From an uncultured Acidimicrobiia bacterium (GTDB lineage: Bacteria; Acidobacteriota; Terriglobia; Versatilivoradales; Versatilivoraceae): a DNA stretch of 64,000 bases. Positions 1 through 64,000 of the stretch are shown here, in pieces; position 1 is the stretch's first letter; each line of letters starts with the position of its first letter. The translations under genes were made by a program, and so were the position numbers. Below the pieces are notes generated by a model, which was given only the letters and a program-made list of their open reading frames with translations, searched no databases and was not told the origin of the DNA. The stretch is taken from positions 96,001 to 160,000 of the forward strand of contig CAWBAT010000002.1 in NCBI GenBank assembly GCA_963786955.1. Direction: 5' to 3'.

Positions 1-258
1 ATGAGCCGGGACCAGAAAGAACTCGTCCGGAAGGTGCTGGCTGACCTACTATTACCCTTCCGAGAAAAGGATGCTAGCGAAGCCATGGCGGACATCGAGA
101 AGAATGGTGGCATTGACCACCTCACGATGTCTTTCTATAAGAATATGGATATCGGCAGCGATGGAATCTGGGATGTCTGGCAGTTAGAGAGCCCCTCGAT
201 GATCTGGTATTTCAGAGGCGCTCCCCATGTGCATGTATGGGTCAACGTTCAAGCCTGA
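1..258 (+). CDS. C-terminal part of a DUF3500-like protein (gene begins before the window)
   Basis: Open frame from the window edge, ending in WYFRGAPHVHVWVNV, resembling the H-x-H C-terminal motif of DUF3500 proteins. Confidence 0.6.
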   Translation: MSRDQKELVRKVLADLLLPFREKDASEAMADIEKNGGIDHLTMSFYKNMDIGSDGIWDVWQLESPSMIWYFRGAPHVHVWVNVQA

Positions 259-340
259 TTCGTGGGGACCATTGACACCAAAGAGAAATAGCCCCCCGAT
301 TGATCGCTGGCTGGCAGTGCGATTGATTTTCCGGGGAGCG

Positions 341-372
341 AGTGAAAATAGCCCAGCGATTTATGGCTGGGT
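341..372. repeat. REP-like palindrome upstream of the transposase (degenerate extra copy at ~286-313)
   Basis: agtgaaaatagcccagcgatttatggctgggt; near-perfect inverted copy at 929-960. Confidence 0.8.
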
Positions 373-433
373 GAGAATACATTTTATGTTAGGCCCGTCC
401 CATAGGGACGGCTGAGACACCGCGAACACCAGA

Positions 434-886
434 ATGTCACACACCTATACCAGTACTTTGATCCATTGCGTGTTCAGCACCAAAGAGAGACATAAAACAA
501 TAACTCCGGAAATAAAAGAACGCCTCTGGGCCTACATGGGCGGTGTTGCGCGCGAAAATAAAATTAAGGCACTGGCAATCGGCGGCATCGACGATCATGT
601 GCATCTGCTTCTGTCTCTTCCGGCAACGATGTCCGTTTCGAAAGCTATTCAACTGATAAAAGGCGGCTCATCAAAATGGGTTCACGAGACATTTGTGGAT
701 CGCAAGAGATTTGCATGGCAAGAAGGATACGGTGCCTTTAGTATCGGTATCTCACAAGTTGATGAAACAATCAGTTACATCCAATCTCAGCCTGTACACC
801 ATGGAAAGCGAAGCTCTCAGGACGAATACCGACAATTCTTGGAAAAACACGGAATCGAATACGATGAACGCTACGTTTGGGGCTGA
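434..886 (+). mobile_element. tnpA: IS200/IS605-family Y1 (HUH) transposase, REP-associated (RAYT-like)
   Basis: HCVFSTK, HUH motif DHVHLL, FAWQEGYGAFS, catalytic Tyr in YIQSQ..HH; 150 aa; flanked by inverted REP-like hairpins. Confidence 0.9.
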
Positions 887-928
887 ATCATGCGTGCCTA
901 CGGCACTGGGCAACTTGCGCTCATCCTG

Positions 929-960
929 ACCCAGCGATAAATCGCTGGGCTATTTTCGCT
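929..960. repeat. REP-like palindrome downstream of the transposase
   Basis: acccagcgataaatcgctgggctattttcgct is the reverse complement of 341-372 with 2 mismatches; further hairpins at 961-975 (ggctccttcggagcc) and ~994-1021. Confidence 0.8.
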
Positions 961-1143
961 GGCTCCTTCGGAGCCACGTGGAGTTTGGACAATTTGGAGT
1001 GCGGTAGCCTGCTACCGCTTTCTGGATCATAGTCGACCCATCGAAGCGCCAGCTTGCTGCCACATATCGTCAATACCAAGTGTGATCGAGGTTCCGACCC
1101 TAGGTCTACTTGACAGGGAAATCGTCCCTTTGGAGAACATTGC

Positions 1144-1733
1144 ATGAAACACAAACTGTCACGTCGGTTTTTTCTGAAGTCTAGCTGGAAAGTTCATTGG
1201 CGCTTGGAACTCTTTCAATGGCGGCACTTGTTGCCTCTGCTCCGATTACAATTGTAACGCCGCAAGGACTTCCTTCCTCGAGTATCGATCCAAGGCTGAA
1301 AGACCTGCTGCGCGCTGCCATGGATACCATAATCCCCGCCACCGAAGGGATGCCTTCCGCCAGTGCGGTAGGCGGAGTCGGTTATCTTGAACAACTCGCT
1401 CAGTCTGACCCATTAATCAGAAGTAAGTTGGAGCAGAGCTTGAAAGCCTTGGACGAAGTCAGTCTCAAATTTTTGAAGTCCGGATTTTCTTCTCTTCCGC
1501 AAAGTCAAAGAATTGAAGCTCTCAAGCGACTGGAGAGTCAATCGCCTCTTGACCTTTTTGCCGATTTGCGAGATTACGTTTACGAGTCGTATTACACCCA
1601 ACCGCAGGTCTGGAAATTGATTGGCTACGAATTTTACCCCACCAATCATCAGGGGCCTCACATGAAGCCTTTCGATGCGACCGCGCTCACACAGGTCAAA
1701 AAGATGGGAAAACTGTATCGGGAGGTCTCCTGA
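1144..1733 (+). CDS. Gluconate 2-dehydrogenase subunit 3-like (GMC small subunit); Tat signal separated from the body by an apparent 1-nt frameshift near 1190
   Basis: ORF 1197-1733 has DTIIP..MPSA..GG..Y and YYTQPQVWKLIGY motifs; upstream ATG 1144 encodes MKHKLSRRFFLKS in another frame; stop overlaps the GMC start. Confidence 0.75.
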
Positions 1734-3340
1734 TGTCGAATACTCTCGTGGATGTCTTGGTCATTGGTTCAGGACCGGCCGGAGCTGCTGTGACCAAACG
1801 GCTTACTGACTTGGGTGCCAAAGTCAAATGTCTCGAACAAGGCGACTGGATCAAACCTGCGGAATATCCGACGACGCGAGAGAATTGGGAGATTCAAGAG
1901 CGTCGGGGTCCCTTCAACTTTAGCCCAAATGTCCGCAAACGGCCGGAAGATTATCCGGTAATCGGTGCGGGACGGAATCCTCCCAATGTCCTGATGTTTA
2001 ATGCGGTCGGAGGCAGCAGTATTCATTGGACAGGTCATTTCCCTCGTTTTCACCCTTCCGATTTCCGCGTTCGAACACTCGATGGTGTTGCCGATGATTG
2101 GCCCATAAGCTATCAGGACCTTGAACGCTATTACGACATGAATGACCGGGAGATGGGTGTCGCTGGCTTGGCCGGAGATCCGGCCAACCCGCCTCGGGCC
2201 AAGCGGCCGACTGGGCCACTGCCGTTGGGAGTTCTTGGAGAAATTATTGGACGTGGATTCGATAAGTTGGGCTGGCACTGGTGGGTTTCAGACAATGCGA
2301 TTATCTCTCAGGACTACGATGGCCGGCCCGCTTGCGACCTTCATGGAAAGTGCATGTATGGGTGTGCCATCGGTTCGAAGGCCAGCACGGATGTGACCTA
2401 CTGGCCGAAGGCCCTGAAGAAAGGGGCCATACTTGAAACTCGCGCCCGAGTACGGGAAATTACAGTTGATTCAGGGGGAAAAGTTCGCGGCGCCATCTAT
2501 TTTGATCGACACGGGAATCTGGTTGAACAGCAGGCACGCGTTGTCGTTGTTTGCGGAAATGGTGTCGGCACACCGCGTATCCTTTTAAACTCGAAATCAA
2601 AATATTTCCCCCACGGCCTTGCAAACTCAAACGGAATGGTAGGCAAATGTTTCATGGTCCACCCCTTTCGCTTTGTGGAAGGGATCTTCGAAGAACGCAC
2701 CAATTCATATGATGGGCCTTTTGGAATCCCGGCCTTTAGCCAGCAATTCTATGAGACTGATCTAAACCGGGGATTCGTTCGTGGCTATATGCTCATGCTG
2801 GAACGCAGTTTTGGGCCGTTGCATCACGCTTTGGGAAGCTTTGTGGACAAACCGATTCCATGGGGAGCGGAGCATCACAAGGCCATGCGACGGAGATTTC
2901 CACATGTGATTCGCATTACTCCATTGGGCGAAGACCTACCCGATGAAAACAACCGGGTTGAACTGGATCCCAGTGTGAAAGATTCCAGCGGGATTCCCGC
3001 AGCACGAGTCTCCTATGCATACAGCGAAAACAGCTTGAAGATGCTGGAACATAGTCTCATCACAGCGCGACAGGCTTTGGAGGCAGCCGGTGCCATAGAG
3101 ATCCTCGACAGCGGGATTATCACTCCAGCTTTCCATCTCTTGGGAACTGCCAGAATGGGAAACGACCCCAGGAAATCTGTCGTCAATGCCTGGCATCAGG
3201 CCCATGAGGTCAGCAATCTTTTTATCGTTGATGGGAGTTCATTCACAACGAGTGCTGCCGTAAATCCCACCTCCACCATTGGCGCCCTGGCTCTCCGCTG
3301 TGCAGATGGAATTTGGGAAAAGCGGCGGGAATGGAGCTAG
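1733..3340 (+). CDS. GMC-family FAD oxidoreductase (sugar dehydrogenase large-subunit type)
   Basis: GSGPAG Rossmann motif, VGGSSIHW, Cys cluster CDLHGKCMYGC, HLLGTARMG, NPTSTI. Confidence 0.92.
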   Translation: MSNTLVDVLVIGSGPAGAAVTKRLTDLGAKVKCLEQGDWIKPAEYPTTRENWEIQERRGPFNFSPNVRKRPEDYPVIGAGRNPPNVLMFNAVGGSSIHWTGHFPRFHPSDFRVRTLDGVADDWPISYQDLERYYDMNDREMGVAGLAGDPANPPRAKRPTGPLPLGVLGEIIGRGFDKLGWHWWVSDNAIISQDYDGRPACDLHGKCMYGCAIGSKASTDVTYWPKALKKGAILETRARVREITVDSGGKVRGAIYFDRHGNLVEQQARVVVVCGNGVGTPRILLNSKSKYFPHGLANSNGMVGKCFMVHPFRFVEGIFEERTNSYDGPFGIPAFSQQFYETDLNRGFVRGYMLMLERSFGPLHHALGSFVDKPIPWGAEHHKAMRRRFPHVIRITPLGEDLPDENNRVELDPSVKDSSGIPAARVSYAYSENSLKMLEHSLITARQALEAAGAIEILDSGIITPAFHLLGTARMGNDPRKSVVNAWHQAHEVSNLFIVDGSSFTTSAAVNPTSTIGALALRCADGIWEKRREWS

Positions 3341-3712
3341 CTAGTCCTCTATACTAAAGTACAGATAATCGATCCCCTTCCCTCTAAACTTGGCATCTTG
3401 AGCTTGAGGTTTGGGCTTTCCTGTGCGAACAACTTCCCCTAGCCTGATCTTGCTCCAAAGAGCTTAGCACTCACCGCAACTAATTCCCGCGACCAAGAAC
3501 ACCTTAACAAACTATTTTCACCTTTTTCCTCGATAACCTTTCTCTAATTCCACAAGCGACGCCACTAACTTCCGACTCTTCATTTCAAATGTAAGTGGAT
3601 ACTTTTGTTAATGTTAGGGAAGTTTGCTGACGATGCATACAGTGGGTTTCGATTGAAACCCATTTCATTGCCGTATTTGTGTTGAAGGTTCTCGAACGGG
3701 GGAGAAGAACTT

Positions 3713-4930
3713 TTGCTGCGCAAGATACGCCTTTTGCCATTACTCATTATTTATCTCTGCCTTTTATTGTCGAGCGGGAATGCTGAACCAGTGTTTAAGC
3801 GGGCCCGTGACCTCGCCTCTTCAGGTAAGCGCAACGAAGCGCTGAAACTGCTGAAGGCGCAATTGGAAGAATACCCTGATGATGGGGATGCGCGCGTCAT
3901 TTACGGGATCGTTCTCTCCTGGGAGGGCAAATACGACGAATCCCGCAAGCAGTTAAATCTGCTTCTTTCAAAAAATCCCAATAACGGAGATGCTCTTCCC
4001 GCACTGATCAACGTCGAGCTCTGGTCCGACCATGCAGATCGGGCCGCCGCGCTGGCGGCACAAGGTTTGCAAGACAATCCTAATAACACCACTTTGCTGA
4101 TGGCCCAGGCCAAAGCTCTCAAAAACCTCGATAAGTATTCGGAAGCCATTCACAGTTTGAACCGGCTGCTGGATCAGGAACCCCATAATACAGCCGCTCT
4201 CAATCTCCGCAAGGCCTTACAGGTGATGTCCCGGACATGGGAAACAAGTATCGGACAATCCTATGAGTGGCTGAATGACGGGAATCCTACCTGGATTGAA
4301 ACGGCAGCGACGATCAAGTACCGGTCCCCGGTCGGCTCCATTCTGGGGCGATTTTCGCGGGCCGATCGGTTTTCATTTAGTAGCAACCAAATGGAACTCG
4401 ACTTCTATCCGAGAATCCGCCCCGGCACTTATGCCTATATCAATGTCGGTTATTCTCCGGATGGCGTTCTCTATCCGCAGTATCGCTTTGGGACAGATCT
4501 CTACCAGAGCCTCCCCCGCGGATGGGAAGGTTCGGCCGGTTACCGCCGCCTCGGCTTTCGTGAAGCCGTGAACATTTATACCTTCTCCCTGGGTAAATAT
4601 TGCGGCAAATGGCTCTTCAGTGCGCGAACCTACCTCACCCCGGATTTGCTGGGCACTTCGCATTCGGTTAGTTTTTCCGGTCGGCGCTATTTTGACGATG
4701 GCACTGATTATATTGGTTTCCGGATTGGTACAGGCGCATCACCTGTCGAGGCTCGTAACGTCTACGACGTGATCACATTGAATGCGCTCGGCGCCTACGG
4801 GGAATTCAACCGTACATTAGCCACCCGGTGGACGATCAATGTGCGAGGCGGATACAGTAGCGAAGACCGTCTGAATCGTAATGTCCTGAAGCGCGCCATG
4901 CTCGACACAACCCTCTACTATAGATTCTAG
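3713..4930 (+). CDS. YaiO-family outer-membrane beta-barrel protein with N-terminal TPRs
   Basis: Signal peptide, TPR-like helices (LSWEGKYDES), then DFYPRIRPGTYAYINVGYS..YPQYRFG barrel strands; C-terminal YRF. Confidence 0.8.
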   Translation: MLRKIRLLPLLIIYLCLLLSSGNAEPVFKRARDLASSGKRNEALKLLKAQLEEYPDDGDARVIYGIVLSWEGKYDESRKQLNLLLSKNPNNGDALPALINVELWSDHADRAAALAAQGLQDNPNNTTLLMAQAKALKNLDKYSEAIHSLNRLLDQEPHNTAALNLRKALQVMSRTWETSIGQSYEWLNDGNPTWIETAATIKYRSPVGSILGRFSRADRFSFSSNQMELDFYPRIRPGTYAYINVGYSPDGVLYPQYRFGTDLYQSLPRGWEGSAGYRRLGFREAVNIYTFSLGKYCGKWLFSARTYLTPDLLGTSHSVSFSGRRYFDDGTDYIGFRIGTGASPVEARNVYDVITLNALGAYGEFNRTLATRWTINVRGGYSSEDRLNRNVLKRAMLDTTLYYRF

Positions 4931-4935
4931 TCATT

Positions 4936-5835
4936 ATGCTCAAGTCCATCTTGCTTCGCATTCTAGCCCCGGCGTTGGCGCTCTGTATCTACTACTCTGT
5001 TCTTTATGGGAGTTCTACAGGATTCAAAATATTCTCCCCAGAGCCTCAGGCAACAATGCTTACTGAAGATGCCTCTCGTAAACTTTTGAAATCAATCGAA
5101 GAGTTACACCGGCAAGGTCAGTCTGAGAAGGCATTGCAACTCTTGTCAGAACTCCGCGCCGTTTACCCTCAAAATCACATTTATATCCGGCAAACGGCGG
5201 ACCTCTACCACCAATTAGGCCGCTACAAAGATGAAGCTGCGGCTTGGGAGGATTTCATGAAAGTGGCTCCCTTGCCCGTGGAAGGTTGCCCGCAAATAGG
5301 AATTGCTTATCAAAAGAGTGGCCAGGCCGAGCAGTCGATCTTGGCGTTCCATCGTTGTGTAGGCACTGATTCCCAAAACTTAGATTTCGCATTTTACCTC
5401 GCGCATGCGTATGAGCTGACACGGCAATTAGATAAAGCGGCGGAGATCTACCAGGAAGCCATCTTAAAGGACGGTGGAAATATGGATCTGCGGGTGGGAC
5501 TTGCTCGCGTGCGCATGCATCAGTCGAAAAATTCACAAGCCATCGAGATGGCAGCGGCAGTACTCAAACAGTCGCCCGAAAATGTCGACGCCATGCTGGT
5601 GATGGGACTTTCCCTCTGGCGTCAAGGCGATCTTTCACAAGCCAGAAAATATCTTGAAAAAGGAATCGTATTAGCAAGCCAATACACCGATTTCTATGTG
5701 GCTCTCGGACAGATATCAGAGCAAGAGCATCAGAATGCGAAAGCCAAAGAAGCCTATGTCCAGGCATTAAAGTTGGAACCCAACAATCATGAAATCGCGC
5801 AGAAGTTGCAGGCACTCCAGGGTGGTGTCCATTGA
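4936..5835 (+). CDS. Membrane-anchored TPR-repeat protein
   Basis: N-terminal hydrophobic segment followed by multiple TPR-like repeats (YVQALKLEPNN). Confidence 0.8.
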   Translation: MLKSILLRILAPALALCIYYSVLYGSSTGFKIFSPEPQATMLTEDASRKLLKSIEELHRQGQSEKALQLLSELRAVYPQNHIYIRQTADLYHQLGRYKDEAAAWEDFMKVAPLPVEGCPQIGIAYQKSGQAEQSILAFHRCVGTDSQNLDFAFYLAHAYELTRQLDKAAEIYQEAILKDGGNMDLRVGLARVRMHQSKNSQAIEMAAAVLKQSPENVDAMLVMGLSLWRQGDLSQARKYLEKGIVLASQYTDFYVALGQISEQEHQNAKAKEAYVQALKLEPNNHEIAQKLQALQGGVH

Positions 5836-8348
5836 GATTGAGCCGCTATTTGTTTCTCCCGGTCAGAGTCCTGTTTTGCTTGGTCACCCTTCTATCCTCA
5901 TTGTTCAGTCTGATGGCCTTCATTCCTTTCACTTATGAGCAAGTTCATAAGGGGGGTGCGATCGAAGCCTATCTGGTGTTTGTCCGATTCCAACCGTACG
6001 CTCACTTGTTCATCCTGACTCTGTTGGCCTTTACCCTGCACGACGAGTTATTGCATCCGCGGACCAAGCTTTTGACCTGGGGGTTCCTGCTCGGAGAAGC
6101 ATGCTTCGGGGTGATTGGTTTATTCTATCCCGTCTTGAAGCATCTCCCGAATAACCGATTGAGTTTCGTGTTCAGCTTATTTTTATTATCCCCTTTGCTG
6201 GTACTCTTTGCGATCGACTGGTTAGCTCGAGCGAATACACTCCGCTGGGGCAAGTCACAAGAAATCCATTCCACCCGTTTTTTCTGGGCTGCCGCTAGCG
6301 CGGCGCTATTTATCTCAGTCCTTTATGGAGGTCTGTGCTATACGCATCAGGAAGCGCCCCGTGGGGAGGCCCTTCTCCACAATGGTTGGGGGATCGCCGT
6401 GGGGTGGAGCATGGTTTCGCACCTCATCCTTTTTATGGGCTTTTTTGTGCTCTTTAATCTCGTGAACGGCTTTGCGGGAATTTTTTCGAAGGGTGCCAAG
6501 ATTGAGTTTTTCGTTTCCAATAGCTTAATCGGTTGTGGTGCCTACCTGTTACTTCATGGAGTGGCTTTTCCACCAATCGGTTTTTATGGGTGGCCCGCCG
6601 ACACCTATGCCGTTGTACTTTCCCTCGCCCTCGTTGGAACATTGGCCGGCACTTCTCTTCGTCTCCAGACTGAAGGAACAGAAACCATCATTGACGACGG
6701 GATCGGGCTTTCACTGCGCCTGTTTGGGATAGGCAGGCACAGTTCCCTACTGCTCAATCTCACGCTCCTCGCGGCGGTCACAACGTTTTTCGTTATCTTG
6801 ATTACACGAGTCGCTGCGTACGATTGGAATTTTCTAGCCCAAAAATTACTCGCCAGCTTCATGTGGATCTTTACGCTGGGCTGTTTCTATTCCATGACTA
6901 AGGTTTCCCGCCCCTCCAAGTCCGCACGGATGCTTGCGGCTGTAATTCTGATTTTGATTACTTATAAGACACTGGAGGCATCCACTTCGCGATGGTGGAG
7001 ATTATTGGATGGGGGTTTCAAAGATCCACGGGCTACTCTGGAAAGTTACTCGAAATTTGATACCTCCTTTCAGCTGACTCAACGAATCTTGTCTCCGCCT
7101 GATAAGGGGAATGACTCCTTTTTTCAATTTTTGACCCAAAACACGAACATTCCTCGCTCCGTCCAACTGAAGCCAGTCGACATCAAGCTGGTCGAGAACT
7201 TTCAACTGACCCCAGTCACCCGGCCCCATGTTTTCATTTTCGTCATTGACAGCCTTCGCCGGGACTACCTTTCGCCTTACAACCAGGCAGTCCAATTCAC
7301 GCCTTCCATACAAAGTTTTGCAGCCGAAAGCGTTGTCTTTGAAAACACCTTCACGCGCTACGGAGGAACGGGGCTTTCGGAACCCTCGATTTGGGTGGGC
7401 GGGATGCTTGTTCATCAGCAATATGTGACGCCGTTCGCCCCGATGAACTCGTTGCAGAAATTGCTTCAAGCGGAAAGCTATGACTGCTTCGTCAGCCGCG
7501 ACAGCATTCTCGAAACAATCCTTTCCCCTTGGCCGGCCCTCTCGGAGTTAGACAAGGGCACATCGACGCTGCGATTAGATCTATGCAAGACTCTCGACGA
7601 GCTGAAGAAAAACATTGGCGAACAGAAAACTTCGGGAAAACCACTATTTGCCTATACGCAGCCGCAAAACATTCATATCTCCGTCATCAATCGCGAAGGA
7701 AAAAGTGTACTGGATAAAGGTCCGTATGATGGGTTTTATGCCCCCTATGCCTCCCGTTTAAGGAGAATCGACCGCTGTTTCGGTGAATTTATTGACTTCC
7801 TGAAGAAGGCAGGGATGTATGAGCAAAGCATCATCATTTTGACGGCCGACCATGGAGAATCTCTCGGTGAAGACGGGCGTTGGGGGCACGCCTACACGAT
7901 CTTTCCAGAAGTGCTCAAGATTCCGCTCATCATGCATCTGCCCGGTGCGCTGCAAACTCAAGTCAGTGCAAATCCCAAAGCAGTCTCTTTCTCGACCGAC
8001 ATTACTCCAACCCTCTATTCCCTACTGGGACAGAAACCACTCATTTCGGGTGAGCTATTTGGACATCCATTGTTCAAATGGGTGTCTTCCGGGCCCGATC
8101 AGCCAAAACCCACAGACCATCTGGTCGTGTCAAGTTACGGCGCCGTTTACGGAGTGTTGAATGGTCAAGGAAATCAACTCTACATCGCGGACGCAGTGAA
8201 CTACCGAAATTATCTCTATGATCTGTCGCAGCAATCGTTGGGCGTTTCCATACCTGTTCCCGATTCAGTCCGAGAACGCAATGAGCGGATCATCCGGGAG
8301 CAGATCTCTGCCATAGGAAACTTTTATGGCTACGCCTCGGGTTTGTAA
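5832..8348 (+). CDS. Polytopic membrane protein with C-terminal alkaline-phosphatase/sulfatase-superfamily domain (LtaS/MdoB-like phosphoester transferase)
   Basis: About 11 hydrophobic segments; IDSLRRD, GGTGLSE (Thr at the nucleophile position instead of C/S-x-P-x-R), TADHGE..GH. Confidence 0.75.
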   Translation: MRLSRYLFLPVRVLFCLVTLLSSLFSLMAFIPFTYEQVHKGGAIEAYLVFVRFQPYAHLFILTLLAFTLHDELLHPRTKLLTWGFLLGEACFGVIGLFYPVLKHLPNNRLSFVFSLFLLSPLLVLFAIDWLARANTLRWGKSQEIHSTRFFWAAASAALFISVLYGGLCYTHQEAPRGEALLHNGWGIAVGWSMVSHLILFMGFFVLFNLVNGFAGIFSKGAKIEFFVSNSLIGCGAYLLLHGVAFPPIGFYGWPADTYAVVLSLALVGTLAGTSLRLQTEGTETIIDDGIGLSLRLFGIGRHSSLLLNLTLLAAVTTFFVILITRVAAYDWNFLAQKLLASFMWIFTLGCFYSMTKVSRPSKSARMLAAVILILITYKTLEASTSRWWRLLDGGFKDPRATLESYSKFDTSFQLTQRILSPPDKGNDSFFQFLTQNTNIPRSVQLKPVDIKLVENFQLTPVTRPHVFIFVIDSLRRDYLSPYNQAVQFTPSIQSFAAESVVFENTFTRYGGTGLSEPSIWVGGMLVHQQYVTPFAPMNSLQKLLQAESYDCFVSRDSILETILSPWPALSELDKGTSTLRLDLCKTLDELKKNIGEQKTSGKPLFAYTQPQNIHISVINREGKSVLDKGPYDGFYAPYASRLRRIDRCFGEFIDFLKKAGMYEQSIIILTADHGESLGEDGRWGHAYTIFPEVLKIPLIMHLPGALQTQVSANPKAVSFSTDITPTLYSLLGQKPLISGELFGHPLFKWVSSGPDQPKPTDHLVVSSYGAVYGVLNGQGNQLYIADAVNYRNYLYDLSQQSLGVSIPVPDSVRERNERIIREQISAIGNFYGYASGL

Positions 8349-8404
8349 TGGGGCGACCGATCACGCATGTAAAAGCAAAGACATAATTCCTAACCGGTGC
8401 ATCT

Positions 8405-10057
8405 ATGCAAACTAATCCGCTTTTGCCTGCCTCCGCTTTACAACCAGCCGTCACCCGAGCATCAGAACCGGCATCAAAGGCTTTGCGAATCCTACTGGCA
8501 GAAGAAGTCTCCGTAAACCTCCGGATTGCGGTTCAAATCCTAAAGAACCTCGGACACCATGTGACCGCTTTCCCTACAGCAAAAGAGGCCACCCGTGTAA
8601 TGGGAGATTCCTGTTTTGATCTTGTAATTCTGGGCTGTCATGAATCCGATGCAGAGGCCTATGAGGCGGCGCTTAGTATCCGCAGGAACGAATCGAAGGG
8701 CAAACACATGCCGATCATTGCTTTGACGGCAAACACACTCCAGTGCGACCGAAAAAAAAGAGAAGCTGCTTCGTTCGATGACTATATTGCCATCCCCATC
8801 GACCCTCAATCCATGGCTGCCGTGATTAATCGCTGGGACCGGAAGTCCGTTAGACCTTCCAACTTCAAACTCAGCGCGGTGGACCGAAATATAATCAAAA
8901 GTATTCAGAGTATTGCCAGGGATGACAGTTTAGACCTGTTGAATGAGTTGATTGAACTTTTCCTGAGCAGCTCTCTGAAGCAGATAAGGGAAATGGAACT
9001 TGCGTTGGAAGTGGCGGACCCATCAAAGCTCTATCGGCCCGCTCATGGCCTAAAAGGAAGCAGCGGACAGATGGGTGCCGTGCGAATGCAACAAATCTGT
9101 GGTTCCCTGGAAGCATTAGGTAGGGCCGGCACCCTAAAAGGAGTGGCCGCGTTGATCGAAGAACTTAAGGCCGAAATGGAACGAGTCCGGCAGGATCTGC
9201 TACACATCCAGATGGAGAAGCCAGAGGATCGCACTGAAGAACCCGATGTTGTGGCTTTAACTCCGGGCTCAGATCTGATGGCGATGGCTCCAGCATTCAA
9301 GGGAAAACGGATCCTGGCGATGGATCTCTACCCGGGAATCTTGTCCCAGCTAAAATCAATACTCAATATTTTTGAGTGCGAGCTGGGAATCATTGAGCCT
9401 TCATTGCTTTCTGAAAAAGGATGGGCCGCACAGGCGAGTCTGCTGCTCGTGGGAGCCAAAATCGGAAATACGACTGCTCTCGAGCAGTGTATGAATTGGC
9501 GAGAAAAAAGGGAAGATATCCCGGTCATTGTCGTCACGGGCGCTTTAGATCCAAGAATGTTCAGTTGTATTGAAGCATTGGAAGCCGATTTCGTATTGGA
9601 GCCGTTCCGAGTGGATGATCTTTTACTTCGCGCCCATCACAAATTGACCATTCCCTCCGCTGGCATTATTAAGAAGACCCAAAGCGCAACGAGTGAAATC
9701 TTAATTGTGGAGAATGACCCGTTCGTCGCGAAGTTTCTTTCAAATGCATTAAAGGAGGCAGGTTATCACGTGACCACCACTGAAGATGGTGAGTCTACAA
9801 TCGCTGCACTCCATCAAAACGATTATCAATTGGTGGTCCTCGATATCGCGATGCCAAAGATTGATGGATTGGCGGTTCTCGCCGAAATGCGTAAGCAAAA
9901 CAAATACTCGAAAATCCCAGTCCTCATGCTTACCTCCCGGGTTCATGAACAGGATGTGGTACGGGCATTTGAACTGGGGGTGGATGACTATGTCACCAAA
10001 CCATTTAATCCGCTTGAAATTGTCTCAAGAGTTCGCAGGTTGCTGAAACAACCCTAG
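8405..10057 (+). CDS. Multidomain response regulator: pseudo-REC / HPt / pseudo-REC / REC
   Basis: HPt motif AHGLKGSS; last REC intact (VLDIAMP, MLTS, KPF); the first two RECs lack the phospho-Asp. Confidence 0.85.
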   Translation: MQTNPLLPASALQPAVTRASEPASKALRILLAEEVSVNLRIAVQILKNLGHHVTAFPTAKEATRVMGDSCFDLVILGCHESDAEAYEAALSIRRNESKGKHMPIIALTANTLQCDRKKREAASFDDYIAIPIDPQSMAAVINRWDRKSVRPSNFKLSAVDRNIIKSIQSIARDDSLDLLNELIELFLSSSLKQIREMELALEVADPSKLYRPAHGLKGSSGQMGAVRMQQICGSLEALGRAGTLKGVAALIEELKAEMERVRQDLLHIQMEKPEDRTEEPDVVALTPGSDLMAMAPAFKGKRILAMDLYPGILSQLKSILNIFECELGIIEPSLLSEKGWAAQASLLLVGAKIGNTTALEQCMNWREKREDIPVIVVTGALDPRMFSCIEALEADFVLEPFRVDDLLLRAHHKLTIPSAGIIKKTQSATSEILIVENDPFVAKFLSNALKEAGYHVTTTEDGESTIAALHQNDYQLVVLDIAMPKIDGLAVLAEMRKQNKYSKIPVLMLTSRVHEQDVVRAFELGVDDYVTKPFNPLEIVSRVRRLLKQP

Positions 10058-10179
10058 CTCCTGTATCGCTCATTTTATTCTTAATATTGGACATGGTTTG
10101 CTGGATCTTTGCTCGTCCTTGCTACGCTCATTTTCATCCCCCAAAATCCAATCTGAGTTAGATCGCTTCGCGGGTGGGG

Positions 10180-10229
10180 ACAGAAAGGGGGTCAGATCTT
10201 TCTAACAGAAAGGGGGTCAGATCTTTCTT
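10180..10229. repeat. Tandem duplication of a 25-bp unit overlapping the end of the transposase remnant
   Basis: acagaaagggggtcagatctttct(a/t) occurs twice. Confidence 0.9.
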
Positions 10230-10560
10230 ATTTCTAAATATTTCAACGCCTGTTTCATCACTCTTTTCAGCTTTAGGTCCTCGCTGTGAGCTACTTCAAA
10301 CTCACTGAGGCGGTTGCTAACTGTGGCGTAATCAATCCCGCCGGCCAACGCGCCCAGTTCAGCCAGCTTCAGCCCACACTGCTTGCGGCCTAGTACTAAG
10401 TTGCACAAATTCGCGTTAATTGTTGTAGCCGGGGTCGTTGACCCCGGGCCTAAACAGCGGGGCCAGTTACAACACGGACTCCTGCAAGTTAGTACTAGGT
10501 ACAGCGCCAGATCCCGATCCCAGTCCTCCCAGCTAACCGTCGCCAAATCCCCTAGATCAT
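10217..10560 (-). pseudogene. C-terminal remnant of a RAYT-like transposase with DnaA-C-type helix-turn-helix, interrupted by a MITE
   Basis: RDLALYL[35-aa insert]GRKQCGLKLAELGALAGGIDYATVS...KI*; no HUH domain upstream; 5' boundary approximate. Confidence 0.6.
10390..10498. mobile_element. MITE (101 bp plus 4-bp CTAG duplication) carrying a GTAG-type hairpin
   Basis: ctag|tactaagttgca ... tgcaagttagta|ctag; TIR 11/12; internal gtagccggggtcgttgaccccgg. Confidence 0.8.
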
Positions 10561-10869
10561 AGCGAAGCCGTATCGTATTCTGCAAGGCAACAGGAAAACG
10601 CCGCGTGAGGTTCAGGCTTTGAGAAAGCCTGAAGCCTACAATGATTTTAGATAGGTTGCCACCGCGTTGTAGGCATGAAGCATTCTCAACGCTTCGTCCC
10701 CGACCCGGCGGAATTTCTTCACACCTTCCCTCCCTTGGGGAAATCATGTCCGTCATCTGACAGGCACGGCGAGTGCAACAATTTAAGAATGGCCCCAAAC
10801 ATAACTTTACATGGTACGTTTATAATTGACTCGAAGCCTTTGTGACAATTTAGAAAAGGAGAGACTTTT

Positions 10870-11286
10870 GTGGACAATATCGATCAAAAGGACGTGATAA
10901 TCAACCCACTCGGTCAACAAATGTACGAAGAGGTCCTTGGAAAACCTGTCTTTGCTGACAATCAGACGCCAGCTCTCATCGGCGTGCGCGAGTTCACTGT
11001 CAATCATCTTTTTGCCAATGTGTGGAGTCGATCCCTCAATGTGTCCGAGGATCATCCGGGGATCACTTTAAGAGAGCGTCGGCTAATCACCCTGGCGCTC
11101 TTGGCCGCACAAGGACGTAGCGACCAACTCAAAGACCATGTCCGTGGAGCTAGTCGTGCCGGAATAGCCAAAGAGGTTTTGCTTGAGTTGATGATTCATG
11201 TCGCCCACTATGCAGGCTGGCCGGCAGGTGCAAGCGGCCAAGCAATCGTCCAAAATATCTACCAAGGTGAAGAGAAATCGCGATAA
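10870..11286 (+). CDS. Carboxymuconolactone decarboxylase (CMD/AhpD-like) family protein
   Basis: FANVWSR..LRERRLITLALL..QLKDHVRGA..ELMIHVAHYAGWP; RBS aaggag. Confidence 0.85.
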   Translation: MDNIDQKDVIINPLGQQMYEEVLGKPVFADNQTPALIGVREFTVNHLFANVWSRSLNVSEDHPGITLRERRLITLALLAAQGRSDQLKDHVRGASRAGIAKEVLLELMIHVAHYAGWPAGASGQAIVQNIYQGEEKSR

Positions 11287-11472
11287 CTTGGCCGCCTGTC
11301 GATCTTCCCTGCTGCAATAGACATTCAACACCATTCTTTGTATGATGAGATCTTGGACACATTGCTTCTGCATGTTAAACCGTTTCATTGAAGAGGATTT
11401 TCAAATAACGTTTGAAGTCTACTAGAGTTGTGCAAGCGGTTTGCTGCATGGAATCAACGCCCTGGAGGGGAT

Positions 11473-12543
11473 ATGCAAACGGATCGAAGAACCTTTGTGC
11501 GAGTCGCTCTAGGAGCCGCCGCGGGAGGGCTCCTGTCGTATGGTTTTCACCAGGATTCGAGCCTTAAGGGGATAAAACTAGGGACATTTTTCGCGCCCAA
11601 CCCGACGGCCGATGATTTCATTTTTCTGAAAAGCGCCGGGGTCGAAACTGTTTCCATCTGGACAGGAATGCGGGATAACAACGTCGATTTCATGCTGGAG
11701 ACGCGGCGTCGTTTTGAAACGCATCAAATCCAGGTTAACAACATCGGTATCCTCGACCTGCACTGTGACCCGACGATCGTTCTGGGTCTGCCGGGTTTTG
11801 ATGAGAAGGTCGAGCAATACAAGACCTATTTGACCAATCTCGGAAAAGCCGGACTGCACTATACGACCTATGCTCATATTTCCAATATCAAGAATACATC
11901 CACTCCGGGAACCTATCAGACAGCCGTCGTTCCTACCCGTGGAGGCTCGACTACCCGGCAGTTTGACTTCGATATTGCTAAGACTTTACCCCTGACTTTT
12001 GGCAAAGTATATGAAGCGGACCAAATTTGGGCCACGTTTACCAAATTTATCCAAGCCGTCATGCCGGTCGCGGAAAAATCCGGAGTGCGTATCGGATTGC
12101 ATCCGGATGATCCACCGGTTGAAAGCCTGGGAGGCGTCGCCCGTATTTTCCGCAATTTCGAGGGCTATCAACGGGCTATTGAAATTGCGAACAGCGATCA
12201 TTTTGGATTGTGCTTCTGCGTTGGAACCTGGGCGGAAGGCGGGAAGATGACTGGTAAAGATGTGATGGAAATGATTCAATATTTCGGATCGAGAAAGAAG
12301 ATCTTTAAAGTTCACTTCCGAAATGTCAGCTCACCTTTGCCAAAGTTTGAGGAAACTTTTCTGGATAACGGCTATATGGACATGTACCAGGTCATGCGGG
12401 CCTTACGCGAGGTGAAATTCGACGGAGCCATTATTCCCGACCATGTTCCGGGTGGGGGTTATCCGCAAATCAACAATTCATTTACTCTAGGCTATATGAA
12501 AGCCCTCCGTGACCGCGTGAACGCAGAATCCAAGAGCACGTAG
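11473..12543 (+). CDS. uxuA: Mannonate dehydratase (UxuA) family protein with Tat-like signal
   Basis: LHPDDPP, GLCFCVG, VHFRNV, ETFLDNG, IPDHVP; N-terminus MQTDRRTF; RBS ggagggg. Confidence 0.8.
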   Translation: MQTDRRTFVRVALGAAAGGLLSYGFHQDSSLKGIKLGTFFAPNPTADDFIFLKSAGVETVSIWTGMRDNNVDFMLETRRRFETHQIQVNNIGILDLHCDPTIVLGLPGFDEKVEQYKTYLTNLGKAGLHYTTYAHISNIKNTSTPGTYQTAVVPTRGGSTTRQFDFDIAKTLPLTFGKVYEADQIWATFTKFIQAVMPVAEKSGVRIGLHPDDPPVESLGGVARIFRNFEGYQRAIEIANSDHFGLCFCVGTWAEGGKMTGKDVMEMIQYFGSRKKIFKVHFRNVSSPLPKFEETFLDNGYMDMYQVMRALREVKFDGAIIPDHVPGGGYPQINNSFTLGYMKALRDRVNAESKST

Positions 12544-12732
12544 GATATAGTTTGGGTAATAGGCTAACACTTCTCCTCCCTATTCTATCTTCCTCCCGAT
12601 TACACTACCCTTCAGATCTTGAAGTCTTCGAACAATTGCGTCAACTGAGGGAATGGTTGCTTACAAACGACTGAATTCAATTCTCAAAGATTAATAACTC
12701 CGCAAAAGCCTTATTTCTTTTGTTTTGTCTTT

Positions 12733-14439
12733 CTATTTGATTTCCTTAAGTTCCTCGACGACCAAATCATCAAAAACGCCATGGGCCCTACCGAATACGA
12801 CCATCCCCGCCAATCCATCGGCCAGCGTTTCATCATGAACACTCCCAACGAGACGGTCGTTCATGAAAAGCTGTATGAAATCGCCTTGGCAATTAACCCC
12901 GAGTTTCCGACGCATTTCTTTACTTGATTTTTCAGCTCCTCCTCGAGTCCAGGGGAGAATATCGAAAACCTGATTGGTTAGGATGTCTTTCCTCACCAAT
13001 TTGAATAAGACATCATTTGAGCCCGCCCAGTTGGAAATCAAAAGGGCATAAAAGCCCTTCTCATTGAGACGGAACACCAAGCCAGCACCCGGCAACGAGT
13101 CTATAACTTCAGTCTGGCCAGTGCCAACGAGTCCTGGGTTGTATGTCCCGATGGTTTCTATTTTCATTCCTGGCTTATGTAAAGTCGCTTTAACTTCGAC
13201 TGATATGCTGGCACGCATGTCTGACATCCACGGCCCATTGGCGGCCGCTGTTCCTGGGATCTCTATATGGTATTCTCCGTTCTGATAGAAGAACCCGTCT
13301 TTGATGGGCCAGCCGCTGGTCTTCTGAGAGAAATCATCTCTATAGACACTATGACCCTCTCTGATTTGTACGTTTGATTCGTAAGGTTTTGGTTGCGCTT
13401 GGATTTTCAGTTTCGATGCCAGTGTGGACTCGGATTGCCCGCCCGCATCGTCCCGGTCACTAAGTACATAGCCTTTCCTTGCTCTGACCTTGCTGCCGCC
13501 ATGGGCCACTTTCACCTGAATGCTGCGGTAATCATTGGAAGTTATCAGATTTGAAGAGTGGTAGGCGACGGTGTATTGTTCCTGAAGATCTTTCGCGATG
13601 GTTTCCATGACGGTTACTAAATCAGACCCTGATTTGGGGAAGAAACACTCGGCACCCGACTCCTCGGCCAGACGTTTAAAAACATACCGGGGATTATCAA
13701 TTTCCTGACCACTAATTAAAGTGATGGTCTTTCCGCTCCGAAGGAACTCTTGGTCTTCTTTCGGGTCGAAGTACCCGATCAAAAATACCTGAGCCTGTGA
13801 TACCTGCACTGCTTTAAGGACTTCATCGAGCTTTTGATTACTATGCTGGTCGGCCCCATCGGTGAGCAATACAAGTGCCTGCCGGTCAAACTTTGCCGTT
13901 CTTAGGCTATCTAGCCCCTCAATAATGGCATCATAGTGACTTGATCCTCCTCTCTCTGCCTCGGTTTCGGCAATAGCGGATTTGACACGCTCGTGATCGA
14001 GGGTTAACTCGACCAATCGAAATACCTCGTGATGAAACGTAGAGTAAGCGATTTCGTCGTTTGCTAGAGTAGAATTGACAAGCGCTAGGGCAGCAGTCCT
14101 GGCTTGTTCCATCTTGCCCCGGTCTCCCATGCTATTGCTCTTATCGAGAGCGATGCTGAGGCTAACGGGTTGCTCCTTTGCGGCGAAGAAAGTTATCGTT
14201 TGTTGCTTCCCGTCTTCGTAAACTGCAAACTCTGACTCCCCCAGCCCAGATATTGTCTTCTTCTTATGGTCCGTGACGTGAACGCCCACCGTCACCAAGT
14301 TGACGCCTACCTGAATAGACTGCGGATTTTTGTTTTCTGTGGTTTTTTCTGTTTGAAAAGAGAGTGCTAATGCGGCAGACACGATCAGCAGGAAACAAGC
14401 TACGATTTGAAGGGATCTCGATGGAAATGAAAGTTCCAT
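12733..14439 (-). CDS. Secreted VWA-domain protein (Acidobacteria type) with C-terminal beta-sandwich (DUF1080/LamG-like) domain
   Basis: Signal peptide, VNLVTV, MIDAS DKSNS, LTDGAD, LAEESG, QYTVAY; C-terminal DDFS..SGWP..GLVFR..G.AG. Confidence 0.8.
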   Translation of the reverse strand: MELSFPSRSLQIVACFLLIVSAALALSFQTEKTTENKNPQSIQVGVNLVTVGVHVTDHKKKTISGLGESEFAVYEDGKQQTITFFAAKEQPVSLSIALDKSNSMGDRGKMEQARTAALALVNSTLANDEIAYSTFHHEVFRLVELTLDHERVKSAIAETEAERGGSSHYDAIIEGLDSLRTAKFDRQALVLLTDGADQHSNQKLDEVLKAVQVSQAQVFLIGYFDPKEDQEFLRSGKTITLISGQEIDNPRYVFKRLAEESGAECFFPKSGSDLVTVMETIAKDLQEQYTVAYHSSNLITSNDYRSIQVKVAHGGSKVRARKGYVLSDRDDAGGQSESTLASKLKIQAQPKPYESNVQIREGHSVYRDDFSQKTSGWPIKDGFFYQNGEYHIEIPGTAAANGPWMSDMRASISVEVKATLHKPGMKIETIGTYNPGLVGTGQTEVIDSLPGAGLVFRLNEKGFYALLISNWAGSNDVLFKLVRKDILTNQVFDILPWTRGGAEKSSKEMRRKLGVNCQGDFIQLFMNDRLVGSVHDETLADGLAGMVVFGRAHGVFDDLVVEELKEIK

Positions 14440-14531
14440 CTTTTCAACTCCTGGCGTGAACACCCACTCGCTCTCTGCGCACCGTAGGACTTCCCAGTTA
14501 GAGTAGCACCTAATACGCTAGAGATGCGAGA

Positions 14532-14873
14532 TCACTTGGCCTTCTCGTTCTTGACGTTAGGATTGGGGGCCATCACGACCAGCAGAGTGGCATTTCCCTG
14601 CCCTCCGTTGTGAACCCCATGTTGTTCCCCTGCTGGGGCCAGTACCATTTGACCCGCTGAACAAACTTGCTTCTCATTCCCCACCTGCACCTCAACTTGC
14701 CCTTCAATGATGTAATAAATCTTGTCGGCATCTTCATGCTGATGCAGTTTCTGACTTTGTCCCGGGCAAAGGCAGTAGATATCACAGAAGAAATTTGCAG
14801 TTTCGACGAGATTGATCTTTTGCATCTTTTCAGCCAAAAAAACGCGTTGCTTCGAGACTTCCACGTTTAGCAT
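14532..14873 (-). CDS. Cupin domain protein
   Basis: PGQSQKLHQH..DKIYYIIEG..PAGEQHGVHN; start refined to ATG 14873. Confidence 0.85.
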   Translation of the reverse strand: MLNVEVSKQRVFLAEKMQKINLVETANFFCDIYCLCPGQSQKLHQHEDADKIYYIIEGQVEVQVGNEKQVCSAGQMVLAPAGEQHGVHNGGQGNATLLVVMAPNPNVKNEKAK

Positions 14874-14884
14874 ATCTATCTCTT

Positions 14885-15403
14885 TCAGAAGATTATTTTG
14901 ATCAAGACTGTCAGTACCATTCCAACCCCAATGGTCATTTTTAAAACGATCCCTGCCGTCCGGCCCAGCACAGTTCCCCATCCTGCTCGAAGCGCTTCTT
15001 TGGCCTGTCTTTTTCTAACGTATTCGTATAGAAAGACGGTCAGGAATGATCCGGCAAAGGCACCCACGAACGGGCCCAGCACTCCGATGACAAGCGCCAG
15101 CAGTGACCCCAGAAGCACACTTCCCACAATGGCCCCAACGAATGAAAGCCATACCGCTGCGCGTGACGCTCCAAATTTACGCGCGCCCAAAGCCATAAAC
15201 CAGTTATCAGCCGTTTCGGCAAACAGAGTCAAAGCGCAAAAAATAATCAGAAGTTTGATACTGACCGCCGCACTAAATCCGGTGGCGAAGGAATAGATCA
15301 CAGTGCTCAATAGAATGAAACCCACTCCAGGCAATCCAAAAGGGATCATCACCAACCCTGCGCTCATCCCACTGAGTAAAAGCAAGTATCCCAAGAATTC
15401 CAT
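14885..15403 (-). CDS. DUF456 (YqgC-like) membrane protein
   Basis: IPFGLPG, GARKFGASR, GPFVGAFAG..YE, GWGTVLG; start refined to MEFLGY. Confidence 0.8.
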   Translation of the reverse strand: MEFLGYLLLLSGMSAGLVMIPFGLPGVGFILLSTVIYSFATGFSAAVSIKLLIIFCALTLFAETADNWFMALGARKFGASRAAVWLSFVGAIVGSVLLGSLLALVIGVLGPFVGAFAGSFLTVFLYEYVRKRQAKEALRAGWGTVLGRTAGIVLKMTIGVGMVLTVLIKIIF

Positions 15404-15464
15404 TTCAATGCCTCTGTCAGACTGAAGCTGTGAGCGAATTGGTTTCGGTGTCGCTCTGCAAGTG

Positions 15465-15610
15465 TCCCCCTTGGTTAAGGGGGACTCCAGGGGGTTCGTC
15501 CAGCATGAGTTATGCCCACCCCTTTGCCTCCTCCTTAGCAAGGAGGGGAACCAAAATTGAATTTCATCCCACCCCTGCTCGGACCGATACGGAGTGACCA
15601 GGGGGATGAG
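15465..15610. repeat. C/G-run REP-like hairpin cluster (relatives at ~46690-46840 and ~56265-56300)
   Basis: tcccccttggttaagggggact vs tcccccctttgacaaaggggggact vs tcccccttcgtcaagggggact. Confidence 0.7.
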
Positions 15611-15615
15611 TTTCT

Positions 15616-16914
15616 CTACTTCTTTTTCAAATCCAGACACACCAGACTTTTTTCATTCCGCACATATAGCAACCCCTCTGCAATAGCAGGATAGGCGCGT
15701 ACGGAAGGAGGCAGCACCTTCGACTGTGCCACAATTCTGAATTCCTTGGCAGACGCCGGTGCGATAAGCAGTTCCCCGCCCTCTTTCATGATGAGTAGGA
15801 GATCTCCAGCTAATGTGACGGTTCCCGCTTTAAAGTCTTCAACATTCCAGCTAATCTTCCCGGATTGCCATTCCACCGAACGCAGACTTGGTCCATATTC
15901 CTGGCGTCCATGGAAACCAAAAAGATAACCGTTGGTAAAAACACTACTGGCATAATGGTTCGACAAGACCTCGTCTGACGTCCAGACTTTCTTGAAGTTG
16001 TGGTCACCCCATTGCAACAGCACAGCTCCGGTATCATAGCTAGCCGAAAGAAAGATCTGGTTTCCAACAACCAGAGGAACCGCCGCATTCACTGAGGCGT
16101 TATTTCTCGATCGCCAGGGAAACTGGCCAATGACCTTTCCTTCGGAGGGTTCTAAGACGGCTAAGCCGGCCCGTGTGAAACAGAAAAGATAGCGGACCCC
16201 AGCGATCGTAGCCGCGACAGGGGATGAATAGCTGGCTTCGTCGCTCGTTGCCTTCCAAACCACATTTCCGTTCTTGGCATCGAATGCCACAATGCCGGCT
16301 TGATCGGCCCCTCCAATATTTAGAATGACGCGATCTCCCTCGACTAAAGGAGAACAGGCCGCGCCAAAAAATCCTTTGCGAACATGGAATTTCGGGTGTG
16401 TGTCCACGCTCCAGAGCTTCTTTCCGGTCTCGAAATCCAGACAGTGTAAGACTCCTTCGGCGCCAAAGGTATAGACACGGCCCCCGGCAATCGAGGGAGT
16501 ACCCCGAGGCCCTTCGTCGAATCCAAAATCGTCCCGGTAATTTGTCGGATAAGCAAACTTCCAAATCTTTTTTCCATTGCGGGCATCCAAACATTCGATA
16601 ATTTCCTCGTTTTGGACCCGGTGGAAGAGGATAAGTCTCCCTCTGGCAACCACGGGAGAACTGAACCCTTGTCCCGTGTTGATCTTCCAAACTACCGGAG
16701 GTCCTTCTTTGGGCCACGCCGTGTTCAACGGCGCTCCGGCATAAACACCATTTCTCGACGGCCCCAAAAATTGCGGCCAGTCCTGGGCAAAAGTCATTTG
16801 TGAAAATAAAAATATGGAAGTGCCCGCCATCATCCAAGCCGCAAGTGAATGAAAAGAAACTCTTCCATTCGATTGCCTCACAGCACGAAAGAGCTGATTA
16901 ATGGAAGTCGGCAA
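15616..16914 (-). CDS. PQQ-binding-like beta-propeller protein (BamB-like repeats)
   Basis: DWPQFLGPSRNG, GPRGTP, repeated LD..TGK..W motifs; true start may lie downstream. Confidence 0.88.
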   Translation of the reverse strand: MPTSINQLFRAVRQSNGRVSFHSLAAWMMAGTSIFLFSQMTFAQDWPQFLGPSRNGVYAGAPLNTAWPKEGPPVVWKINTGQGFSSPVVARGRLILFHRVQNEEIIECLDARNGKKIWKFAYPTNYRDDFGFDEGPRGTPSIAGGRVYTFGAEGVLHCLDFETGKKLWSVDTHPKFHVRKGFFGAACSPLVEGDRVILNIGGADQAGIVAFDAKNGNVVWKATSDEASYSSPVAATIAGVRYLFCFTRAGLAVLEPSEGKVIGQFPWRSRNNASVNAAVPLVVGNQIFLSASYDTGAVLLQWGDHNFKKVWTSDEVLSNHYASSVFTNGYLFGFHGRQEYGPSLRSVEWQSGKISWNVEDFKAGTVTLAGDLLLIMKEGGELLIAPASAKEFRIVAQSKVLPPSVRAYPAIAEGLLYVRNEKSLVCLDLKKK

Positions 16915-16918
16915 TGCT

Positions 16919-18409
16919 TTAGTTCCTCCCTCTCAAGTCATAGCACAAAAGTCTGGGTCCGGTGCCGGTCAATATGTCCCGGGAATTCTGGCAGACGTAA
17001 AGCAACCCACAGCTCAGGACTGGCAATGTCCAGGATTCTCGTGCCAGAAATAAACGGGAACGTGCCATTTCTTTGTAGCCGGCTGGAGTCAAGTTTAACC
17101 AAAGCAGGTGGCCAGATTCTCCTAAACAGAGAAAATTTCCGTCTGCCCAGAGCAGACTACCACGATAAGTACCAACCAACTGCGATCGTTCAGCCCCATT
17201 CGTTACAAAGGTTTCTTGCCATTCGGGGTTTTCGCGCCAAACCACTTTGCCCGTTTTGAGTTCAACGCAAATCAGTGAGGCGTCAGGTTCATTACGTCCG
17301 TCAAAGCCAAAAATATAACCATCCTTAACAATAGGTGTATTCCAGTGAAAGCCAAATTCACGTGTTGTCCACGCTTGATTAAATGAACCGTCCGGCAGCA
17401 GATTCAGCAGGGCGCTACCCGTCTTGTAACTGGCAGAAATGAGCACTTGGTTTTGAACGATGACGGGCGAGGAAGCATTAACCGATTCATAACTGCTGCT
17501 CCTCCAGGGAAATTCGAAATCGACTTTACCGATTTTCGGATCAATAGCCAACAAACCTCCCGTGGGGGGGCGGCTTTCTCCTCCGGCAAAGACAAATACA
17601 CGCCTCCTGCCCTGTACCATAGCAGGGACCGGAGAAGCATAGCTAGGCCCCCAATGATCTCCCGCAGCCCAAACAGTCTTGCCATCTCTTTTGTCAAGAG
17701 CAACCACACAAGGGCCTTCCGGGGCACCGACATTTACAATCAACAGATCCCCCTCAATCAACGGGGTCGATCCCATACCAAAGAACGTTTTGGGAGACTT
17801 GTACTCGCTCATCAGGTCCCGGCTCCAGATTACTTTTCCCGTGAAAATATTCAGGCAGTAAAATTTCCCTTCAGCCCCCAGGGTATAGACGCGTTCTTGA
17901 TCAATGACTGGACTCGACCGCGGTCCGTTGTTGTATCCGTAACGATCTTCATACTGGGTGGGGTAACTAAATTTCCAGTAAAGGTCTCCCGTTTCCGGAT
18001 GCAGGCACTCCACAATTTCATTGGATTCGAGTCGATGAAAGAATACTAATCGATCGCCGGATATCGCAGGCCCACTGAAACCATTGCCCTTCTTGACTTC
18101 CCAAATCAATACAGGGCCATTGGGTGGCCACACTTTCAGAAGCGGAGTTTCCACAGACACTGAATTATGTTCAGGGCCGAGAAATGATTCCCAATTGCTC
18201 GTTTTAGCGCCCGGAGATAAAGGTCTGGGCTTCCCGAAAAAATGTCCGTTCGGATGCGGGGTGGGTAAGCTTGGGCGGGCCGATGTTGAAGCCTTTGACT
18301 TTGAAGAAGCATCCTCTCGTGATCCTTTGCTTTGAATCGCCGCGAGATAAGAACTGGCGCATAGGACAGCCACTGCCAGGAAGGCGCCATTGCTTCGAAT
18401 AAATTTCAC
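16919..18409 (-). CDS. PQQ-binding-like beta-propeller protein
   Basis: NWESFLGP, GPRSSP, SYASP repeats; start refined to GTG 18409 because the ORF extension runs into a MITE. Confidence 0.88.
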   Translation of the reverse strand: MKFIRSNGAFLAVAVLCASSYLAAIQSKGSREDASSKSKASTSARPSLPTPHPNGHFFGKPRPLSPGAKTSNWESFLGPEHNSVSVETPLLKVWPPNGPVLIWEVKKGNGFSGPAISGDRLVFFHRLESNEIVECLHPETGDLYWKFSYPTQYEDRYGYNNGPRSSPVIDQERVYTLGAEGKFYCLNIFTGKVIWSRDLMSEYKSPKTFFGMGSTPLIEGDLLIVNVGAPEGPCVVALDKRDGKTVWAAGDHWGPSYASPVPAMVQGRRRVFVFAGGESRPPTGGLLAIDPKIGKVDFEFPWRSSSYESVNASSPVIVQNQVLISASYKTGSALLNLLPDGSFNQAWTTREFGFHWNTPIVKDGYIFGFDGRNEPDASLICVELKTGKVVWRENPEWQETFVTNGAERSQLVGTYRGSLLWADGNFLCLGESGHLLWLNLTPAGYKEMARSRLFLARESWTLPVLSCGLLYVCQNSRDILTGTGPRLLCYDLRGRN

Positions 18410-18438
18410 CGAGTCACCCCCAAAAGCACGTACCGATA

Positions 18439-18580
18439 TACTGCGTTTCAGAAATTCAAGGACATTAACGCCGGGTCGGTGACCCGGCCTACACCTTTTG
18501 TAGGCTTGGGGCTTTCTCAAAGCCCCAACCTCACGCGGCGCCCGTCTTAAGATACGTCACCGTAATTCTGGAAGGGAGTA
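18439..18580. mobile_element. MITE/REPIN, copy 1 (~142 bp)
   Basis: TACT...AGTA ends with imperfect TIRs and internal CTAC/GTAG hairpins; highly similar to 50296-50436. Confidence 0.8.
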
Positions 18581-18682
18581 CTTAGTTTCTCAAAACTCTT
18601 TAAAATTAGTATCAGCAGACTGACTTTAAGCGAGTTGAAGGTGTACTCAAGATAACAACTTTTAATAGCCTGTCGGCGTCAC

Positions 18683-19528
18683 TCATTTCAACTTGAGGTG
18701 CTGCCGGAGAAACGCATCGATCGTCTTTAAGTATTCCTTTCCTCCGACCCATGACAGATCATTGTGGTTGGCACCCGCAATGGGGGACCACTCTTTAGGT
18801 TCATTAGCCGAATCAAATAACGCTTTCCCAAAGCGCATGGGGATGATGGAATCTTGATCTCCGTGGATCACAAGTACGGGGCAGTGAATTGTTTGCATTT
18901 TTGAGACCGAATCGTAACGGTCTGTCAATAGCCAGCGCGCCGGCAGAAAAGGGTATGCATTCTGAGCGACGTCACCACCTGAAGCGAAGCCTGACTGCAG
19001 GATCAGGCTTTCCGGAGGAATCCGAGTAGCAGCCTCGACGGCGACTCCGCAGCCCAAAGACTCTCCAAAATAAACGAGCTGGGTGTTTGTCTTTACTTTA
19101 AGCCAGCGGATGACGGTTTCCGCATCCATGTAGAGACCTTGTTCCGAGGGAGAGCCCTCGCTGCCCCCATAACCGCGGTAATCAAGAATGAAAGTACCGT
19201 AACCTAGACGGTGCAGATCGGCCAGCCATTCGAGCCGGTGCCCCCGGTGGCCTGCGTTACCATGAAAGATAACCAATGTTGTTGGCAAACTTCCAGGCCA
19301 GTACCAGTTGGCAAGACGGATGCCGTCCGGGGCGACTAACTCAATCGTCTCTAATCCTCGGAATTCATTGCCTGCTGGAGTTGGGACAATGGAAGAATCC
19401 GGAAAGTATTGCAGCTTGCGTTGAAAGAGATAGATCACAACCAGCAAGAGAACATAAATGACCGCAAGGAAACGGAGGATACGAAAGAAGGGATGACGAA
19501 GGAAGAAGTTCATCAAGTTGTCGAGCAT
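18683..19528 (-). CDS. Alpha/beta hydrolase (ABHD13/BEM46-like), N-terminal membrane anchor
   Basis: FHGNAG, DYRGYG.SEG.PSEQGLY.D, GESLG nucleophile, HGDQD, HND. Confidence 0.9.
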   Translation of the reverse strand: MLDNLMNFFLRHPFFRILRFLAVIYVLLLVVIYLFQRKLQYFPDSSIVPTPAGNEFRGLETIELVAPDGIRLANWYWPGSLPTTLVIFHGNAGHRGHRLEWLADLHRLGYGTFILDYRGYGGSEGSPSEQGLYMDAETVIRWLKVKTNTQLVYFGESLGCGVAVEAATRIPPESLILQSGFASGGDVAQNAYPFLPARWLLTDRYDSVSKMQTIHCPVLVIHGDQDSIIPMRFGKALFDSANEPKEWSPIAGANHNDLSWVGGKEYLKTIDAFLRQHLKLK

Positions 19529-19665
19529 CACAAATACTTTGAATGACCAGAATGAAATTCAAGATAACGATGATGATGTTAGATTAAACTGAAATCATCG
19601 CGCAAATGAACCCGATTGGTATGTTGGAGGGCGGAGTCCGCCATCTGGCGGACGACGCCTTTTTG

Positions 19666-19758
19666 GTAGCGACCAGGCCTCCTGGCCTGTCGAGCCACGC
19701 TGAGGCGTGGCCAGAGATGGCTTTCAGCCCCCGGACAGGCATGGATGCCTGTCCCTAC
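19666..19758. repeat. GTAG...CTAC REP doublet (REPIN-like)
   Basis: gtagcgaccaggcctcctggcctgtc ... gacaggcatggatgcctgtccctac. Confidence 0.7.
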
Positions 19759-19829
19759 AAGTTCGAGAAGCCGGTCTCGCGGGAGCTTGACCCTCCAATT
19801 TCGTCATATGCCATCACAGCCGCGTCGGG

Positions 19830-22118
19830 CTATTCAAGTAAAAACACTCGCACATCCTGATGAGGAACTTCGACCCGAATACCTTTCCTTTCTAGTGGGA
19901 TTTCTTGCCCACTGTGGATATCTAAAACACGTTTACAAGGAATCGGAATCTCGATTCGGTCGGTCTGATCTTCGGTGCGATCGTTGAATATGGCGAGCAA
20001 GTTGCGAGTGTGCCCTTCGATGAGCCTTGGTCGAAGGCCGATAGAAGTGACCTTCGGTTTCACCACAGGAATGATGATGGCACGTAAGAACTCAATCCCG
20101 GCATCGTCTCCGGCGTGAATGGAAGCTCCCAGATTGGTGCCAAGGTAGTAGGCCATGCCCTGCCCTACTTTCTTCCTGGCGCCGACCCACAGATCTCGAT
20201 AGCGGGCTATAGGCTGAGCAGAAGAAACTTCGATAGGAGTCAGGAAGGTGTGCGCCTGAATGCTAAGCCCGGCCGGGTCCAAAACCTCGATTTCAGCTCC
20301 GCTATAAACGCTATCTTCATCAGGAACGATGCTCTTCTTCGCCGTGGAAGAGGTGTTACTGCTAATCGCCACCGATTCGTTGGTTTGAGGTTGAATATAG
20401 AAACTATCCTTCTCGCGATAACCAAACGTTTCAGCCAAACCATAGGGCGGAACTACGGGGTTATAGAAACAATGGCTGTCGAACAGTCCAAAAGCCGTGT
20501 CCAATATCAGCGTCCCTCCCCGTTCCACAAAGCGACGCAATTCCAGGCATGTTTCTTCCTTGCCCATGATGTGCCAGGGAGCGATGATCAACTTATAGCT
20601 GGCTGCCTTTAGGCTTTCGGGCTCGATAAAATCCGCCCACAGATCCAAGTTCCACAGCGCTTTGTAATATCCCCGAAACGACTTGATCGACACATCTTCC
20701 TGGCCATTCATGGCGTAAGTGAGTAGTGCGCTATCCGGATCTGTCAAGATGGCGATTTCCGGTTTTGGAAGGTGATCCTGCAAAACATCCCAGTAAGATT
20801 GAAAAAGCGCGCGATTGCGCGAAGCTTCTTCCGCACGATCGGTGCGAGCGCCGCTCCGTTCCACAAGCCCAAACCCTGTCGACTCGCTCCCGGAGCCTTC
20901 GGCCTGATAAGTCCAATACAGGATTCCCTTTGCTCCGCACGCTACGGCCAACCAGTTCCACAATCGGATATCCCGTGGACGCATTTGGGGGCTTCGCCAC
21001 AGTCCTCTATTTCCATGACCCCCTTGCAATTCCGCCATCCAGAATTCTCTTCCGGCAGCACAGCAGCGCGTGATCTCGAATTTGGCAGCCCCTTCAGAGA
21101 CTGGCAGGTTAAACCAGCGAGGGAATATGGAGACTCCCCAAGTATCCACTACCTCCGCCAGCCGCCAGCCGTCAATACCGCTGTGTGCGATCGGATCGAT
21201 CGGAGGATTATGCCCGGCATGATCCTCCATAATATGGGAAGGGTCGGCAGCTTTGAGTTGCTCGACTCGAAATTTGAGTTCAGCAGTGCTCCTTTCGATA
21301 ATGAAGCGCCGCCAATCGACCCAATCCATGTAGGTCCCCATGGCCCGCGGCGGATCAATCGACTGCCAACTGGGATAGCGGCGTACCCAGACTTCGTTCA
21401 AACGTTCCAGCGATCCGTAACGCTTTTCCAGCCAAACATGAAAAGCTTCAATGGTCTTATCGCAATAACAGAAAAGCCGCTCTTGCGGACCTGCCCAGAT
21501 GTTTCTTAACCAGGCCGGTTCGATATGGGGTTCGTTCCAGCAATCATAGGCATAGAAGGAAACATGGGAAGCGCTGAACTTGGCCAACGCCTGAATGTAG
21601 CGGGCCGCGGCTTCGCGAATGGGCTGCCAATCCAGGCATAACCCCGGCCAGCCTCCCGTCATATTGTTGCCGCTTCCCTGCAGCCGCTGAATAGTGCCTT
21701 TTGCATCAACGTAGCGCGTTTCGGGATGGGCTTGCTCGAGCCACCAGGGAGCGGTTTCAAGGACCAGTCCCATGAGAACCTTGATCCCGAGTTCGTCACA
21801 CCACTGCATGACTTCCGCAAGATCATCGAAGACGAAGCGATCCGGAGCAGGATTGTAATAATCCCAACCGGGGTAAATGCGAATGATGTTGAATCCATAA
21901 TCCTTGGCGATGGCCTGCAACATTTCTCGACGCTGCTCTCGTGGAGGGTTCGGAGGCCGGTAGAAAGCTGTGCCGTAGATAAATTGCTTCTTGGGAAGTT
22001 CACCTAAAGCATCGGTGGAGTTTGGCCCTGCCAAAATCCGCAAGCCGCTCCAGCTGAGACTAATGCCTGCTGACGCTTGCAGAAATTTTCGCCGCGAGAA
22101 GTTCCCTGGAAATTTCAT
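19830..22118 (-). CDS. GH42-like beta-galactosidase with trimerization domain, Tat-exported
   Basis: SRRKFL signal; WNEP acid/base; CYCDKT; WMAELQGG nucleophile; C-terminal GATase-like domain. Confidence 0.85.
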   Translation of the reverse strand: MKFPGNFSRRKFLQASAGISLSWSGLRILAGPNSTDALGELPKKQFIYGTAFYRPPNPPREQRREMLQAIAKDYGFNIIRIYPGWDYYNPAPDRFVFDDLAEVMQWCDELGIKVLMGLVLETAPWWLEQAHPETRYVDAKGTIQRLQGSGNNMTGGWPGLCLDWQPIREAAARYIQALAKFSASHVSFYAYDCWNEPHIEPAWLRNIWAGPQERLFCYCDKTIEAFHVWLEKRYGSLERLNEVWVRRYPSWQSIDPPRAMGTYMDWVDWRRFIIERSTAELKFRVEQLKAADPSHIMEDHAGHNPPIDPIAHSGIDGWRLAEVVDTWGVSIFPRWFNLPVSEGAAKFEITRCCAAGREFWMAELQGGHGNRGLWRSPQMRPRDIRLWNWLAVACGAKGILYWTYQAEGSGSESTGFGLVERSGARTDRAEEASRNRALFQSYWDVLQDHLPKPEIAILTDPDSALLTYAMNGQEDVSIKSFRGYYKALWNLDLWADFIEPESLKAASYKLIIAPWHIMGKEETCLELRRFVERGGTLILDTAFGLFDSHCFYNPVVPPYGLAETFGYREKDSFYIQPQTNESVAISSNTSSTAKKSIVPDEDSVYSGAEIEVLDPAGLSIQAHTFLTPIEVSSAQPIARYRDLWVGARKKVGQGMAYYLGTNLGASIHAGDDAGIEFLRAIIIPVVKPKVTSIGLRPRLIEGHTRNLLAIFNDRTEDQTDRIEIPIPCKRVLDIHSGQEIPLERKGIRVEVPHQDVRVFLLE

Positions 22119-22356
22119 CTTGAGAGTATTTATTTGGCTAAGTGTTGATGTCTTCCATTTAGAGGATTACCAACTTTAACAAGAGGGCAAAGAATAGCAT
22201 ACCTGCCTAATTGAGGAAGCTTTAGCATCCTTTGTCAAAGCGTGGAGTTCACACCCGATGGCGAATCTGAAATCAAACTACTTACTCAGTCGCAGTTTGA
22301 TGTATTCTTTTCTCAGCACGATACCATCATTTTGAAATCCAACATGGGAGGTCATT

Positions 22357-22770
22357 ATGAAAAGTTTCCAACAGTTCCGCACAATTGGTTTTATTTTTTT
22401 GGCCTTAGTTGGTGGGCCGAGCCCGACGATCGCCGCGCAGAGTGATCAAATAGGCTTCAGTCAATTTCGTCACTTTCTAGGTGGCTTTGTATCCGATAGC
22501 CAACAGTCGATGTCAACGTTACAGAGTCGTCCACATGTTCACATCGTCGAGGCGACTTACGGGGACAAGTCTACAGGCAACACTTGTGTGCCAAACTTGC
22601 GAATCTGCAAAGGGACCTCTGAATGTGAATTCACGGTAACTGACGGCCTTTGTGACGTGAATTCGAAGGTAAAAACACTTGAAGTCGTTTGGGACTGTGG
22701 TGCTGGTTCTGAAATGAAAACGACCACTGCGGTGAAGGGCACAAAAATTTCATTAGTGTGCGGAAATTAG
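22357..22770 (+). CDS. Secreted Cys-rich protein with SUEL (galactose/rhamnose-binding) lectin-like domain
   Basis: Signal peptide; IVEATYG..C..CKG..CEFTV..C..KTLEVVWDC pattern; RBS ggagg. Confidence 0.55.
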   Translation: MKSFQQFRTIGFIFLALVGGPSPTIAAQSDQIGFSQFRHFLGGFVSDSQQSMSTLQSRPHVHIVEATYGDKSTGNTCVPNLRICKGTSECEFTVTDGLCDVNSKVKTLEVVWDCGAGSEMKTTTAVKGTKISLVCGN

Positions 22771-22956
22771 ACTGATTTTTCGTTAGGGCATAGCGTACAG
22801 CCGGATCCTGTAGTGGTCAGTCATGCCAGCAAGCGGGTGACAAACAGTCCGCACGTTTGATCCGCTTTGAATAATTCCTTCCCTTCTTTACCTCTTGCCT
22901 TTCCTCTGAAAATTTGAGGGTACAAGCTTCCGACCGGGCATGAGAGACTATGTCGC

Positions 22957-23820
22957 TTAGCGGAAAATGGCCATGAGAATTTCGGCAAAAATCAACGCGA
23001 TGATCACCAGTTCCAGGGTGTGGCTCTGAGCCGTCCTGACCCGGTCAGTCAACAACTGATAGAAGTTGGCAATGATATCCAGCGGGCGGGAAACGGAGGC
23101 TCCCAGTCATGCAGATAGAATATTGCCGAGCGCATGTGCATCGGGCCAGGTAAAGGTCCCAATCAATTGAGCGCGCCATCTCCCCATTTCAAGTACCAGA
23201 AATTCGGTTCGAAGCTCCGCTAGTTCTTAAAAAACATTACGATAAGGGGTCTGGAACGGCAATGACCATCCCGTAGGTTCTCGGACTAACCCTTGATACT
23301 CACCGATCCGCTTGTCTAACTCGGCGTCGATGTAGCGGGCCTCCAGCAATTCCACGTTGAGTAACTCCAGCACGGTGGCTGCGTCCATGTAGTCCCGGTC
23401 GTATATGATCGCCGCGTTCCAATCAATCAAGACAAGATCGTTCTGAAAGTAGGTTATGCGTTGGGTTAATGCATCTTCCTGTTGTTCCCGACTCAGCGGC
23501 TGAGTTTCAAAGCGGAGAACTTGGGCAAGCGTCGCACGGTGCTGCGTCACTAACTCTTCCGCACGCCACAATTGATCAAATTCTTCAATGATGAACAAGT
23601 AATAATCCTCAACAAGGGAGGATAACTCAGGCTGAACAATGGCAGGTCGAATCCCCTCTATGAGTTGAAGCGCCAAAGTTTGCGCATGAGCCTCAAGATT
23701 CCGGCTGTAGAGTTCTTGGCTAAGTTTTGGGAGGTCTTGCAAGAAAAGCCTCTGCCCAGGAGCCGTTAAGCGCCAGCGATAAGCGAGCTTGCCGCTCCGA
23801 AGTCGAAAACCATCGCATGA
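22957..23820 (-). pseudogene. Decayed conserved membrane protein (RMD1/DUF155-like), 5'-truncated
   Basis: Fragments FDFGAAS / DLVLIDWNAAIIYD..VLELLNVELLEARYID / HTLELVIIALIFAEIL* lie in different frames; in-frame TAA at 23227 plus several indels. Confidence 0.65.
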
Positions 23821-23885
23821 ATGTTATAATTCAGTTTGCAGAGCCGTAAAGCTATATTCGTCATGGTATAGAAGACATTTACGAA

Positions 23886-24851
23886 CTAACGATTCTGCCC
23901 TGACGCCAGCAGAGCCTCAAGCTCGTTGCCAATTTGTTGGGCTATTTCCGCCTGGCATGTCACACCATCGCCAATATTCCGCGCGTAACGGCCAGCCCAA
24001 AGATGCTGGTCTGTCGGGCCGTGAATGAGTTGTGCCGTCACACGCACTCGATCCCCCGAGAGCAACAGCGTGCCTTCTAAAACGGCATCCACATTCAACT
24101 CACGGGCAATTTGAGTCAAATGTTTTGTCGTGCTCTTGTAGGCCAGGGTTGACCGTCGAGAAGTCACCTGCAAAGAACCAATCTTGGCCAGACGGGTGAT
24201 CAGTTCCTCCGTCAATCCCTCTGCGAAAGCTTCCTGCTCGTGTTCATGCTGCAAGGTGTCAAGCGGCAGAACCGCCACCGAGCGGATTAGCGGGAGATCT
24301 GTCTTCAGCCATTTCAGATGAGCATAGTGCCACTCGATCGCAAAAACTGCCATGACAACAACACTGATTCCTGCCCACAGAATGCCGGTTTTCAGCAATC
24401 TTGTTTTTCCATGCTTCGCCGGGGCTAACGGCTCACGGTCCACTCCTTTCTTGTCGCCCTCCAGAGCGGGGCCTTCCCCAACCACGGGAACGGTCGCTGA
24501 TTTTGTCTCTGGGACAATGGGTTCGATGGGATGGATGAATCGGTATCCCGTACGCGGAATCGTTTCGATGTAGTGTGATTGCTCCGCTGCATCCGAGAGG
24601 GCTTCTCGAATCCGATGCACGTCGTGGTTGAGAGCATTTTGAAAGTCTACAAACGTGCCATCTGGCCAGAGCTTCCGTTGCAACTCTTCCCGGCTAACAA
24701 TCTCTCCGTGGTGCTCAAGCAACAGCTTGAGCACCTGGAAAGGCTGGCTCTGTAAATTGACCCTGTGGCCATGGTTTGAGAGTTCATGCCTTTCAAAATC
24801 AACTTCAAATGCCCCAAAACGGATCTTGGATGGAGAAGTGAAAGGAGACAT
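23886..24851 (-). CDS. CadC/OmpR-type winged-helix regulator with TM segment and TolB-N-like domain (no TPR tail)
   Basis: IRFGAFEVD, LQSQPFQVL, YIETIPRTGYRFI, TM helix, SVAVLPL..GLTEELITRL..VDAVLEG. Confidence 0.88.
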   Translation of the reverse strand: MSPFTSPSKIRFGAFEVDFERHELSNHGHRVNLQSQPFQVLKLLLEHHGEIVSREELQRKLWPDGTFVDFQNALNHDVHRIREALSDAAEQSHYIETIPRTGYRFIHPIEPIVPETKSATVPVVGEGPALEGDKKGVDREPLAPAKHGKTRLLKTGILWAGISVVVMAVFAIEWHYAHLKWLKTDLPLIRSVAVLPLDTLQHEHEQEAFAEGLTEELITRLAKIGSLQVTSRRSTLAYKSTTKHLTQIARELNVDAVLEGTLLLSGDRVRVTAQLIHGPTDQHLWAGRYARNIGDGVTCQAEIAQQIGNELEALLASGQNR

Positions 24852-25262
24852 GGAGGACTACCTCCACGCTAGGATAGGGAATGATGACTAAAAATTCCCA
24901 TGTAATCTTTGGTAACTTCAATCAGTGTATACCTACTACCTTATTGAATCAATGATTTAACCATACAGATCTATTCCGGATCTAATCCACAAATAATTAA
25001 GAAATAAATAAGACCCAATCCATTGAAAAACGTGAGTCAGCGTGCTATGCAACACGTTATTAGGGGCGTTATAAGTTTCCTCAAGTCCCCTAAGCATTCT
25101 GTGGGTCTGACTCACTTCAAGAAGTGCCTTTAACTGCACTTCGCAATACCTAGACAAAACATAGGGAGCACGAACAAACACAGCAGGGAAGGTCCGCCGT
25201 TTCCCATTAGAAATTGGCGCGACTGTATTTCTGTTGAATTTCTCGTGGCTTAACTCCACTGG

Positions 25263-25381
25263 AAGGAGGCTTTTTTGACCTTACTGGCGAGCCTGCGGAG
25301 GTTCTACCGCACCCCACAGACTTACCATCAAGGGCGTACGCCCAAATATCTTGCGGTAGTTTTTGGTGGAGGAGGCGAATC
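25263..25381 (+). promoter_or_regulatory. Conserved structured 5' leader, copy 1
   Basis: Shares aaggagg, agcctgc, ttctaccgcacccc, cgcccaaatatcttgcggta and gtggagga with 26450-26569. Confidence 0.6.
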
Positions 25382-25912
25382 ATGAAAAAACTCGTTATCT
25401 CTCTATTCGCAATACTGATATTCAGCGGGTTCGCCGCAGCTCAAGAGCGGCCACAATGTTATGACTCGGAAGGGAACTTCATCTACAAGGGAGTGGGGGC
25501 CTGCTTTATCGAGCTTGCCGGCCAACCTAATGGCATAGCTGGTTTTACGGAGGACGGGAGGCTGATAGCGGAGTGGATAAATAATAATAACGATTGGATC
25601 AGGGGCAACCGGGTTAAAGGGACTTTCCATCTATCGGACGCGCACGCGAACCTTACCTTTATCCCGCCCAGTGCATGTGATCAAAATGGGCAAAATTGTG
25701 ATCCCACCAAGTTTTACCACGGCGAGGGCCTGATTTCACTCAATGGACCACTGTTTTTCGGCTCGTGCCCCGATACGCTTAATATTATGGGGAAGGTCCA
25801 GAGCCCCTCGTCGGGGGACTGGTTCAGGGCCCAGTACATGCTTGTATTGACGAAAAGCCAAACTGAGGGATGCAAACTAGGTTTTGAAAAACTCACCGTA
25901 ACGCCATTGTAG
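25382..25912 (+). CDS. Secreted hypothetical protein (beta-rich, 6 Cys)
   Basis: Strong RBS ggaggagg; signal peptide MKKLVISLFAILIFSGFAAA. Confidence 0.8.
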   Translation: MKKLVISLFAILIFSGFAAAQERPQCYDSEGNFIYKGVGACFIELAGQPNGIAGFTEDGRLIAEWINNNNDWIRGNRVKGTFHLSDAHANLTFIPPSACDQNGQNCDPTKFYHGEGLISLNGPLFFGSCPDTLNIMGKVQSPSSGDWFRAQYMLVLTKSQTEGCKLGFEKLTVTPL

Positions 25913-26048
25913 GTCGACGGTCTGGGGGGGGATCATCTCGATCACCCAATTGAGCATTAGCTAGCAGCGACGGTTAGTTCGCAACTCGGTCTGGCTGTGG
26001 CTACCGAAATCATTCTCCACATATTTGGAGGCAGCGAATAGCACAAGC

Positions 26049-26335
26049 GAAATTCACAGGTCGCTCCTCTGGAGCTTAGCGGGCAGATTTTGGCTGCATA
26101 CTATAAACAGGAGGCTCCTGACGGAGCCAACAAAGAATTGGAGAGGGGAGGAGGTACGAAAGCAGCGTGGTGCGACGATTATTCCCAACGGGACGAGGGC
26201 GTCCCGGCTCCAGCATCAGATTGGAGACGCCGCGCCCTCGCGGCGCCTTATTCCGGCCAAGCCGCATAGCGGCGGCCTGTTTATAGAACAGGTTATTCGT
26301 CAAGAATTGAAGCTCCGTTAGGAGCGACCTGTGAA
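26049..26335. repeat. REPIN-like inverted pair of REP doublets
   Basis: ttcacaggtcgctcctctggagct..ctataaacagg at 26049-26128; inverted cctgtttatag..agctccgttaggagcgacctgtgaa at ~26276-26335. Confidence 0.8.
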
Positions 26336-26449
26336 GATGGTGAATTTGCAATGTCCACAACCAGCCTCTTCCTGAAGGGCCGATCCGCCAGACGGCGGAC
26401 GAGGTCGAAGCAAATTTGGCAGTTGTCGCTCTGTTTTCATCTTCATTCA

Positions 26450-26569
26450 AAGGAGGTTCTATCAACCCGCGAGGCAAGCCTGCAAGGCTTCTACCGCACC
26501 CCGGGCAGCCTGCGCAACAAGGCCATCGCCCAAATATCTTGCGGTACTTTTAGGTGGAGGACGAATTAC
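26450..26569 (+). promoter_or_regulatory. Conserved structured 5' leader, copy 2
   Basis: Same blocks as 25263-25381, including the TACCGCA/TGCGGTA stem just before a T-run and the RBS. Confidence 0.6.
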
Positions 26570-27053
26570 ATGAAAAAACTCATTCTTGCTTTTGCAGCTT
26601 TGTTTAGCTTGGCACTACTTGTTGTGCCGTCTTTCCCGGCGGGGGGGACACACAGGTCTTGGACATCGCCATGAATGAAACCTGGGACCTCCCGTGTATT
26701 GGTGAAACGGTTCAGGTCACCGGGATACTACACTCGGTTTCTTCGGAAGTTATCAACAATAACAGGGGGCACTGGATGGTTCAGTATAATCCGAAGGGAT
26801 TGACCGGCGTGGCCTCACCACAGGTACGGTCTATCACGCAACTGGTCTAACACGCTATAGTTACGAGTGGACCGTACAACCTGATGAATACCCCTTGCAC
26901 TGGACCATCATAAATAAAATACCATTCATCAGCGAAGGTTCTGGGGCAAACTTCTTGGAGATTGACACGACGCAGTTGACGCTAAACGCCAATGGCGACG
27001 TGACGGTGGATTTCAACAACTCTCAGATTGTCTGCCGAGGAAGAAATCCTTAA
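26570..27053 (+). pseudogene. Secreted hypothetical protein with two apparent 1-nt deletions in G runs (probably sequencing errors)
   Basis: Adding one G at 26641-26647 and one at 26811-26812 gives a continuous ~161-aa protein MKKLIL..LPCIGETVQVTG..GVGLTTGTVYHATG..TLNANGDVTV..VCRGRNP*. Confidence 0.7.
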
Positions 27054-27392
27054 GCAATCCAGACGTCGGTGGCCACGGTCAATGCGAATGCAGCCACGAC
27101 GGTCTTGTTTGCTGATAATGTAATCACTTACAGCTTGGATGCGCCGCAGGACTCGTTCTCAGGCCTGCGGGGCTTCTGTGTTAGTGCTGCGATGTCTGCG
27201 GACCAATGGGGCAGCCACGAAGAACGCGTTTGTTACGGGCTTCGTGGGCTTTTCCTTAATTCTCATGGCCACGGCTGATGAGGGTCGAATAGGAAAAACT
27301 CACGATCAATGCCAAAAGGGCATTGATCGTGGTTACCAAAAACATTCTTCATCGGGTGCTTTGTCCCTACGGGAGCAGCGAGAAGCGTAAGG

Positions 27393-27471
27393 GAAATTCA
27401 CGGGCCGCTCCTCTGGAGCTTAAGAATCGATTGTGGCTCGAGACTATAAACAGGCGGCTCCTGACGGAGCC
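27393..27471. repeat. REP doublet, direct copy of 26049-26128
   Basis: gaaattcacgggccgctcctctggagctta..actataaacaggcggctcctgacggagcc. Confidence 0.8.
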
Positions 27472-27742
27472 GGCAGGCAATTGACGGAATGAGGATGACG
27501 GAAATCTTGTCGCTCGTACCGCCGGGTTAGGATAAACAATTGAGAATGCTTCACGGCCTAGAGCACAGTGGCAAGCCCTTTGGAACCTTTGTAGGCTAGA
27601 GGCTTTGTCAAAGCAGGCAGCAGAGTTGAATCTTAAATCTGCGGCTTTTGAAAGCGGCGAGGGGAAAGGCCGCGGATCCTTTCCATCCCCTGCCGCAAAG
27701 CAGCACCGCTTTCGAACGTGGACTGCGGGTCCGCACGGCAGT

Positions 27743-28777
27743 CTAGGGCTTCTGCGCCAACGCAAGGACGACAACAGCTGCCAGGATGATTACGCACCCC
27801 CAGGCCAGCCAGGTCTTGGCCAGGGCTCCGGCACTGGCCCATTCCCCTGTGGCTAACCCCGCCACGTTACTGGCGATAATATTAGTGCCCATCAGCAGTG
27901 GCCAGCCGACTACCGTCCCAAAATCACCCATTCGGTTGATTCCCATACCATAGATCGCCAATCCTCCGTACCAGAATCCGCCCATCAGCAGGCCAAACAG
28001 CCAATGGCTAGCTGTCCCGGGGAGTCTGAACCGCGAAGCAGTTCCATTCCGACGCAAAAGGTAAATGCAGTAAATGGCATTCGCCACAAATCCTCCGCTG
28101 GTGGCCAATGCAGCAGCAACGTTGGGAGCCCACACGGGGGAAGTTCCCAGGCGGCGGGCAGTCTCGATCGTCTCAGTCCCAAAGGCATAGGCGAAGTTCA
28201 AGAATGACGAAAGCAGGCCAGCTGCAATGCAGACGAGTAGTCCCGAAAGAAATGCTTTTTGCGAACTCCCTGGAGATTGCTCTCCCTTCAGAAGCCTTTC
28301 GGCCCGCTCCCGCAGTAGGCCTGCGACAGCCACGCCAGCAATCCCCCCAAACATGACCATACTCCCGATCAGATAAAAATATCCTTGAGTAGTGAAGATC
28401 TTCTGGGGAGTGAGAATAAGTAGTGGTACCAGAGACCCCGCCGAAGCACAGATACCCAGGATAATAGCCAGGCCGAGACCGATTCCCAGCATCTTCACAC
28501 CTAGCCCAACCAGCGTGGCGCCGATCCCCCAGCCGAAACCGAAGAGCACGATCATCCATAGTGATCTGGTAGGAGCAGAGGCATAAATCTCGGCAAGGCG
28601 GGGGATCGTCGCGGCATTCAACAGCCAGGGGAAAATAATGAAGCCGGTCAACGCAAACACAAGCCAAATGTGTTCAAATCCCCACTGCCGGGCATACTTC
28701 ATGGGTAATGCGAAAACTCCCAGCAAGATCCCTCCCAGCAATACAAGCGCCGCCCCAAGAAAAACAGAGATATCCAT
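27743..28777 (-). CDS. rhaT: L-rhamnose/H+ symporter RhaT family (DMT superfamily)
   Basis: FALPMKYARQWGFEHIW, GWGIG, GSLVP, GEW; about 10 TM helices; RBS ggagg. Confidence 0.8.
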   Translation of the reverse strand: MDISVFLGAALVLLGGILLGVFALPMKYARQWGFEHIWLVFALTGFIIFPWLLNAATIPRLAEIYASAPTRSLWMIVLFGFGWGIGATLVGLGVKMLGIGLGLAIILGICASAGSLVPLLILTPQKIFTTQGYFYLIGSMVMFGGIAGVAVAGLLRERAERLLKGEQSPGSSQKAFLSGLLVCIAAGLLSSFLNFAYAFGTETIETARRLGTSPVWAPNVAAALATSGGFVANAIYCIYLLRRNGTASRFRLPGTASHWLFGLLMGGFWYGGLAIYGMGINRMGDFGTVVGWPLLMGTNIIASNVAGLATGEWASAGALAKTWLAWGCVIILAAVVVLALAQKP

Positions 28778-28816
28778 GAGAGCCTCCAATAGAATAAAAG
28801 AACGCCAATTCAGCTT

Positions 28817-29377
28817 CTATAGATACCGTCTCACACGACTGCAATATTTCATGTACTCTTCACCAAAAACCTTTCGCAGATGCTGCTCTTCTGCCAAGAC
28901 TATTTTGTGGTGAACAGCGGCAACGAATACCCCAATGCAAAATAAGATTGGGTTCAGTGTGTAAAAGACGGCAGCAAGCAGCGTTGCATAAACTCCAAGA
29001 TACATTGGGTTCCGACTGAATCGGAATAAACCATTGATTTTCAGCTGGGTACTTTCTTTGGGAGACCCAATTCTAAAAGAGTCTCCCAGTCCAAACCGTC
29101 CGATGAATAAGAGCAAAAATCCTGAGACCCATAAGATCAGCGAAACCCATTTCAGAAACTCGGGTACCTTGATGAAGGAGAGGTTAATACCCCAGCTATG
29201 CGAAACCATGGCCCCCCAAAGAATAAGAATCGAATACTTACTCATGTAAAAAAGCTTCCGATCAATTGGTGGCTCGCCGTCCATTTCAATATTCCTGCGT
29301 CGAAACAGTTCCCCTCCACCGAACAAAACAACCAAGAACAAGACTGGAAGTAGCGTTATACCGAAAGACTCAATCAT
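28817..29377 (-). CDS. Isoprenylcysteine carboxylmethyltransferase (ICMT/PEMT) family membrane protein
   Basis: GLFRFSRNPMYLG, EEQHL..FGEEY..YC..VRRY. Confidence 0.85.
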   Translation of the reverse strand: MIESFGITLLPVLFLVVLFGGGELFRRRNIEMDGEPPIDRKLFYMSKYSILILWGAMVSHSWGINLSFIKVPEFLKWVSLILWVSGFLLLFIGRFGLGDSFRIGSPKESTQLKINGLFRFSRNPMYLGVYATLLAAVFYTLNPILFCIGVFVAAVHHKIVLAEEQHLRKVFGEEYMKYCSRVRRYL

Positions 29378-29449
29378 CACTAACTTCCTCAAGAGAAGTG
29401 CAATTATTACCAATGCCTTAGCGGCTGGGGTATCACCCGGCAGCGCGTT

Positions 29450-30184
29450 CTAATCATTGATAACGTCAAATAGCCGGTCCCTCTGCTCGTACAGATTGGC
29501 CGCCGCTCCCAGGGCGACTTCGTAAGTGTCGCTTTCAAGCGCCGTCACGATGCCTTGGGCGACTGCCTTGGCGCTCATCATGGTGTCGTTTTTGTCGGGC
29601 CGTCGGCGACGGCCGGCCAGCTCGGTAGGAACGATCGGAGGTGCAATCTCGAACACTCGCACTCGGGTGCTGCGGAGCTGGCGCCGCAGCGAAAGGCTCA
29701 ACGAGTGAATCGCGGCCTTTGTCGCGCTGTAGACAGGAACTTGGGCCAGCGGAGTAAACCCGAGGCCTGAGGAAATGTTGACGATTGCCGCCTCGGTCTG
29801 CTTCTCCAGCACTGGGATCAGCAGAGCAGCTAAGTGGATCGGCGCGCGTAGATTCGTTGCGAGTTCCTCATCCGCTTCCGCCAGGTCCCGAGGGCCCTTG
29901 AGAAAGTTTACAGGACGTTGGATGCCGGCGTTGTTGACCAGGATGTTGAGTGAGGGAAGACGCTTCTCTAGCCATTGCAGCAGAGAGGACCTCGAGGCAG
30001 CTCGCGAAACGTCGCAGACTTTCACCTGCAACTGAGGAATGCGCCGCTTAGCAGCCAGTAGTTTGGCCCGACGGCGGCCACAGATGGCTACCGTGTTTCC
30101 CTTCGCGACCAAAGCCTCAGCGAGTGCCCAGCCGATCCCCGTCGCGCCTCCAGTGATCAGAACTGTGTTACCGTATATTTTCAA
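29450..30184 (-). CDS. Short-chain dehydrogenase/reductase (DltE-like)
   Basis: TGGATGIG, NNAGIQ, ISSGL, YSATK. Confidence 0.92.
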   Translation of the reverse strand: MKIYGNTVLITGGATGIGWALAEALVAKGNTVAICGRRRAKLLAAKRRIPQLQVKVCDVSRAASRSSLLQWLEKRLPSLNILVNNAGIQRPVNFLKGPRDLAEADEELATNLRAPIHLAALLIPVLEKQTEAAIVNISSGLGFTPLAQVPVYSATKAAIHSLSLSLRRQLRSTRVRVFEIAPPIVPTELAGRRRRPDKNDTMMSAKAVAQGIVTALESDTYEVALGAAANLYEQRDRLFDVIND

Positions 30185-30469
30185 GAGGGGATCTCCAAAT
30201 GCCAGGATGCTTTACACGGAATAGAAAACGGCACCTGCGATGGCTCCGATCATCCTTGCGTCTTACGTGCATCGGCTGTCCAACATAGTACCACTGAAGG
30301 TTACACCCGTGGCAGTCTCACTCGCAATGACTTGTAAAGATTGTCACATCTGACAGCCTTCTGATATTTTCATGTCCTGAGATAACGAGAGAGCATGCTT
30401 CACACTTTTTCGTCATCACTGAGCGTGAAACGCTACGAAGTTTTCCGGGTAGACAGGAGGATATCACCC

Positions 30470-32716
30470 ATGGTAATCAACACCCTCCCCAGACACTGCA
30501 AACTGCAATCGAGTCCTGTCTTTTCTAGGCGAGAGGTTCTACAAAGTGCTTTGGTAGCTGGTTTTGCTGTCCCGCTATGCCAAGTGCTGGACGCTACCCC
30601 GCAGAGTGGCACTGGTGACAGCTTCAATAGTTCAAAGAGAGTGATCTGGCCGGCGGAAGCCTACCGCCGCTTTGCCGTCGACATTCACGTTCCTGACTGG
30701 GATGAGGCGCTACTCGGTGAATTCGACGGCTCCCAATTTGTGAAAAACATGGCGGAAGCAGGCGCGCAGTCGGTGCTGCAATATACGAACTCGCATGTGG
30801 GACTTTGTTTATGGCAGACGAAAATAGGAAAGATGCACGCCAGTTTAAGAGGTAGAGACTTCTTCGGAGAGGTGGTCAGCGAGTGTCGGCGTCGTGGTAT
30901 TGCGCCTCTGGCGTACTTTAGCGTTATCTTTGACAATTGGGCTTATGAAAACCATCCGGATTGGCGAATCCTGCCAGCGGAAGGATACGGCCCCCAATTG
31001 AAAGGACGTTACGGGGTAGTGTGTCCGAATTCTCCGTATCGAAAGTATGCAGCAGCCTGTGTTGAGGAACTAACGACCCAATACGATCTCGATGGGATCT
31101 TTTGTGATATGACGTTCTGGCCAGGAATTTGCTACTGTCCTCACTGCACTGAACGGTTTCGGCAGGAATCCGGGATGGAACCGCCTCGGGTGGTAAATTG
31201 GAATGACCCACAGTGGCGAAACTTTCAGAAATCACGTCAAAAGTGGCTTTTGGAGTTTGCTCAGCTTCTTACTGATACCGCCAAAAAAAGTCGGCCGACG
31301 ATTACCATCAACCATCAGTTTTCCACCATTTTTCATAATTGGACACTGGGTGTACCTTTAGAACTGGCCAAGACCTGTGACTATGTGGGAGGCGACTTCT
31401 ACGGCGGCCCAAGCCAGCATTCCCTAGCCTGTAAGGTCTATGATGGCCTCTCCCGATCCCATCCTTTTGAGTTTCACACATCACGGACACGGGACCCTCG
31501 AGATCATGTGACAGTCAAGCCTATGGCCGAGCTTCGAACCGAGTCATTTGTGGCCACTCTTCATTCGGCCGCACTGCTGCTCGTGGACTACATCAATGCC
31601 AACGGGACTCTGAATCCGGAAGTCTACAAGTATATGGGGAAGCTGAGTGCAGAGCGGGCTCGTTACGAGCCTTTCTTGGGGGGCGAGCTGCAAGCCGACG
31701 TCGCGATCTACTATGACAAAGAATCGATGTACAACCCAGACGAACAGGGCATTCAGGTTTCTGAATTGAAAGCTGTGGACGACTGTCCTCACCGGGAGGC
31801 CGTTGTCGGTCTAGCAAGGGTCATGAGGGAGGCACACCTTCCGTTTGCAGTCGTCACCAATGCCAACATAGAAACAATCGAACGTTATCGGGCAGTGCTG
31901 CTGCCGAGTGTTCTAGAGATGACTGCAGAGCAGGCAGAAAGGTTCCGTCGTTTCGTTGAGTCTGGCGGAGTTCTGTATGTCAGCGGCTCATCTTCCCTCG
32001 ATCGGTTTGCCCAGGGGGCGCCCCGTTTCCTGCTGGATTCGGTAATAGGGGTGACCTATGAAGGCCGGGTGGGAAGCCGTTCGATCACGTATTTGACCCC
32101 CGAGGATTCAGAAGTTACTGCGGCCATTTGGCCTCAGGATCATTTGAGCTATTCGGGAGAGTTGATCCGAGCAAAAACCCTTGAGAGTGCTCAAGTGCTG
32201 GCTCGGGTCACTCCTCCTTTTGTCGATCCTGAGTTGGGAAAAGTGATCGGCAGCCATTTTGCGGCGATTCATAGCAATCCTCCGGCACTCAAGCCCAGTC
32301 CACATCCGGCTCTGGTCCTGAATAAATATGGGCGGGGACAATCAGTCTGGGTGGCCGCTCCGATTGAGAGGCGCAATGAGGCGGTAAATAAGAAACTGAT
32401 CGAGACGCTTTTGAAGCGTATCCTTAAGCCGCCCTACGCCTTCGAAGTGGAGGCCCCTCCGTGGGTGGAGATGGTATTATTCGATCAGCCAAACAAAGGT
32501 CGTCTGTTGGCTGGACTTCTCAACATGCAGGAGCAATTTCCGCAGGTGCCGGTACCTGCTACGGTGCGGGTGAAGACGCCAAAGGGTCAGCGAATAATAC
32601 ACGTGAAAAGCGTTCCAGAAAGAGATGAAGTCCCAATTCAGGTCAGGGGATCTTACGTTGAATTTCAAGTCCAGCCCTTTCAATCTCTCGTCATGTTTAC
32701 TCTGGAGTATGCTTAA
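30470..32716 (+). CDS. Tat-exported glycoside hydrolase (GHL6/GH29-like TIM barrel with beta-galactosidase trimerization domain)
   Basis: SRREVL, VDIHVPDW, RDFFGE, CPNSPY, DGIFCD, CYCPHC; RBS aggagg before ATG 30470. Confidence 0.75.
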   Translation: MVINTLPRHCKLQSSPVFSRREVLQSALVAGFAVPLCQVLDATPQSGTGDSFNSSKRVIWPAEAYRRFAVDIHVPDWDEALLGEFDGSQFVKNMAEAGAQSVLQYTNSHVGLCLWQTKIGKMHASLRGRDFFGEVVSECRRRGIAPLAYFSVIFDNWAYENHPDWRILPAEGYGPQLKGRYGVVCPNSPYRKYAAACVEELTTQYDLDGIFCDMTFWPGICYCPHCTERFRQESGMEPPRVVNWNDPQWRNFQKSRQKWLLEFAQLLTDTAKKSRPTITINHQFSTIFHNWTLGVPLELAKTCDYVGGDFYGGPSQHSLACKVYDGLSRSHPFEFHTSRTRDPRDHVTVKPMAELRTESFVATLHSAALLLVDYINANGTLNPEVYKYMGKLSAERARYEPFLGGELQADVAIYYDKESMYNPDEQGIQVSELKAVDDCPHREAVVGLARVMREAHLPFAVVTNANIETIERYRAVLLPSVLEMTAEQAERFRRFVESGGVLYVSGSSSLDRFAQGAPRFLLDSVIGVTYEGRVGSRSITYLTPEDSEVTAAIWPQDHLSYSGELIRAKTLESAQVLARVTPPFVDPELGKVIGSHFAAIHSNPPALKPSPHPALVLNKYGRGQSVWVAAPIERRNEAVNKKLIETLLKRILKPPYAFEVEAPPWVEMVLFDQPNKGRLLAGLLNMQEQFPQVPVPATVRVKTPKGQRIIHVKSVPERDEVPIQVRGSYVEFQVQPFQSLVMFTLEYA

Positions 32717-32760
32717 GGTTTTGTCGCCGCTGGCGGGCTGCGCCCTACTTCTTGAGGGTA

Positions 32761-32906
32761 GTGTAAACCTCCAGACTGCAAAACCGGTTTGAATGAATGG
32801 AACCTGCCGTGGCTTGAAGGTGGATTGCTTGGAAGAGAACCTGCTGAATGGGACGTCATTCCCAGGCGGTTCAGGCAATCTGCAATCAATGCGGTTTAGG
32901 AGGCAC
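32761..32906 (+). other. Extensively self-complementary intergenic element (candidate structured RNA or MITE)
   Basis: cctccagactgca/tgcggtttaggagg outer stem; gtggattgcttg/caggcaatctgc inner stem with G-U pairs. Confidence 0.4.
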
Positions 32907-32994
32907 AATTTTTCCTTGCATGCCCTAATATTACCCATTTCATCACAAGTGAAGCAGCGTTTGATTAACTCAGAAGAAAAATAGGAGGGGAACC

Positions 32995-33873
32995 ATGGTT
33001 TTTGTATTCTATGTGATTATGGCTTTGCTGGCCTTCGCGGTTGCTCGGACAGCAGGCAGGACTTCGGATCCCAAAGCAAGCGGCATTGGAAAGATTGCCC
33101 GAGGCCTGGGCGTGCTCTTTGCCGTTCTCGCAGTCACGTGCTGTTTAACCGTAATCCCCGCCGGCAATATCGGTGTGGTGGACTTTTTTGGGACAGTATC
33201 CCCAAACACTCTTAAAGCTGGGATCAATTTTGTCAATCCCATGGCTAGGGTGGTCGGGATGTCTGTCAAGACGCAGGAAATGAAAGAAGTCATGGATGTT
33301 CCTTCCAAAGAGGGATTGACCGTCAAGCTTGAAATTAGTGTCCTTTACCACCTCAATCCGGAAAAGGCGGCCGAAGTCTATAAAACGGTGGGCGAGGATT
33401 ACCAGTCTATCATTCTTGAGCCTCAATTCCGTTCTGTGACCCGAGGAGTGACAGCCATGTACGAAGCCAAGGCTTTGTACACTTCGGAACGAGAACATTT
33501 GGCGCAGGAGATTTTGAAAGAAATCACGACAGCGACAGCTCCCAGAGGCATTACCGTAGAAACGACTCCATTACGTCGTGTCACGCTTCCGCCCGGGCTG
33601 AGCCAGTCCATTGAATCCAAGCTCCAAGCGGAACAGGAAAGCCAGCGGATGGAATTCATTCTGACGAAGGAAAAGCAGGAAGCGGACCGGAAGAGGATCG
33701 AAGCCCAGGGAATTTCCGATTTTCAAAAGATTGTCGTTCAAGGCATCAGTGATCAATTGTTGCGTTGGAAAGGCATTGAAGCCACCGAAAAACTGGCAGC
33801 CTCCGCCAATGCCAAAGTAGTGGTTATTGGGGCCGGCAAGGATGGCCTACCCCTCATCCTGGACACAAAATGA
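32995..33873 (+). CDS. SPFH/prohibitin (band 7) family protein
   Basis: N-terminal TMs, PSKEGL, IESKLQAEQE, EADRKRIEAQG, GLPLIL. Confidence 0.92.
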   Translation: MVFVFYVIMALLAFAVARTAGRTSDPKASGIGKIARGLGVLFAVLAVTCCLTVIPAGNIGVVDFFGTVSPNTLKAGINFVNPMARVVGMSVKTQEMKEVMDVPSKEGLTVKLEISVLYHLNPEKAAEVYKTVGEDYQSIILEPQFRSVTRGVTAMYEAKALYTSEREHLAQEILKEITTATAPRGITVETTPLRRVTLPPGLSQSIESKLQAEQESQRMEFILTKEKQEADRKRIEAQGISDFQKIVVQGISDQLLRWKGIEATEKLAASANAKVVVIGAGKDGLPLILDTK

Positions 33874-34069
33874 AATCAGGCACTGGCTTTAGGGTCACTC
33901 TGGCCCAACGCCACTTAGGTCAAACGACCCGAGAATTTGCCGCAGGGCAAGCATTTCATCTACTCGCATGCCCTACTTTTTCAATATGTTAAGAGCACGA
34001 AGTACATCTTTAACTTGAAATTGCTCTGCAGTTCCAGTGCCGGATGCTGCAGAACATGGAGGTGTGTTT

Positions 34070-34598
34070 ATGACGATAGAAAACGACCCGATTCTCGAGA
34101 ATCTCGGTATGGCTCACCTGGGGAACCCAAAAGTGCTCTTGGGGAAGAAGGGTTCCCCCGTGCTCAAGGAGTTTAGAGCTTTCGCAATGCATGGCAGTAT
34201 GCTGGACATGGCGGTTGGCATTATTGTTGGCGCAGCCTTCGGGAGAGTTGTGAGTTCCTTTGTCTCTGACATTCTGATGCCCCCGATTGGCTTGTTTGCA
34301 GGCCACTCAGATTTCTCAAACAAATTCATCAACCTCTCGGGACATGCCTATGCCACTCTTGCCGAAGCAAAAGCTGCGGGTGCAGCGACGATCAATTACG
34401 GCGTCTTCTTCAACGTCCTCTCTGATTTCGTAATTGTTGCCTTCGCGGGTCTTCATGCTCATCCGCCAGGTGAATCGCCTGAAGAGTGAACAAGAGGCAT
34501 CCGTCGAAGTGATGAAAGACTGCCCATACTGTTTCTCTCATGTTGCCAATAAAGCCACCCGCTGTCCGCATTGCACGTCCGCCTTGACGACCGCTTGA
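34070..34598 (+). CDS. mscL: Large-conductance mechanosensitive channel with C-terminal Zn-ribbon; apparent +1 frameshift at ~34447-34449
   Basis: [40 protein letters not shown]; removing one G gives [22 protein letters not shown]; alternative start GTG 34160. Confidence 0.88.
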
Positions 34599-34754
34599 GT
34601 TTGGGCTTTAGTCATTAATCGATGGAAGGGTTGAACTGGTGTAGCAGTATGGAGATCGAGGATTTTTGGAGCAGCGTGTCTTGAGAGCACCGAAGTTTAT
34701 GTTGATTCAAATCCGCTTAGCGTATTGGCGTGAAATTATGGTGAAATACCCGTC

Positions 34755-35090
34755 TCAGTCTAAGACCTTCTCATCAAAGTGAATGGTAAATCCAGTCCCT
34801 TTTATCTGCTCGTTGAATGTGTCCAAAGCCATAAGCGTCATTTTTTCCAAATGCAATTGACAAATGGCCTTTTCGTCTTCCGATAAACCTGCGTCGTCTA
34901 ACAAATCCTGGTGTTGTTTCATGTCCCGCCTTGTTTCCCGGATATGGTGCAATATACATCCCAGGCTAAATTTAAGATCCAATCCCAAAGCTGCGTTTAT
35001 GTCAATTCCGGCAGGAGCGCCTTCGGAAACGTCGGCGGTTATTTTTTTGTAGGCGTCTAAGTATAGTCTCTCAAGTTCGTCAGGGGTCAT
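34755..35090 (-). CDS. Hypothetical protein (111 aa) immediately downstream of tRNA-Glu
   Basis: ATG start and plausible helical composition; locally AT-richer; no family recognised. Confidence 0.5.
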   Translation of the reverse strand: MTPDELERLYLDAYKKITADVSEGAPAGIDINAALGLDLKFSLGCILHHIRETRRDMKQHQDLLDDAGLSEDEKAICQLHLEKMTLMALDTFNEQIKGTGFTIHFDEKVLD

Positions 35091-35118
35091 GTGTCACTTA
35101 GCTTTGAAAGGATTAAGT

Positions 35119-35195
35119 TGGTAGCGCTAACGGGGATCGAACCCGTACTCTCTGCCTTGAGAGGGCAGCGTGTTAACCAATTACACCATAGCGCC
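35119..35195 (-). tRNA. trnE: tRNA-Glu (anticodon CTC)
   Basis: ggcgcta..tggtgtaattggttaacac..ctgcc-ctCTCaa-ggcag..gggttcgatcccc..tagcgctaCCA; 77 nt. Confidence 0.95.
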
Positions 35196-35347
35196 ACAAA
35201 GAGAGGAAGCAAGGGAGAAAACGCGAAGGGCACAGACTCGTGCCAATACCCTGCCCTGACTGACGGTTTTGACTCTACCAAAAACCTAAGATCCGCGCCA
35301 ACTCAAAACTGCAAGTTCTGAAGTGCATCGATTTTAGTTGTGAATCC

Positions 35348-35826
35348 TGTGGCCTAAAATCTTTCTTGCCGCAAAGAAGCGCAAAAGTCGCAAGAAAGCC
35401 GGTAGCCAATCGTTCTCTACTGCTGGAAAAAGGCTTTCCCCTCTTTTGAGAATCTTTGCGCCTATTTGTGGCCTGAAATCTTTCTTGCCGCAAAGAAGTG
35501 CAAAAGTCGCAACAAAGGTGGTAGCCAATGGCTCTGTATTACCGGAAAAAGGCTTTTCCCTCTTTTGAAAATCTTTGTGCCTTCTTGTGGCCAAGAATCT
35601 TTCTAGCTGTAAAGAAACGCAAAAGTCGCAAGAAAGGCGGTAGCCAATGGTTCTCTAGTCCTGGAAAAAGGCTTTCCCTTTCTTGAGAAGGTTTGTCCCT
35701 TTGTGGCCAAGAATCTTTCTAGCCGCAAAGAAGCGCAAAAGTCGCAACAAAGGTTGTAGCCAATGGCTCTGTATTACCGGAAAAAGGTTTTCCCTCTTTT
35801 GAGAATCTTTGTGCCTTCTTGTGGCT
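35348..35826. repeat. Tandem array of four ~116-119-bp palindromic units with ABAB higher-order structure
   Basis: tgtggc at 35348, 35467, 35586, 35702 and 35820; each unit runs gccgcaaagaagcgcaaaag ... ctttgtgccttcttgtggc. Confidence 0.92.
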
Positions 35827-35964
35827 CAGAATTCTTTTTGTACGCGGGCGGGATAAATGAAAGATCCCCACTTCAATTTTTGCGGCTGGATCAGTCGCCC
35901 CAGCTTTGCCTTCCATGAATAGCACAACCTTGTTGCGCTCGGGTTCGTGTGATGTTAGTTTGAA

Positions 35965-36930
35965 TTGATGAATCCAGAACGCGCCTCTTCGGCTGTGCCG
36001 AATCCCCACAACGAGAATCCTACTTTAACGTGGCAGTTGTTTGAAAAGATGCTTGCCTACTATGCTGTACCCCGCCTGCGGCACCGATTGGTCAAAATAA
36101 ATTTTCACGATATCGAATCCTGGGTTCCGCAATCGCGCGAACGCGATTTGGTTTTCTTGGTCTCGGCTTTGCGTGATTTCGACGATTATGCCGAATGTGA
36201 AAGCCATCTCGCAGACTTAGGCCCCCTGCTCGGTAAATACCTGCGCTCATTAGAATATTTTGGTATTGCGATTCAACATTTTCTGACTCGCTCGGCCAAG
36301 AACTGGGAAGAGATCCGCCCTAAGTATCAGGAACTCAGCCGTGATTATCTCTCCAGCTGCATTTTACGCTTTTTCCCAGGCCTCCCGGACGTGCGAGCGA
36401 ATTCTTTCGCGACTTACTTGCTGACGAACAGCCTAGCACGCGCGTTGCATTCTTTTCCGTTTCGAAAGGAGCAGGAGATCGCGCCGCTTATCCTCATTCG
36501 GGCGAAAGCGGATAAAGCCTGGGATCCTTTGGAATCCCGCCGCGATTTGATGGGGATCCTCGAATTCCATTTCCCCGAAATCAACTGGCGGGAGAACTCC
36601 TTCCAGGACCGCATCGTTTGCTATTTAGGTGTCCAACTTGTCTCTCCGCTGAGTCAAACAACCTTGGAGGTCATCGAGCAAGCTTTCGAAAATCGAAGTC
36701 ATCAGCGTTCCAGTCTCGTTCGGAACCGGAAAAGATTTCTGTACCTTGCTTTTTACTCCGAGTTCGATCGAAACGTTTTCCAATTTAATTTGAGTCATTT
36801 CGGAAAGATCGCAGGACGTTTCTTCGATCCGTTCGTTTGTACAGGATCCGAATTCCGGCAGGGTTATCCGGGGATGTCCGGTTTTATTGAGGAAGAGTTC
36901 CGTGCCGAAGCCGCAACAGGAGGAAGATAG
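35965..36930 (+). CDS. Hypothetical protein (321 aa, soluble, probably helical)
   Basis: Long ORF filling the gap with no longer competitor; no motif recognised. Confidence 0.65.
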   Translation: MMNPERASSAVPNPHNENPTLTWQLFEKMLAYYAVPRLRHRLVKINFHDIESWVPQSRERDLVFLVSALRDFDDYAECESHLADLGPLLGKYLRSLEYFGIAIQHFLTRSAKNWEEIRPKYQELSRDYLSSCILRFFPGLPDVRANSFATYLLTNSLARALHSFPFRKEQEIAPLILIRAKADKAWDPLESRRDLMGILEFHFPEINWRENSFQDRIVCYLGVQLVSPLSQTTLEVIEQAFENRSHQRSSLVRNRKRFLYLAFYSEFDRNVFQFNLSHFGKIAGRFFDPFVCTGSEFRQGYPGMSGFIEEEFRAEAATGGR

Positions 36931-37211
36931 GATTCAGTTGCAGCAGTTCGTGTTCTTGCTGGCACCGTTCGGGCAGGTTTGGGCCGATGCCTCCGGTTAG
37001 CGCGTGGGCCCCAAATGTGGGCTGGTGAACATGCTTGTTGTTATCCGATAATGGGTGTTGTTACATCTATCCTCGTGATTCGAATTCCTCGGACCTGAAG
37101 AACGCCAGCCTGAAGTGGTCTAAGCTCCTCTCTTTTCTTTTATTGTTCGGTTTGACAGGTTACGCTAACATTTGATTTTTGCTAGAACCTTTATAAAAGG
37201 AGGGTTTTCGA

Positions 37212-38258
37212 TTGAAGATTACAGTAGGTAAGTTAAAAGGAATAAGCGCCGTAGCCGATTCGAAGGGCGTCATTGCCGCCGCGGCTATGGACCAGCGAGG
37301 ATCGCTCCAGAAATCCTTGGCCAAGGAAAAAGGGGTGGAAACTTCGGCGATTACTCCGCAGATGATGTCCGAATTCAAGACAGCCGTATCACGCATTCTT
37401 ACACCTCATGCCAGTGCTATTTTACTTGACCCGGAATTTGGGTTAGAGGCTGTTAAGGCGAAAGCCTCTCACGCTGGAGTGCTGTTGGCCTACGAGCAAA
37501 CCGGGTATGATCATACGCTTCCTGGAAGAATTCCTTCCTTGATCCCCTATTGGACCGTCAAGAAGGCAATGGCCGCCGGAGCGGACTGTCTGAAATTGCT
37601 GCTTTATTACAGCCCGTTTGAAGCCGCGAGCGTCAAAGACATGAAACATGCTTTTGTTTCGCGGATCGGAGCCGAATGCAGCCATTACGAAGTCCCTTTT
37701 TTTCTCGAATTCGTCGGATACGATCCTACGGGAGGAGATGAAAAAGGGATTGAATATGCCAAGAAGAAGCCCGAAATTGTGGCGAAAAGCATGGAGGAAT
37801 TCTCCAAACCTGAATATGGTGTCGACGTCTTAAAGGTAGAAATCCCCGTCAATATGGAATTTGTAGAGAAGTCAAAAGCCAATAAATCTGGTCAGGTTGC
37901 CTACACGCGCCAGGAGGCCAAAGCGCATTATGTGCGAGCTGCCGAAGTGGCCACACTTCCGTTTATCTATCTCAGTGCCGGCGTGAGCGATGATGTCTTT
38001 CGCGAAAGCCTGGAATTGGCTGTTGAAGCCGGAACCAATTTCGCGGGAGTTCTCTGTGGTCGCGCAACTTGGAAAGAGGGCATTCCTGTTTATGCTAAAC
38101 AAGGCCTGAAGGCTTTCGAGGAGTGGCTTAGCGATCGGGGCGTCCGAAATATCAAAGCGCTCAATGAAGTCTTGAAAGGCGCCAAGCCCTGGCATGCAAA
38201 GTATGGGGGGATGGACAAGATCCAAAGAGTTGACAAAGCTGGGAACCCCGTCAAATAA
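37212..38258 (+). CDS. lacD: Tagatose-1,6-bisphosphate aldolase (class I, LacD family)
   Basis: AMDQRGSL, ASAILLDPEFG, YEQTGYD, DVLKVEIP, PFIYLSAGVS, GVLCGRATW; TTG start with RBS aaggagg. Confidence 0.88.
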   Translation: MKITVGKLKGISAVADSKGVIAAAAMDQRGSLQKSLAKEKGVETSAITPQMMSEFKTAVSRILTPHASAILLDPEFGLEAVKAKASHAGVLLAYEQTGYDHTLPGRIPSLIPYWTVKKAMAAGADCLKLLLYYSPFEAASVKDMKHAFVSRIGAECSHYEVPFFLEFVGYDPTGGDEKGIEYAKKKPEIVAKSMEEFSKPEYGVDVLKVEIPVNMEFVEKSKANKSGQVAYTRQEAKAHYVRAAEVATLPFIYLSAGVSDDVFRESLELAVEAGTNFAGVLCGRATWKEGIPVYAKQGLKAFEEWLSDRGVRNIKALNEVLKGAKPWHAKYGGMDKIQRVDKAGNPVK

Positions 38259-38285
38259 GTTTTTTCCGAAGACGAAGTGAAGAAG

Positions 38286-38484
38286 GCAGTAGGCAGACTG
38301 CAGAAAGCAGTAAGCGGAATGCAGAAAACAGAATGCAAAATGTAGCCGATCTGAGAAATCTGGTGTTGATACACAGACTGCAAAATACCCGGACTTTGCC
38401 TTCAGTCTGCAGCCAGATGGACACTGCCTCCCGCTTTCTGCCTACTGCCTTCTTGTTTTTTGTTTACCGCCCGCTGCCTTCTGC
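38286..38484. repeat. Inverted pair of degenerate 7-bp microsatellites (GCAGnnn x8 ... nnnCTGC x9)
   Basis: gcagtag gcagact gcagaaa gcagtaa... at 38286-38341; ...tttctgc ctactgc...cttctgc at 38421-38484. Confidence 0.75.
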
Positions 38485-38496
38485 TGACCCTTGTCC

Positions 38497-41070
38497 ATGA
38501 TTAGACGCCAATCGAGCAAGGCCAAAACTCCCCGCCCCAATCCACAACAAATCAAGAAGGAGAAGTGGTGGTATTGGCCATGGTTTTCCTCAATAGGGTC
38601 TAAGCTCCTCCTGGCATTTTTCATTTTCTTCACGCTTGCGAGCTCCGTAGTCCTGATCCGGGCCTATATTACATTTTCGCAGATGATTGACCGGAAACTG
38701 GCCGGGGAGATCTTTCAAAACACAGCTCGAGTTTACGCGGCACCGTTAACGATCCTTCCAGGCCAGCCGATTCGTTCTTCCGCAGTCGTCGCTTATTTGC
38801 GACGCGCAGGGTATTCCGAATCTGGAAAAGGGGCCGTTCGTATCGGAGAATATCGAACTACGAAACAGAATCATGTGGAAGTGATCCCGCATGAAGAGTC
38901 ATACCACGGTACTTCTGGAGGTCGTGTTTCGATTGAATTTGACGACAAAGGCGTTCGCCGTATCCGCTCTCTCCCCGGCGGCCAAGAAGTTCCGGCTTAC
39001 GAATTAGAACCACTAGTCATTACAAACCTCTTCGATAAAACCCGTGAAAAACGCCGCCTCATCCAATATGAAGATATTCCCAAATCTTTGCGAGATGCGG
39101 TGCTGGCGATTGAGGATCGCCGCTTTTTCGAACACAGCGGATTCGATCCCATCGGGATTATCAGAGCGTCTCTGGTGGATTTGTTTCGCTGGAAGCGTTC
39201 GCAAGGTGGCAGCACCATTACCCAGCAGGTCGTTCGCAGTTTCTGGCTGACTCCTGAGCGACGGGTGGTCCGCAAGCTCAAGGAAATCTATATGTCTGTC
39301 ATCCTGGAGTCCCGGCTCAACAAGAAACAGATTTTCACTCTTTATGCGAATGATGTTTATCTGGGTCAGCGCGGCTCATTCAGCATTAACGGCTTCGGTG
39401 AAGCCGCCACGGCCTATTTCAATAAAGACATCAAGAATCTTACTATCCCGGAATCGGCGTTTGTTGCCGGGATCATTCAAAGTCCGAATCGCTACAACCC
39501 AATTCGCAATCCTGAACGCGCTTTACAGCGTCGAAATGTGGTTTTACAAGCCATGCTCGACATCGAGAGTATAAACAAAGACCAATTCGCGCAAGCAACC
39601 AGGATTCCCTTGAGTATTGCCGCTGTCAGCATGGATGTGAGCGATGCGCCCTTCTTTGTTGACATGGTCAAAGAGCGGATGTTGGAGAAATTCACCGAAA
39701 AAGAGCTCTTGAGCCAGCAATACCGCATCGACACGACCCTCGACATTGAACTGCAACGAATCGCCTATCAGGCCGTCCGGGAAGGTTCCGAAAACGTGGA
39801 TATGATCTTGGCCAAACGCCGACGAAAGCAGATCAAATTGAAAAAAGGGGAGACTCCGCCGCCGCTCGTCATCGACCCCAAAGACCGGGTTCAATCCTGT
39901 CTGATTGCGCTCGACCCGCACACGGGGGAAATCAGAGCGTTAGTAGGAGGTAGAGATTACGGAACCAGCCAACTGAACCATATCACGGTGGCCAAGCGGC
40001 AACCGGGGTCGGTGTTTAAACCATTTGTCATGGCTCAGGCCCTTGCCTCTGCTTTAACTCCGGAACCTGACTCCGATAAGCTCATTCTAACTGCCTCAAC
40101 CCTGGTGGATGATGTGCCAACGGTATTTGAATTCGATGACAAAACCTACGAACCGAATAACTATGGAGAAAAATTTTACGGACCGGTCAGCTTGCGCCGC
40201 AGCTTGACCAAATCCTTGAATGTTGCCACGGTCAAGATCGCCGAACTGACTGGGCTGGACAAGATTTCTTCCCTGGCCAAGGCGGCCGGGATGAATCAAA
40301 AACTCAGCGCAACACCGGCGCTCGCTCTGGGAGCCTATGAAGTGACTCCACTCGAAGTAGCCGGAGCTTATACCATGTTTGCCAACCAGGGAATTCGCAT
40401 GGCCCCTCTCTTCATCCGCTCGGTTGCAGACTCCAAGGGCAAGGTATTTGAGAAATCCAGCTCCAACCCTGAACTAGTCTTGGATCCAAGAATTGCCTAT
40501 TTGATGACCAATCTGATGGAAGGTGTCATCAATCACGGTACTGCAGCGCGGGCCCGCGGCCTAGGTTTTACTGCGCCAGCCGCCGGAAAAACAGGCACTT
40601 CGCATGATGGATGGTTCGCGGGATACACCAGCGGAATGCTTTGCATCGTTTGGGTCGGATTTGATGACAATCGTGAATTGGGTCTGGACGGTGCGAGTTC
40701 CGCACTGCCTATTTGGACGGAATTCATGAAGAAAGCGGTAGAATTGCAACCCTGGTTGGCAAGTTCCCCCTTCCGCCCACCTGAGGAAGGCATTACCAGT
40801 GTCCAAATTGATGAAGAAACGGGGCTGCTCGCCATACCCGAATGCCCAAAGACCATTCAAGAGAATTACATTACGGGGACAGAGCCTCGGGAGCGCTGTA
40901 GCCTTGCGGCTCATATCTGGCTGGCCAATCAAAAACGTGTCCTTCAACTCACGCCGTCCGAATCTCCTACGATCCTGGAACCGGGGCAAGTGATCCCGTT
41001 GAGTCCTCCAGGCACCGCCGAAGTTAAACATACGAACATTCTTAAGAAGATCTTTTCAAAGATTTTCTAG
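38497..41070 (+). CDS. mrcB: Class A penicillin-binding protein (PBP1B-like, with UB2H-like domain)
   Basis: TM anchor; EDRRFFEH, GGSTITQQ, RKLKE transglycosylase motifs; SVFK, SLN, KTG transpeptidase motifs. Confidence 0.9.
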   Translation: MIRRQSSKAKTPRPNPQQIKKEKWWYWPWFSSIGSKLLLAFFIFFTLASSVVLIRAYITFSQMIDRKLAGEIFQNTARVYAAPLTILPGQPIRSSAVVAYLRRAGYSESGKGAVRIGEYRTTKQNHVEVIPHEESYHGTSGGRVSIEFDDKGVRRIRSLPGGQEVPAYELEPLVITNLFDKTREKRRLIQYEDIPKSLRDAVLAIEDRRFFEHSGFDPIGIIRASLVDLFRWKRSQGGSTITQQVVRSFWLTPERRVVRKLKEIYMSVILESRLNKKQIFTLYANDVYLGQRGSFSINGFGEAATAYFNKDIKNLTIPESAFVAGIIQSPNRYNPIRNPERALQRRNVVLQAMLDIESINKDQFAQATRIPLSIAAVSMDVSDAPFFVDMVKERMLEKFTEKELLSQQYRIDTTLDIELQRIAYQAVREGSENVDMILAKRRRKQIKLKKGETPPPLVIDPKDRVQSCLIALDPHTGEIRALVGGRDYGTSQLNHITVAKRQPGSVFKPFVMAQALASALTPEPDSDKLILTASTLVDDVPTVFEFDDKTYEPNNYGEKFYGPVSLRRSLTKSLNVATVKIAELTGLDKISSLAKAAGMNQKLSATPALALGAYEVTPLEVAGAYTMFANQGIRMAPLFIRSVADSKGKVFEKSSSNPELVLDPRIAYLMTNLMEGVINHGTAARARGLGFTAPAAGKTGTSHDGWFAGYTSGMLCIVWVGFDDNRELGLDGASSALPIWTEFMKKAVELQPWLASSPFRPPEEGITSVQIDEETGLLAIPECPKTIQENYITGTEPRERCSLAAHIWLANQKRVLQLTPSESPTILEPGQVIPLSPPGTAEVKHTNILKKIFSKIF

Positions 41071-41095
41071 CGAATCACTCATGAAAGCCCATGCT

Positions 41096-41290
41096 CTAGA
41101 GCGGGCTCCCGTAACGCGTTAGTTACGGGGGGGAATCTTTAAGGGCAAGGCATTCGGTGACGATTTGAGATTGTCGCTTCTGTTGCGGCTGAGTGGGTAG
41201 GGACGGACCGCCGGGCCGTCCGCGGCGCGCTCGGCGAGCGCGCCCTACCAGGAATTCCCCCGACAACTAACGCATGACGGGCTCCCCGTA
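41096..41290. repeat. TIR-bounded element containing a GTAG/CTAC REP doublet
   Basis: cccgtaacgcgttagtt / aactaacgcatgacggg arms; internal ggtagggacggaccgccgggccgtcc..gcgcgctcggcgagcgcgccctacc. Confidence 0.7.
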
Positions 41291-41671
41291 TTTCGGATTG
41301 ACAAGAACCGCTAACCCCTGAATTGTTCAAATAGAAGGAGTTAGCTCTTTTTTCAACTTTCACCTTTGCAAACTTCAGCAGGACAGAAGCGAGTTGGAAT
41401 TGTCCTGATTTTAGAGGATTTATGTTCAGCCTGAAGACTGTCGATATGTTTGTGATGACATATGGGATACGGGAATTATGCCCGCATCCCAGCCCTCTCT
41501 TTAGGATGAGAGGTATTGAGATTGATCATCGGTCTTTTGGATCGAAAATGGAGAGGCCCCTTCATTCAACCATTTGCTCCATCTATTCGGTGGAAGTGAA
41601 TGGCATAAAGAATCGCTTGTCATCCAGTTTCCGATGACCAATGATTATCGACGAAAACGAGGAATAGAGTA

Positions 41672-44600
41672 GTGCCGCCGCTGATTAAAGATTACGTTGA
41701 ATTCCGGAAAGTTGAGCTTCTCAGCTCGCTCACCTCGTCTAATCAAGGGGAATGTCTCAACACCTTCTTGCCCACCGACGCGTTGATTGAACTCTTGAGT
41801 CGGATTCTAGAAGCGATTCATGGCAAGTTACAGGCAGAAGAGAATACCACCCAAGAGCCTTCATCCGTCATTTTAGCAGGAGGCCACGGAGTTGGTAAAA
41901 GCCACTTGCTGGCGGTCATCTTCAGTTTAATCAACCAAAGAGGCGGTCTAACTCATGGCCTGGACGATCCTCGCGTCCAATCACAGATTGCATCCCTGAG
42001 AGAGATCGAACCGCTCTGCATCTGGATCGATTTGGGGGGAAACCCGAAATTATCATTGCCCGAGTTGGTTCTCACTCGTATCCACGAGGAGTTTACGAAA
42101 CGCTTTGATCGCGAAGTTTTCGATCCTGCCCTAATTGCTGGTATTGACACGATCAAAGCACATGAGTTAATCACGTTCAATATAGGTTCCCAGAGGCCCC
42201 TACTCTTAATCATTGACGGCCTCTCCAATCGCGCTAACCAACGGGAAATTCGCGAATTAAATGAAGACCTCGAGTTCTTGAGCTTCATGGGCTATAGCTC
42301 CAAATCCGCTCGTCTATTCTTGCTGGTGGCCGCTCACGAAGATTTTTTCTCCCCCAAGAGTCCGCTCGGTATCGACAACACCTTGATGGCTCAAACTCTG
42401 GAAAATTTCAGAATTGACTGGATTGATCGCAGCAATCTCCGTGAGATTATTGGTCGTTATATCTTCAAAAAGAACCCTCGACAACAGCAGGATGTCAGAA
42501 AGCTGCACAGCTTTATCAAGGCAAAGCTTCCAAATTTTCAGTACTCTGAAAACGAATTTTGCGAAGCCTATCCGTTTCATCCGCTGATATTCGATCTGGC
42601 AGAGAAGATCAAAAACAAACTGCCGGGATTCTCACTGCTGGATTTTGTCAATACCATCTACCCCAAGGTAGCCAGTTATCGTGCAATCAGTCTCGTGACG
42701 ATTGAGGCAATCTTCGATCGGATGGAATTTGAAATGAAGTCGGCTCCTCAGGGCCAAAGACTCTACAGTCTCTACCAAAACCTGGTGGACCAAGTAGTCC
42801 CCCGCCTTCAAGATCGTTACCGACTTTGGGGAAAGATGCTCTTAAAGGCCATTTATCTCTTTACTTTATCGGATCGGTCCGCAACCGTTCGCGATTTGGC
42901 AGATGCACTTCTCCTTTTTGAAGACAGTGAGGGTTTGAGTTACAACGTGGTCGGGATGCTGCTCGCCCAAATGGAGCGAGCGAGCGAAAATGCTTTTACG
43001 ACTTCCGATGACCGACTGGATCGCAGCTATCGACTGGGCGCCACGGATGTTCGGCAAGAACTGGACCGCTACTTCCAAGGCATCGCTGCGCAGATCCCGG
43101 ATTCTGATTCCAGGTTGGGAGGGCTCTTAATGGAGGCGGCCGGCGATATATTTTCCGACTGGCCTGCAGAGAGAGATCAGACCAAAACTTCTGCTCGAAA
43201 TCCTGTCTCCACTCAGCTTTTCTGGCGAGGTTCAAAGAGAACAGGTTGGCTTGCCCCTTCGCCCCGATTTCAATCGACCTTGGCAGACAATCGTCTCGAG
43301 CCCCTAGACAACTCTGCTCTCTCCGCGCAGCTACCGGAACTACTCGATTCGGATGTCGAAGATAAAGGATTGCTGGAACCCGCTGTCCCTCCGGTGTACC
43401 CGCCTGAATGGATCTTGTGGTTTGAACCGGCCTCTTGGTTGGGAGGGGCCGAGGACAGCTTGCGTCCGCAAAAGGTAACCGAAATTTTTTGGCTTCCAGC
43501 CACCCCAGACGGAAATGAGATCGAATTGCTCAAGAAAGCTCTGGCCTTGCGTCTTACCGAGCGATCAGCCTCCAATGACTTTTCGGCTTCTGATGTTCGA
43601 TCTTTCCACGAGGAACTTCGAGGGAATGTTGCCAATCTCTTTCGAGAGCTTTACATTTCTCGAGGCAGGATTATCACCTACGGGCGAACTCAATCTTTCA
43701 ATCAAGGTCACTTGGAATGCCGGACATTCCTTTCCTTTCTCAATTACTTGTTTCGCCCTAATTTTGACCAACTGTATTCGCTTCATCCTGACTTTGGCGG
43801 AGAATCCCTTACCGAAAGTCATATCTTAACCTTATCCCGGGGACTCTTTGCAGGCCAGGACCCAACCAACTCAGAAGTCCAACGTTTGGCTGCAAAGTTC
43901 GCACTACCACTTGGTCTGGTGACCCAACTGGATGGCCTCTTTGAACTCAATCTGACGCTCACTCCACCCGCGTTCTTGACGCACCTCGTACAAAACCTGG
44001 AACATTTAGACGCTTCTGAAAGACCTATCGAGTCCCTCTTCGAGCTGGTTCGCCGTTCTCCATATGGTTTAGACAAGAATGCTCTTTCTTTGATACTTCT
44101 GGCGCTCGTCGCAGACGGTCAGATTGAATTAGTTGATCCAGAGTCAAATGTGACGCTCGGGCGTGAGACCCTAGCATCCATCGATGTATCCGATCAGTAT
44201 TCACACTTCAGAAGAATCCCATTTCATAAAGATTATCCCTCTGAGATCCTCACCCAATGGTGTCGCTTGATCACCGGGCGGCAGGATCTCACGGATATCT
44301 CTACCAGCCGCGGACGAGAAGCCGCGACTAAAGCCTTGGGAGAATGGCTTCGCAACTGGAAGAGCCTGGGCATCTCACGGCGGCTAGAGACTCTTCACAA
44401 CGACCTGTTAACCAACCAGATGTGGAGGATCATGACCTGGACGCGGCAACGATTTGAGAAAGTCGCTGAATACACGGAGTTGATCTTGCAACGCGAGCTA
44501 TTACTGATCCAAGGGATCGGGAAAATCATTGACCTGTTCGCTGAAAATAGCGTTCTCCTGGAAAAGGCTTCTCGCGATCTTGTCGAGGCTTCCCATTTCA

Positions 44601-45418
44601 TTCATTGGACTGAAAGTTATCTGGAAAACAGAAAATATCTTCTGGCATCCGACAAAACTTTGAAACCAGAAATTGAAGGAAACCGTGAGCGCCTGCTGCA
44701 GTTGATCGAATCACCGCATAGCCTAATCAGCGCCGATCAGCGCAATGCTTTTGACACCACGTTTCGCGAATTCAAAGAGTTGTATATCGACTACTATTCC
44801 ACCGAACATGACCGGTACGTGGGTGCCTTAGGGCATTTCGAGCTGCTCAAAGAGGTAGAGAACTCCATCGAGATGCGGAATCTTCAACTCCTTTCCTCTT
44901 TGCCGTTAGGAGACACTTCCTTTCTGATCAATCTGCAGGAATGGGTCGCTGGAATTCGGGATCATCAATGTATTTTGCCAACCCGAGATCTGCTGCAGCA
45001 CAATCCGCGCTGCCAATGCAGTTTCAAACTGTCGAGACCGCTCGAAATTGCAGAGGTGGTGAAAGACCTAAAGTTTTTTGTTGACCTCGGAATTGACTAC
45101 CACCGCCAGATTGTGGCAGGGTTTCGAGACGCCATCGGCCAAAATCTAAAGAGAGGCAATGGCAAAGAGATTGAGGAGGCCGAATCGATTCGGAGTCTTC
45201 TTGAGAATGAGCAAGTTCCCGAACTGAGTCAACAAGCTGTTAACCAGATCCAGTCCATCCTCGAAGGGTCCCTGACCGAAGAGAAAATCAATTCTCCTCT
45301 TCCTGCCCTCATGCCGAACGGTCACTTCCGCAAGCGGGAACTCGCAGCTAGAATCCAAAAGTGGCTCGAAAGTCTTTCCGACGATGAAAGGGTGGTCTTT
45401 TCGCTCCGCGATTTCTAA
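41672..45418 (+). CDS. Large P-loop protein, DUF6079 / BREX BrxC(PglY)-like
   Basis: Walker A GGHGVGKSHLL, Walker B LLLIIDG, DLEFL, YPFHP, PYGL, C-terminal C..PRCQCSF; 1248 aa; RBS gagga. Confidence 0.7.
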   Translation: MPPLIKDYVEFRKVELLSSLTSSNQGECLNTFLPTDALIELLSRILEAIHGKLQAEENTTQEPSSVILAGGHGVGKSHLLAVIFSLINQRGGLTHGLDDPRVQSQIASLREIEPLCIWIDLGGNPKLSLPELVLTRIHEEFTKRFDREVFDPALIAGIDTIKAHELITFNIGSQRPLLLIIDGLSNRANQREIRELNEDLEFLSFMGYSSKSARLFLLVAAHEDFFSPKSPLGIDNTLMAQTLENFRIDWIDRSNLREIIGRYIFKKNPRQQQDVRKLHSFIKAKLPNFQYSENEFCEAYPFHPLIFDLAEKIKNKLPGFSLLDFVNTIYPKVASYRAISLVTIEAIFDRMEFEMKSAPQGQRLYSLYQNLVDQVVPRLQDRYRLWGKMLLKAIYLFTLSDRSATVRDLADALLLFEDSEGLSYNVVGMLLAQMERASENAFTTSDDRLDRSYRLGATDVRQELDRYFQGIAAQIPDSDSRLGGLLMEAAGDIFSDWPAERDQTKTSARNPVSTQLFWRGSKRTGWLAPSPRFQSTLADNRLEPLDNSALSAQLPELLDSDVEDKGLLEPAVPPVYPPEWILWFEPASWLGGAEDSLRPQKVTEIFWLPATPDGNEIELLKKALALRLTERSASNDFSASDVRSFHEELRGNVANLFRELYISRGRIITYGRTQSFNQGHLECRTFLSFLNYLFRPNFDQLYSLHPDFGGESLTESHILTLSRGLFAGQDPTNSEVQRLAAKFALPLGLVTQLDGLFELNLTLTPPAFLTHLVQNLEHLDASERPIESLFELVRRSPYGLDKNALSLILLALVADGQIELVDPESNVTLGRETLASIDVSDQYSHFRRIPFHKDYPSEILTQWCRLITGRQDLTDISTSRGREAATKALGEWLRNWKSLGISRRLETLHNDLLTNQMWRIMTWTRQRFEKVAEYTELILQRELLLIQGIGKIIDLFAENSVLLEKASRDLVEASHFIHWTESYLENRKYLLASDKTLKPEIEGNRERLLQLIESPHSLISADQRNAFDTTFREFKELYIDYYSTEHDRYVGALGHFELLKEVENSIEMRNLQLLSSLPLGDTSFLINLQEWVAGIRDHQCILPTRDLLQHNPRCQCSFKLSRPLEIAEVVKDLKFFVDLGIDYHRQIVAGFRDAIGQNLKRGNGKEIEEAESIRSLLENEQVPELSQQAVNQIQSILEGSLTEEKINSPLPALMPNGHFRKRELAARIQKWLESLSDDERVVFSLRDF

Positions 45419-45569
45419 AGACTTCTGATCCATTTCCTGGATTCAACTCCCGGCACACCGCAATCAGACGCCGCATCATTTTTGCACTGGTTTCCTTCCC
45501 CATCGTCCCCATTCGTCCTCCCTCTTCCAGTTTTATTCATTCCAATGTATCCTCTTGGGGGAGCAAATT

Positions 45570-46661
45570 ATGCCGACAACCATGAATAGTGATATCAAAA
45601 ACAAAGCCATGAGTGCCCGTCAAACCCTGGACGCCTGGACGCGCGAAGTCGTTCAATGGCATTTCGATCCGGAAACCGGCTGTCCATTCTGGCTGGAATA
45701 TGCAAAAACCTTGGATTGGGATCCGCGGTGTGAGATTCAGTCCTACGACGATCTCTCACGCTTTGGTAATTTTCAAGATGAGTGGTTACGGGGAGGGCCC
45801 GTGCGTCGCTGGGTTCCCAGAGCCTATGCCAAAAGTCCGATCTCTATTTTCGAGACTGGAGGCAGCACGGGAGTTCCTAAGTCGAGAATCAATATCGAAG
45901 ATTTTCGAATTGATTATGAAGCCTTTAGTGCCACTCTTCCGGATGATGCGTTTCCCCGTGGCGCCGACTGGCTCTCGATAGGTCCAACTGGCCCCCGGCG
46001 TCTCCGCTTGGCCGTGGAACACCTGGCACAATTTCGCGGCGGCATCTGCTTTATGGTTGATCTTGATCCGCGTTGGGTTATCAAATTGATCAAAATGGGC
46101 GAATTGAAATTGGCGGAACTCTACAAACAACACGTGATCGACCAGGCGTTGACGTTGTTGCGCGCACATCCCAATATCCAGTGCCTGTTTACAACGCCAA
46201 AACTGCTGGAAGCCCTCTGTGAAAAAGTTTCCCTAAAGAAAATGGGGATCCGGGGGGTTTTCTGCGGGGGAACGGAAATGACCCCGCAATTCTATCGTTT
46301 CGCCGTTGAAGAGCTACTGGAAGGCGCTTATTTCGCACCTACCTATGGAAATACTTTGATGGGATTAGCTGTGCATAAACCCCGGGCGAATGAGGACAAT
46401 TATGCGGTCATCTATTATCCTCCGTCACCGCGGGCTATGATCGAAGTGGTCGACCCTAACCAGCCGGACCATGTTGTGGCATATGGTCAAACAGGACGAG
46501 TTCGCCTGACGACCCTGACTCGCGAATTTTTTATGCCGCGTTTCCTTGAACGCGATGAAGCCGAGCGGGAGCCGGTGTGTGCCCTTTATCCGTGGGATGG
46601 GGTTCGTAACGTGCGCCCATTTTCGAAGTACCAATCCACCGTCGTCGAGGGAGTGTATTAA
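45570..46661 (+). CDS. EhpF-like truncated ANL adenylate-forming enzyme (LuxE/PaaK-related)
   Basis: WHFDPETGCPFW, P-loop ETGGSTGVPK, DLDPRWV, GGT, YGNTLMG, ERD; ~363 aa. Confidence 0.75.
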   Translation: MPTTMNSDIKNKAMSARQTLDAWTREVVQWHFDPETGCPFWLEYAKTLDWDPRCEIQSYDDLSRFGNFQDEWLRGGPVRRWVPRAYAKSPISIFETGGSTGVPKSRINIEDFRIDYEAFSATLPDDAFPRGADWLSIGPTGPRRLRLAVEHLAQFRGGICFMVDLDPRWVIKLIKMGELKLAELYKQHVIDQALTLLRAHPNIQCLFTTPKLLEALCEKVSLKKMGIRGVFCGGTEMTPQFYRFAVEELLEGAYFAPTYGNTLMGLAVHKPRANEDNYAVIYYPPSPRAMIEVVDPNQPDHVVAYGQTGRVRLTTLTREFFMPRFLERDEAEREPVCALYPWDGVRNVRPFSKYQSTVVEGVY

Positions 46662-46977
46662 TGTAGACCCATGAATTGTTGTTTGCCAGTCATTCTTCAC
46701 CCCCTTGTAGTCCCCCCTTTTCACACAAGGAAGGGGAACGTCATTTTTCAGAAGAGCATCTATGCCGCCTTGTGCTGCGCCACGACCGATGAGAACAATC
46801 GTCCCCCCTTTGACAAAGGGGGACTTCAGGGGGGTGGGTGCTGGATTTGTAATACTATTTATTGTGTTTGGATGTGTTTCCTTTTCTATTGTGCCTTGAT
46901 CCAGTCGTCGTGTCCGAAATGTCGTTCTGTCCGAAGGACCCTCAATTTTCGAAATCGTGCTTAACCGGAGATTTGTG

Positions 46978-48408
46978 ATGATCCATATCCCCCTGCTCAG
47001 ACGAGGAATATGCTATCAGAGTCTTGACGTGGTGCGGCTTCCGCATTATCAAACTCGAGAACCCTTTGTCGAGCTCAGTCAAGCCAATATTGGATTGATT
47101 CGGCGTGATCTCCTGCATCAGATAGAGAGCCGGGCAGATCTGCAACAATTCTCAACCCAGGAACTTCTCGACATATGTAAAAAAGCGGCCGACTTCTTTG
47201 CCAAGTCCACCTTGCCGCTAGGGGATGCCCGCCAGACACCTGAAGATTATATTCGCCAGGTTTCTGCAACGACAGGTCTTCCTTTCGCTTTGGCCCGCAA
47301 AAACCTCAACAAGATTCAGGGAGTCATGTCTCAAATGGAGACGGTTCTGAATGGGATGACCCGCCACCTCGATTTTGAGATTCTCGATCAGGGTTTCGGA
47401 AAGCTGAATGGCACGGCACTGAGTTATTATGCGAGAACAAACTCACTAGGAGTGGTTCTGCCCAGCAACTCTCCGGGAGTGCACTCCCTTTGGGTACCCG
47501 CAGTACCCCTTAAAATCCCTCTCGTTCTCAAGCCCGGGAGTGGCGAGCCCTGGACGCCTTATCGGCTTGCACAAGCAATGATTCAGGCAGGGTGCCCACC
47601 GAGCGCATTCAGTTATTTTCCCACCGATCATGCGGGTGGCGCCGAAATTCTGCGACAGTGCGGTCGGGGAATGGTTTTTGGAGATACCGCCTCTACCAGC
47701 ATTTGGAACAATGATCCGCGAGTCGAAGTTCATGGGCCGGGCTACAGTAAAATCGTCATTGGAGAAGATTGCATCGAAGAGTGGGAGCGATTTATAGATG
47801 TCATTGTGGCTTCGATCGTTGAAAATGGCGGCCGGTCCTGCGTGAACGCCTCAGGGGTGTGGGTGCCCAAGTATGCCGCGAAGATTGCCGAAGCCCTCGC
47901 CTTCCGTCTGGCCCAAATTGCTCCACGGAGTTCCGAAGACGAAGCGGCCGAACTCGCCCCATTTGCAGATCCTAGAGTGGCGGAGCGAATGGCGCTTCAA
48001 ATTGAGCAAGGTCTTGCCCAACCGGGAGCCCGCGACGTTACCGCTACTTATCGCTCCGGAGGCAGTCTCGTGAATTGGCAAGGTTGCTCCTATCTTGTTC
48101 CGACCATTGTTTTGTGCGACTCTCCGGAGCATCCACTCGCAAATCGGGAGTATTTGTTCCCATTCGCGAGCATCATCGAGATAGGCCAAAACCAGATTCC
48201 GGAAGCACTCGGGAAAAGCTTGGTCGTGACGGCTATTACACGCGACTCTAGGCTTATCGAGCGTTTGATCGCCTCGCCATTGGTCGACCGTCTGAACCTG
48301 GGGCCCATTCCGACCTATCAAATCGCCTGGGACCAGCCTCACGAAGGGAACCTCTTTGAACATCTATACTCCCGGCGAGCTTTCCAGAGCCCAATTGAAG
48401 CGGCCTGA
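46978..48408 (+). CDS. Aldehyde-dehydrogenase-fold acyl reductase (LuxC/EhpG-like)
   Basis: LPSNSPGVH, LKPG, HGPGYSK in place of ELGGK, catalytic Cys in GGRSCVNAS, EYLFPF. Confidence 0.8.
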   Translation: MIHIPLLRRGICYQSLDVVRLPHYQTREPFVELSQANIGLIRRDLLHQIESRADLQQFSTQELLDICKKAADFFAKSTLPLGDARQTPEDYIRQVSATTGLPFALARKNLNKIQGVMSQMETVLNGMTRHLDFEILDQGFGKLNGTALSYYARTNSLGVVLPSNSPGVHSLWVPAVPLKIPLVLKPGSGEPWTPYRLAQAMIQAGCPPSAFSYFPTDHAGGAEILRQCGRGMVFGDTASTSIWNNDPRVEVHGPGYSKIVIGEDCIEEWERFIDVIVASIVENGGRSCVNASGVWVPKYAAKIAEALAFRLAQIAPRSSEDEAAELAPFADPRVAERMALQIEQGLAQPGARDVTATYRSGGSLVNWQGCSYLVPTIVLCDSPEHPLANREYLFPFASIIEIGQNQIPEALGKSLVVTAITRDSRLIERLIASPLVDRLNLGPIPTYQIAWDQPHEGNLFEHLYSRRAFQSPIEAA

Positions 48409-48449
48409 CTCAGTAATCCGTCGCTTCCATTTGAATCGAGGCGGTTTGG

Positions 48450-48989
48450 ATGATGAGCCAAACACTTGTTCTATCTTTTGTTCTCCGCACGATCTTCCTT
48501 GATGACATGAGCACTTCTTTCAAATCGATTCTTTTCACCCTGATCGCTTTAACTTTTATCATTGCGGGAATTCCGTTTCTTTTGCATCACTTTGGATTGC
48601 TGCAATGGACCATGGCTCCATGGACCACGGCAATGCCGGGTGCATTGACATCACTTCTTGGACTTTTGATCTACATCCTCTGTGCGAGAGACTTCGCCCG
48701 CTTTGGCCGAGGGACACCTGCCGTTTGGGACCCACCCAAAACATTTGTTTCGCATGGTCTTTACCGTCTCGTTCGTAACCCTATGTATCTGGGAATTGTC
48801 TTGATCGTCATCGGAGAAGCGTGTTTCTTTCATTCTCGCCCTCTGTTAATCATCTCTCTGTCCATCTGGCTGCTGTTTCACGGTTTTGTCCTTTTTTATG
48901 AGGAGCCCACGCTCACTAAGAAATTTGGAGATTCGTATCGCCAGTATTGCTTGCAAGTTTCCCGCTGGCTTCCCCGTTGGCCTGGATGA
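48450..48989 (+). CDS. ICMT/PEMT-family membrane methyltransferase
   Basis: GRGTPAVWDPP, GLYRLVRNPMYLG, YEEPTL..FGDSY..Y..VSRWLP; alternative start 48507. Confidence 0.85.
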   Translation: MMSQTLVLSFVLRTIFLDDMSTSFKSILFTLIALTFIIAGIPFLLHHFGLLQWTMAPWTTAMPGALTSLLGLLIYILCARDFARFGRGTPAVWDPPKTFVSHGLYRLVRNPMYLGIVLIVIGEACFFHSRPLLIISLSIWLLFHGFVLFYEEPTLTKKFGDSYRQYCLQVSRWLPRWPG

Positions 48990-48998
48990 GTCTATTTT

Positions 48999-50288
48999 AT
49001 GAAAATTCTTTATATCACTGCTGGAGCGGCAGGAATGTATTGCGGTAGTTGTCTCTTGGATAATGCCTTAGCCGCTGAGATGATGGCCCAGCGCCATGAT
49101 GTGATTCTGTTGCCAGTCTATACACCGACGCGGACGGATGACAAGAATGTAAGTCACCAGCGTGTATTTTTTAGCGGCATTAGTATTTACTTGGAGCAGT
49201 ATCTGTCTTTCTTTCGGAAGACCCCTTGGCTGGTTGATCGCCTTTGGGAGTCTTCGTGGCTCCTCAAGATGTTTTCCGGAAGGGGAATTTCCCCGGATCC
49301 AACGCTGTTGGGGGAACTCACCGTGTCCATGCTAAAAGGGGAAGCGGGAAATTTGAAAAAAGAATTTCAGAAACTGGCGGAATGGGTTCGGACCGAGATC
49401 CCTCCGGATATGATTCACTTACCCAATTCCCTGCTGATCAGTATGGCGAGGCCCATTCGTGAGGTTCTGCAACGACCCGTCTGCTGCACTATCCAAGGAG
49501 AGGATCTCTTTATCAGCCGTCTTCAAGAACAGTACCGTCAGCAAGCGGTAGATCTTATTTCCTCACAGGTTCAGTTTGTGGATGCTTTCATATTTTCTAA
49601 TGATTCTTATGCGGATCAGATGTCCCGACTTTTCTCGATCCCTCAAAGCAAGGTGTTCACGATCCCTTTCGGGATCAATCTCTCCAGCTTTTCCAGCCAG
49701 GCTCGCACCACTTCTTCCCCGTTTACCGTGGGCTTCTTTGCCCGAATCGCCCCGGAAAAGGGGTTGCACGTCCTAAGTGGCGCTTATTGCCAGTTGCGGA
49801 AGAAAGGGCTTCTGCCAAAATCGAAGCTGGAGGTTGGTGGCTACTTGGGAGCTGAGCAGCGGAGCTATCTGAATGAAATTGTCGAGACGATGCGGCAAGC
49901 GGGATTGTCGAGCGAATTTCAGTATCACGGAGCTCTCGGGAAGACAGAGAAGGCCAACTTTTACAGAACGCTGGATGTTTTTTCGCTCCCCGCGATTTAT
50001 GACGAACCCAAGGGGCTGTCTGCGCTTGAAGCAATGGCCAGCGGTGTACCGGTTTTGCTCCCCCGGCGCGGCGCCTTTATTGAGATGATCGAAAAGACCT
50101 CAGGCGGCCTCCTGTACAATCCCGAGGATCATGACAGTTTGGCGCAAGCCATCCATCGGGTATATTCGGACCGCGCCATGGCACAAGTGCTCGCTGTCAA
50201 TGGACTGAAAGGGGTTAGGGAACACTATAGCATCGCGCGCATGGCCCACAATGTCTTGGGAGTTTACCAGAAATTGGGAGGAAGCTAG
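48999..50288 (+). CDS. GT4 glycosyltransferase with N-terminal CxxC motif
   Basis: MKILYITAGAAGMYCGSC; ARIAPEKG; EPKGLSALEAMASGVP (E-x7-E). Confidence 0.9.
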   Translation: MKILYITAGAAGMYCGSCLLDNALAAEMMAQRHDVILLPVYTPTRTDDKNVSHQRVFFSGISIYLEQYLSFFRKTPWLVDRLWESSWLLKMFSGRGISPDPTLLGELTVSMLKGEAGNLKKEFQKLAEWVRTEIPPDMIHLPNSLLISMARPIREVLQRPVCCTIQGEDLFISRLQEQYRQQAVDLISSQVQFVDAFIFSNDSYADQMSRLFSIPQSKVFTIPFGINLSSFSSQARTTSSPFTVGFFARIAPEKGLHVLSGAYCQLRKKGLLPKSKLEVGGYLGAEQRSYLNEIVETMRQAGLSSEFQYHGALGKTEKANFYRTLDVFSLPAIYDEPKGLSALEAMASGVPVLLPRRGAFIEMIEKTSGGLLYNPEDHDSLAQAIHRVYSDRAMAQVLAVNGLKGVREHYSIARMAHNVLGVYQKLGGS

Positions 50289-50295
50289 TCCTTAG

Positions 50296-50436
50296 TACTG
50301 CGCTTCAGAAATTCGTTGACGTTAACGCCGGGTCGGTGACCCGGCCTACACCTTTGTAGGCTTGGGGCTTTCTCAAAGCCCCAACCTCACCCGGCGCCTA
50401 TCTCGAGATACGTAACCGTATTTATGAAGCAGAGTA
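50296..50436. mobile_element. MITE/REPIN, copy 2 (~141 bp)
   Basis: tactgcgcttcagaaat...atttatgaagcagagta TIRs; core nearly identical to 18439-18580. Confidence 0.8.
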
Positions 50437-50610
50437 CTGAGCGGCAGAAGTCCATGTTGGTGCTGCGTAAACGCTGGGGCCGGCCGCGATCTACCTCCCC
50501 GGCTGCAGAAGTTACCGCAAAATGATGTACCTTAAAATGAGCGGGACGAAATTGCATGGGTACCTTGAAACAACAGCCCGCCGAACGGCGCCTAAGAAAG
50601 GAAGCCATCA

Positions 50611-51276
50611 TTGCTTGAAATTGACAACCTGAGCAAAAGCTATCCGTCTCCGCAAGGAATCCTGCCGGTGCTTTCGGATATTTCTCTGACGTTACGTTCC
50701 GGAGACGCTGTTTCCATTATGGGTCCCTCAGGCAGTGGCAAGAGTACGCTACTCTATATTCTTGGTGCCCTGGAACCGCCAACTCAAGGCACCGTGCAGT
50801 TGGACGGAGTGAACCCATTCCAACTTCGCGAACTCGAGCTTTCTCGCTTTCGGAACCAAAAAATCGGGTTTATTTTTCAAGATCATTGTCTCTTGCCGCA
50901 ATGCAACGTGCTCGAAAACGTTCTTATTCCATCGCTGGTTGCCCCGGGCAGATTTGATTATCGGCAACGCGCCCAGGACCTATTGGAGAAGGTCGGTTTG
51001 AGTGACCGCCTGGAACATCTTCCTGCTGAACTTTCCGGGGGCGAAAAACAACGCGTTGCTTTGGCCCGTGCTCTCATCTGCAAGCCTTCCCTACTCCTTT
51101 GTGATGAGCCGACAGGAAATCTGGACCGCCTGTCAGCGGAAAGTGTGACAACGTTGTTACTCGATATCCATCGTCGTGAGAGCGACATTCTCATCTTCGT
51201 GACTCACAACCCGGACTTGGCTGCCAGGTTTCCGCTCCGCTTTACCATGCACGACCGGCAACTGGAAGGGATGTAG
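50611..51276 (+). CDS. ABC transporter ATP-binding protein (LolD/MacB-type)
   Basis: [37 protein letters not shown]. Confidence 0.93.
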
Positions 51277-51304
51277 ATCGTTACACGGTATCGAAATATT
51301 CTTC

Positions 51305-54300
51305 ATGCAAATCCATCATCTCGTTTTTCGAAACTTGAGATATTTTTGGAGAACTAACCTCGCGGTGGTTCTGGGAGTGGCCACCGCCGTGTCAGTGCTC
51401 TCAGGAGCCCTCCTGGTAGGGGATTCAGTCCGTGGCAGTCTCCATGACCTCATTTTGAAGCGCATAGGGCAGACCGATTATGTCATCTCCAGTTCAGGCT
51501 ACTTTGGGGAGTCCCTCTCTGTGCGCCTCAAGCAACACCCTTCATTTACGACCGCCTTCGGAGATGCTTGCCCCATGATCGTAAAAGAAGGAATAGCAAC
51601 GCATCAGGAAAATCGGAGACGTGTAAATGACGTCCGAATTTACGGCATTAATGCGGAATTCTGGAGTTTTAACCTCCTCAATAGATCTCCGGGAGAGGTC
51701 AATGGGCGAAACGTTTTGATTGGTTCGGGCCTGGCCAATGAACTAGGAGCGAAGCGAGGCGATTCAATTCTCTTGCGTTTGGAAGCCCCCGATGAAATTC
51801 CCCTCGAGTATTTGCAGGGGAGAAAAGAGAAACTGGGGAAGACCCTTCGTGTCCAAGTTTCCGATATTCTTTCCAATGATCAGCTGGGCTCCTTTGCGCT
51901 CCGCCCTACCCAGGGAGTGGTTCATACAGTCTTCATTTCGCTGTCTTTTCTGCAACACGAGCTTGAGTGCGAACGACAAGCCAATACAATCCTAATTTCT
52001 GAGAATCCGGTTTCATCCGGAACGCTCGGGGCTGATTTTTCAACTCATGAACAAAATCTTCAAGTCGCCCTCCGGGAAAGGGCCAATTTGGACGATCTGG
52101 CACTCAGGCTCCGTTTGAATGAAGATCGAGGGTATTTTACACTTGAAAGCGCTTCGACCCTCCTCACGGAGAGTCAAGCGGCAATGGCTCAGAGCCTGGC
52201 TGCATCTGCGGGGATACTGGCATCCCCCCTCTTCACCTACCTGGCAAATAGCATCGATCATGACAGCCGGAGGGTCCCCTACTCCCTCGTTTCAGGGCTC
52301 GCAAAGCCATTGTTTGATGAGTTGCAAGCAAACTGCAACCAGCAGGCCAAGCCATATACCCAGGCTGCCGGTTCTCCCCCAGGCGTTCCTGTAGAAAGAA
52401 GGAACTCAGCGGGCACTCTCCCGCTTCCTCCTATTATTTTAAACAACTGGACAGCTGAGGATTTGGGCTCATCGCCGGGTGATACCATAACTCTTGAATA
52501 TTTTGTTTGGGAGGAAAACGGCCTCCTAGCCACAAAGACCACAGATTTCTGCCTGCAAGCCATAGTGCCGATCCGTGAGTTGGCGGCTGATCGCGATCTG
52601 GCGCCGGAATACCCAGGCATCAGTGACTCTGAGAATCTTTCTGATTGGGACCCTCCATTTCCTTTGGATCTCCGCAGGATTCGGCCGAAGGACGAAGAAT
52701 ACTGGAAGAAATTCAAAACGACACCCAAAGGATTTATTCCTTTGGAAATTGCCCAACAACTCTGGAAATCACGCTTCGGTGCTTTCACATCCGTCAGGTT
52801 CTATCCGCCCGAGACCATGAGCCACTCGTCTGTGGGATATCCGGTCCGACCGTTAAACTTAGCAAATTTGGCAGATCATTTTGCAGGAAAACTCACGCCA
52901 CTCGTCACACAAAACCTTTCTACCTTCTCCATTTGGCCGCTGCGGCAGGATGGTGTCCGGGCATCAGAGGGGGCTACGGATTTTGGAGCTTATTTTACCT
53001 ATTTCAGTTTTTTCCTGGTACTTTCGGCAGTGGCTCTGGCAGGACTATTCTTCCGGTTTGGGTTAGAGCAGCGAATCCGGGAAATTGGGATCCTCCGATC
53101 ACTGGGATTCTCCATCAGTGCGATTAAACGTGTCTTCCTGATCGAAGGAATTGTGATTTCTACACTGGGGGGGATGCTGGGAATCATCGGCGCATGGGGG
53201 TTTAGTCAGGTGGTTGTTCATGGTTTGAAAACCTGGTGGATCGGAGCCGTACACACAAAAGAACTTTCAGTCCATATTACTTCGTTCCCTTTGTGGATCG
53301 GCTTCGTGAGCGGGGGTGCTTCCGCTTCGCTCGTCATTTTGTTTTCCCTTCGAATGCTTGGTGCTTCCTCTCCGCGCACCCTTTTATCAGGGGGCTGGTT
53401 TACGTTTCCACCGTTCTCACCGCAAGGAGCGACCGAAAAAGATTTACTGGCCTCCGCATTCAAAAACGGTACCTACATTTCTGCCCATTCCCAGTGGAGG
53501 TATTTTTTGCCGGCTTTTATATTTACCCTTATCGGACTGCTCCTTTTAATTGCCTCTAGAACTGGAATCATGAGCCAAACACTTGGTTTTTTCAGTGCCG
53601 GGATGGCCTTTTTGATTGCAGTACTCTCTGCAATATATTGCTGGCTCCGACATGTTCGAGGAAAGGGACTCGCCCCTCATCCCCCATGGGCTCTGGCCGC
53701 TTTGGGATTGCGAAACCTCAGGCACCGGCCTGCCCGAAGCCTTTTTAGCATTGCCTTGATTGCCGTCGCCACTTTTATCATTGTTTCAGTGGATGCGTTT
53801 CGTCAGGTGGACCACGGCAGTTCGATCGACAAGAAGTCAGGCACAGGTGGCTTTCCACTCCAGGCCGAATCGCTCTTACCCATCGTTTTCAATCTCAATC
53901 AAGCAGCAAGCCGCAGGGCCTTGAACCTCGAGGTCTTAAACACGCCGGAATTTGGCAGAACACGAATCGATCGATTCCGAGTTCGCCCCGGGGACGATAC
54001 GAGCTGCCTCAACTTATACCTGCCACGAAATCCGCGCATCTTGGCTCCAACTTCGGACTTCTTGGCCGAGAATCGTTTCACATTTCATTCATCTTTGGCG
54101 TCAAGTCCAGAGGAAATCGCCAACCCGTGGCTTCTATTGACACGAGCGTTCGATGCGGAGGTTATTCCGGCGATCGTGGACCGCAACTCCTTGAATTACA
54201 CTTTACATCTCAAATTGGGAGACGTACTCATCTTGAACCGTGCCGATGGCAGTAAGATTCGGCTTCGAATCATGGGGGTCTTGGCGGACAGCCTATTTCA

Positions 54301-54877
54301 GAGTGAAATGTTGATTTCCGAAACAAATTTCTTAAAACTCTTTCCGCAGGAACAGGGGTACCGATTTTTTCTGATCGACCCGCCGCGCGCAGAACTTTCC
54401 CCGCTCATTGAAACACTTGAAGAGCGGCTTTCACAATATGGCTTTGACGTCAGCTATACGTCTGACCGGCTGGCACATTTTCACCAGGTGGAGAACACTT
54501 ATCTCTCCACGTTTCAGTCTCTGGGCGGACTGGGTCTTTTGCTTGGGAGTTTTGGGCTGGTGGCAGTTCTGCTGCGCAATATTGTGGAAAGCAGGCGGCA
54601 ATTAGGGCTTTTGAGAGCCGTCGGGTATACTTCGAGGCATTTGATCACGATGGTTTCCAGCGAAAACATCATCCTTCTATCCTTGGGGCTGGCCGCCGGA
54701 ACTCTATGCGCACTCGTGGCGATTATTCCGGCTATTTTGGAGCGAGGAGGACAATTCCCCAGTTATAGTTTTGCCTGGCTGGTTCCTTCTATCCTAGTGA
54801 CGGGAGCCATCTCTTCCCTCTTTGCGGCCTCTTCAGTTTTGCGTATCTCTCTGGTAACCGTTTTAAAGAGTGAGTAG
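51305..54877 (+). CDS. Large duplicated FtsX/MacB-type ABC permease
   Basis: Two FtsX halves (QRIREIGILRSLGF; SRRQLGLLRAVGY) with large periplasmic domains; 1190 aa. Confidence 0.88.
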   Translation: MQIHHLVFRNLRYFWRTNLAVVLGVATAVSVLSGALLVGDSVRGSLHDLILKRIGQTDYVISSSGYFGESLSVRLKQHPSFTTAFGDACPMIVKEGIATHQENRRRVNDVRIYGINAEFWSFNLLNRSPGEVNGRNVLIGSGLANELGAKRGDSILLRLEAPDEIPLEYLQGRKEKLGKTLRVQVSDILSNDQLGSFALRPTQGVVHTVFISLSFLQHELECERQANTILISENPVSSGTLGADFSTHEQNLQVALRERANLDDLALRLRLNEDRGYFTLESASTLLTESQAAMAQSLAASAGILASPLFTYLANSIDHDSRRVPYSLVSGLAKPLFDELQANCNQQAKPYTQAAGSPPGVPVERRNSAGTLPLPPIILNNWTAEDLGSSPGDTITLEYFVWEENGLLATKTTDFCLQAIVPIRELAADRDLAPEYPGISDSENLSDWDPPFPLDLRRIRPKDEEYWKKFKTTPKGFIPLEIAQQLWKSRFGAFTSVRFYPPETMSHSSVGYPVRPLNLANLADHFAGKLTPLVTQNLSTFSIWPLRQDGVRASEGATDFGAYFTYFSFFLVLSAVALAGLFFRFGLEQRIREIGILRSLGFSISAIKRVFLIEGIVISTLGGMLGIIGAWGFSQVVVHGLKTWWIGAVHTKELSVHITSFPLWIGFVSGGASASLVILFSLRMLGASSPRTLLSGGWFTFPPFSPQGATEKDLLASAFKNGTYISAHSQWRYFLPAFIFTLIGLLLLIASRTGIMSQTLGFFSAGMAFLIAVLSAIYCWLRHVRGKGLAPHPPWALAALGLRNLRHRPARSLFSIALIAVATFIIVSVDAFRQVDHGSSIDKKSGTGGFPLQAESLLPIVFNLNQAASRRALNLEVLNTPEFGRTRIDRFRVRPGDDTSCLNLYLPRNPRILAPTSDFLAENRFTFHSSLASSPEEIANPWLLLTRAFDAEVIPAIVDRNSLNYTLHLKLGDVLILNRADGSKIRLRIMGVLADSLFQSEMLISETNFLKLFPQEQGYRFFLIDPPRAELSPLIETLEERLSQYGFDVSYTSDRLAHFHQVENTYLSTFQSLGGLGLLLGSFGLVAVLLRNIVESRRQLGLLRAVGYTSRHLITMVSSENIILLSLGLAAGTLCALVAIIPAILERGGQFPSYSFAWLVPSILVTGAISSLFAASSVLRISLVTVLKSE

Positions 54878-54947
54878 AATTGGACTTCCACAAGTTCCGG
54901 TAGTATTGGTAAATTGATTTCAATTTATTTTTGAAAGGAGGGACACA

Positions 54948-56204
54948 TTGATTCAACGTGCCGACTGGCGTCAGGCTTTCTTTCTCTTGATCATCGGTAC
55001 CGTCTTATTAGGAGCTACTTTTCCGGATAAGAACGAAGTGCCTGGAGAGTGGCCTCAATGGCGAGGTCCAAATCGCGACGGGGTTTCCCGGGAATCCGGC
55101 TTGCTGAAGGAATGGCCCTCGGCTGGCCCTCCCCTGGTCTGGAAAACCCAAGGACTCGGAAATGGCTATTCCACAGTGGCTGTGTCAAAAGGACGCATAT
55201 ACACCATGGGAGTTCGAGGAGACCAAGAGTTCATCATGTCAATCGATGTGAAGGATGGAAAACTCCTTTGGGAGCGGTCTCATGGATCACGTTTTGTAAA
55301 TGATCAAGGGGACGGGCCGAGAAGCACACCCACGGTCGATGGAAATTTCCTCTATGCCCTGGGTGGGAATGGCGACCTCTCTTGCCTGGAATTGAAAGAC
55401 GGGAAAACCGTATGGACGATGAACGTTCTCCAAAAGTTTGAAGGCACCAACACCCATTGGGGGATCAGTGAGTCTCCTTTAATTGTGGGCGACCGACTCC
55501 TAGTGACTCCCGGAGGCAAGAACGCGGCGATTGTGGCTCTCGATAAGCAAGACGGCTCTGTCATCTGGAAAAGCCAAAGCGACCGCCCAGGATATTCCTC
55601 TGGCGTCTACACGGAACTCGGCGGGATTCCAGAGGCCATATTCTTTACCGGGTCGCGCGGTCTTGGAGTTGACGTCCGGAATGGAGACTTGCTGTGGGAA
55701 TATTCCCAGGCGTCCAATCGAACCGCGAATATCGCAACTCCTATTGTCAGTGGAAACTATGTATTTCTTTCCTCCGACTATGGTACTGGTTGTGCACTTC
55801 TGGCGCTTGTTCCCAGTGAGGGAAAAATCAAGGCTCGAGAAATTTACTTTAACCAGGAAATGAAAAACCATCATTCCAGTTCAGTTCTCGTAGACGGAAC
55901 CTTGTACGGTTTTTCCAGTGCCATCTTAACGGCCATGCGTTTCAATGACGGTCATGTATTCTGGAAGGATCGAAGTGTCGGCAAAGGGTCCTTGACCTAC
56001 GCGGATGGGCATTTGTACTGCTTCAGTGAGAAGGGGGTGGTCGGGCTGGTAGAAGCCAACCCCGAAGCCTATAAAGAAAAAGGGAGGTTCTCAATCTCCC
56101 AGGAAACCCTACCGACCTGGAGCCATCCGGTAGTCGCTGGAGGACGGCTATACTTGCGGGATCAGGGCACTTTATATAGTTATGACATAAAAGAGAAGCA
56201 GTGA
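54948..56204 (+). CDS. PQQ-binding-like beta-propeller protein
   Basis: Signal peptide; WPQWRGPNRDG, GPRSTP, WSHPVV..GRLYLRD; RBS aaggagg. Confidence 0.88.
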   Translation: MIQRADWRQAFFLLIIGTVLLGATFPDKNEVPGEWPQWRGPNRDGVSRESGLLKEWPSAGPPLVWKTQGLGNGYSTVAVSKGRIYTMGVRGDQEFIMSIDVKDGKLLWERSHGSRFVNDQGDGPRSTPTVDGNFLYALGGNGDLSCLELKDGKTVWTMNVLQKFEGTNTHWGISESPLIVGDRLLVTPGGKNAAIVALDKQDGSVIWKSQSDRPGYSSGVYTELGGIPEAIFFTGSRGLGVDVRNGDLLWEYSQASNRTANIATPIVSGNYVFLSSDYGTGCALLALVPSEGKIKAREIYFNQEMKNHHSSSVLVDGTLYGFSSAILTAMRFNDGHVFWKDRSVGKGSLTYADGHLYCFSEKGVVGLVEANPEAYKEKGRFSISQETLPTWSHPVVAGGRLYLRDQGTLYSYDIKEKQ

Positions 56205-56398
56205 TTCTGTGTCAAGCAAACGAATGGGGTTTGTGGGGCGGTCTCGTTGATACCTCCGCAGAAATTGTCCCCCTTCGTCAAGGGGGACTCGCGGGGGGTT
56301 GGTAGGGTGGTCTCGCTGAGACCCCCCTTACTGATATCTGACTCTTTCAATGCGCTCGATGAGCGTGCTCGGCCTTTTAGAGGAGAATGAGAGATTTG

Positions 56399-57664
56399 AT
56401 GAAAAAGATCGTTTTATTTCTGGCAGTCCTGCTGACAACCATCCCGGACCTCTCTTTTTGCGAAAATTGGCCACAGTGGCGCGGACCCAGCCTGAACGGG
56501 GTGAGTGTCGAAGACAATTTACCGGTCCGTTGGAGCAATGAGAAGAACATCCTTTGGAAGCTGGCTTTGCCTGAACGAAGTGGTGCCACGCCTATCATCT
56601 GGGGAGAGACTATCTTTTTGAATATTGCCGAAGCGGACGTGCTTTCCTTGTGGGCAGTGAACCGAAAAGACGGCAGTGTGCTTTGGAAACGTCCGCTGGG
56701 CAGCGGAAATATCCGGATGAATAAGCAAAACATGTCTTCCCCCTCACCCGTGACAGATGGCCTGAATGTTTATGTCATGACGGGTACCGGTATTTTAAAA
56801 GGTTTTGATTTTGCAGGAAAAGAATTATGGGTAAGAGATATTCAGCAGGATTATGGGAAGTTTGGCTTAAATTGGGGCTATGCCTCCTCGCCCCTGCTTT
56901 ACGGTGATTCTCTCTATGTTCAGGTTTTACATGGAATGAAAACTGATGCCCCATCGTATTTGCTGCGAATACACAAGAAAACGGGAAGGTCCGTTTGGAA
57001 AGTGGAACGCCCGACACCAGCGATTACGGAATCACCCGATTCATACACGACACCCACGCTGGTCCGCCATTCGGCTGAAGTCGAGATTGTTGTGACGGGT
57101 GGTGATTGCATGACCGGCCACGACCCAGAGACAGGAAAAGAGCTTTGGCGGGCGAACGGTTTCAATCCTGACAATGACCCCTTTCACCGGATTATTGCTT
57201 CTCCGGTAGTTGCGGACGAAATTATTTACGCCCCGACTAAGGTTCGTCCTTTAATGGCGTTTCGTTCCGGTGGCCGCGGCGATATCAGCCAATCTCATCT
57301 TCTGTGGTCATTTCAAAATGGGCCGGACGTTCCATCTCCGGTGAGCGACGGCAAGTACTTCTTCAGTGTCAATGACAAGGGAATAGCATGGTGTCTCGAT
57401 GCCAAGACCGGGAAAGAAATCTGGGGGCCACAACGGCTAACGCCCGCCATTTATAGTGCTTCTCCAGTTTTGGCGAATGGTAAACTTTATGTCATCAACG
57501 AAGAAGGGTTAACCACCGTACTTAAGGCCGGGCCCACTTTTGAAATTGTAGCCGAGAATCCACTCAACGATTACACACTCAGTTCCCCAGCCATTTCTAA
57601 CGGCCACATTTATATTCGGACCGCCAAATATCTTTACTGTATCGGGAAACCCGGAAATCGCTAA
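56399..57664 (+). CDS. PQQ-binding-like beta-propeller protein
   Basis: Signal MKKIVLF; NWPQWRGP; SSP repeats; LYCIG. Confidence 0.88.
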   Translation: MKKIVLFLAVLLTTIPDLSFCENWPQWRGPSLNGVSVEDNLPVRWSNEKNILWKLALPERSGATPIIWGETIFLNIAEADVLSLWAVNRKDGSVLWKRPLGSGNIRMNKQNMSSPSPVTDGLNVYVMTGTGILKGFDFAGKELWVRDIQQDYGKFGLNWGYASSPLLYGDSLYVQVLHGMKTDAPSYLLRIHKKTGRSVWKVERPTPAITESPDSYTTPTLVRHSAEVEIVVTGGDCMTGHDPETGKELWRANGFNPDNDPFHRIIASPVVADEIIYAPTKVRPLMAFRSGGRGDISQSHLLWSFQNGPDVPSPVSDGKYFFSVNDKGIAWCLDAKTGKEIWGPQRLTPAIYSASPVLANGKLYVINEEGLTTVLKAGPTFEIVAENPLNDYTLSSPAISNGHIYIRTAKYLYCIGKPGNR

Positions 57665-58005
57665 ACCTGGAATTTGAAATTGCTTTTGCGTCGTCTGGTT
57701 GAGCGGGCCCACACGCGCGTTCTACCCAATAGGCTCGTGAAGTGCAAGAAGACGTTGTAGCGAGGCTCTATGAGCGCCGACCTCATTGCTTTCCCAACAG
57801 CGGGCTGATCACTCCATTCCCTCTTCGAAGCAGGCTGTTGGAGATGTCTGGATCAAAGTGGTAGCCACGATGAATATGTTTGCGGCATTCATCGTGGGCT
57901 TTTCTTCGCCATCCAGCGGAGTGCACTCCCCCCTCACCCCCGGCCCCTCTCCCGCACTCGTTGGGGCGAGGGGTTGCAGGTATTCAACTATTGGGCGCTG
58001 ACAAA

Positions 58006-58455
58006 TTACGAAGAAGGTTTGAAATAAAGCACCATTCCGGCGCCCACCGATACTAAGAGAAATCCCAAGTACAGCAAGGGATTCGGCGAAGTCTTGGGAG
58101 GATGGAGCCACATGGAATACAATACATTCACCAGCGGTGCTCCGCCGAAGACCAGCGGCATCACATAAGTGGGCGTCCCACCAAATTTAAACGCCCAGAT
58201 AATGCAGATTGCCCCTAGCGCACCCAGCCCTCCGGCAACAGTAGCCCCAACAGTTCCACTCCAATTGAAGTTTTTCAATCCACCCTGAGAGGAGAGCGTC
58301 ACAGCAGGTACCAAAACCCCCATGAGGAAATAAGCGAATCCCACACAAAGTAAGGCCTTCATGGGATTGCCGAGCTGAACTTGACCCCGATGGAGTGAGG
58401 GCCCATACAGCCCCCATGAAACAACTGCACCTAAGACAAAAATGAGCCATGTCAT
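58006..58455 (-). CDS. Small 5-TM membrane protein (DMT/EamA-like)
   Basis: SWGLYGP.LH.G, GALGA, VMPLVFGGAPLVN; RBS aggag; start refined to MTWLIF. Confidence 0.75.
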   Translation of the reverse strand: MTWLIFVLGAVVSWGLYGPSLHRGQVQLGNPMKALLCVGFAYFLMGVLVPAVTLSSQGGLKNFNWSGTVGATVAGGLGALGAICIIWAFKFGGTPTYVMPLVFGGAPLVNVLYSMWLHPPKTSPNPLLYLGFLLVSVGAGMVLYFKPSS

Positions 58456-58471
58456 ACTCGTCCGTCTCCTT

Positions 58472-59938
58472 TCACTGCTTTCCGAAACAATAAAGAGTCT
58501 TCTTGGTCCGAATGTAAAGCTGCCCATCGCCAAAAGCTGGAGTGGAATAGCATTCCTCGTTCAGGTCATTGGTGGCCAGGACCTCCCAGTTTCTTCCAGG
58601 TTGGATTACGCTGACTTTTCCTTCCTGGCTGATCGTAAATATCTTGTCATCGGCGGCAACCGGCGACGAGAAATAATCTCCGGGAGCATCTTGCAACCTC
58701 GCTTGCTTAACCACTGTCCCAGTGTTTGCGTCTAATGCAGTCAGGATGCCTCCTTCTTTCATCAGGTAGAGGATATTTTTGTAGAATAACGGAGAAGGCA
58801 CATTGGGCAAGGACTTACGGTAACGCCATACAAAACTGCGTTCTGTTTCATCCCCATGACTACCTAACCGAAACGCCGAGACGGAGTTAACTGCAGAACG
58901 GCGCAAACGGTAGAAACGCCAGTCCCGTTCACTCACAAAACCATCCCGGTCAAGATCTAACGCCTTCCAATCTTTTTTGAGCTGCTCGTTTGATATTTCT
59001 TCCGCAGACAGCTTCCCATCGTGATTGGTATCCTCTTTCTTCAGAATTTCATCAAATGGAGGAATGTTTTCTTGTTGCCCTTCATCGGACCCGCCTGCCC
59101 AGCCATTGATGAAGATCATGTCATCATTCATCACAGGCGTTCCCTTCATTTGCCAGCTCAAACCACCCAGCCACCAGAGTTCTTTTCCCGAATCTGCCGA
59201 GTAGGCAGTCAATTGGAATGAGCCTGAGATCAGAATCTGGTGCGGTCCGCTTGCAGGTTTATAGACAATCGGTGTCGCGAATCCCCGGCTGAATTCCGGA
59301 CGCTCGACCCGCCAGCATATTTTTCCGGTATCTTTGTTAATTGCGAGAAGAAAGGATCCACTCTCCTGATCGCAGTTCATGACCACTTTGTCATCAACAA
59401 GAATGGGCGAAGCACCCAAGCCCATAGGGTTGTTGAAAGGTCCCAAAGGAAGATGCCAAAGCTCTCTCCCTTCCGTGCTATATGCAATCAAGCCGAAATC
59501 GGTAAAGAAAGCATAAACATTCTTTCCATCGGTCACGGGACTTGAAGATGCAGGAGTATTGGCTTTGTGCAGTTCTTCGCTGCGATTTTTGGGTACTTCG
59601 CGTTGCCAAAGGATCTTCCCGTTTCTTCTCTCTATACCCAGGACATAGAGTTTCTCATCTTGAAAAGCCGTTACAAAAATGGCGTCGCTCGTAAGAACGG
59701 GGGAAGAATGTCCTGGCGGCAATGTTGTTTTCCAGAGGAGATTTTTAGTTGGACCGAATTCCGTGGGCAGCCCATTACACTTCTCCGCCAGTCCCGAGCT
59801 ATTAGGGCCCCGGAATTGCGCCCAACCCGGAGGATTTGCATCACCCTGGAGAATCCCCACCAAACCGAGATAGAGAATCCATGGTGACACGAACAAAAAC
59901 CAACAATCCCTATCCCGCTTCAAGATTCGGAGTTTCAT
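58472..59938 (-). CDS. PQQ-binding-like beta-propeller protein with inserted EF-hand pair
   Basis: WAQFRGPN; DTNHDGKLSAEE and DLDRDGFVSERD. Confidence 0.88.
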   Translation of the reverse strand: MKLRILKRDRDCWFLFVSPWILYLGLVGILQGDANPPGWAQFRGPNSSGLAEKCNGLPTEFGPTKNLLWKTTLPPGHSSPVLTSDAIFVTAFQDEKLYVLGIERRNGKILWQREVPKNRSEELHKANTPASSSPVTDGKNVYAFFTDFGLIAYSTEGRELWHLPLGPFNNPMGLGASPILVDDKVVMNCDQESGSFLLAINKDTGKICWRVERPEFSRGFATPIVYKPASGPHQILISGSFQLTAYSADSGKELWWLGGLSWQMKGTPVMNDDMIFINGWAGGSDEGQQENIPPFDEILKKEDTNHDGKLSAEEISNEQLKKDWKALDLDRDGFVSERDWRFYRLRRSAVNSVSAFRLGSHGDETERSFVWRYRKSLPNVPSPLFYKNILYLMKEGGILTALDANTGTVVKQARLQDAPGDYFSSPVAADDKIFTISQEGKVSVIQPGRNWEVLATNDLNEECYSTPAFGDGQLYIRTKKTLYCFGKQ

Positions 59939-60190
59939 TGAGAATTCATAAAGATAGGAATGTAAGCCATTGAAAGTTCTCGCTTACTTCTCGATCTCGC
60001 CCACATTGCATCAATTGTGAAGACGTGGAAGAGAAATTCGGTGCTGATAAGCCGTCTCGCGTTATAGAATTCGCCCCCGACCATTCATATTCCAGCCCGA
60101 TAGCCCACGATTGTAGCAATCGGTCGGGACTATTGCAAACCATGCCTTGACTATGGGATAGTGACCCTTCATTTCGAAGAAAGGAATGCC

Positions 60191-61534
60191 ATGAGAAACT
60201 CCGGTCAGACACGTGAGAAACTCCGCTTGACGCCCGTGCAGTGGGTAATTTGTCTCATTGCCATTTTGGGATTTGCCTTTGACACCTATGAATTACTGAT
60301 GCTCCCGTTGATCATCCGTCCCGCCCTGATGGAACTGGTTCAAGCCAAGCCGGGGACACCACTCTTCAACGAATGGATCGGAAAACTCTTCTATATTCCC
60401 GCGCTCGCTGGCGGGATTTTCGGATTGCTTGGCGGTTATCTGACAGATTTGCTGGGAAGGCGGCGTGTCCTGGTCTGGAGCATTTTGCTTTACGCGTTTT
60501 CAGCCTGTGCCGCGGGTTATGCGACCTCTATTCAAATGCTCCTCTTTTTTCGCTGCACAACATTTATCGGCGTATGCGTCGAATTTGTGGCTGCGGTCGC
60601 CTGGCTGGCGGAATCATTTCCAGACCCGAAGCAGCGTGAAACAGTTCTGGGGTACACACAGGCCTTTTCATCGATCGGGGGTGTCATGGTGACAGGCGCC
60701 TATTACCTCGCTGTTTCCTATGCTCCGTTGCTCCCCACGATCTACGGAGCCCACGAGCCTTGGCGCTACACGCTCATCTCAGGGCTGATTCCAGCGATTC
60801 CGCTTCTCCTGGTACGTCCATTTCTTCCGGAATCACCCGCCTGGCAACACCAGAAATCCTTGGGGACATTAAAGAGGCCCAGCCTTTCGGAACTCTTTGC
60901 ACCGGTATTCCGAAAGACAACATTCGTGACGACGCTCCTGTTCGCCTGTAGTTACGGCGCCGCCTTTGGGGCCATCCAGCACACGCCCAGAATGGTTCCG
61001 GGACTCGAGGAGGTTCGTTCGCTGCCGAAGCCGGTGCAGGAGCAAAAGGTGAGTCGTGTTCAGCTCTTTCAGGAGATGGGGGGACTTGCAGGGCGTTTTC
61101 TTCTAGCCTTTCTGGCGATTCGAATTGTCAGCCGAGGCAGACTCCTTCGAATCTTCCAGTTGCCCGGCTTGGTAGTCTTGCCGTTTGTTTTTTTCTATGC
61201 CGCGACACATAGTCTGGCGTTATTACAATGGGGAATTTTTGTAGCGGGACTGTTGACTGTCGGACAATTTAGCTTTTGGGGAAACTATCTGCCACGAGTC
61301 TATCCGACACACTTACGAGGAACGGGTGAAAGTTTTGCTGCCAACGTGGGCGGCCGCATGATTGGAACTTCTGCCGCCCTGCTCACCACTACTTTGGCGA
61401 GCTTAATGCCTGGAGGGAATCCATCCACCCAATTGGCCTATGCTGCGGCCATTGTAGCGTCCGGTACCTACCTCTTAGGGTTTGCGGCCAGTTTCTGGCT
61501 TCCTGAACCCGCGCGGGCAGAATTGCCTGAGTGA
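60191..61534 (+). CDS. MFS transporter
   Basis: GFAFDTYE, GYLTDLLGRRRVL motif A, YPTHLRGTG; ~12 TM helices. Confidence 0.92.
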   Translation: MRNSGQTREKLRLTPVQWVICLIAILGFAFDTYELLMLPLIIRPALMELVQAKPGTPLFNEWIGKLFYIPALAGGIFGLLGGYLTDLLGRRRVLVWSILLYAFSACAAGYATSIQMLLFFRCTTFIGVCVEFVAAVAWLAESFPDPKQRETVLGYTQAFSSIGGVMVTGAYYLAVSYAPLLPTIYGAHEPWRYTLISGLIPAIPLLLVRPFLPESPAWQHQKSLGTLKRPSLSELFAPVFRKTTFVTTLLFACSYGAAFGAIQHTPRMVPGLEEVRSLPKPVQEQKVSRVQLFQEMGGLAGRFLLAFLAIRIVSRGRLLRIFQLPGLVVLPFVFFYAATHSLALLQWGIFVAGLLTVGQFSFWGNYLPRVYPTHLRGTGESFAANVGGRMIGTSAALLTTTLASLMPGGNPSTQLAYAAAIVASGTYLLGFAASFWLPEPARAELPE

Positions 61535-61570
61535 TTCTTATCCCGTCCGGGGCCCTCAGGATATTTTCAC

Positions 61571-62743
61571 TCAACCAAAGCAATATAACCGCCCGTCTTG
61601 AGAGCCGATGACAATCCTTCCCTCCGCGATTGCCGGGGAGGCGGAAAGGGGTGCTCCTGCCTCAAACTCCCAGAGTTTCTTTCCCGTCGTTAAACCCAAC
61701 ACGTAAAAATGCCCGTCGCTGGATCCGATAAACACGCGCTGATCGGCAATGGCAGGGGAACTGTCCACCCGCGCGTTGGTTGGAAATGTCCAGAGTGATT
61801 TTCCGGTTTGTGCGTCGAGACAGTAGACCAGCTTGTCCCGCCCGCCCAAAACAACCTTCCCTTCCATGATGCCTGCTGACGAGTAGAACGGAAACTGGCG
61901 TTCCGGATTCTCATAGCGCCAAACAATTTTATGCGATTGCCTGTCAACGCTCAGGACTTCGTTGTTAAAGGTTCCGTAATACGCTCGGTTCTCCTCCAAA
62001 GCAGGAGAAGCTCCCGTATAGCCTCCGGAGGAAACGCTGAACGCTTCTTTCCCATCGCTGATTCGGATCGCTCTGAAAATTTCGTCGCACCCGGAAATAT
62101 AGACCAGGCCTGCGGAGATACTGGGAGTGCAGTGGACGGGACCGCTAATCCGAAACTTCCAAAGCAAGGTGCCAGTGCGTGCTGCCAAACAATAAAGGGT
62201 TTCATCATAAGATCCAATAAATACTCGATCTCCGCTGACGACCGGAGAGGACTTGATCTCAGATCCGGTCGTGAACGTCCAGGCTCTTTTCCCGTCTATC
62301 GATCGCACGGCGTGAAATGTCCCCTGCAAATCACCTACATAAACAATTCCATTCGCAACACAAGGAGACGATTCGCCAATTCCCTGGTCTGTCTTATACT
62401 TCCAGCGTACGGAGCCATTTCTGAGATCCAGGGCGAGCAACTCCGAAGCCTGTGTCCCCACAAATGCTGTACCCTCAACGATCGCGGCTGAGGACTCAAT
62501 TGCTTCTCCCGCTTCATAGTTCCAGAGGGTTTTCAAAGCCGTTGGCACACGGCAACGGGCCACTCCCGTTAATTCCAGATTCCCGCGAAACTGCGGCCAG
62601 CTGGTATCCAATTTGTCTTCTTGTGGAGTCCTGGCAAAAGGAGCCAAGAGCATGGAAATTGGCGCCAACAAGAAGGATCGTCGTGGAGTCTGTGAACAGG
62701 AGGGGTTCTTCTTACGGTTCATAGCCGAAGGTCTGTGCGTCAT
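61571..62743 (-). CDS. PQQ-repeat (BamB/AfsK-like) beta-propeller protein, Tat-like N-terminus
   Basis: PRRSFL; WPQFRGN; about eight regular SSP..G..Y.G..DG..Y repeats. Confidence 0.88.
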   Translation of the reverse strand: MTHRPSAMNRKKNPSCSQTPRRSFLLAPISMLLAPFARTPQEDKLDTSWPQFRGNLELTGVARCRVPTALKTLWNYEAGEAIESSAAIVEGTAFVGTQASELLALDLRNGSVRWKYKTDQGIGESSPCVANGIVYVGDLQGTFHAVRSIDGKRAWTFTTGSEIKSSPVVSGDRVFIGSYDETLYCLAARTGTLLWKFRISGPVHCTPSISAGLVYISGCDEIFRAIRISDGKEAFSVSSGGYTGASPALEENRAYYGTFNNEVLSVDRQSHKIVWRYENPERQFPFYSSAGIMEGKVVLGGRDKLVYCLDAQTGKSLWTFPTNARVDSSPAIADQRVFIGSSDGHFYVLGLTTGKKLWEFEAGAPLSASPAIAEGRIVIGSQDGRLYCFG

Positions 62744-62904
62744 AATAAACCGTCTGCTTGCAGGCTTCTACACGTGTGACAGGATACCTGCGTATCTATT
62801 TAATACAAACGTATTATGTATTGTTGCGAATCACCTACGGCGCATAAGAAACACGCACCGTGGCTACCCAAGCGGGATTGCGACATAAATTTAATGCGTT
62901 TGTA

Positions 62905-64000
62905 TTAATAGGCTGCCTGATAGATTTCTAGCGCTCCGGCAGCATTGAATAGGCGAGGATTGAATTGCCCTGTCCATTGCTGTGTCGCAAGCTCTGCCAA
63001 CGATTGCAGTTCGTCTTGAGCGATACCTAATTCTCTAAGCCTGAGCGGGAATCCTGCAATCTTCGCAAGGCTCTCCAAATGGGAAGCCAAGCCTTCTGTC
63101 TCATTGCCGCCGTTTGAATGAAGAGTAGATGCTCTCAGCAGTTCACGATAATGGTCGCCAACCACGCTTCCATTCCAGCGAACCACGGAAGGGAGCAACA
63201 ACGCAACAGCGATACCATGGGTCGTACCGAAACGGGCGGTCAGGGGATTTGCGCACGCATGCGTTGCGCCCAACATGGAATTTTCGATGGCCACGCCCGC
63301 AAAGTGAGCTCCCAGTTGCATGGCAGCCCTGGCTTCGAGATCGCTGCCATCCTTCAAAACGATCTCGAAGTTTCTTTCCAGGAGATTCCACGCTTCCAAT
63401 GTATAGAGACGAGATATGGGGGTTCGTTTGGTGGTGACGAAGGTCTCAACGGCATGGGCAATCGCGTCGTAGCCAGCCGCGGCGGTAACGTGTGGGGGCT
63501 GTGTGACTGTCAAGAGAGGGTCCAAAATGACAATTCGAAACGCAGCCTGCGGGTCGCCACAGGCCATCTTCACATGCGACTCGGCATCAGAGATCAATGC
63601 ATAACTTTGAACCTCGCTCCCCGTCCCGGCAGTTGTGGGGATTCCAATCATAGGCAACATCGGTTGTCGAGCTTTCCCATATCCCCAATAGTCCTGGATT
63701 CTCCCGCCATTACTGAGTACAAAATTGATTCCTTTGGCGCAGTCCATGGAGCTGCCACCACCAAGACCAATCAAGGAATCGATTCCGAATGGTAACGCCC
63801 ATTGGTGGCCTTGTTCCACGACGACACTGTCGGGATTCTCCCCAAAATCGTGAAACGAAATGACCTCGATTCCCGTTTGTTTGAGAATCCGTTCCGCCTG
63901 GTCGACAAAGCCCTGTGCCCGAATCCCGGGGTCAGCAACCAGCAGCGTTCGGCTAAAACCTAATTTTCTAGCCAGATCGCCGAGCCGATCAAAAGTGTTT
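62905..64000 (-). CDS. Iron-containing (group III) alcohol dehydrogenase, 5' end beyond the window
   Basis: GGGSSMD, PTTAGTGSE, DAIAHAVE, HACA, HG; frame stays open to the window edge. Confidence 0.92.
   Translation of the reverse strand, partial: NTFDRLGDLARKLGFSRTLLVADPGIRAQGFVDQAERILKQTGIEVISFHDFGENPDSVVVEQGHQWALPFGIDSLIGLGGGSSMDCAKGINFVLSNGGRIQDYWGYGKARQPMLPMIGIPTTAGTGSEVQSYALISDAESHVKMACGDPQAAFRIVILDPLLTVTQPPHVTAAAGYDAIAHAVETFVTTKRTPISRLYTLEAWNLLERNFEIVLKDGSDLEARAAMQLGAHFAGVAIENSMLGATHACANPLTARFGTTHGIAVALLLPSVVRWNGSVVGDHYRELLRASTLHSNGGNETEGLASHLESLAKIAGFPLRLRELGIAQDELQSLAELATQQWTGQFNPRLFNAAGALEIYQAAY

Follow-up and report, generated by a model that had tools for sequence, protein, structure and literature searches.

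The window (here, the whole stretch of 64,000 nt that was analysed) contains a gene cluster, uncharacterised and very strongly conserved among soil Acidobacteriota, of which no description was found in print. The cluster is real; as to its function we surmise, with a probability of about 45%, that it is an operon-like unit whose cytoplasmic enzymes assemble a small glycosylated compound, which is then handled by an envelope machine. The genes were identified from an ORF listing combined with Pfam and NCBIfam scans, which recovered in its place every gene named in an earlier note on this DNA. That note had read the entire run as one pathway from an acid through aldehyde and alcohol to an exported glycoside. 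The conserved unit and the acid-to-aldehyde logic are upheld, but the Fe-ADH, MFS and methyltransferase genes do not belong to the unit.

It is through conservation in other genomes, and not from the window alone, that the run is seen to be more than a chance assembly; promoter and terminator scans of the window gave a signal no better than shuffle level. The comparison covered the best 80 of at least 595 related loci, which almost all carry an Acidobacteriota label, and linkage was counted only for those with room downstream. Among these 80 an EhpF-like orthologue, approximately 80% identical, is always present (80/80). After it, counting loci with room, come the ALDH-like gene (62 of 67; missing in L016, L040, L049, L071 and L080), the GT4 gene (all 56) and, in order, the genes for the ABC ATPase (35/50) and the fused double-FtsX permease (30/42). 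Order and strand of these five genes are kept in Pyrinomonadaceae, Blastocatellia, Bryobacteraceae and Terriglobia MAGs, and run-on or fused predictions (EhpF+ALDH, ALDH+GT4, GT4+ABC, ALDH+GT4+ABC) also occur. The EhpF proteins share 79-82% of their amino acids but only 27-40% of their fourfold sites (nine loci compared); such identity at saturated synonymous sites implies very strong selection on the EhpF-like protein, which falls into at least 8000 clusters at 90% identity and whose tree (a quick one) roughly tracks taxonomy.

Only part of the run is this conserved unit. The membrane methyltransferase, the MFS gene (60161-61534, forward strand), the Fe-ADH gene (reverse strand, from 62905 to the window end, its 5′ end cut off) and the upstream genes of the window were found in none of the best 80 loci, the sole hint of an Fe-ADH being a run-on protein (P0123) that contains a fragment of one. 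The suggested reduction of the aldehyde to an alcohol by the Fe-ADH thus has no conserved basis. Propellers 3 and 4, both on the reverse strand (a PQQ_2 propeller with an EF-hand insert at 58472-59938 and a propeller at 61571-62743), gave only weak paralogue matches and no close orthologue in the same best 80 loci.

The two enzymes that open the unit are homologous to EhpF/EhpG and are predicted from their sequences to form a two-protein aryl-carboxylate reductase. The first (45570-46661, forward strand; 363 aa, the ORF opening at TTG 45555) matches PDB EhpF (3hgu) over its full length (residues 21-368, E 1.9e-43); it is an adenylating enzyme consisting of the ANL N-terminal domain only, with the same C-terminus as EhpF and no ANL C-domain. 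The P-loop TGG[ST]TGxPK is found in 77/77 EhpF-like orthologues and the C-terminal EGVY in 75/77. The second (46978-48408, forward strand; 476 aa, the ORF opening at GTG 46957; Aldedh 1.9e-14), a putative ALDH-fold NAD(P)H thioester reductase, is 27% identical over 424 aa (E 8e-39) to the ALDH-family neighbour of an EhpF homologue on an E. coli plasmid; its matches to canonical ALDHs reach only about 1e-8. In a Proteus operon of like gene order, the counterpart of that plasmid gene bears the name ehpG (excerpt of PMC11278526). All 60 orthologues possess the catalytic Cys and carry a His at the site of the hydrolytic general-base Glu of ALDHs, and in alignment A3 (23 sequences) the ALDH residues Asn and Lys do not vary either. 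The homology and these residues fit the suggested conversion of acid to aldehyde via adenylate and acyl-Cys intermediates. The gap between the two genes measures 296 bp and has hairpins; a 97-aa ORF at 46671-46964, without family assignment, looks like non-coding spacer.

Homology to EhpF/EhpG, from the phenazine cluster for D-alanylgriseoluteic acid in Pantoea/Enterobacter agglomerans, spans the full length of both proteins, and in both systems an adenylating enzyme lacking the ANL C-terminal domain and ending in EGVY directly precedes its ALDH-fold partner. Their chemistry, as proposed by Bera et al. in 2010, reportedly leads from PDC to the 6-aldehyde. However, identity is only 27-37%, very long branches set the acidobacterial clade apart in a quick tree, the acidobacterial cluster is without phz or other scaffold genes, and there the linkage to a GT4 is constant and that to an ABC system usual. 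As the earlier note had pointed out, scaffold genes (phz, PKS, NRPS) are absent from the window, and none occur among the annotated conserved neighbours. Plasmid-borne relatives adjoin DAHP synthase, PhzE/PabB-like, PhzD and PhzF genes, or a PKS, and some bear the NCBI name "arylcarboxylate reductase", as do Streptomyces homologues 36% identical to the window protein. LuxE/LuxC follow the same logic as the acidobacterial pair, from adenylate to an acyl-Cys on an ALDH-fold protein and on to the aldehyde, but no luxAB or luxD genes lie at the acidobacterial cluster. A LuxE/LuxC identity was rejected, there being no Pfam match to LuxC (PF05893) or LuxE at E <= 0.01, and the label "LuxC-like" is a loose one for a reductase that is EhpG-like. 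GriC/GriD (grixazone, Streptomyces griseus), compared by description only, are likewise a two-protein ATP-dependent aryl-acid reductase, in which an AMP-binding protein and a reductase convert 3,4-AHBA to its aldehyde (excerpt of PMC10179220); they differ in working within a secondary-metabolite cluster.

Since the characterised relatives use phenazine-1,6-dicarboxylate or 3,4-AHBA (PDB naming; excerpt of PMC10179220), one may ask whether exogenous aromatic acids, phenazine or lignin-derived, are taken up, reduced, glycosylated and pumped out in an inducible stress response serving detoxification or conversion. The best NCBIfam matches of the window MFS are aromatic-acid:H+ symporters (TIGR00895 1.4e-31, below cut-off), an Fe-ADH lies nearby in the window, and an ECF sigma factor (19 loci) and a 1700-aa Ser/Thr kinase-TPR protein (27 loci) are encoded directly upstream in related loci. 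On the other hand, neither MFS nor Fe-ADH accompanies any of the best 80 related loci, the approximately 80% identity with saturated synonymous sites and the number of 90%-identity clusters would be unusual for an accessory detoxification enzyme, and the transporter is of the Type VII extractor kind, with no fusion protein or outer-membrane duct, not a classical efflux pump. We consider this explanation unlikely, even though it survives best among the alternatives.

The GT4 (48999-50288, forward strand; Glycos_transf_1, 88 bits), a retaining-type glycosyltransferase, carries an N-terminal YCGxC loop in 58/58 orthologues. Its model (pLDDT 80.8) has a GT-B fold whose best Foldseek matches are MshA, SPS, GlgM, BshA and HepE; enzymes of the MshA/BshA type are at the top (TM 0.69-0.73 normalised to query) and the C-terminal donor domain matches them by sequence, the N-terminal acceptor domain having no PDB sequence match. 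It differs from that type in the invariant YCGxC loop, His33 and Cys163, and in that no deacetylase or Cys-ligase genes lie near it. The nearest folds act mostly on soluble acceptors and the N-domain is not basic (pI 6.3 for the window protein, the same as the median of 29), so that a membrane-lipid product would fit poorly. Upstream of the GT4 gene, at distances of 42 bp and 10 bp from its neighbours, the window has a gene for a PEMT/ICMT-family integral-membrane methyltransferase (48450-48989, forward strand; PF04191 2.1e-12) with hydrophobic stretches consistent with about four TM helices. This gene is a lineage-specific operon insert; in L071 and L080 an NpmA-family methyltransferase is found between EhpF and GT4 instead.

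The ABC ATPase (50611-51276, forward strand), whose orthologues after GT4 are 63-69% identical, matches LolD (TIGR02211, 235 bits) and YbbA (194 bits), both below cut-off. It is followed by the fused permease of 1190 aa (51305-54877, forward strand; two FtsX stretches), for which hydropathy gives 10 TM helices in a 4+2+4 topology and periplasmic domains at approximately 43-560 (TM1-2) and 835-1068 (TM7-8). The first of these, about 520 aa, exceeds our estimate for YbbP by about 290 aa. The permease model (pLDDT 67.8) has E. coli YbbAP as its top Foldseek match (9ge7, E 2.1e-17; YbbP chain of 804 residues), and by topology and modelled fold the permease is YbbP-like. YbbP itself has 10 TM helices with domains between TM1-2 and TM7-8, and Type VII systems typically have a periplasmic partner, that of YbbAP being TesA, encoded alongside (excerpt of PMC12646458). 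The acidobacterial system shares the fused 10-TM permease, the two periplasmic domains, the YbbA-like ATPase and a periplasmic protein encoded next door, but this neighbour is a beta-propeller (a putative partner) instead of a TesA-type hydrolase, and the system is linked to cytoplasmic biosynthetic genes. No membrane-fusion protein was seen in a Pfam scan of the window, and "MacB/Lol-type" describes the transporter less closely than YbbAP-like.

Two PQQ_2 beta-propellers follow on the forward strand. Propeller 1 (54948-56204; BamB-like, with an N-terminal signal or anchor; PF13360 1.4e-30) has orthologues of 58-63% identity in L010, L034 and L038; secreted propeller 2 (56387-57664; PF13360 2.1e-26; best PDB match of its profile BamB, 4e-13) has orthologues of 66-71% directly 3′ of the permease. 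Among the 28 ABC-bearing loci with at least 9.9 kb downstream, propeller 1 recurs in two (at >=50% identity), propeller 2 in nine (at >=55%) and a propeller of any kind in 18, versus 1 of 10 loci without the ABC. A small 4-TM EamA/DMT-like membrane protein of 150 aa (58006-58458, reverse strand) has 65-72% orthologues in seven of the 28; its orthologue matches PF00892 at 1.6e-5, below cut-off, and its nearest Atlas clusters, commonest in Acidobacteriota, are auto-named "putative EamA domain-containing protein". The linking of propellers with the transporter holds insofar as the small DMT and a propeller are repeatedly found next to it, but does not extend to propellers 3 and 4. Propeller 2 is a candidate for the permease's periplasmic partner. 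Paralogues of the PQQ_2 propeller kind are abundant (six in the window), so some adjacency by chance is expected.

The run might instead comprise two independent syntenic modules, the EhpF/ALDH/GT4 triad making a cytoplasmic cofactor, thiol or solute and the ABC/permease/propeller genes doing unrelated envelope work. The triad has no adjacent transporter in 15/50 loci, mostly Pyrinomonadaceae (counted over the locus region), and in most of these a 115-aa ORF and an M1 peptidase take its place; the GT4 resembles soluble-metabolite enzymes (MshA, BshA, SPS); and the window has 323 bp, with hairpins, between GT4 and ABC, so that separate transcription is possible. Yet order and strand are the same in the other 35, across classes with saturated synonymous sites, the GT4-ABC gap is as small as 25-27 bp by tblastn coordinates (e.g. 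L003, L023, L028), and the GT4+ABC and ALDH+GT4+ABC run-ons occur in more distant relatives. We regard this possibility, second among the alternatives, as improbable too.

DevBCA-HgdD, the exporter of heterocyst glycolipids (excerpt of PMC6161253), offers a parallel in its glycosylated reduced-acyl product and MacB-type ABC export, which are here proposed from genes alone; the acidobacterial system has a fused permease of the YbbP type and an aryl-acid-type enzyme for acid activation, and no DevB adaptor or TolC-like gene was seen in the window. An analogous fatty-acid-derived glycolipid, reduced to aldehyde or alcohol, glycosylated and extracted by a DevCA-like ABC for the outer envelope, is the least probable product: the window ATPase and permease match DevA (8.7e-45) and DevC (5e-4), both below cut-off, HepE is among the GT4 fold matches and the membrane-embedded methyltransferase of the window operon suggests a lipophilic substrate, but the adenylating enzyme is EhpF-like and not LuxE- or FadD-like, every annotated context of its relatives is an aromatic-acid pathway, the conserved neighbours include no fatty-acid or PKS genes, a DevB/HlyD adaptor was not seen in the window, and the GT4 N-domain is not basic.

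For an operon-like unit that builds and handles a glycosylated compound, four steps may be envisaged. By homology, a carboxylic acid would be adenylated by the EhpF-like enzyme; the contexts of EhpF-like relatives make a small aromatic acid most likely. Homology and conserved residues suggest that the EhpG-like ALDH-fold partner would then take over the acyl group on its invariant Cys, from which NAD(P)H would release the aldehyde; hydrolysis would not occur, because His replaces the general-base Glu. An aldehyde cannot itself accept a glycosyl group, and among the related loci no enzyme that forms an alcohol was found to be conserved; given its invariant linkage, the dedicated GT4 may glycosylate a hydroxyl of the same molecule, before or after reduction, with a methyltransferase added in some lineages (of the membrane-embedded PEMT/ICMT type in the window). 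Finally, synteny and fold suggest that the YbbAP-like Type VII ABC transporter, together with the small EamA protein, would act on the product at the inner membrane, moving or extracting it, and present it to the secreted beta-propeller, much as YbbAP presents substrates to TesA; in soil Acidobacteriota the reduced product would in this way be glycosylated and delivered to the periplasm.

An ORF map with Pfam and NCBIfam scans of the window recovered every gene named in the earlier note. The forward-strand run begins with an EhpF-like adenylating enzyme (45570-46661; 363 aa) and an ALDH-fold, EhpG-like protein (46978-48408). These are followed by a PEMT/ICMT-family membrane methyltransferase (48450-48989), lying between the ALDH and a GT4 glycosyltransferase (48999-50288; Glycos_transf_1), and by a LolD/YbbA-like ATPase (50611-51276), a 1190-aa permease with two FtsX modules (51305-54877) and two PQQ_2 propellers (propeller 1, 54948-56204; propeller 2, 56387-57664). 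Beyond them lie a small EamA-like protein with four TM helices (58006-58458, reverse strand), a PQQ_2 propeller with an EF-hand insert at residues ~294-315 (58472-59938, reverse), an MFS protein (60161-61534, forward), a further propeller (61571-62743, reverse) and an Fe-ADH cut by the window end (62905-64000, reverse). An IS200-like Y1 transposase gene is located near the window start (434-886, forward).

The 296-bp gap between the EhpF-like and ALDH-like genes contains a 97-aa ORF (46671-46964). It was rejected as a carrier protein or gene, having no Pfam or NCBIfam match and an odd, Cys-rich composition, and it is treated as spacer. A promoter and terminator scan of 45300-64000 gave the same counts as shuffled sequence. 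The sole Rfam match in the window is one tRNA (35122-35195), with no riboswitch in the two long gaps of the cluster. Both of these gaps carry G+C-rich hairpins (46800-46824 and 50330-50390), which may be repeat elements or else terminators that lack a T-run. Scaffold-building genes had been reported as missing, and this holds: no phz, DAHP synthase, PKS or NRPS genes occur in the window or among the annotated conserved neighbours.

A scan with one genome per species gave at least 595 confirmed related loci, of which the best 80 were examined. Their labels are Acidobacteriota in 77 cases (Pyrinomonadaceae, Blastocatellia, Bryobacteraceae/Bryobacterales, Terriglobia and Chloracidobacterium), Clostridia in two and simply "bacterium" in one. 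Sixteen window proteins were compared with these 80 loci by tblastn, counting only loci whose contig leaves room. Downstream of the EhpF-like gene, the ALDH-like gene is present in 62/67 loci, the GT4 in 56/56, an orthologue of the ABC ATPase in 35/50 and the permease in 30/42. Of the 28 loci that carry the ABC gene and extend 9.9 kb or more downstream, 18 have a propeller of some kind, nine an orthologue of propeller 2 (at least 55% identity), two an orthologue of propeller 1 and seven the small EamA-like protein (65-72% identity). A downstream propeller was found in only one of the ten loci without the ABC genes, as against those 18 of 28. No match in the best 80 loci was obtained for the methyltransferase, MFS, Fe-ADH, PBP1 or upstream ATPase, and the last two propellers (58472-59938 and 61571-62743) gave only weak, paralogue-level matches of at most 42% identity; the EF-hand propeller, whose end lies 13 bp ahead of the EamA-like gene on their common strand, has no close orthologue there. 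These counts define the conserved unit as EhpF-like, ALDH-like and GT4 genes, usually with the ABC ATPase and permease, a propeller and sometimes the EamA-like gene; it stops before 58472. The earlier proposal of a single pathway reaching to the window end is partly supported: the genes of this unit recur together, and the methyltransferase, the MFS gene, the Fe-ADH and the last two propellers are not conserved with them.

Further genes recur beside the unit. Upstream it is adjoined by an ECF sigma factor of the TIGR02999 family in 19 loci, by a 1700-aa Ser/Thr kinase-TPR protein in 27 and by a hotdog thioesterase in seven, and in many transporter-less loci a 115-aa ORF (seen in 14 loci) and an M1 peptidase (in 13) come after the GT4. 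Two Blastocatellia loci (L040:8232-11539 and L049:4160-9352) contain an additional EhpF-like/ALDH-like pair that has diverged (identity 62-64% and 44-45%); the GT4 directly follows the first EhpF-like copy in each, while a propeller in both, and a WG-repeat protein in L049, come after the second pair. Some predicted proteins join ALDH, GT4 and ABC sequences. All fusion matches are single-member clusters and may be gene-calling run-ons, so that they serve solely as evidence of adjacency. Three other single-member predictions (P0125, P0129 and P0131) combine an N-terminal PQQ_2 propeller with a C-terminal EhpF-like domain and may be either real fusions or run-on gene calls.

In nine loci compared with the window, amino-acid identity was 79-82% for the EhpF-like protein, 62-68% for the ALDH-like protein, 52-55% for the GT4, 66-67% for the ATPase (eight of the nine loci) and 48-50% for the permease. 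Recent horizontal spread was considered as the source of the 80% identity and rejected, since identity at fourfold-degenerate sites is down to 21-40% and hence saturated, and sequences in a quick maximum-likelihood tree group roughly by family and taxonomy. In this tree the end branches are short (median 0.06), and branches of 4-10 lead to the relatives from Streptomyces, an E. coli plasmid and Burkholderia. The saturation and the tree pattern together indicate old, strong purifying selection on the EhpF-like protein. In the protein collection this protein forms at least 8000 clusters at 90% identity, the best 120 of which are 78-99% identical and named "hypothetical" or "PaaK-like". A search of the whole family against a library of 50%-identity representatives, among 1.84 billion, returned 1550 matches at E <= 1e-3; only 303 of the representatives pass E <= 1e-30. 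Among full-length matches the best is 71% identical, followed by the predicted proteins P0159 (55%) and P0160 (52%) and then by matches at 41-44%. The acidobacterial form is thus one tight orthologue group, and by sequence abundance in nature it accounts for the larger part of the EhpF family. Clusters from Actinomycetota and Planctomycetota are listed for the family in the Atlas as well.

The EhpF structure 3hgu (369-aa chain) is matched end to end by phmmer (E 1.9e-43, residues 21-368 against 20-369). As in EhpF-type enzymes, similarity is full-length, the ANL C-terminal subdomain is missing (the C-terminus is EhpF's own), the adenylation P-loop TGG[ST]TGxPK is kept (77/77 orthologues) and an ALDH-fold partner is encoded directly after the enzyme. 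Unlike those enzymes, the window cluster is not embedded in genes for a phenazine or aromatic scaffold, whereas the pair in plasmid-borne relatives adjoins genes for DAHP synthase, PhzE/PabB-like, PhzD and PhzF proteins, or PKS. NCBI applies the name "arylcarboxylate reductase" to some relatives, including Streptomyces homologues with 36% identity. A two-protein reductase of this sort, GriC/GriD, is described in an excerpt of PMC10179220 as acting on 3-amino-4-hydroxybenzoate; a likeness to GriC/GriD is suggested by the NCBI name of these 36%-identical homologues.

An E. coli plasmid that carries a phenazine cluster encodes, next after the EhpF homologue, an "aldehyde dehydrogenase family protein", and a table in PMC11278526 gives the name ehpG to the counterpart of its gene in a like-ordered Proteus operon. 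Compared with this plasmid protein, the window ALDH-like protein reaches E 8e-39 and is 27% identical across 424 aa; with canonical ALDHs it reaches only ~1e-8. Its catalytic Cys, in the motif GR[SG]C[VI]N, is present in 60/60 orthologues; the oxyanion Asn (N164, aligned with the PWNFP Asn of 4o5h) and the cofactor Lys are invariant in an alignment of 23 orthologues (A3). The Cys and oxyanion Asn are thus shared with hydrolytic ALDHs, but the general-base Glu is missing: alignment to 4o5h places a His at the thioester-hydrolysing Glu of the ELGGK motif, HGPGxxK being found in 60/60 orthologues and EGPGxxK in 0/60. The E. coli plasmid partner has Gln at this site. A Ser aligns with Glu195 of NAD-specific ALDHs, a replacement that favours NADPH. 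These residues suit a thioester-reducing rather than an acid-forming enzyme. The earlier label of a LuxC-like reductase is loose. Pfam LuxE (PF04443) and LuxC (PF05893) were not matched at E <= 0.01; the sole families that the pair hit at this threshold were AMP-binding, with 26 bits and so below cut-off, and Aldedh, with 53.5 bits. Membership of LuxE/LuxC was rejected.

The GT4 is a GT-B enzyme (Glycos_transf_1, 88 bits against a Pfam cut-off of 26.4; model pLDDT 80.8). Its nearest folds by Foldseek are MshA, sucrose-phosphate synthase, GlgM, BshA and HepE, with E about 1e-19 to 1e-17 for MshA, sucrose-phosphate synthase and BshA; these are generic GT-B matches and name no acceptor. Only the donor domain matches PDB entries by sequence. 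The acceptor domain, which is not basic (pI 6.3), has a YCGxC loop in 58/58 orthologues and invariant His33 and Cys163. Two loci without an ALDH-like gene carry an NpmA/KamB-family methyltransferase (PF24675) between the EhpF-like gene and the GT4 (L071:3987-4628 and L080:11174-11821; 192-204 bits, below the NCBIfam exception cut-offs). The window has its membrane methyltransferase between the ALDH-like gene and the GT4, and methylation thus looks like a lineage-specific decoration. Elsewhere in the window there is a second PEMT-family methyltransferase (28817-29413, reverse), and two further PQQ_2 propellers are found at 15616-18520 (reverse), bringing the window total to six, so that both families are paralogue-rich in this genome.

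Hydropathy predicts ten TM helices in the permease (4+2+4), with periplasmic domains at ~43-560 and 835-1068. The permease model is moderately good (pLDDT 67.8); its best fold match is E. coli YbbAP (9ge7; Foldseek E 2.1e-17, TM only 0.27-0.36), followed by BceAB, MacB and LolCDE. The ATPase gene, separated from the permease gene by 29 bp, scores 193.6 bits against the YbbA model (cut-off 336) and 234.9 bits against LolD (cut-off 307), so its likeness to these proteins is at family and not equivalog level. YbbP is described in PMC12646458 as having ten TM helices with periplasmic domains between TM1-2 and TM7-8, and YbbAP as holding a neighbour-encoded periplasmic partner between both domains. 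The window system shares with YbbAP the fused two-FtsX permease, the domain placement and the adjoining YbbA/LolD-like ATPase. MacAB-TolC and DevBCA-HgdD encode an HlyD/DevB adaptor with the pump, whereas no HlyD-type or membrane-fusion adaptor was seen among the window genes of 38491-64000 or the annotated conserved neighbour families, singleton ORFs being partly scanned. We propose propeller 2 as a candidate periplasmic partner of the permease; it carries a signal peptide, its orthologues are 66-71% identical, and the only proteins it resembles are BamB-like scaffolds. Its likeness to BamB holds at the level of the propeller only. Identity as BamB itself was rejected for propellers 1 and 2 (TIGR03300, 55.7 and 48.1 bits, respectively, where the cut-off is 285), as was a quinoprotein identity (PF01011, 23.1 and 19.3 bits against 26.7; TIGR03075, 36.9 and 28.4 bits against 480, for proteins of ~420 aa).

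Directly upstream of the cluster, a 1248-aa P-loop protein (41672-45418, forward) resembles BrxC/PglY of BREX (PADLOC, 1.9e-25) and, in its N-terminal third only, DUF6079 (8.6e-34), with a weak sigma-70 region-4-like match at the C-terminus. No other BREX genes adjoin it, and it is missing from all 80 related loci. For the MFS protein (60161-61534) the best NCBIfam matches are aromatic-acid:H+ symporters (TIGR00895, 1.4e-31; MhpT; PcaK), all below cut-off, and the Fe-ADH (62905-64000) is most like ErcA and lactaldehyde reductase. Both are unconserved with the cluster (0/80), but in this single organism they agree with an aromatic-acid theme.

In the proposed pathway a carboxylic acid would be adenylated, the acyl group would move to the Cys and NAD(P)H would release it as an aldehyde. 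A hydroxyl of the same molecule would then be glycosylated by the GT4, methylation would be added in some lineages, and the EamA protein and YbbAP-like system would handle the product and pass it to a propeller. The contexts in which the family occurs make an aromatic acid our best guess for the substrate. Homology and residues argue for the reductase step, invariant adjacency for the GT4 link, and synteny in 35/50 loci together with the run-on predictions joining ALDH, GT4 and ABC for the transporter link. Against the model stand the 15 loci with no transporter nearby, the five without the ALDH-like gene, the 323-bp, hairpin-bearing gap between the window GT4 and ABC genes, the abundance of propeller paralogues (six in the window), the lack of a conserved alcohol-forming enzyme and the resemblance of the GT4 to enzymes of soluble acceptors.

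The boldest reading is a long shot, to which we give a probability of roughly 0.12: that the cluster makes a new, near-housekeeping envelope compound of Acidobacteriota, a glycosylated aryl-aldehyde or aryl-alcohol, and that a Type VII ABC system of a novel sort delivers it to propellers. On this improbable reading the compound would be a periplasmic prosthetic group or anchor in major soil lineages, and a cofactor-less PQQ-like propeller would replace LolA, EnvC or TesA as the periplasmic partner. If it were true, the 80% identity of the EhpF-like protein would reflect an essential, tightly channelled multi-protein process.

Targeted searches of the published literature found no description of this cluster, and no NCBIfam model is reached at cut-off by the EhpF-like, ALDH-like, GT4, ATPase, permease, propeller or EamA-like proteins. 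Rule-based BGC finders would be unlikely to flag it. The parts are of known kinds; what is new is the way they are combined, the degree to which the adenylating enzyme is conserved and the presence of a propeller beside a YbbAP-like system. In soil, Acidobacteriota belong to the most abundant bacteria. To our knowledge the roles of only a few of their conserved genes are known, and only rare secondary-metabolite members of the EhpF family have been studied. For biocatalysis, the cluster would offer a carboxylic-acid reductase that is split by nature, and through it the newly defined YbbAP class would gain a second type of partner, unlike the first. A carboxylate reductase with a private glycosyltransferase and a YbbAP-like transporter would point to a new envelope compound.
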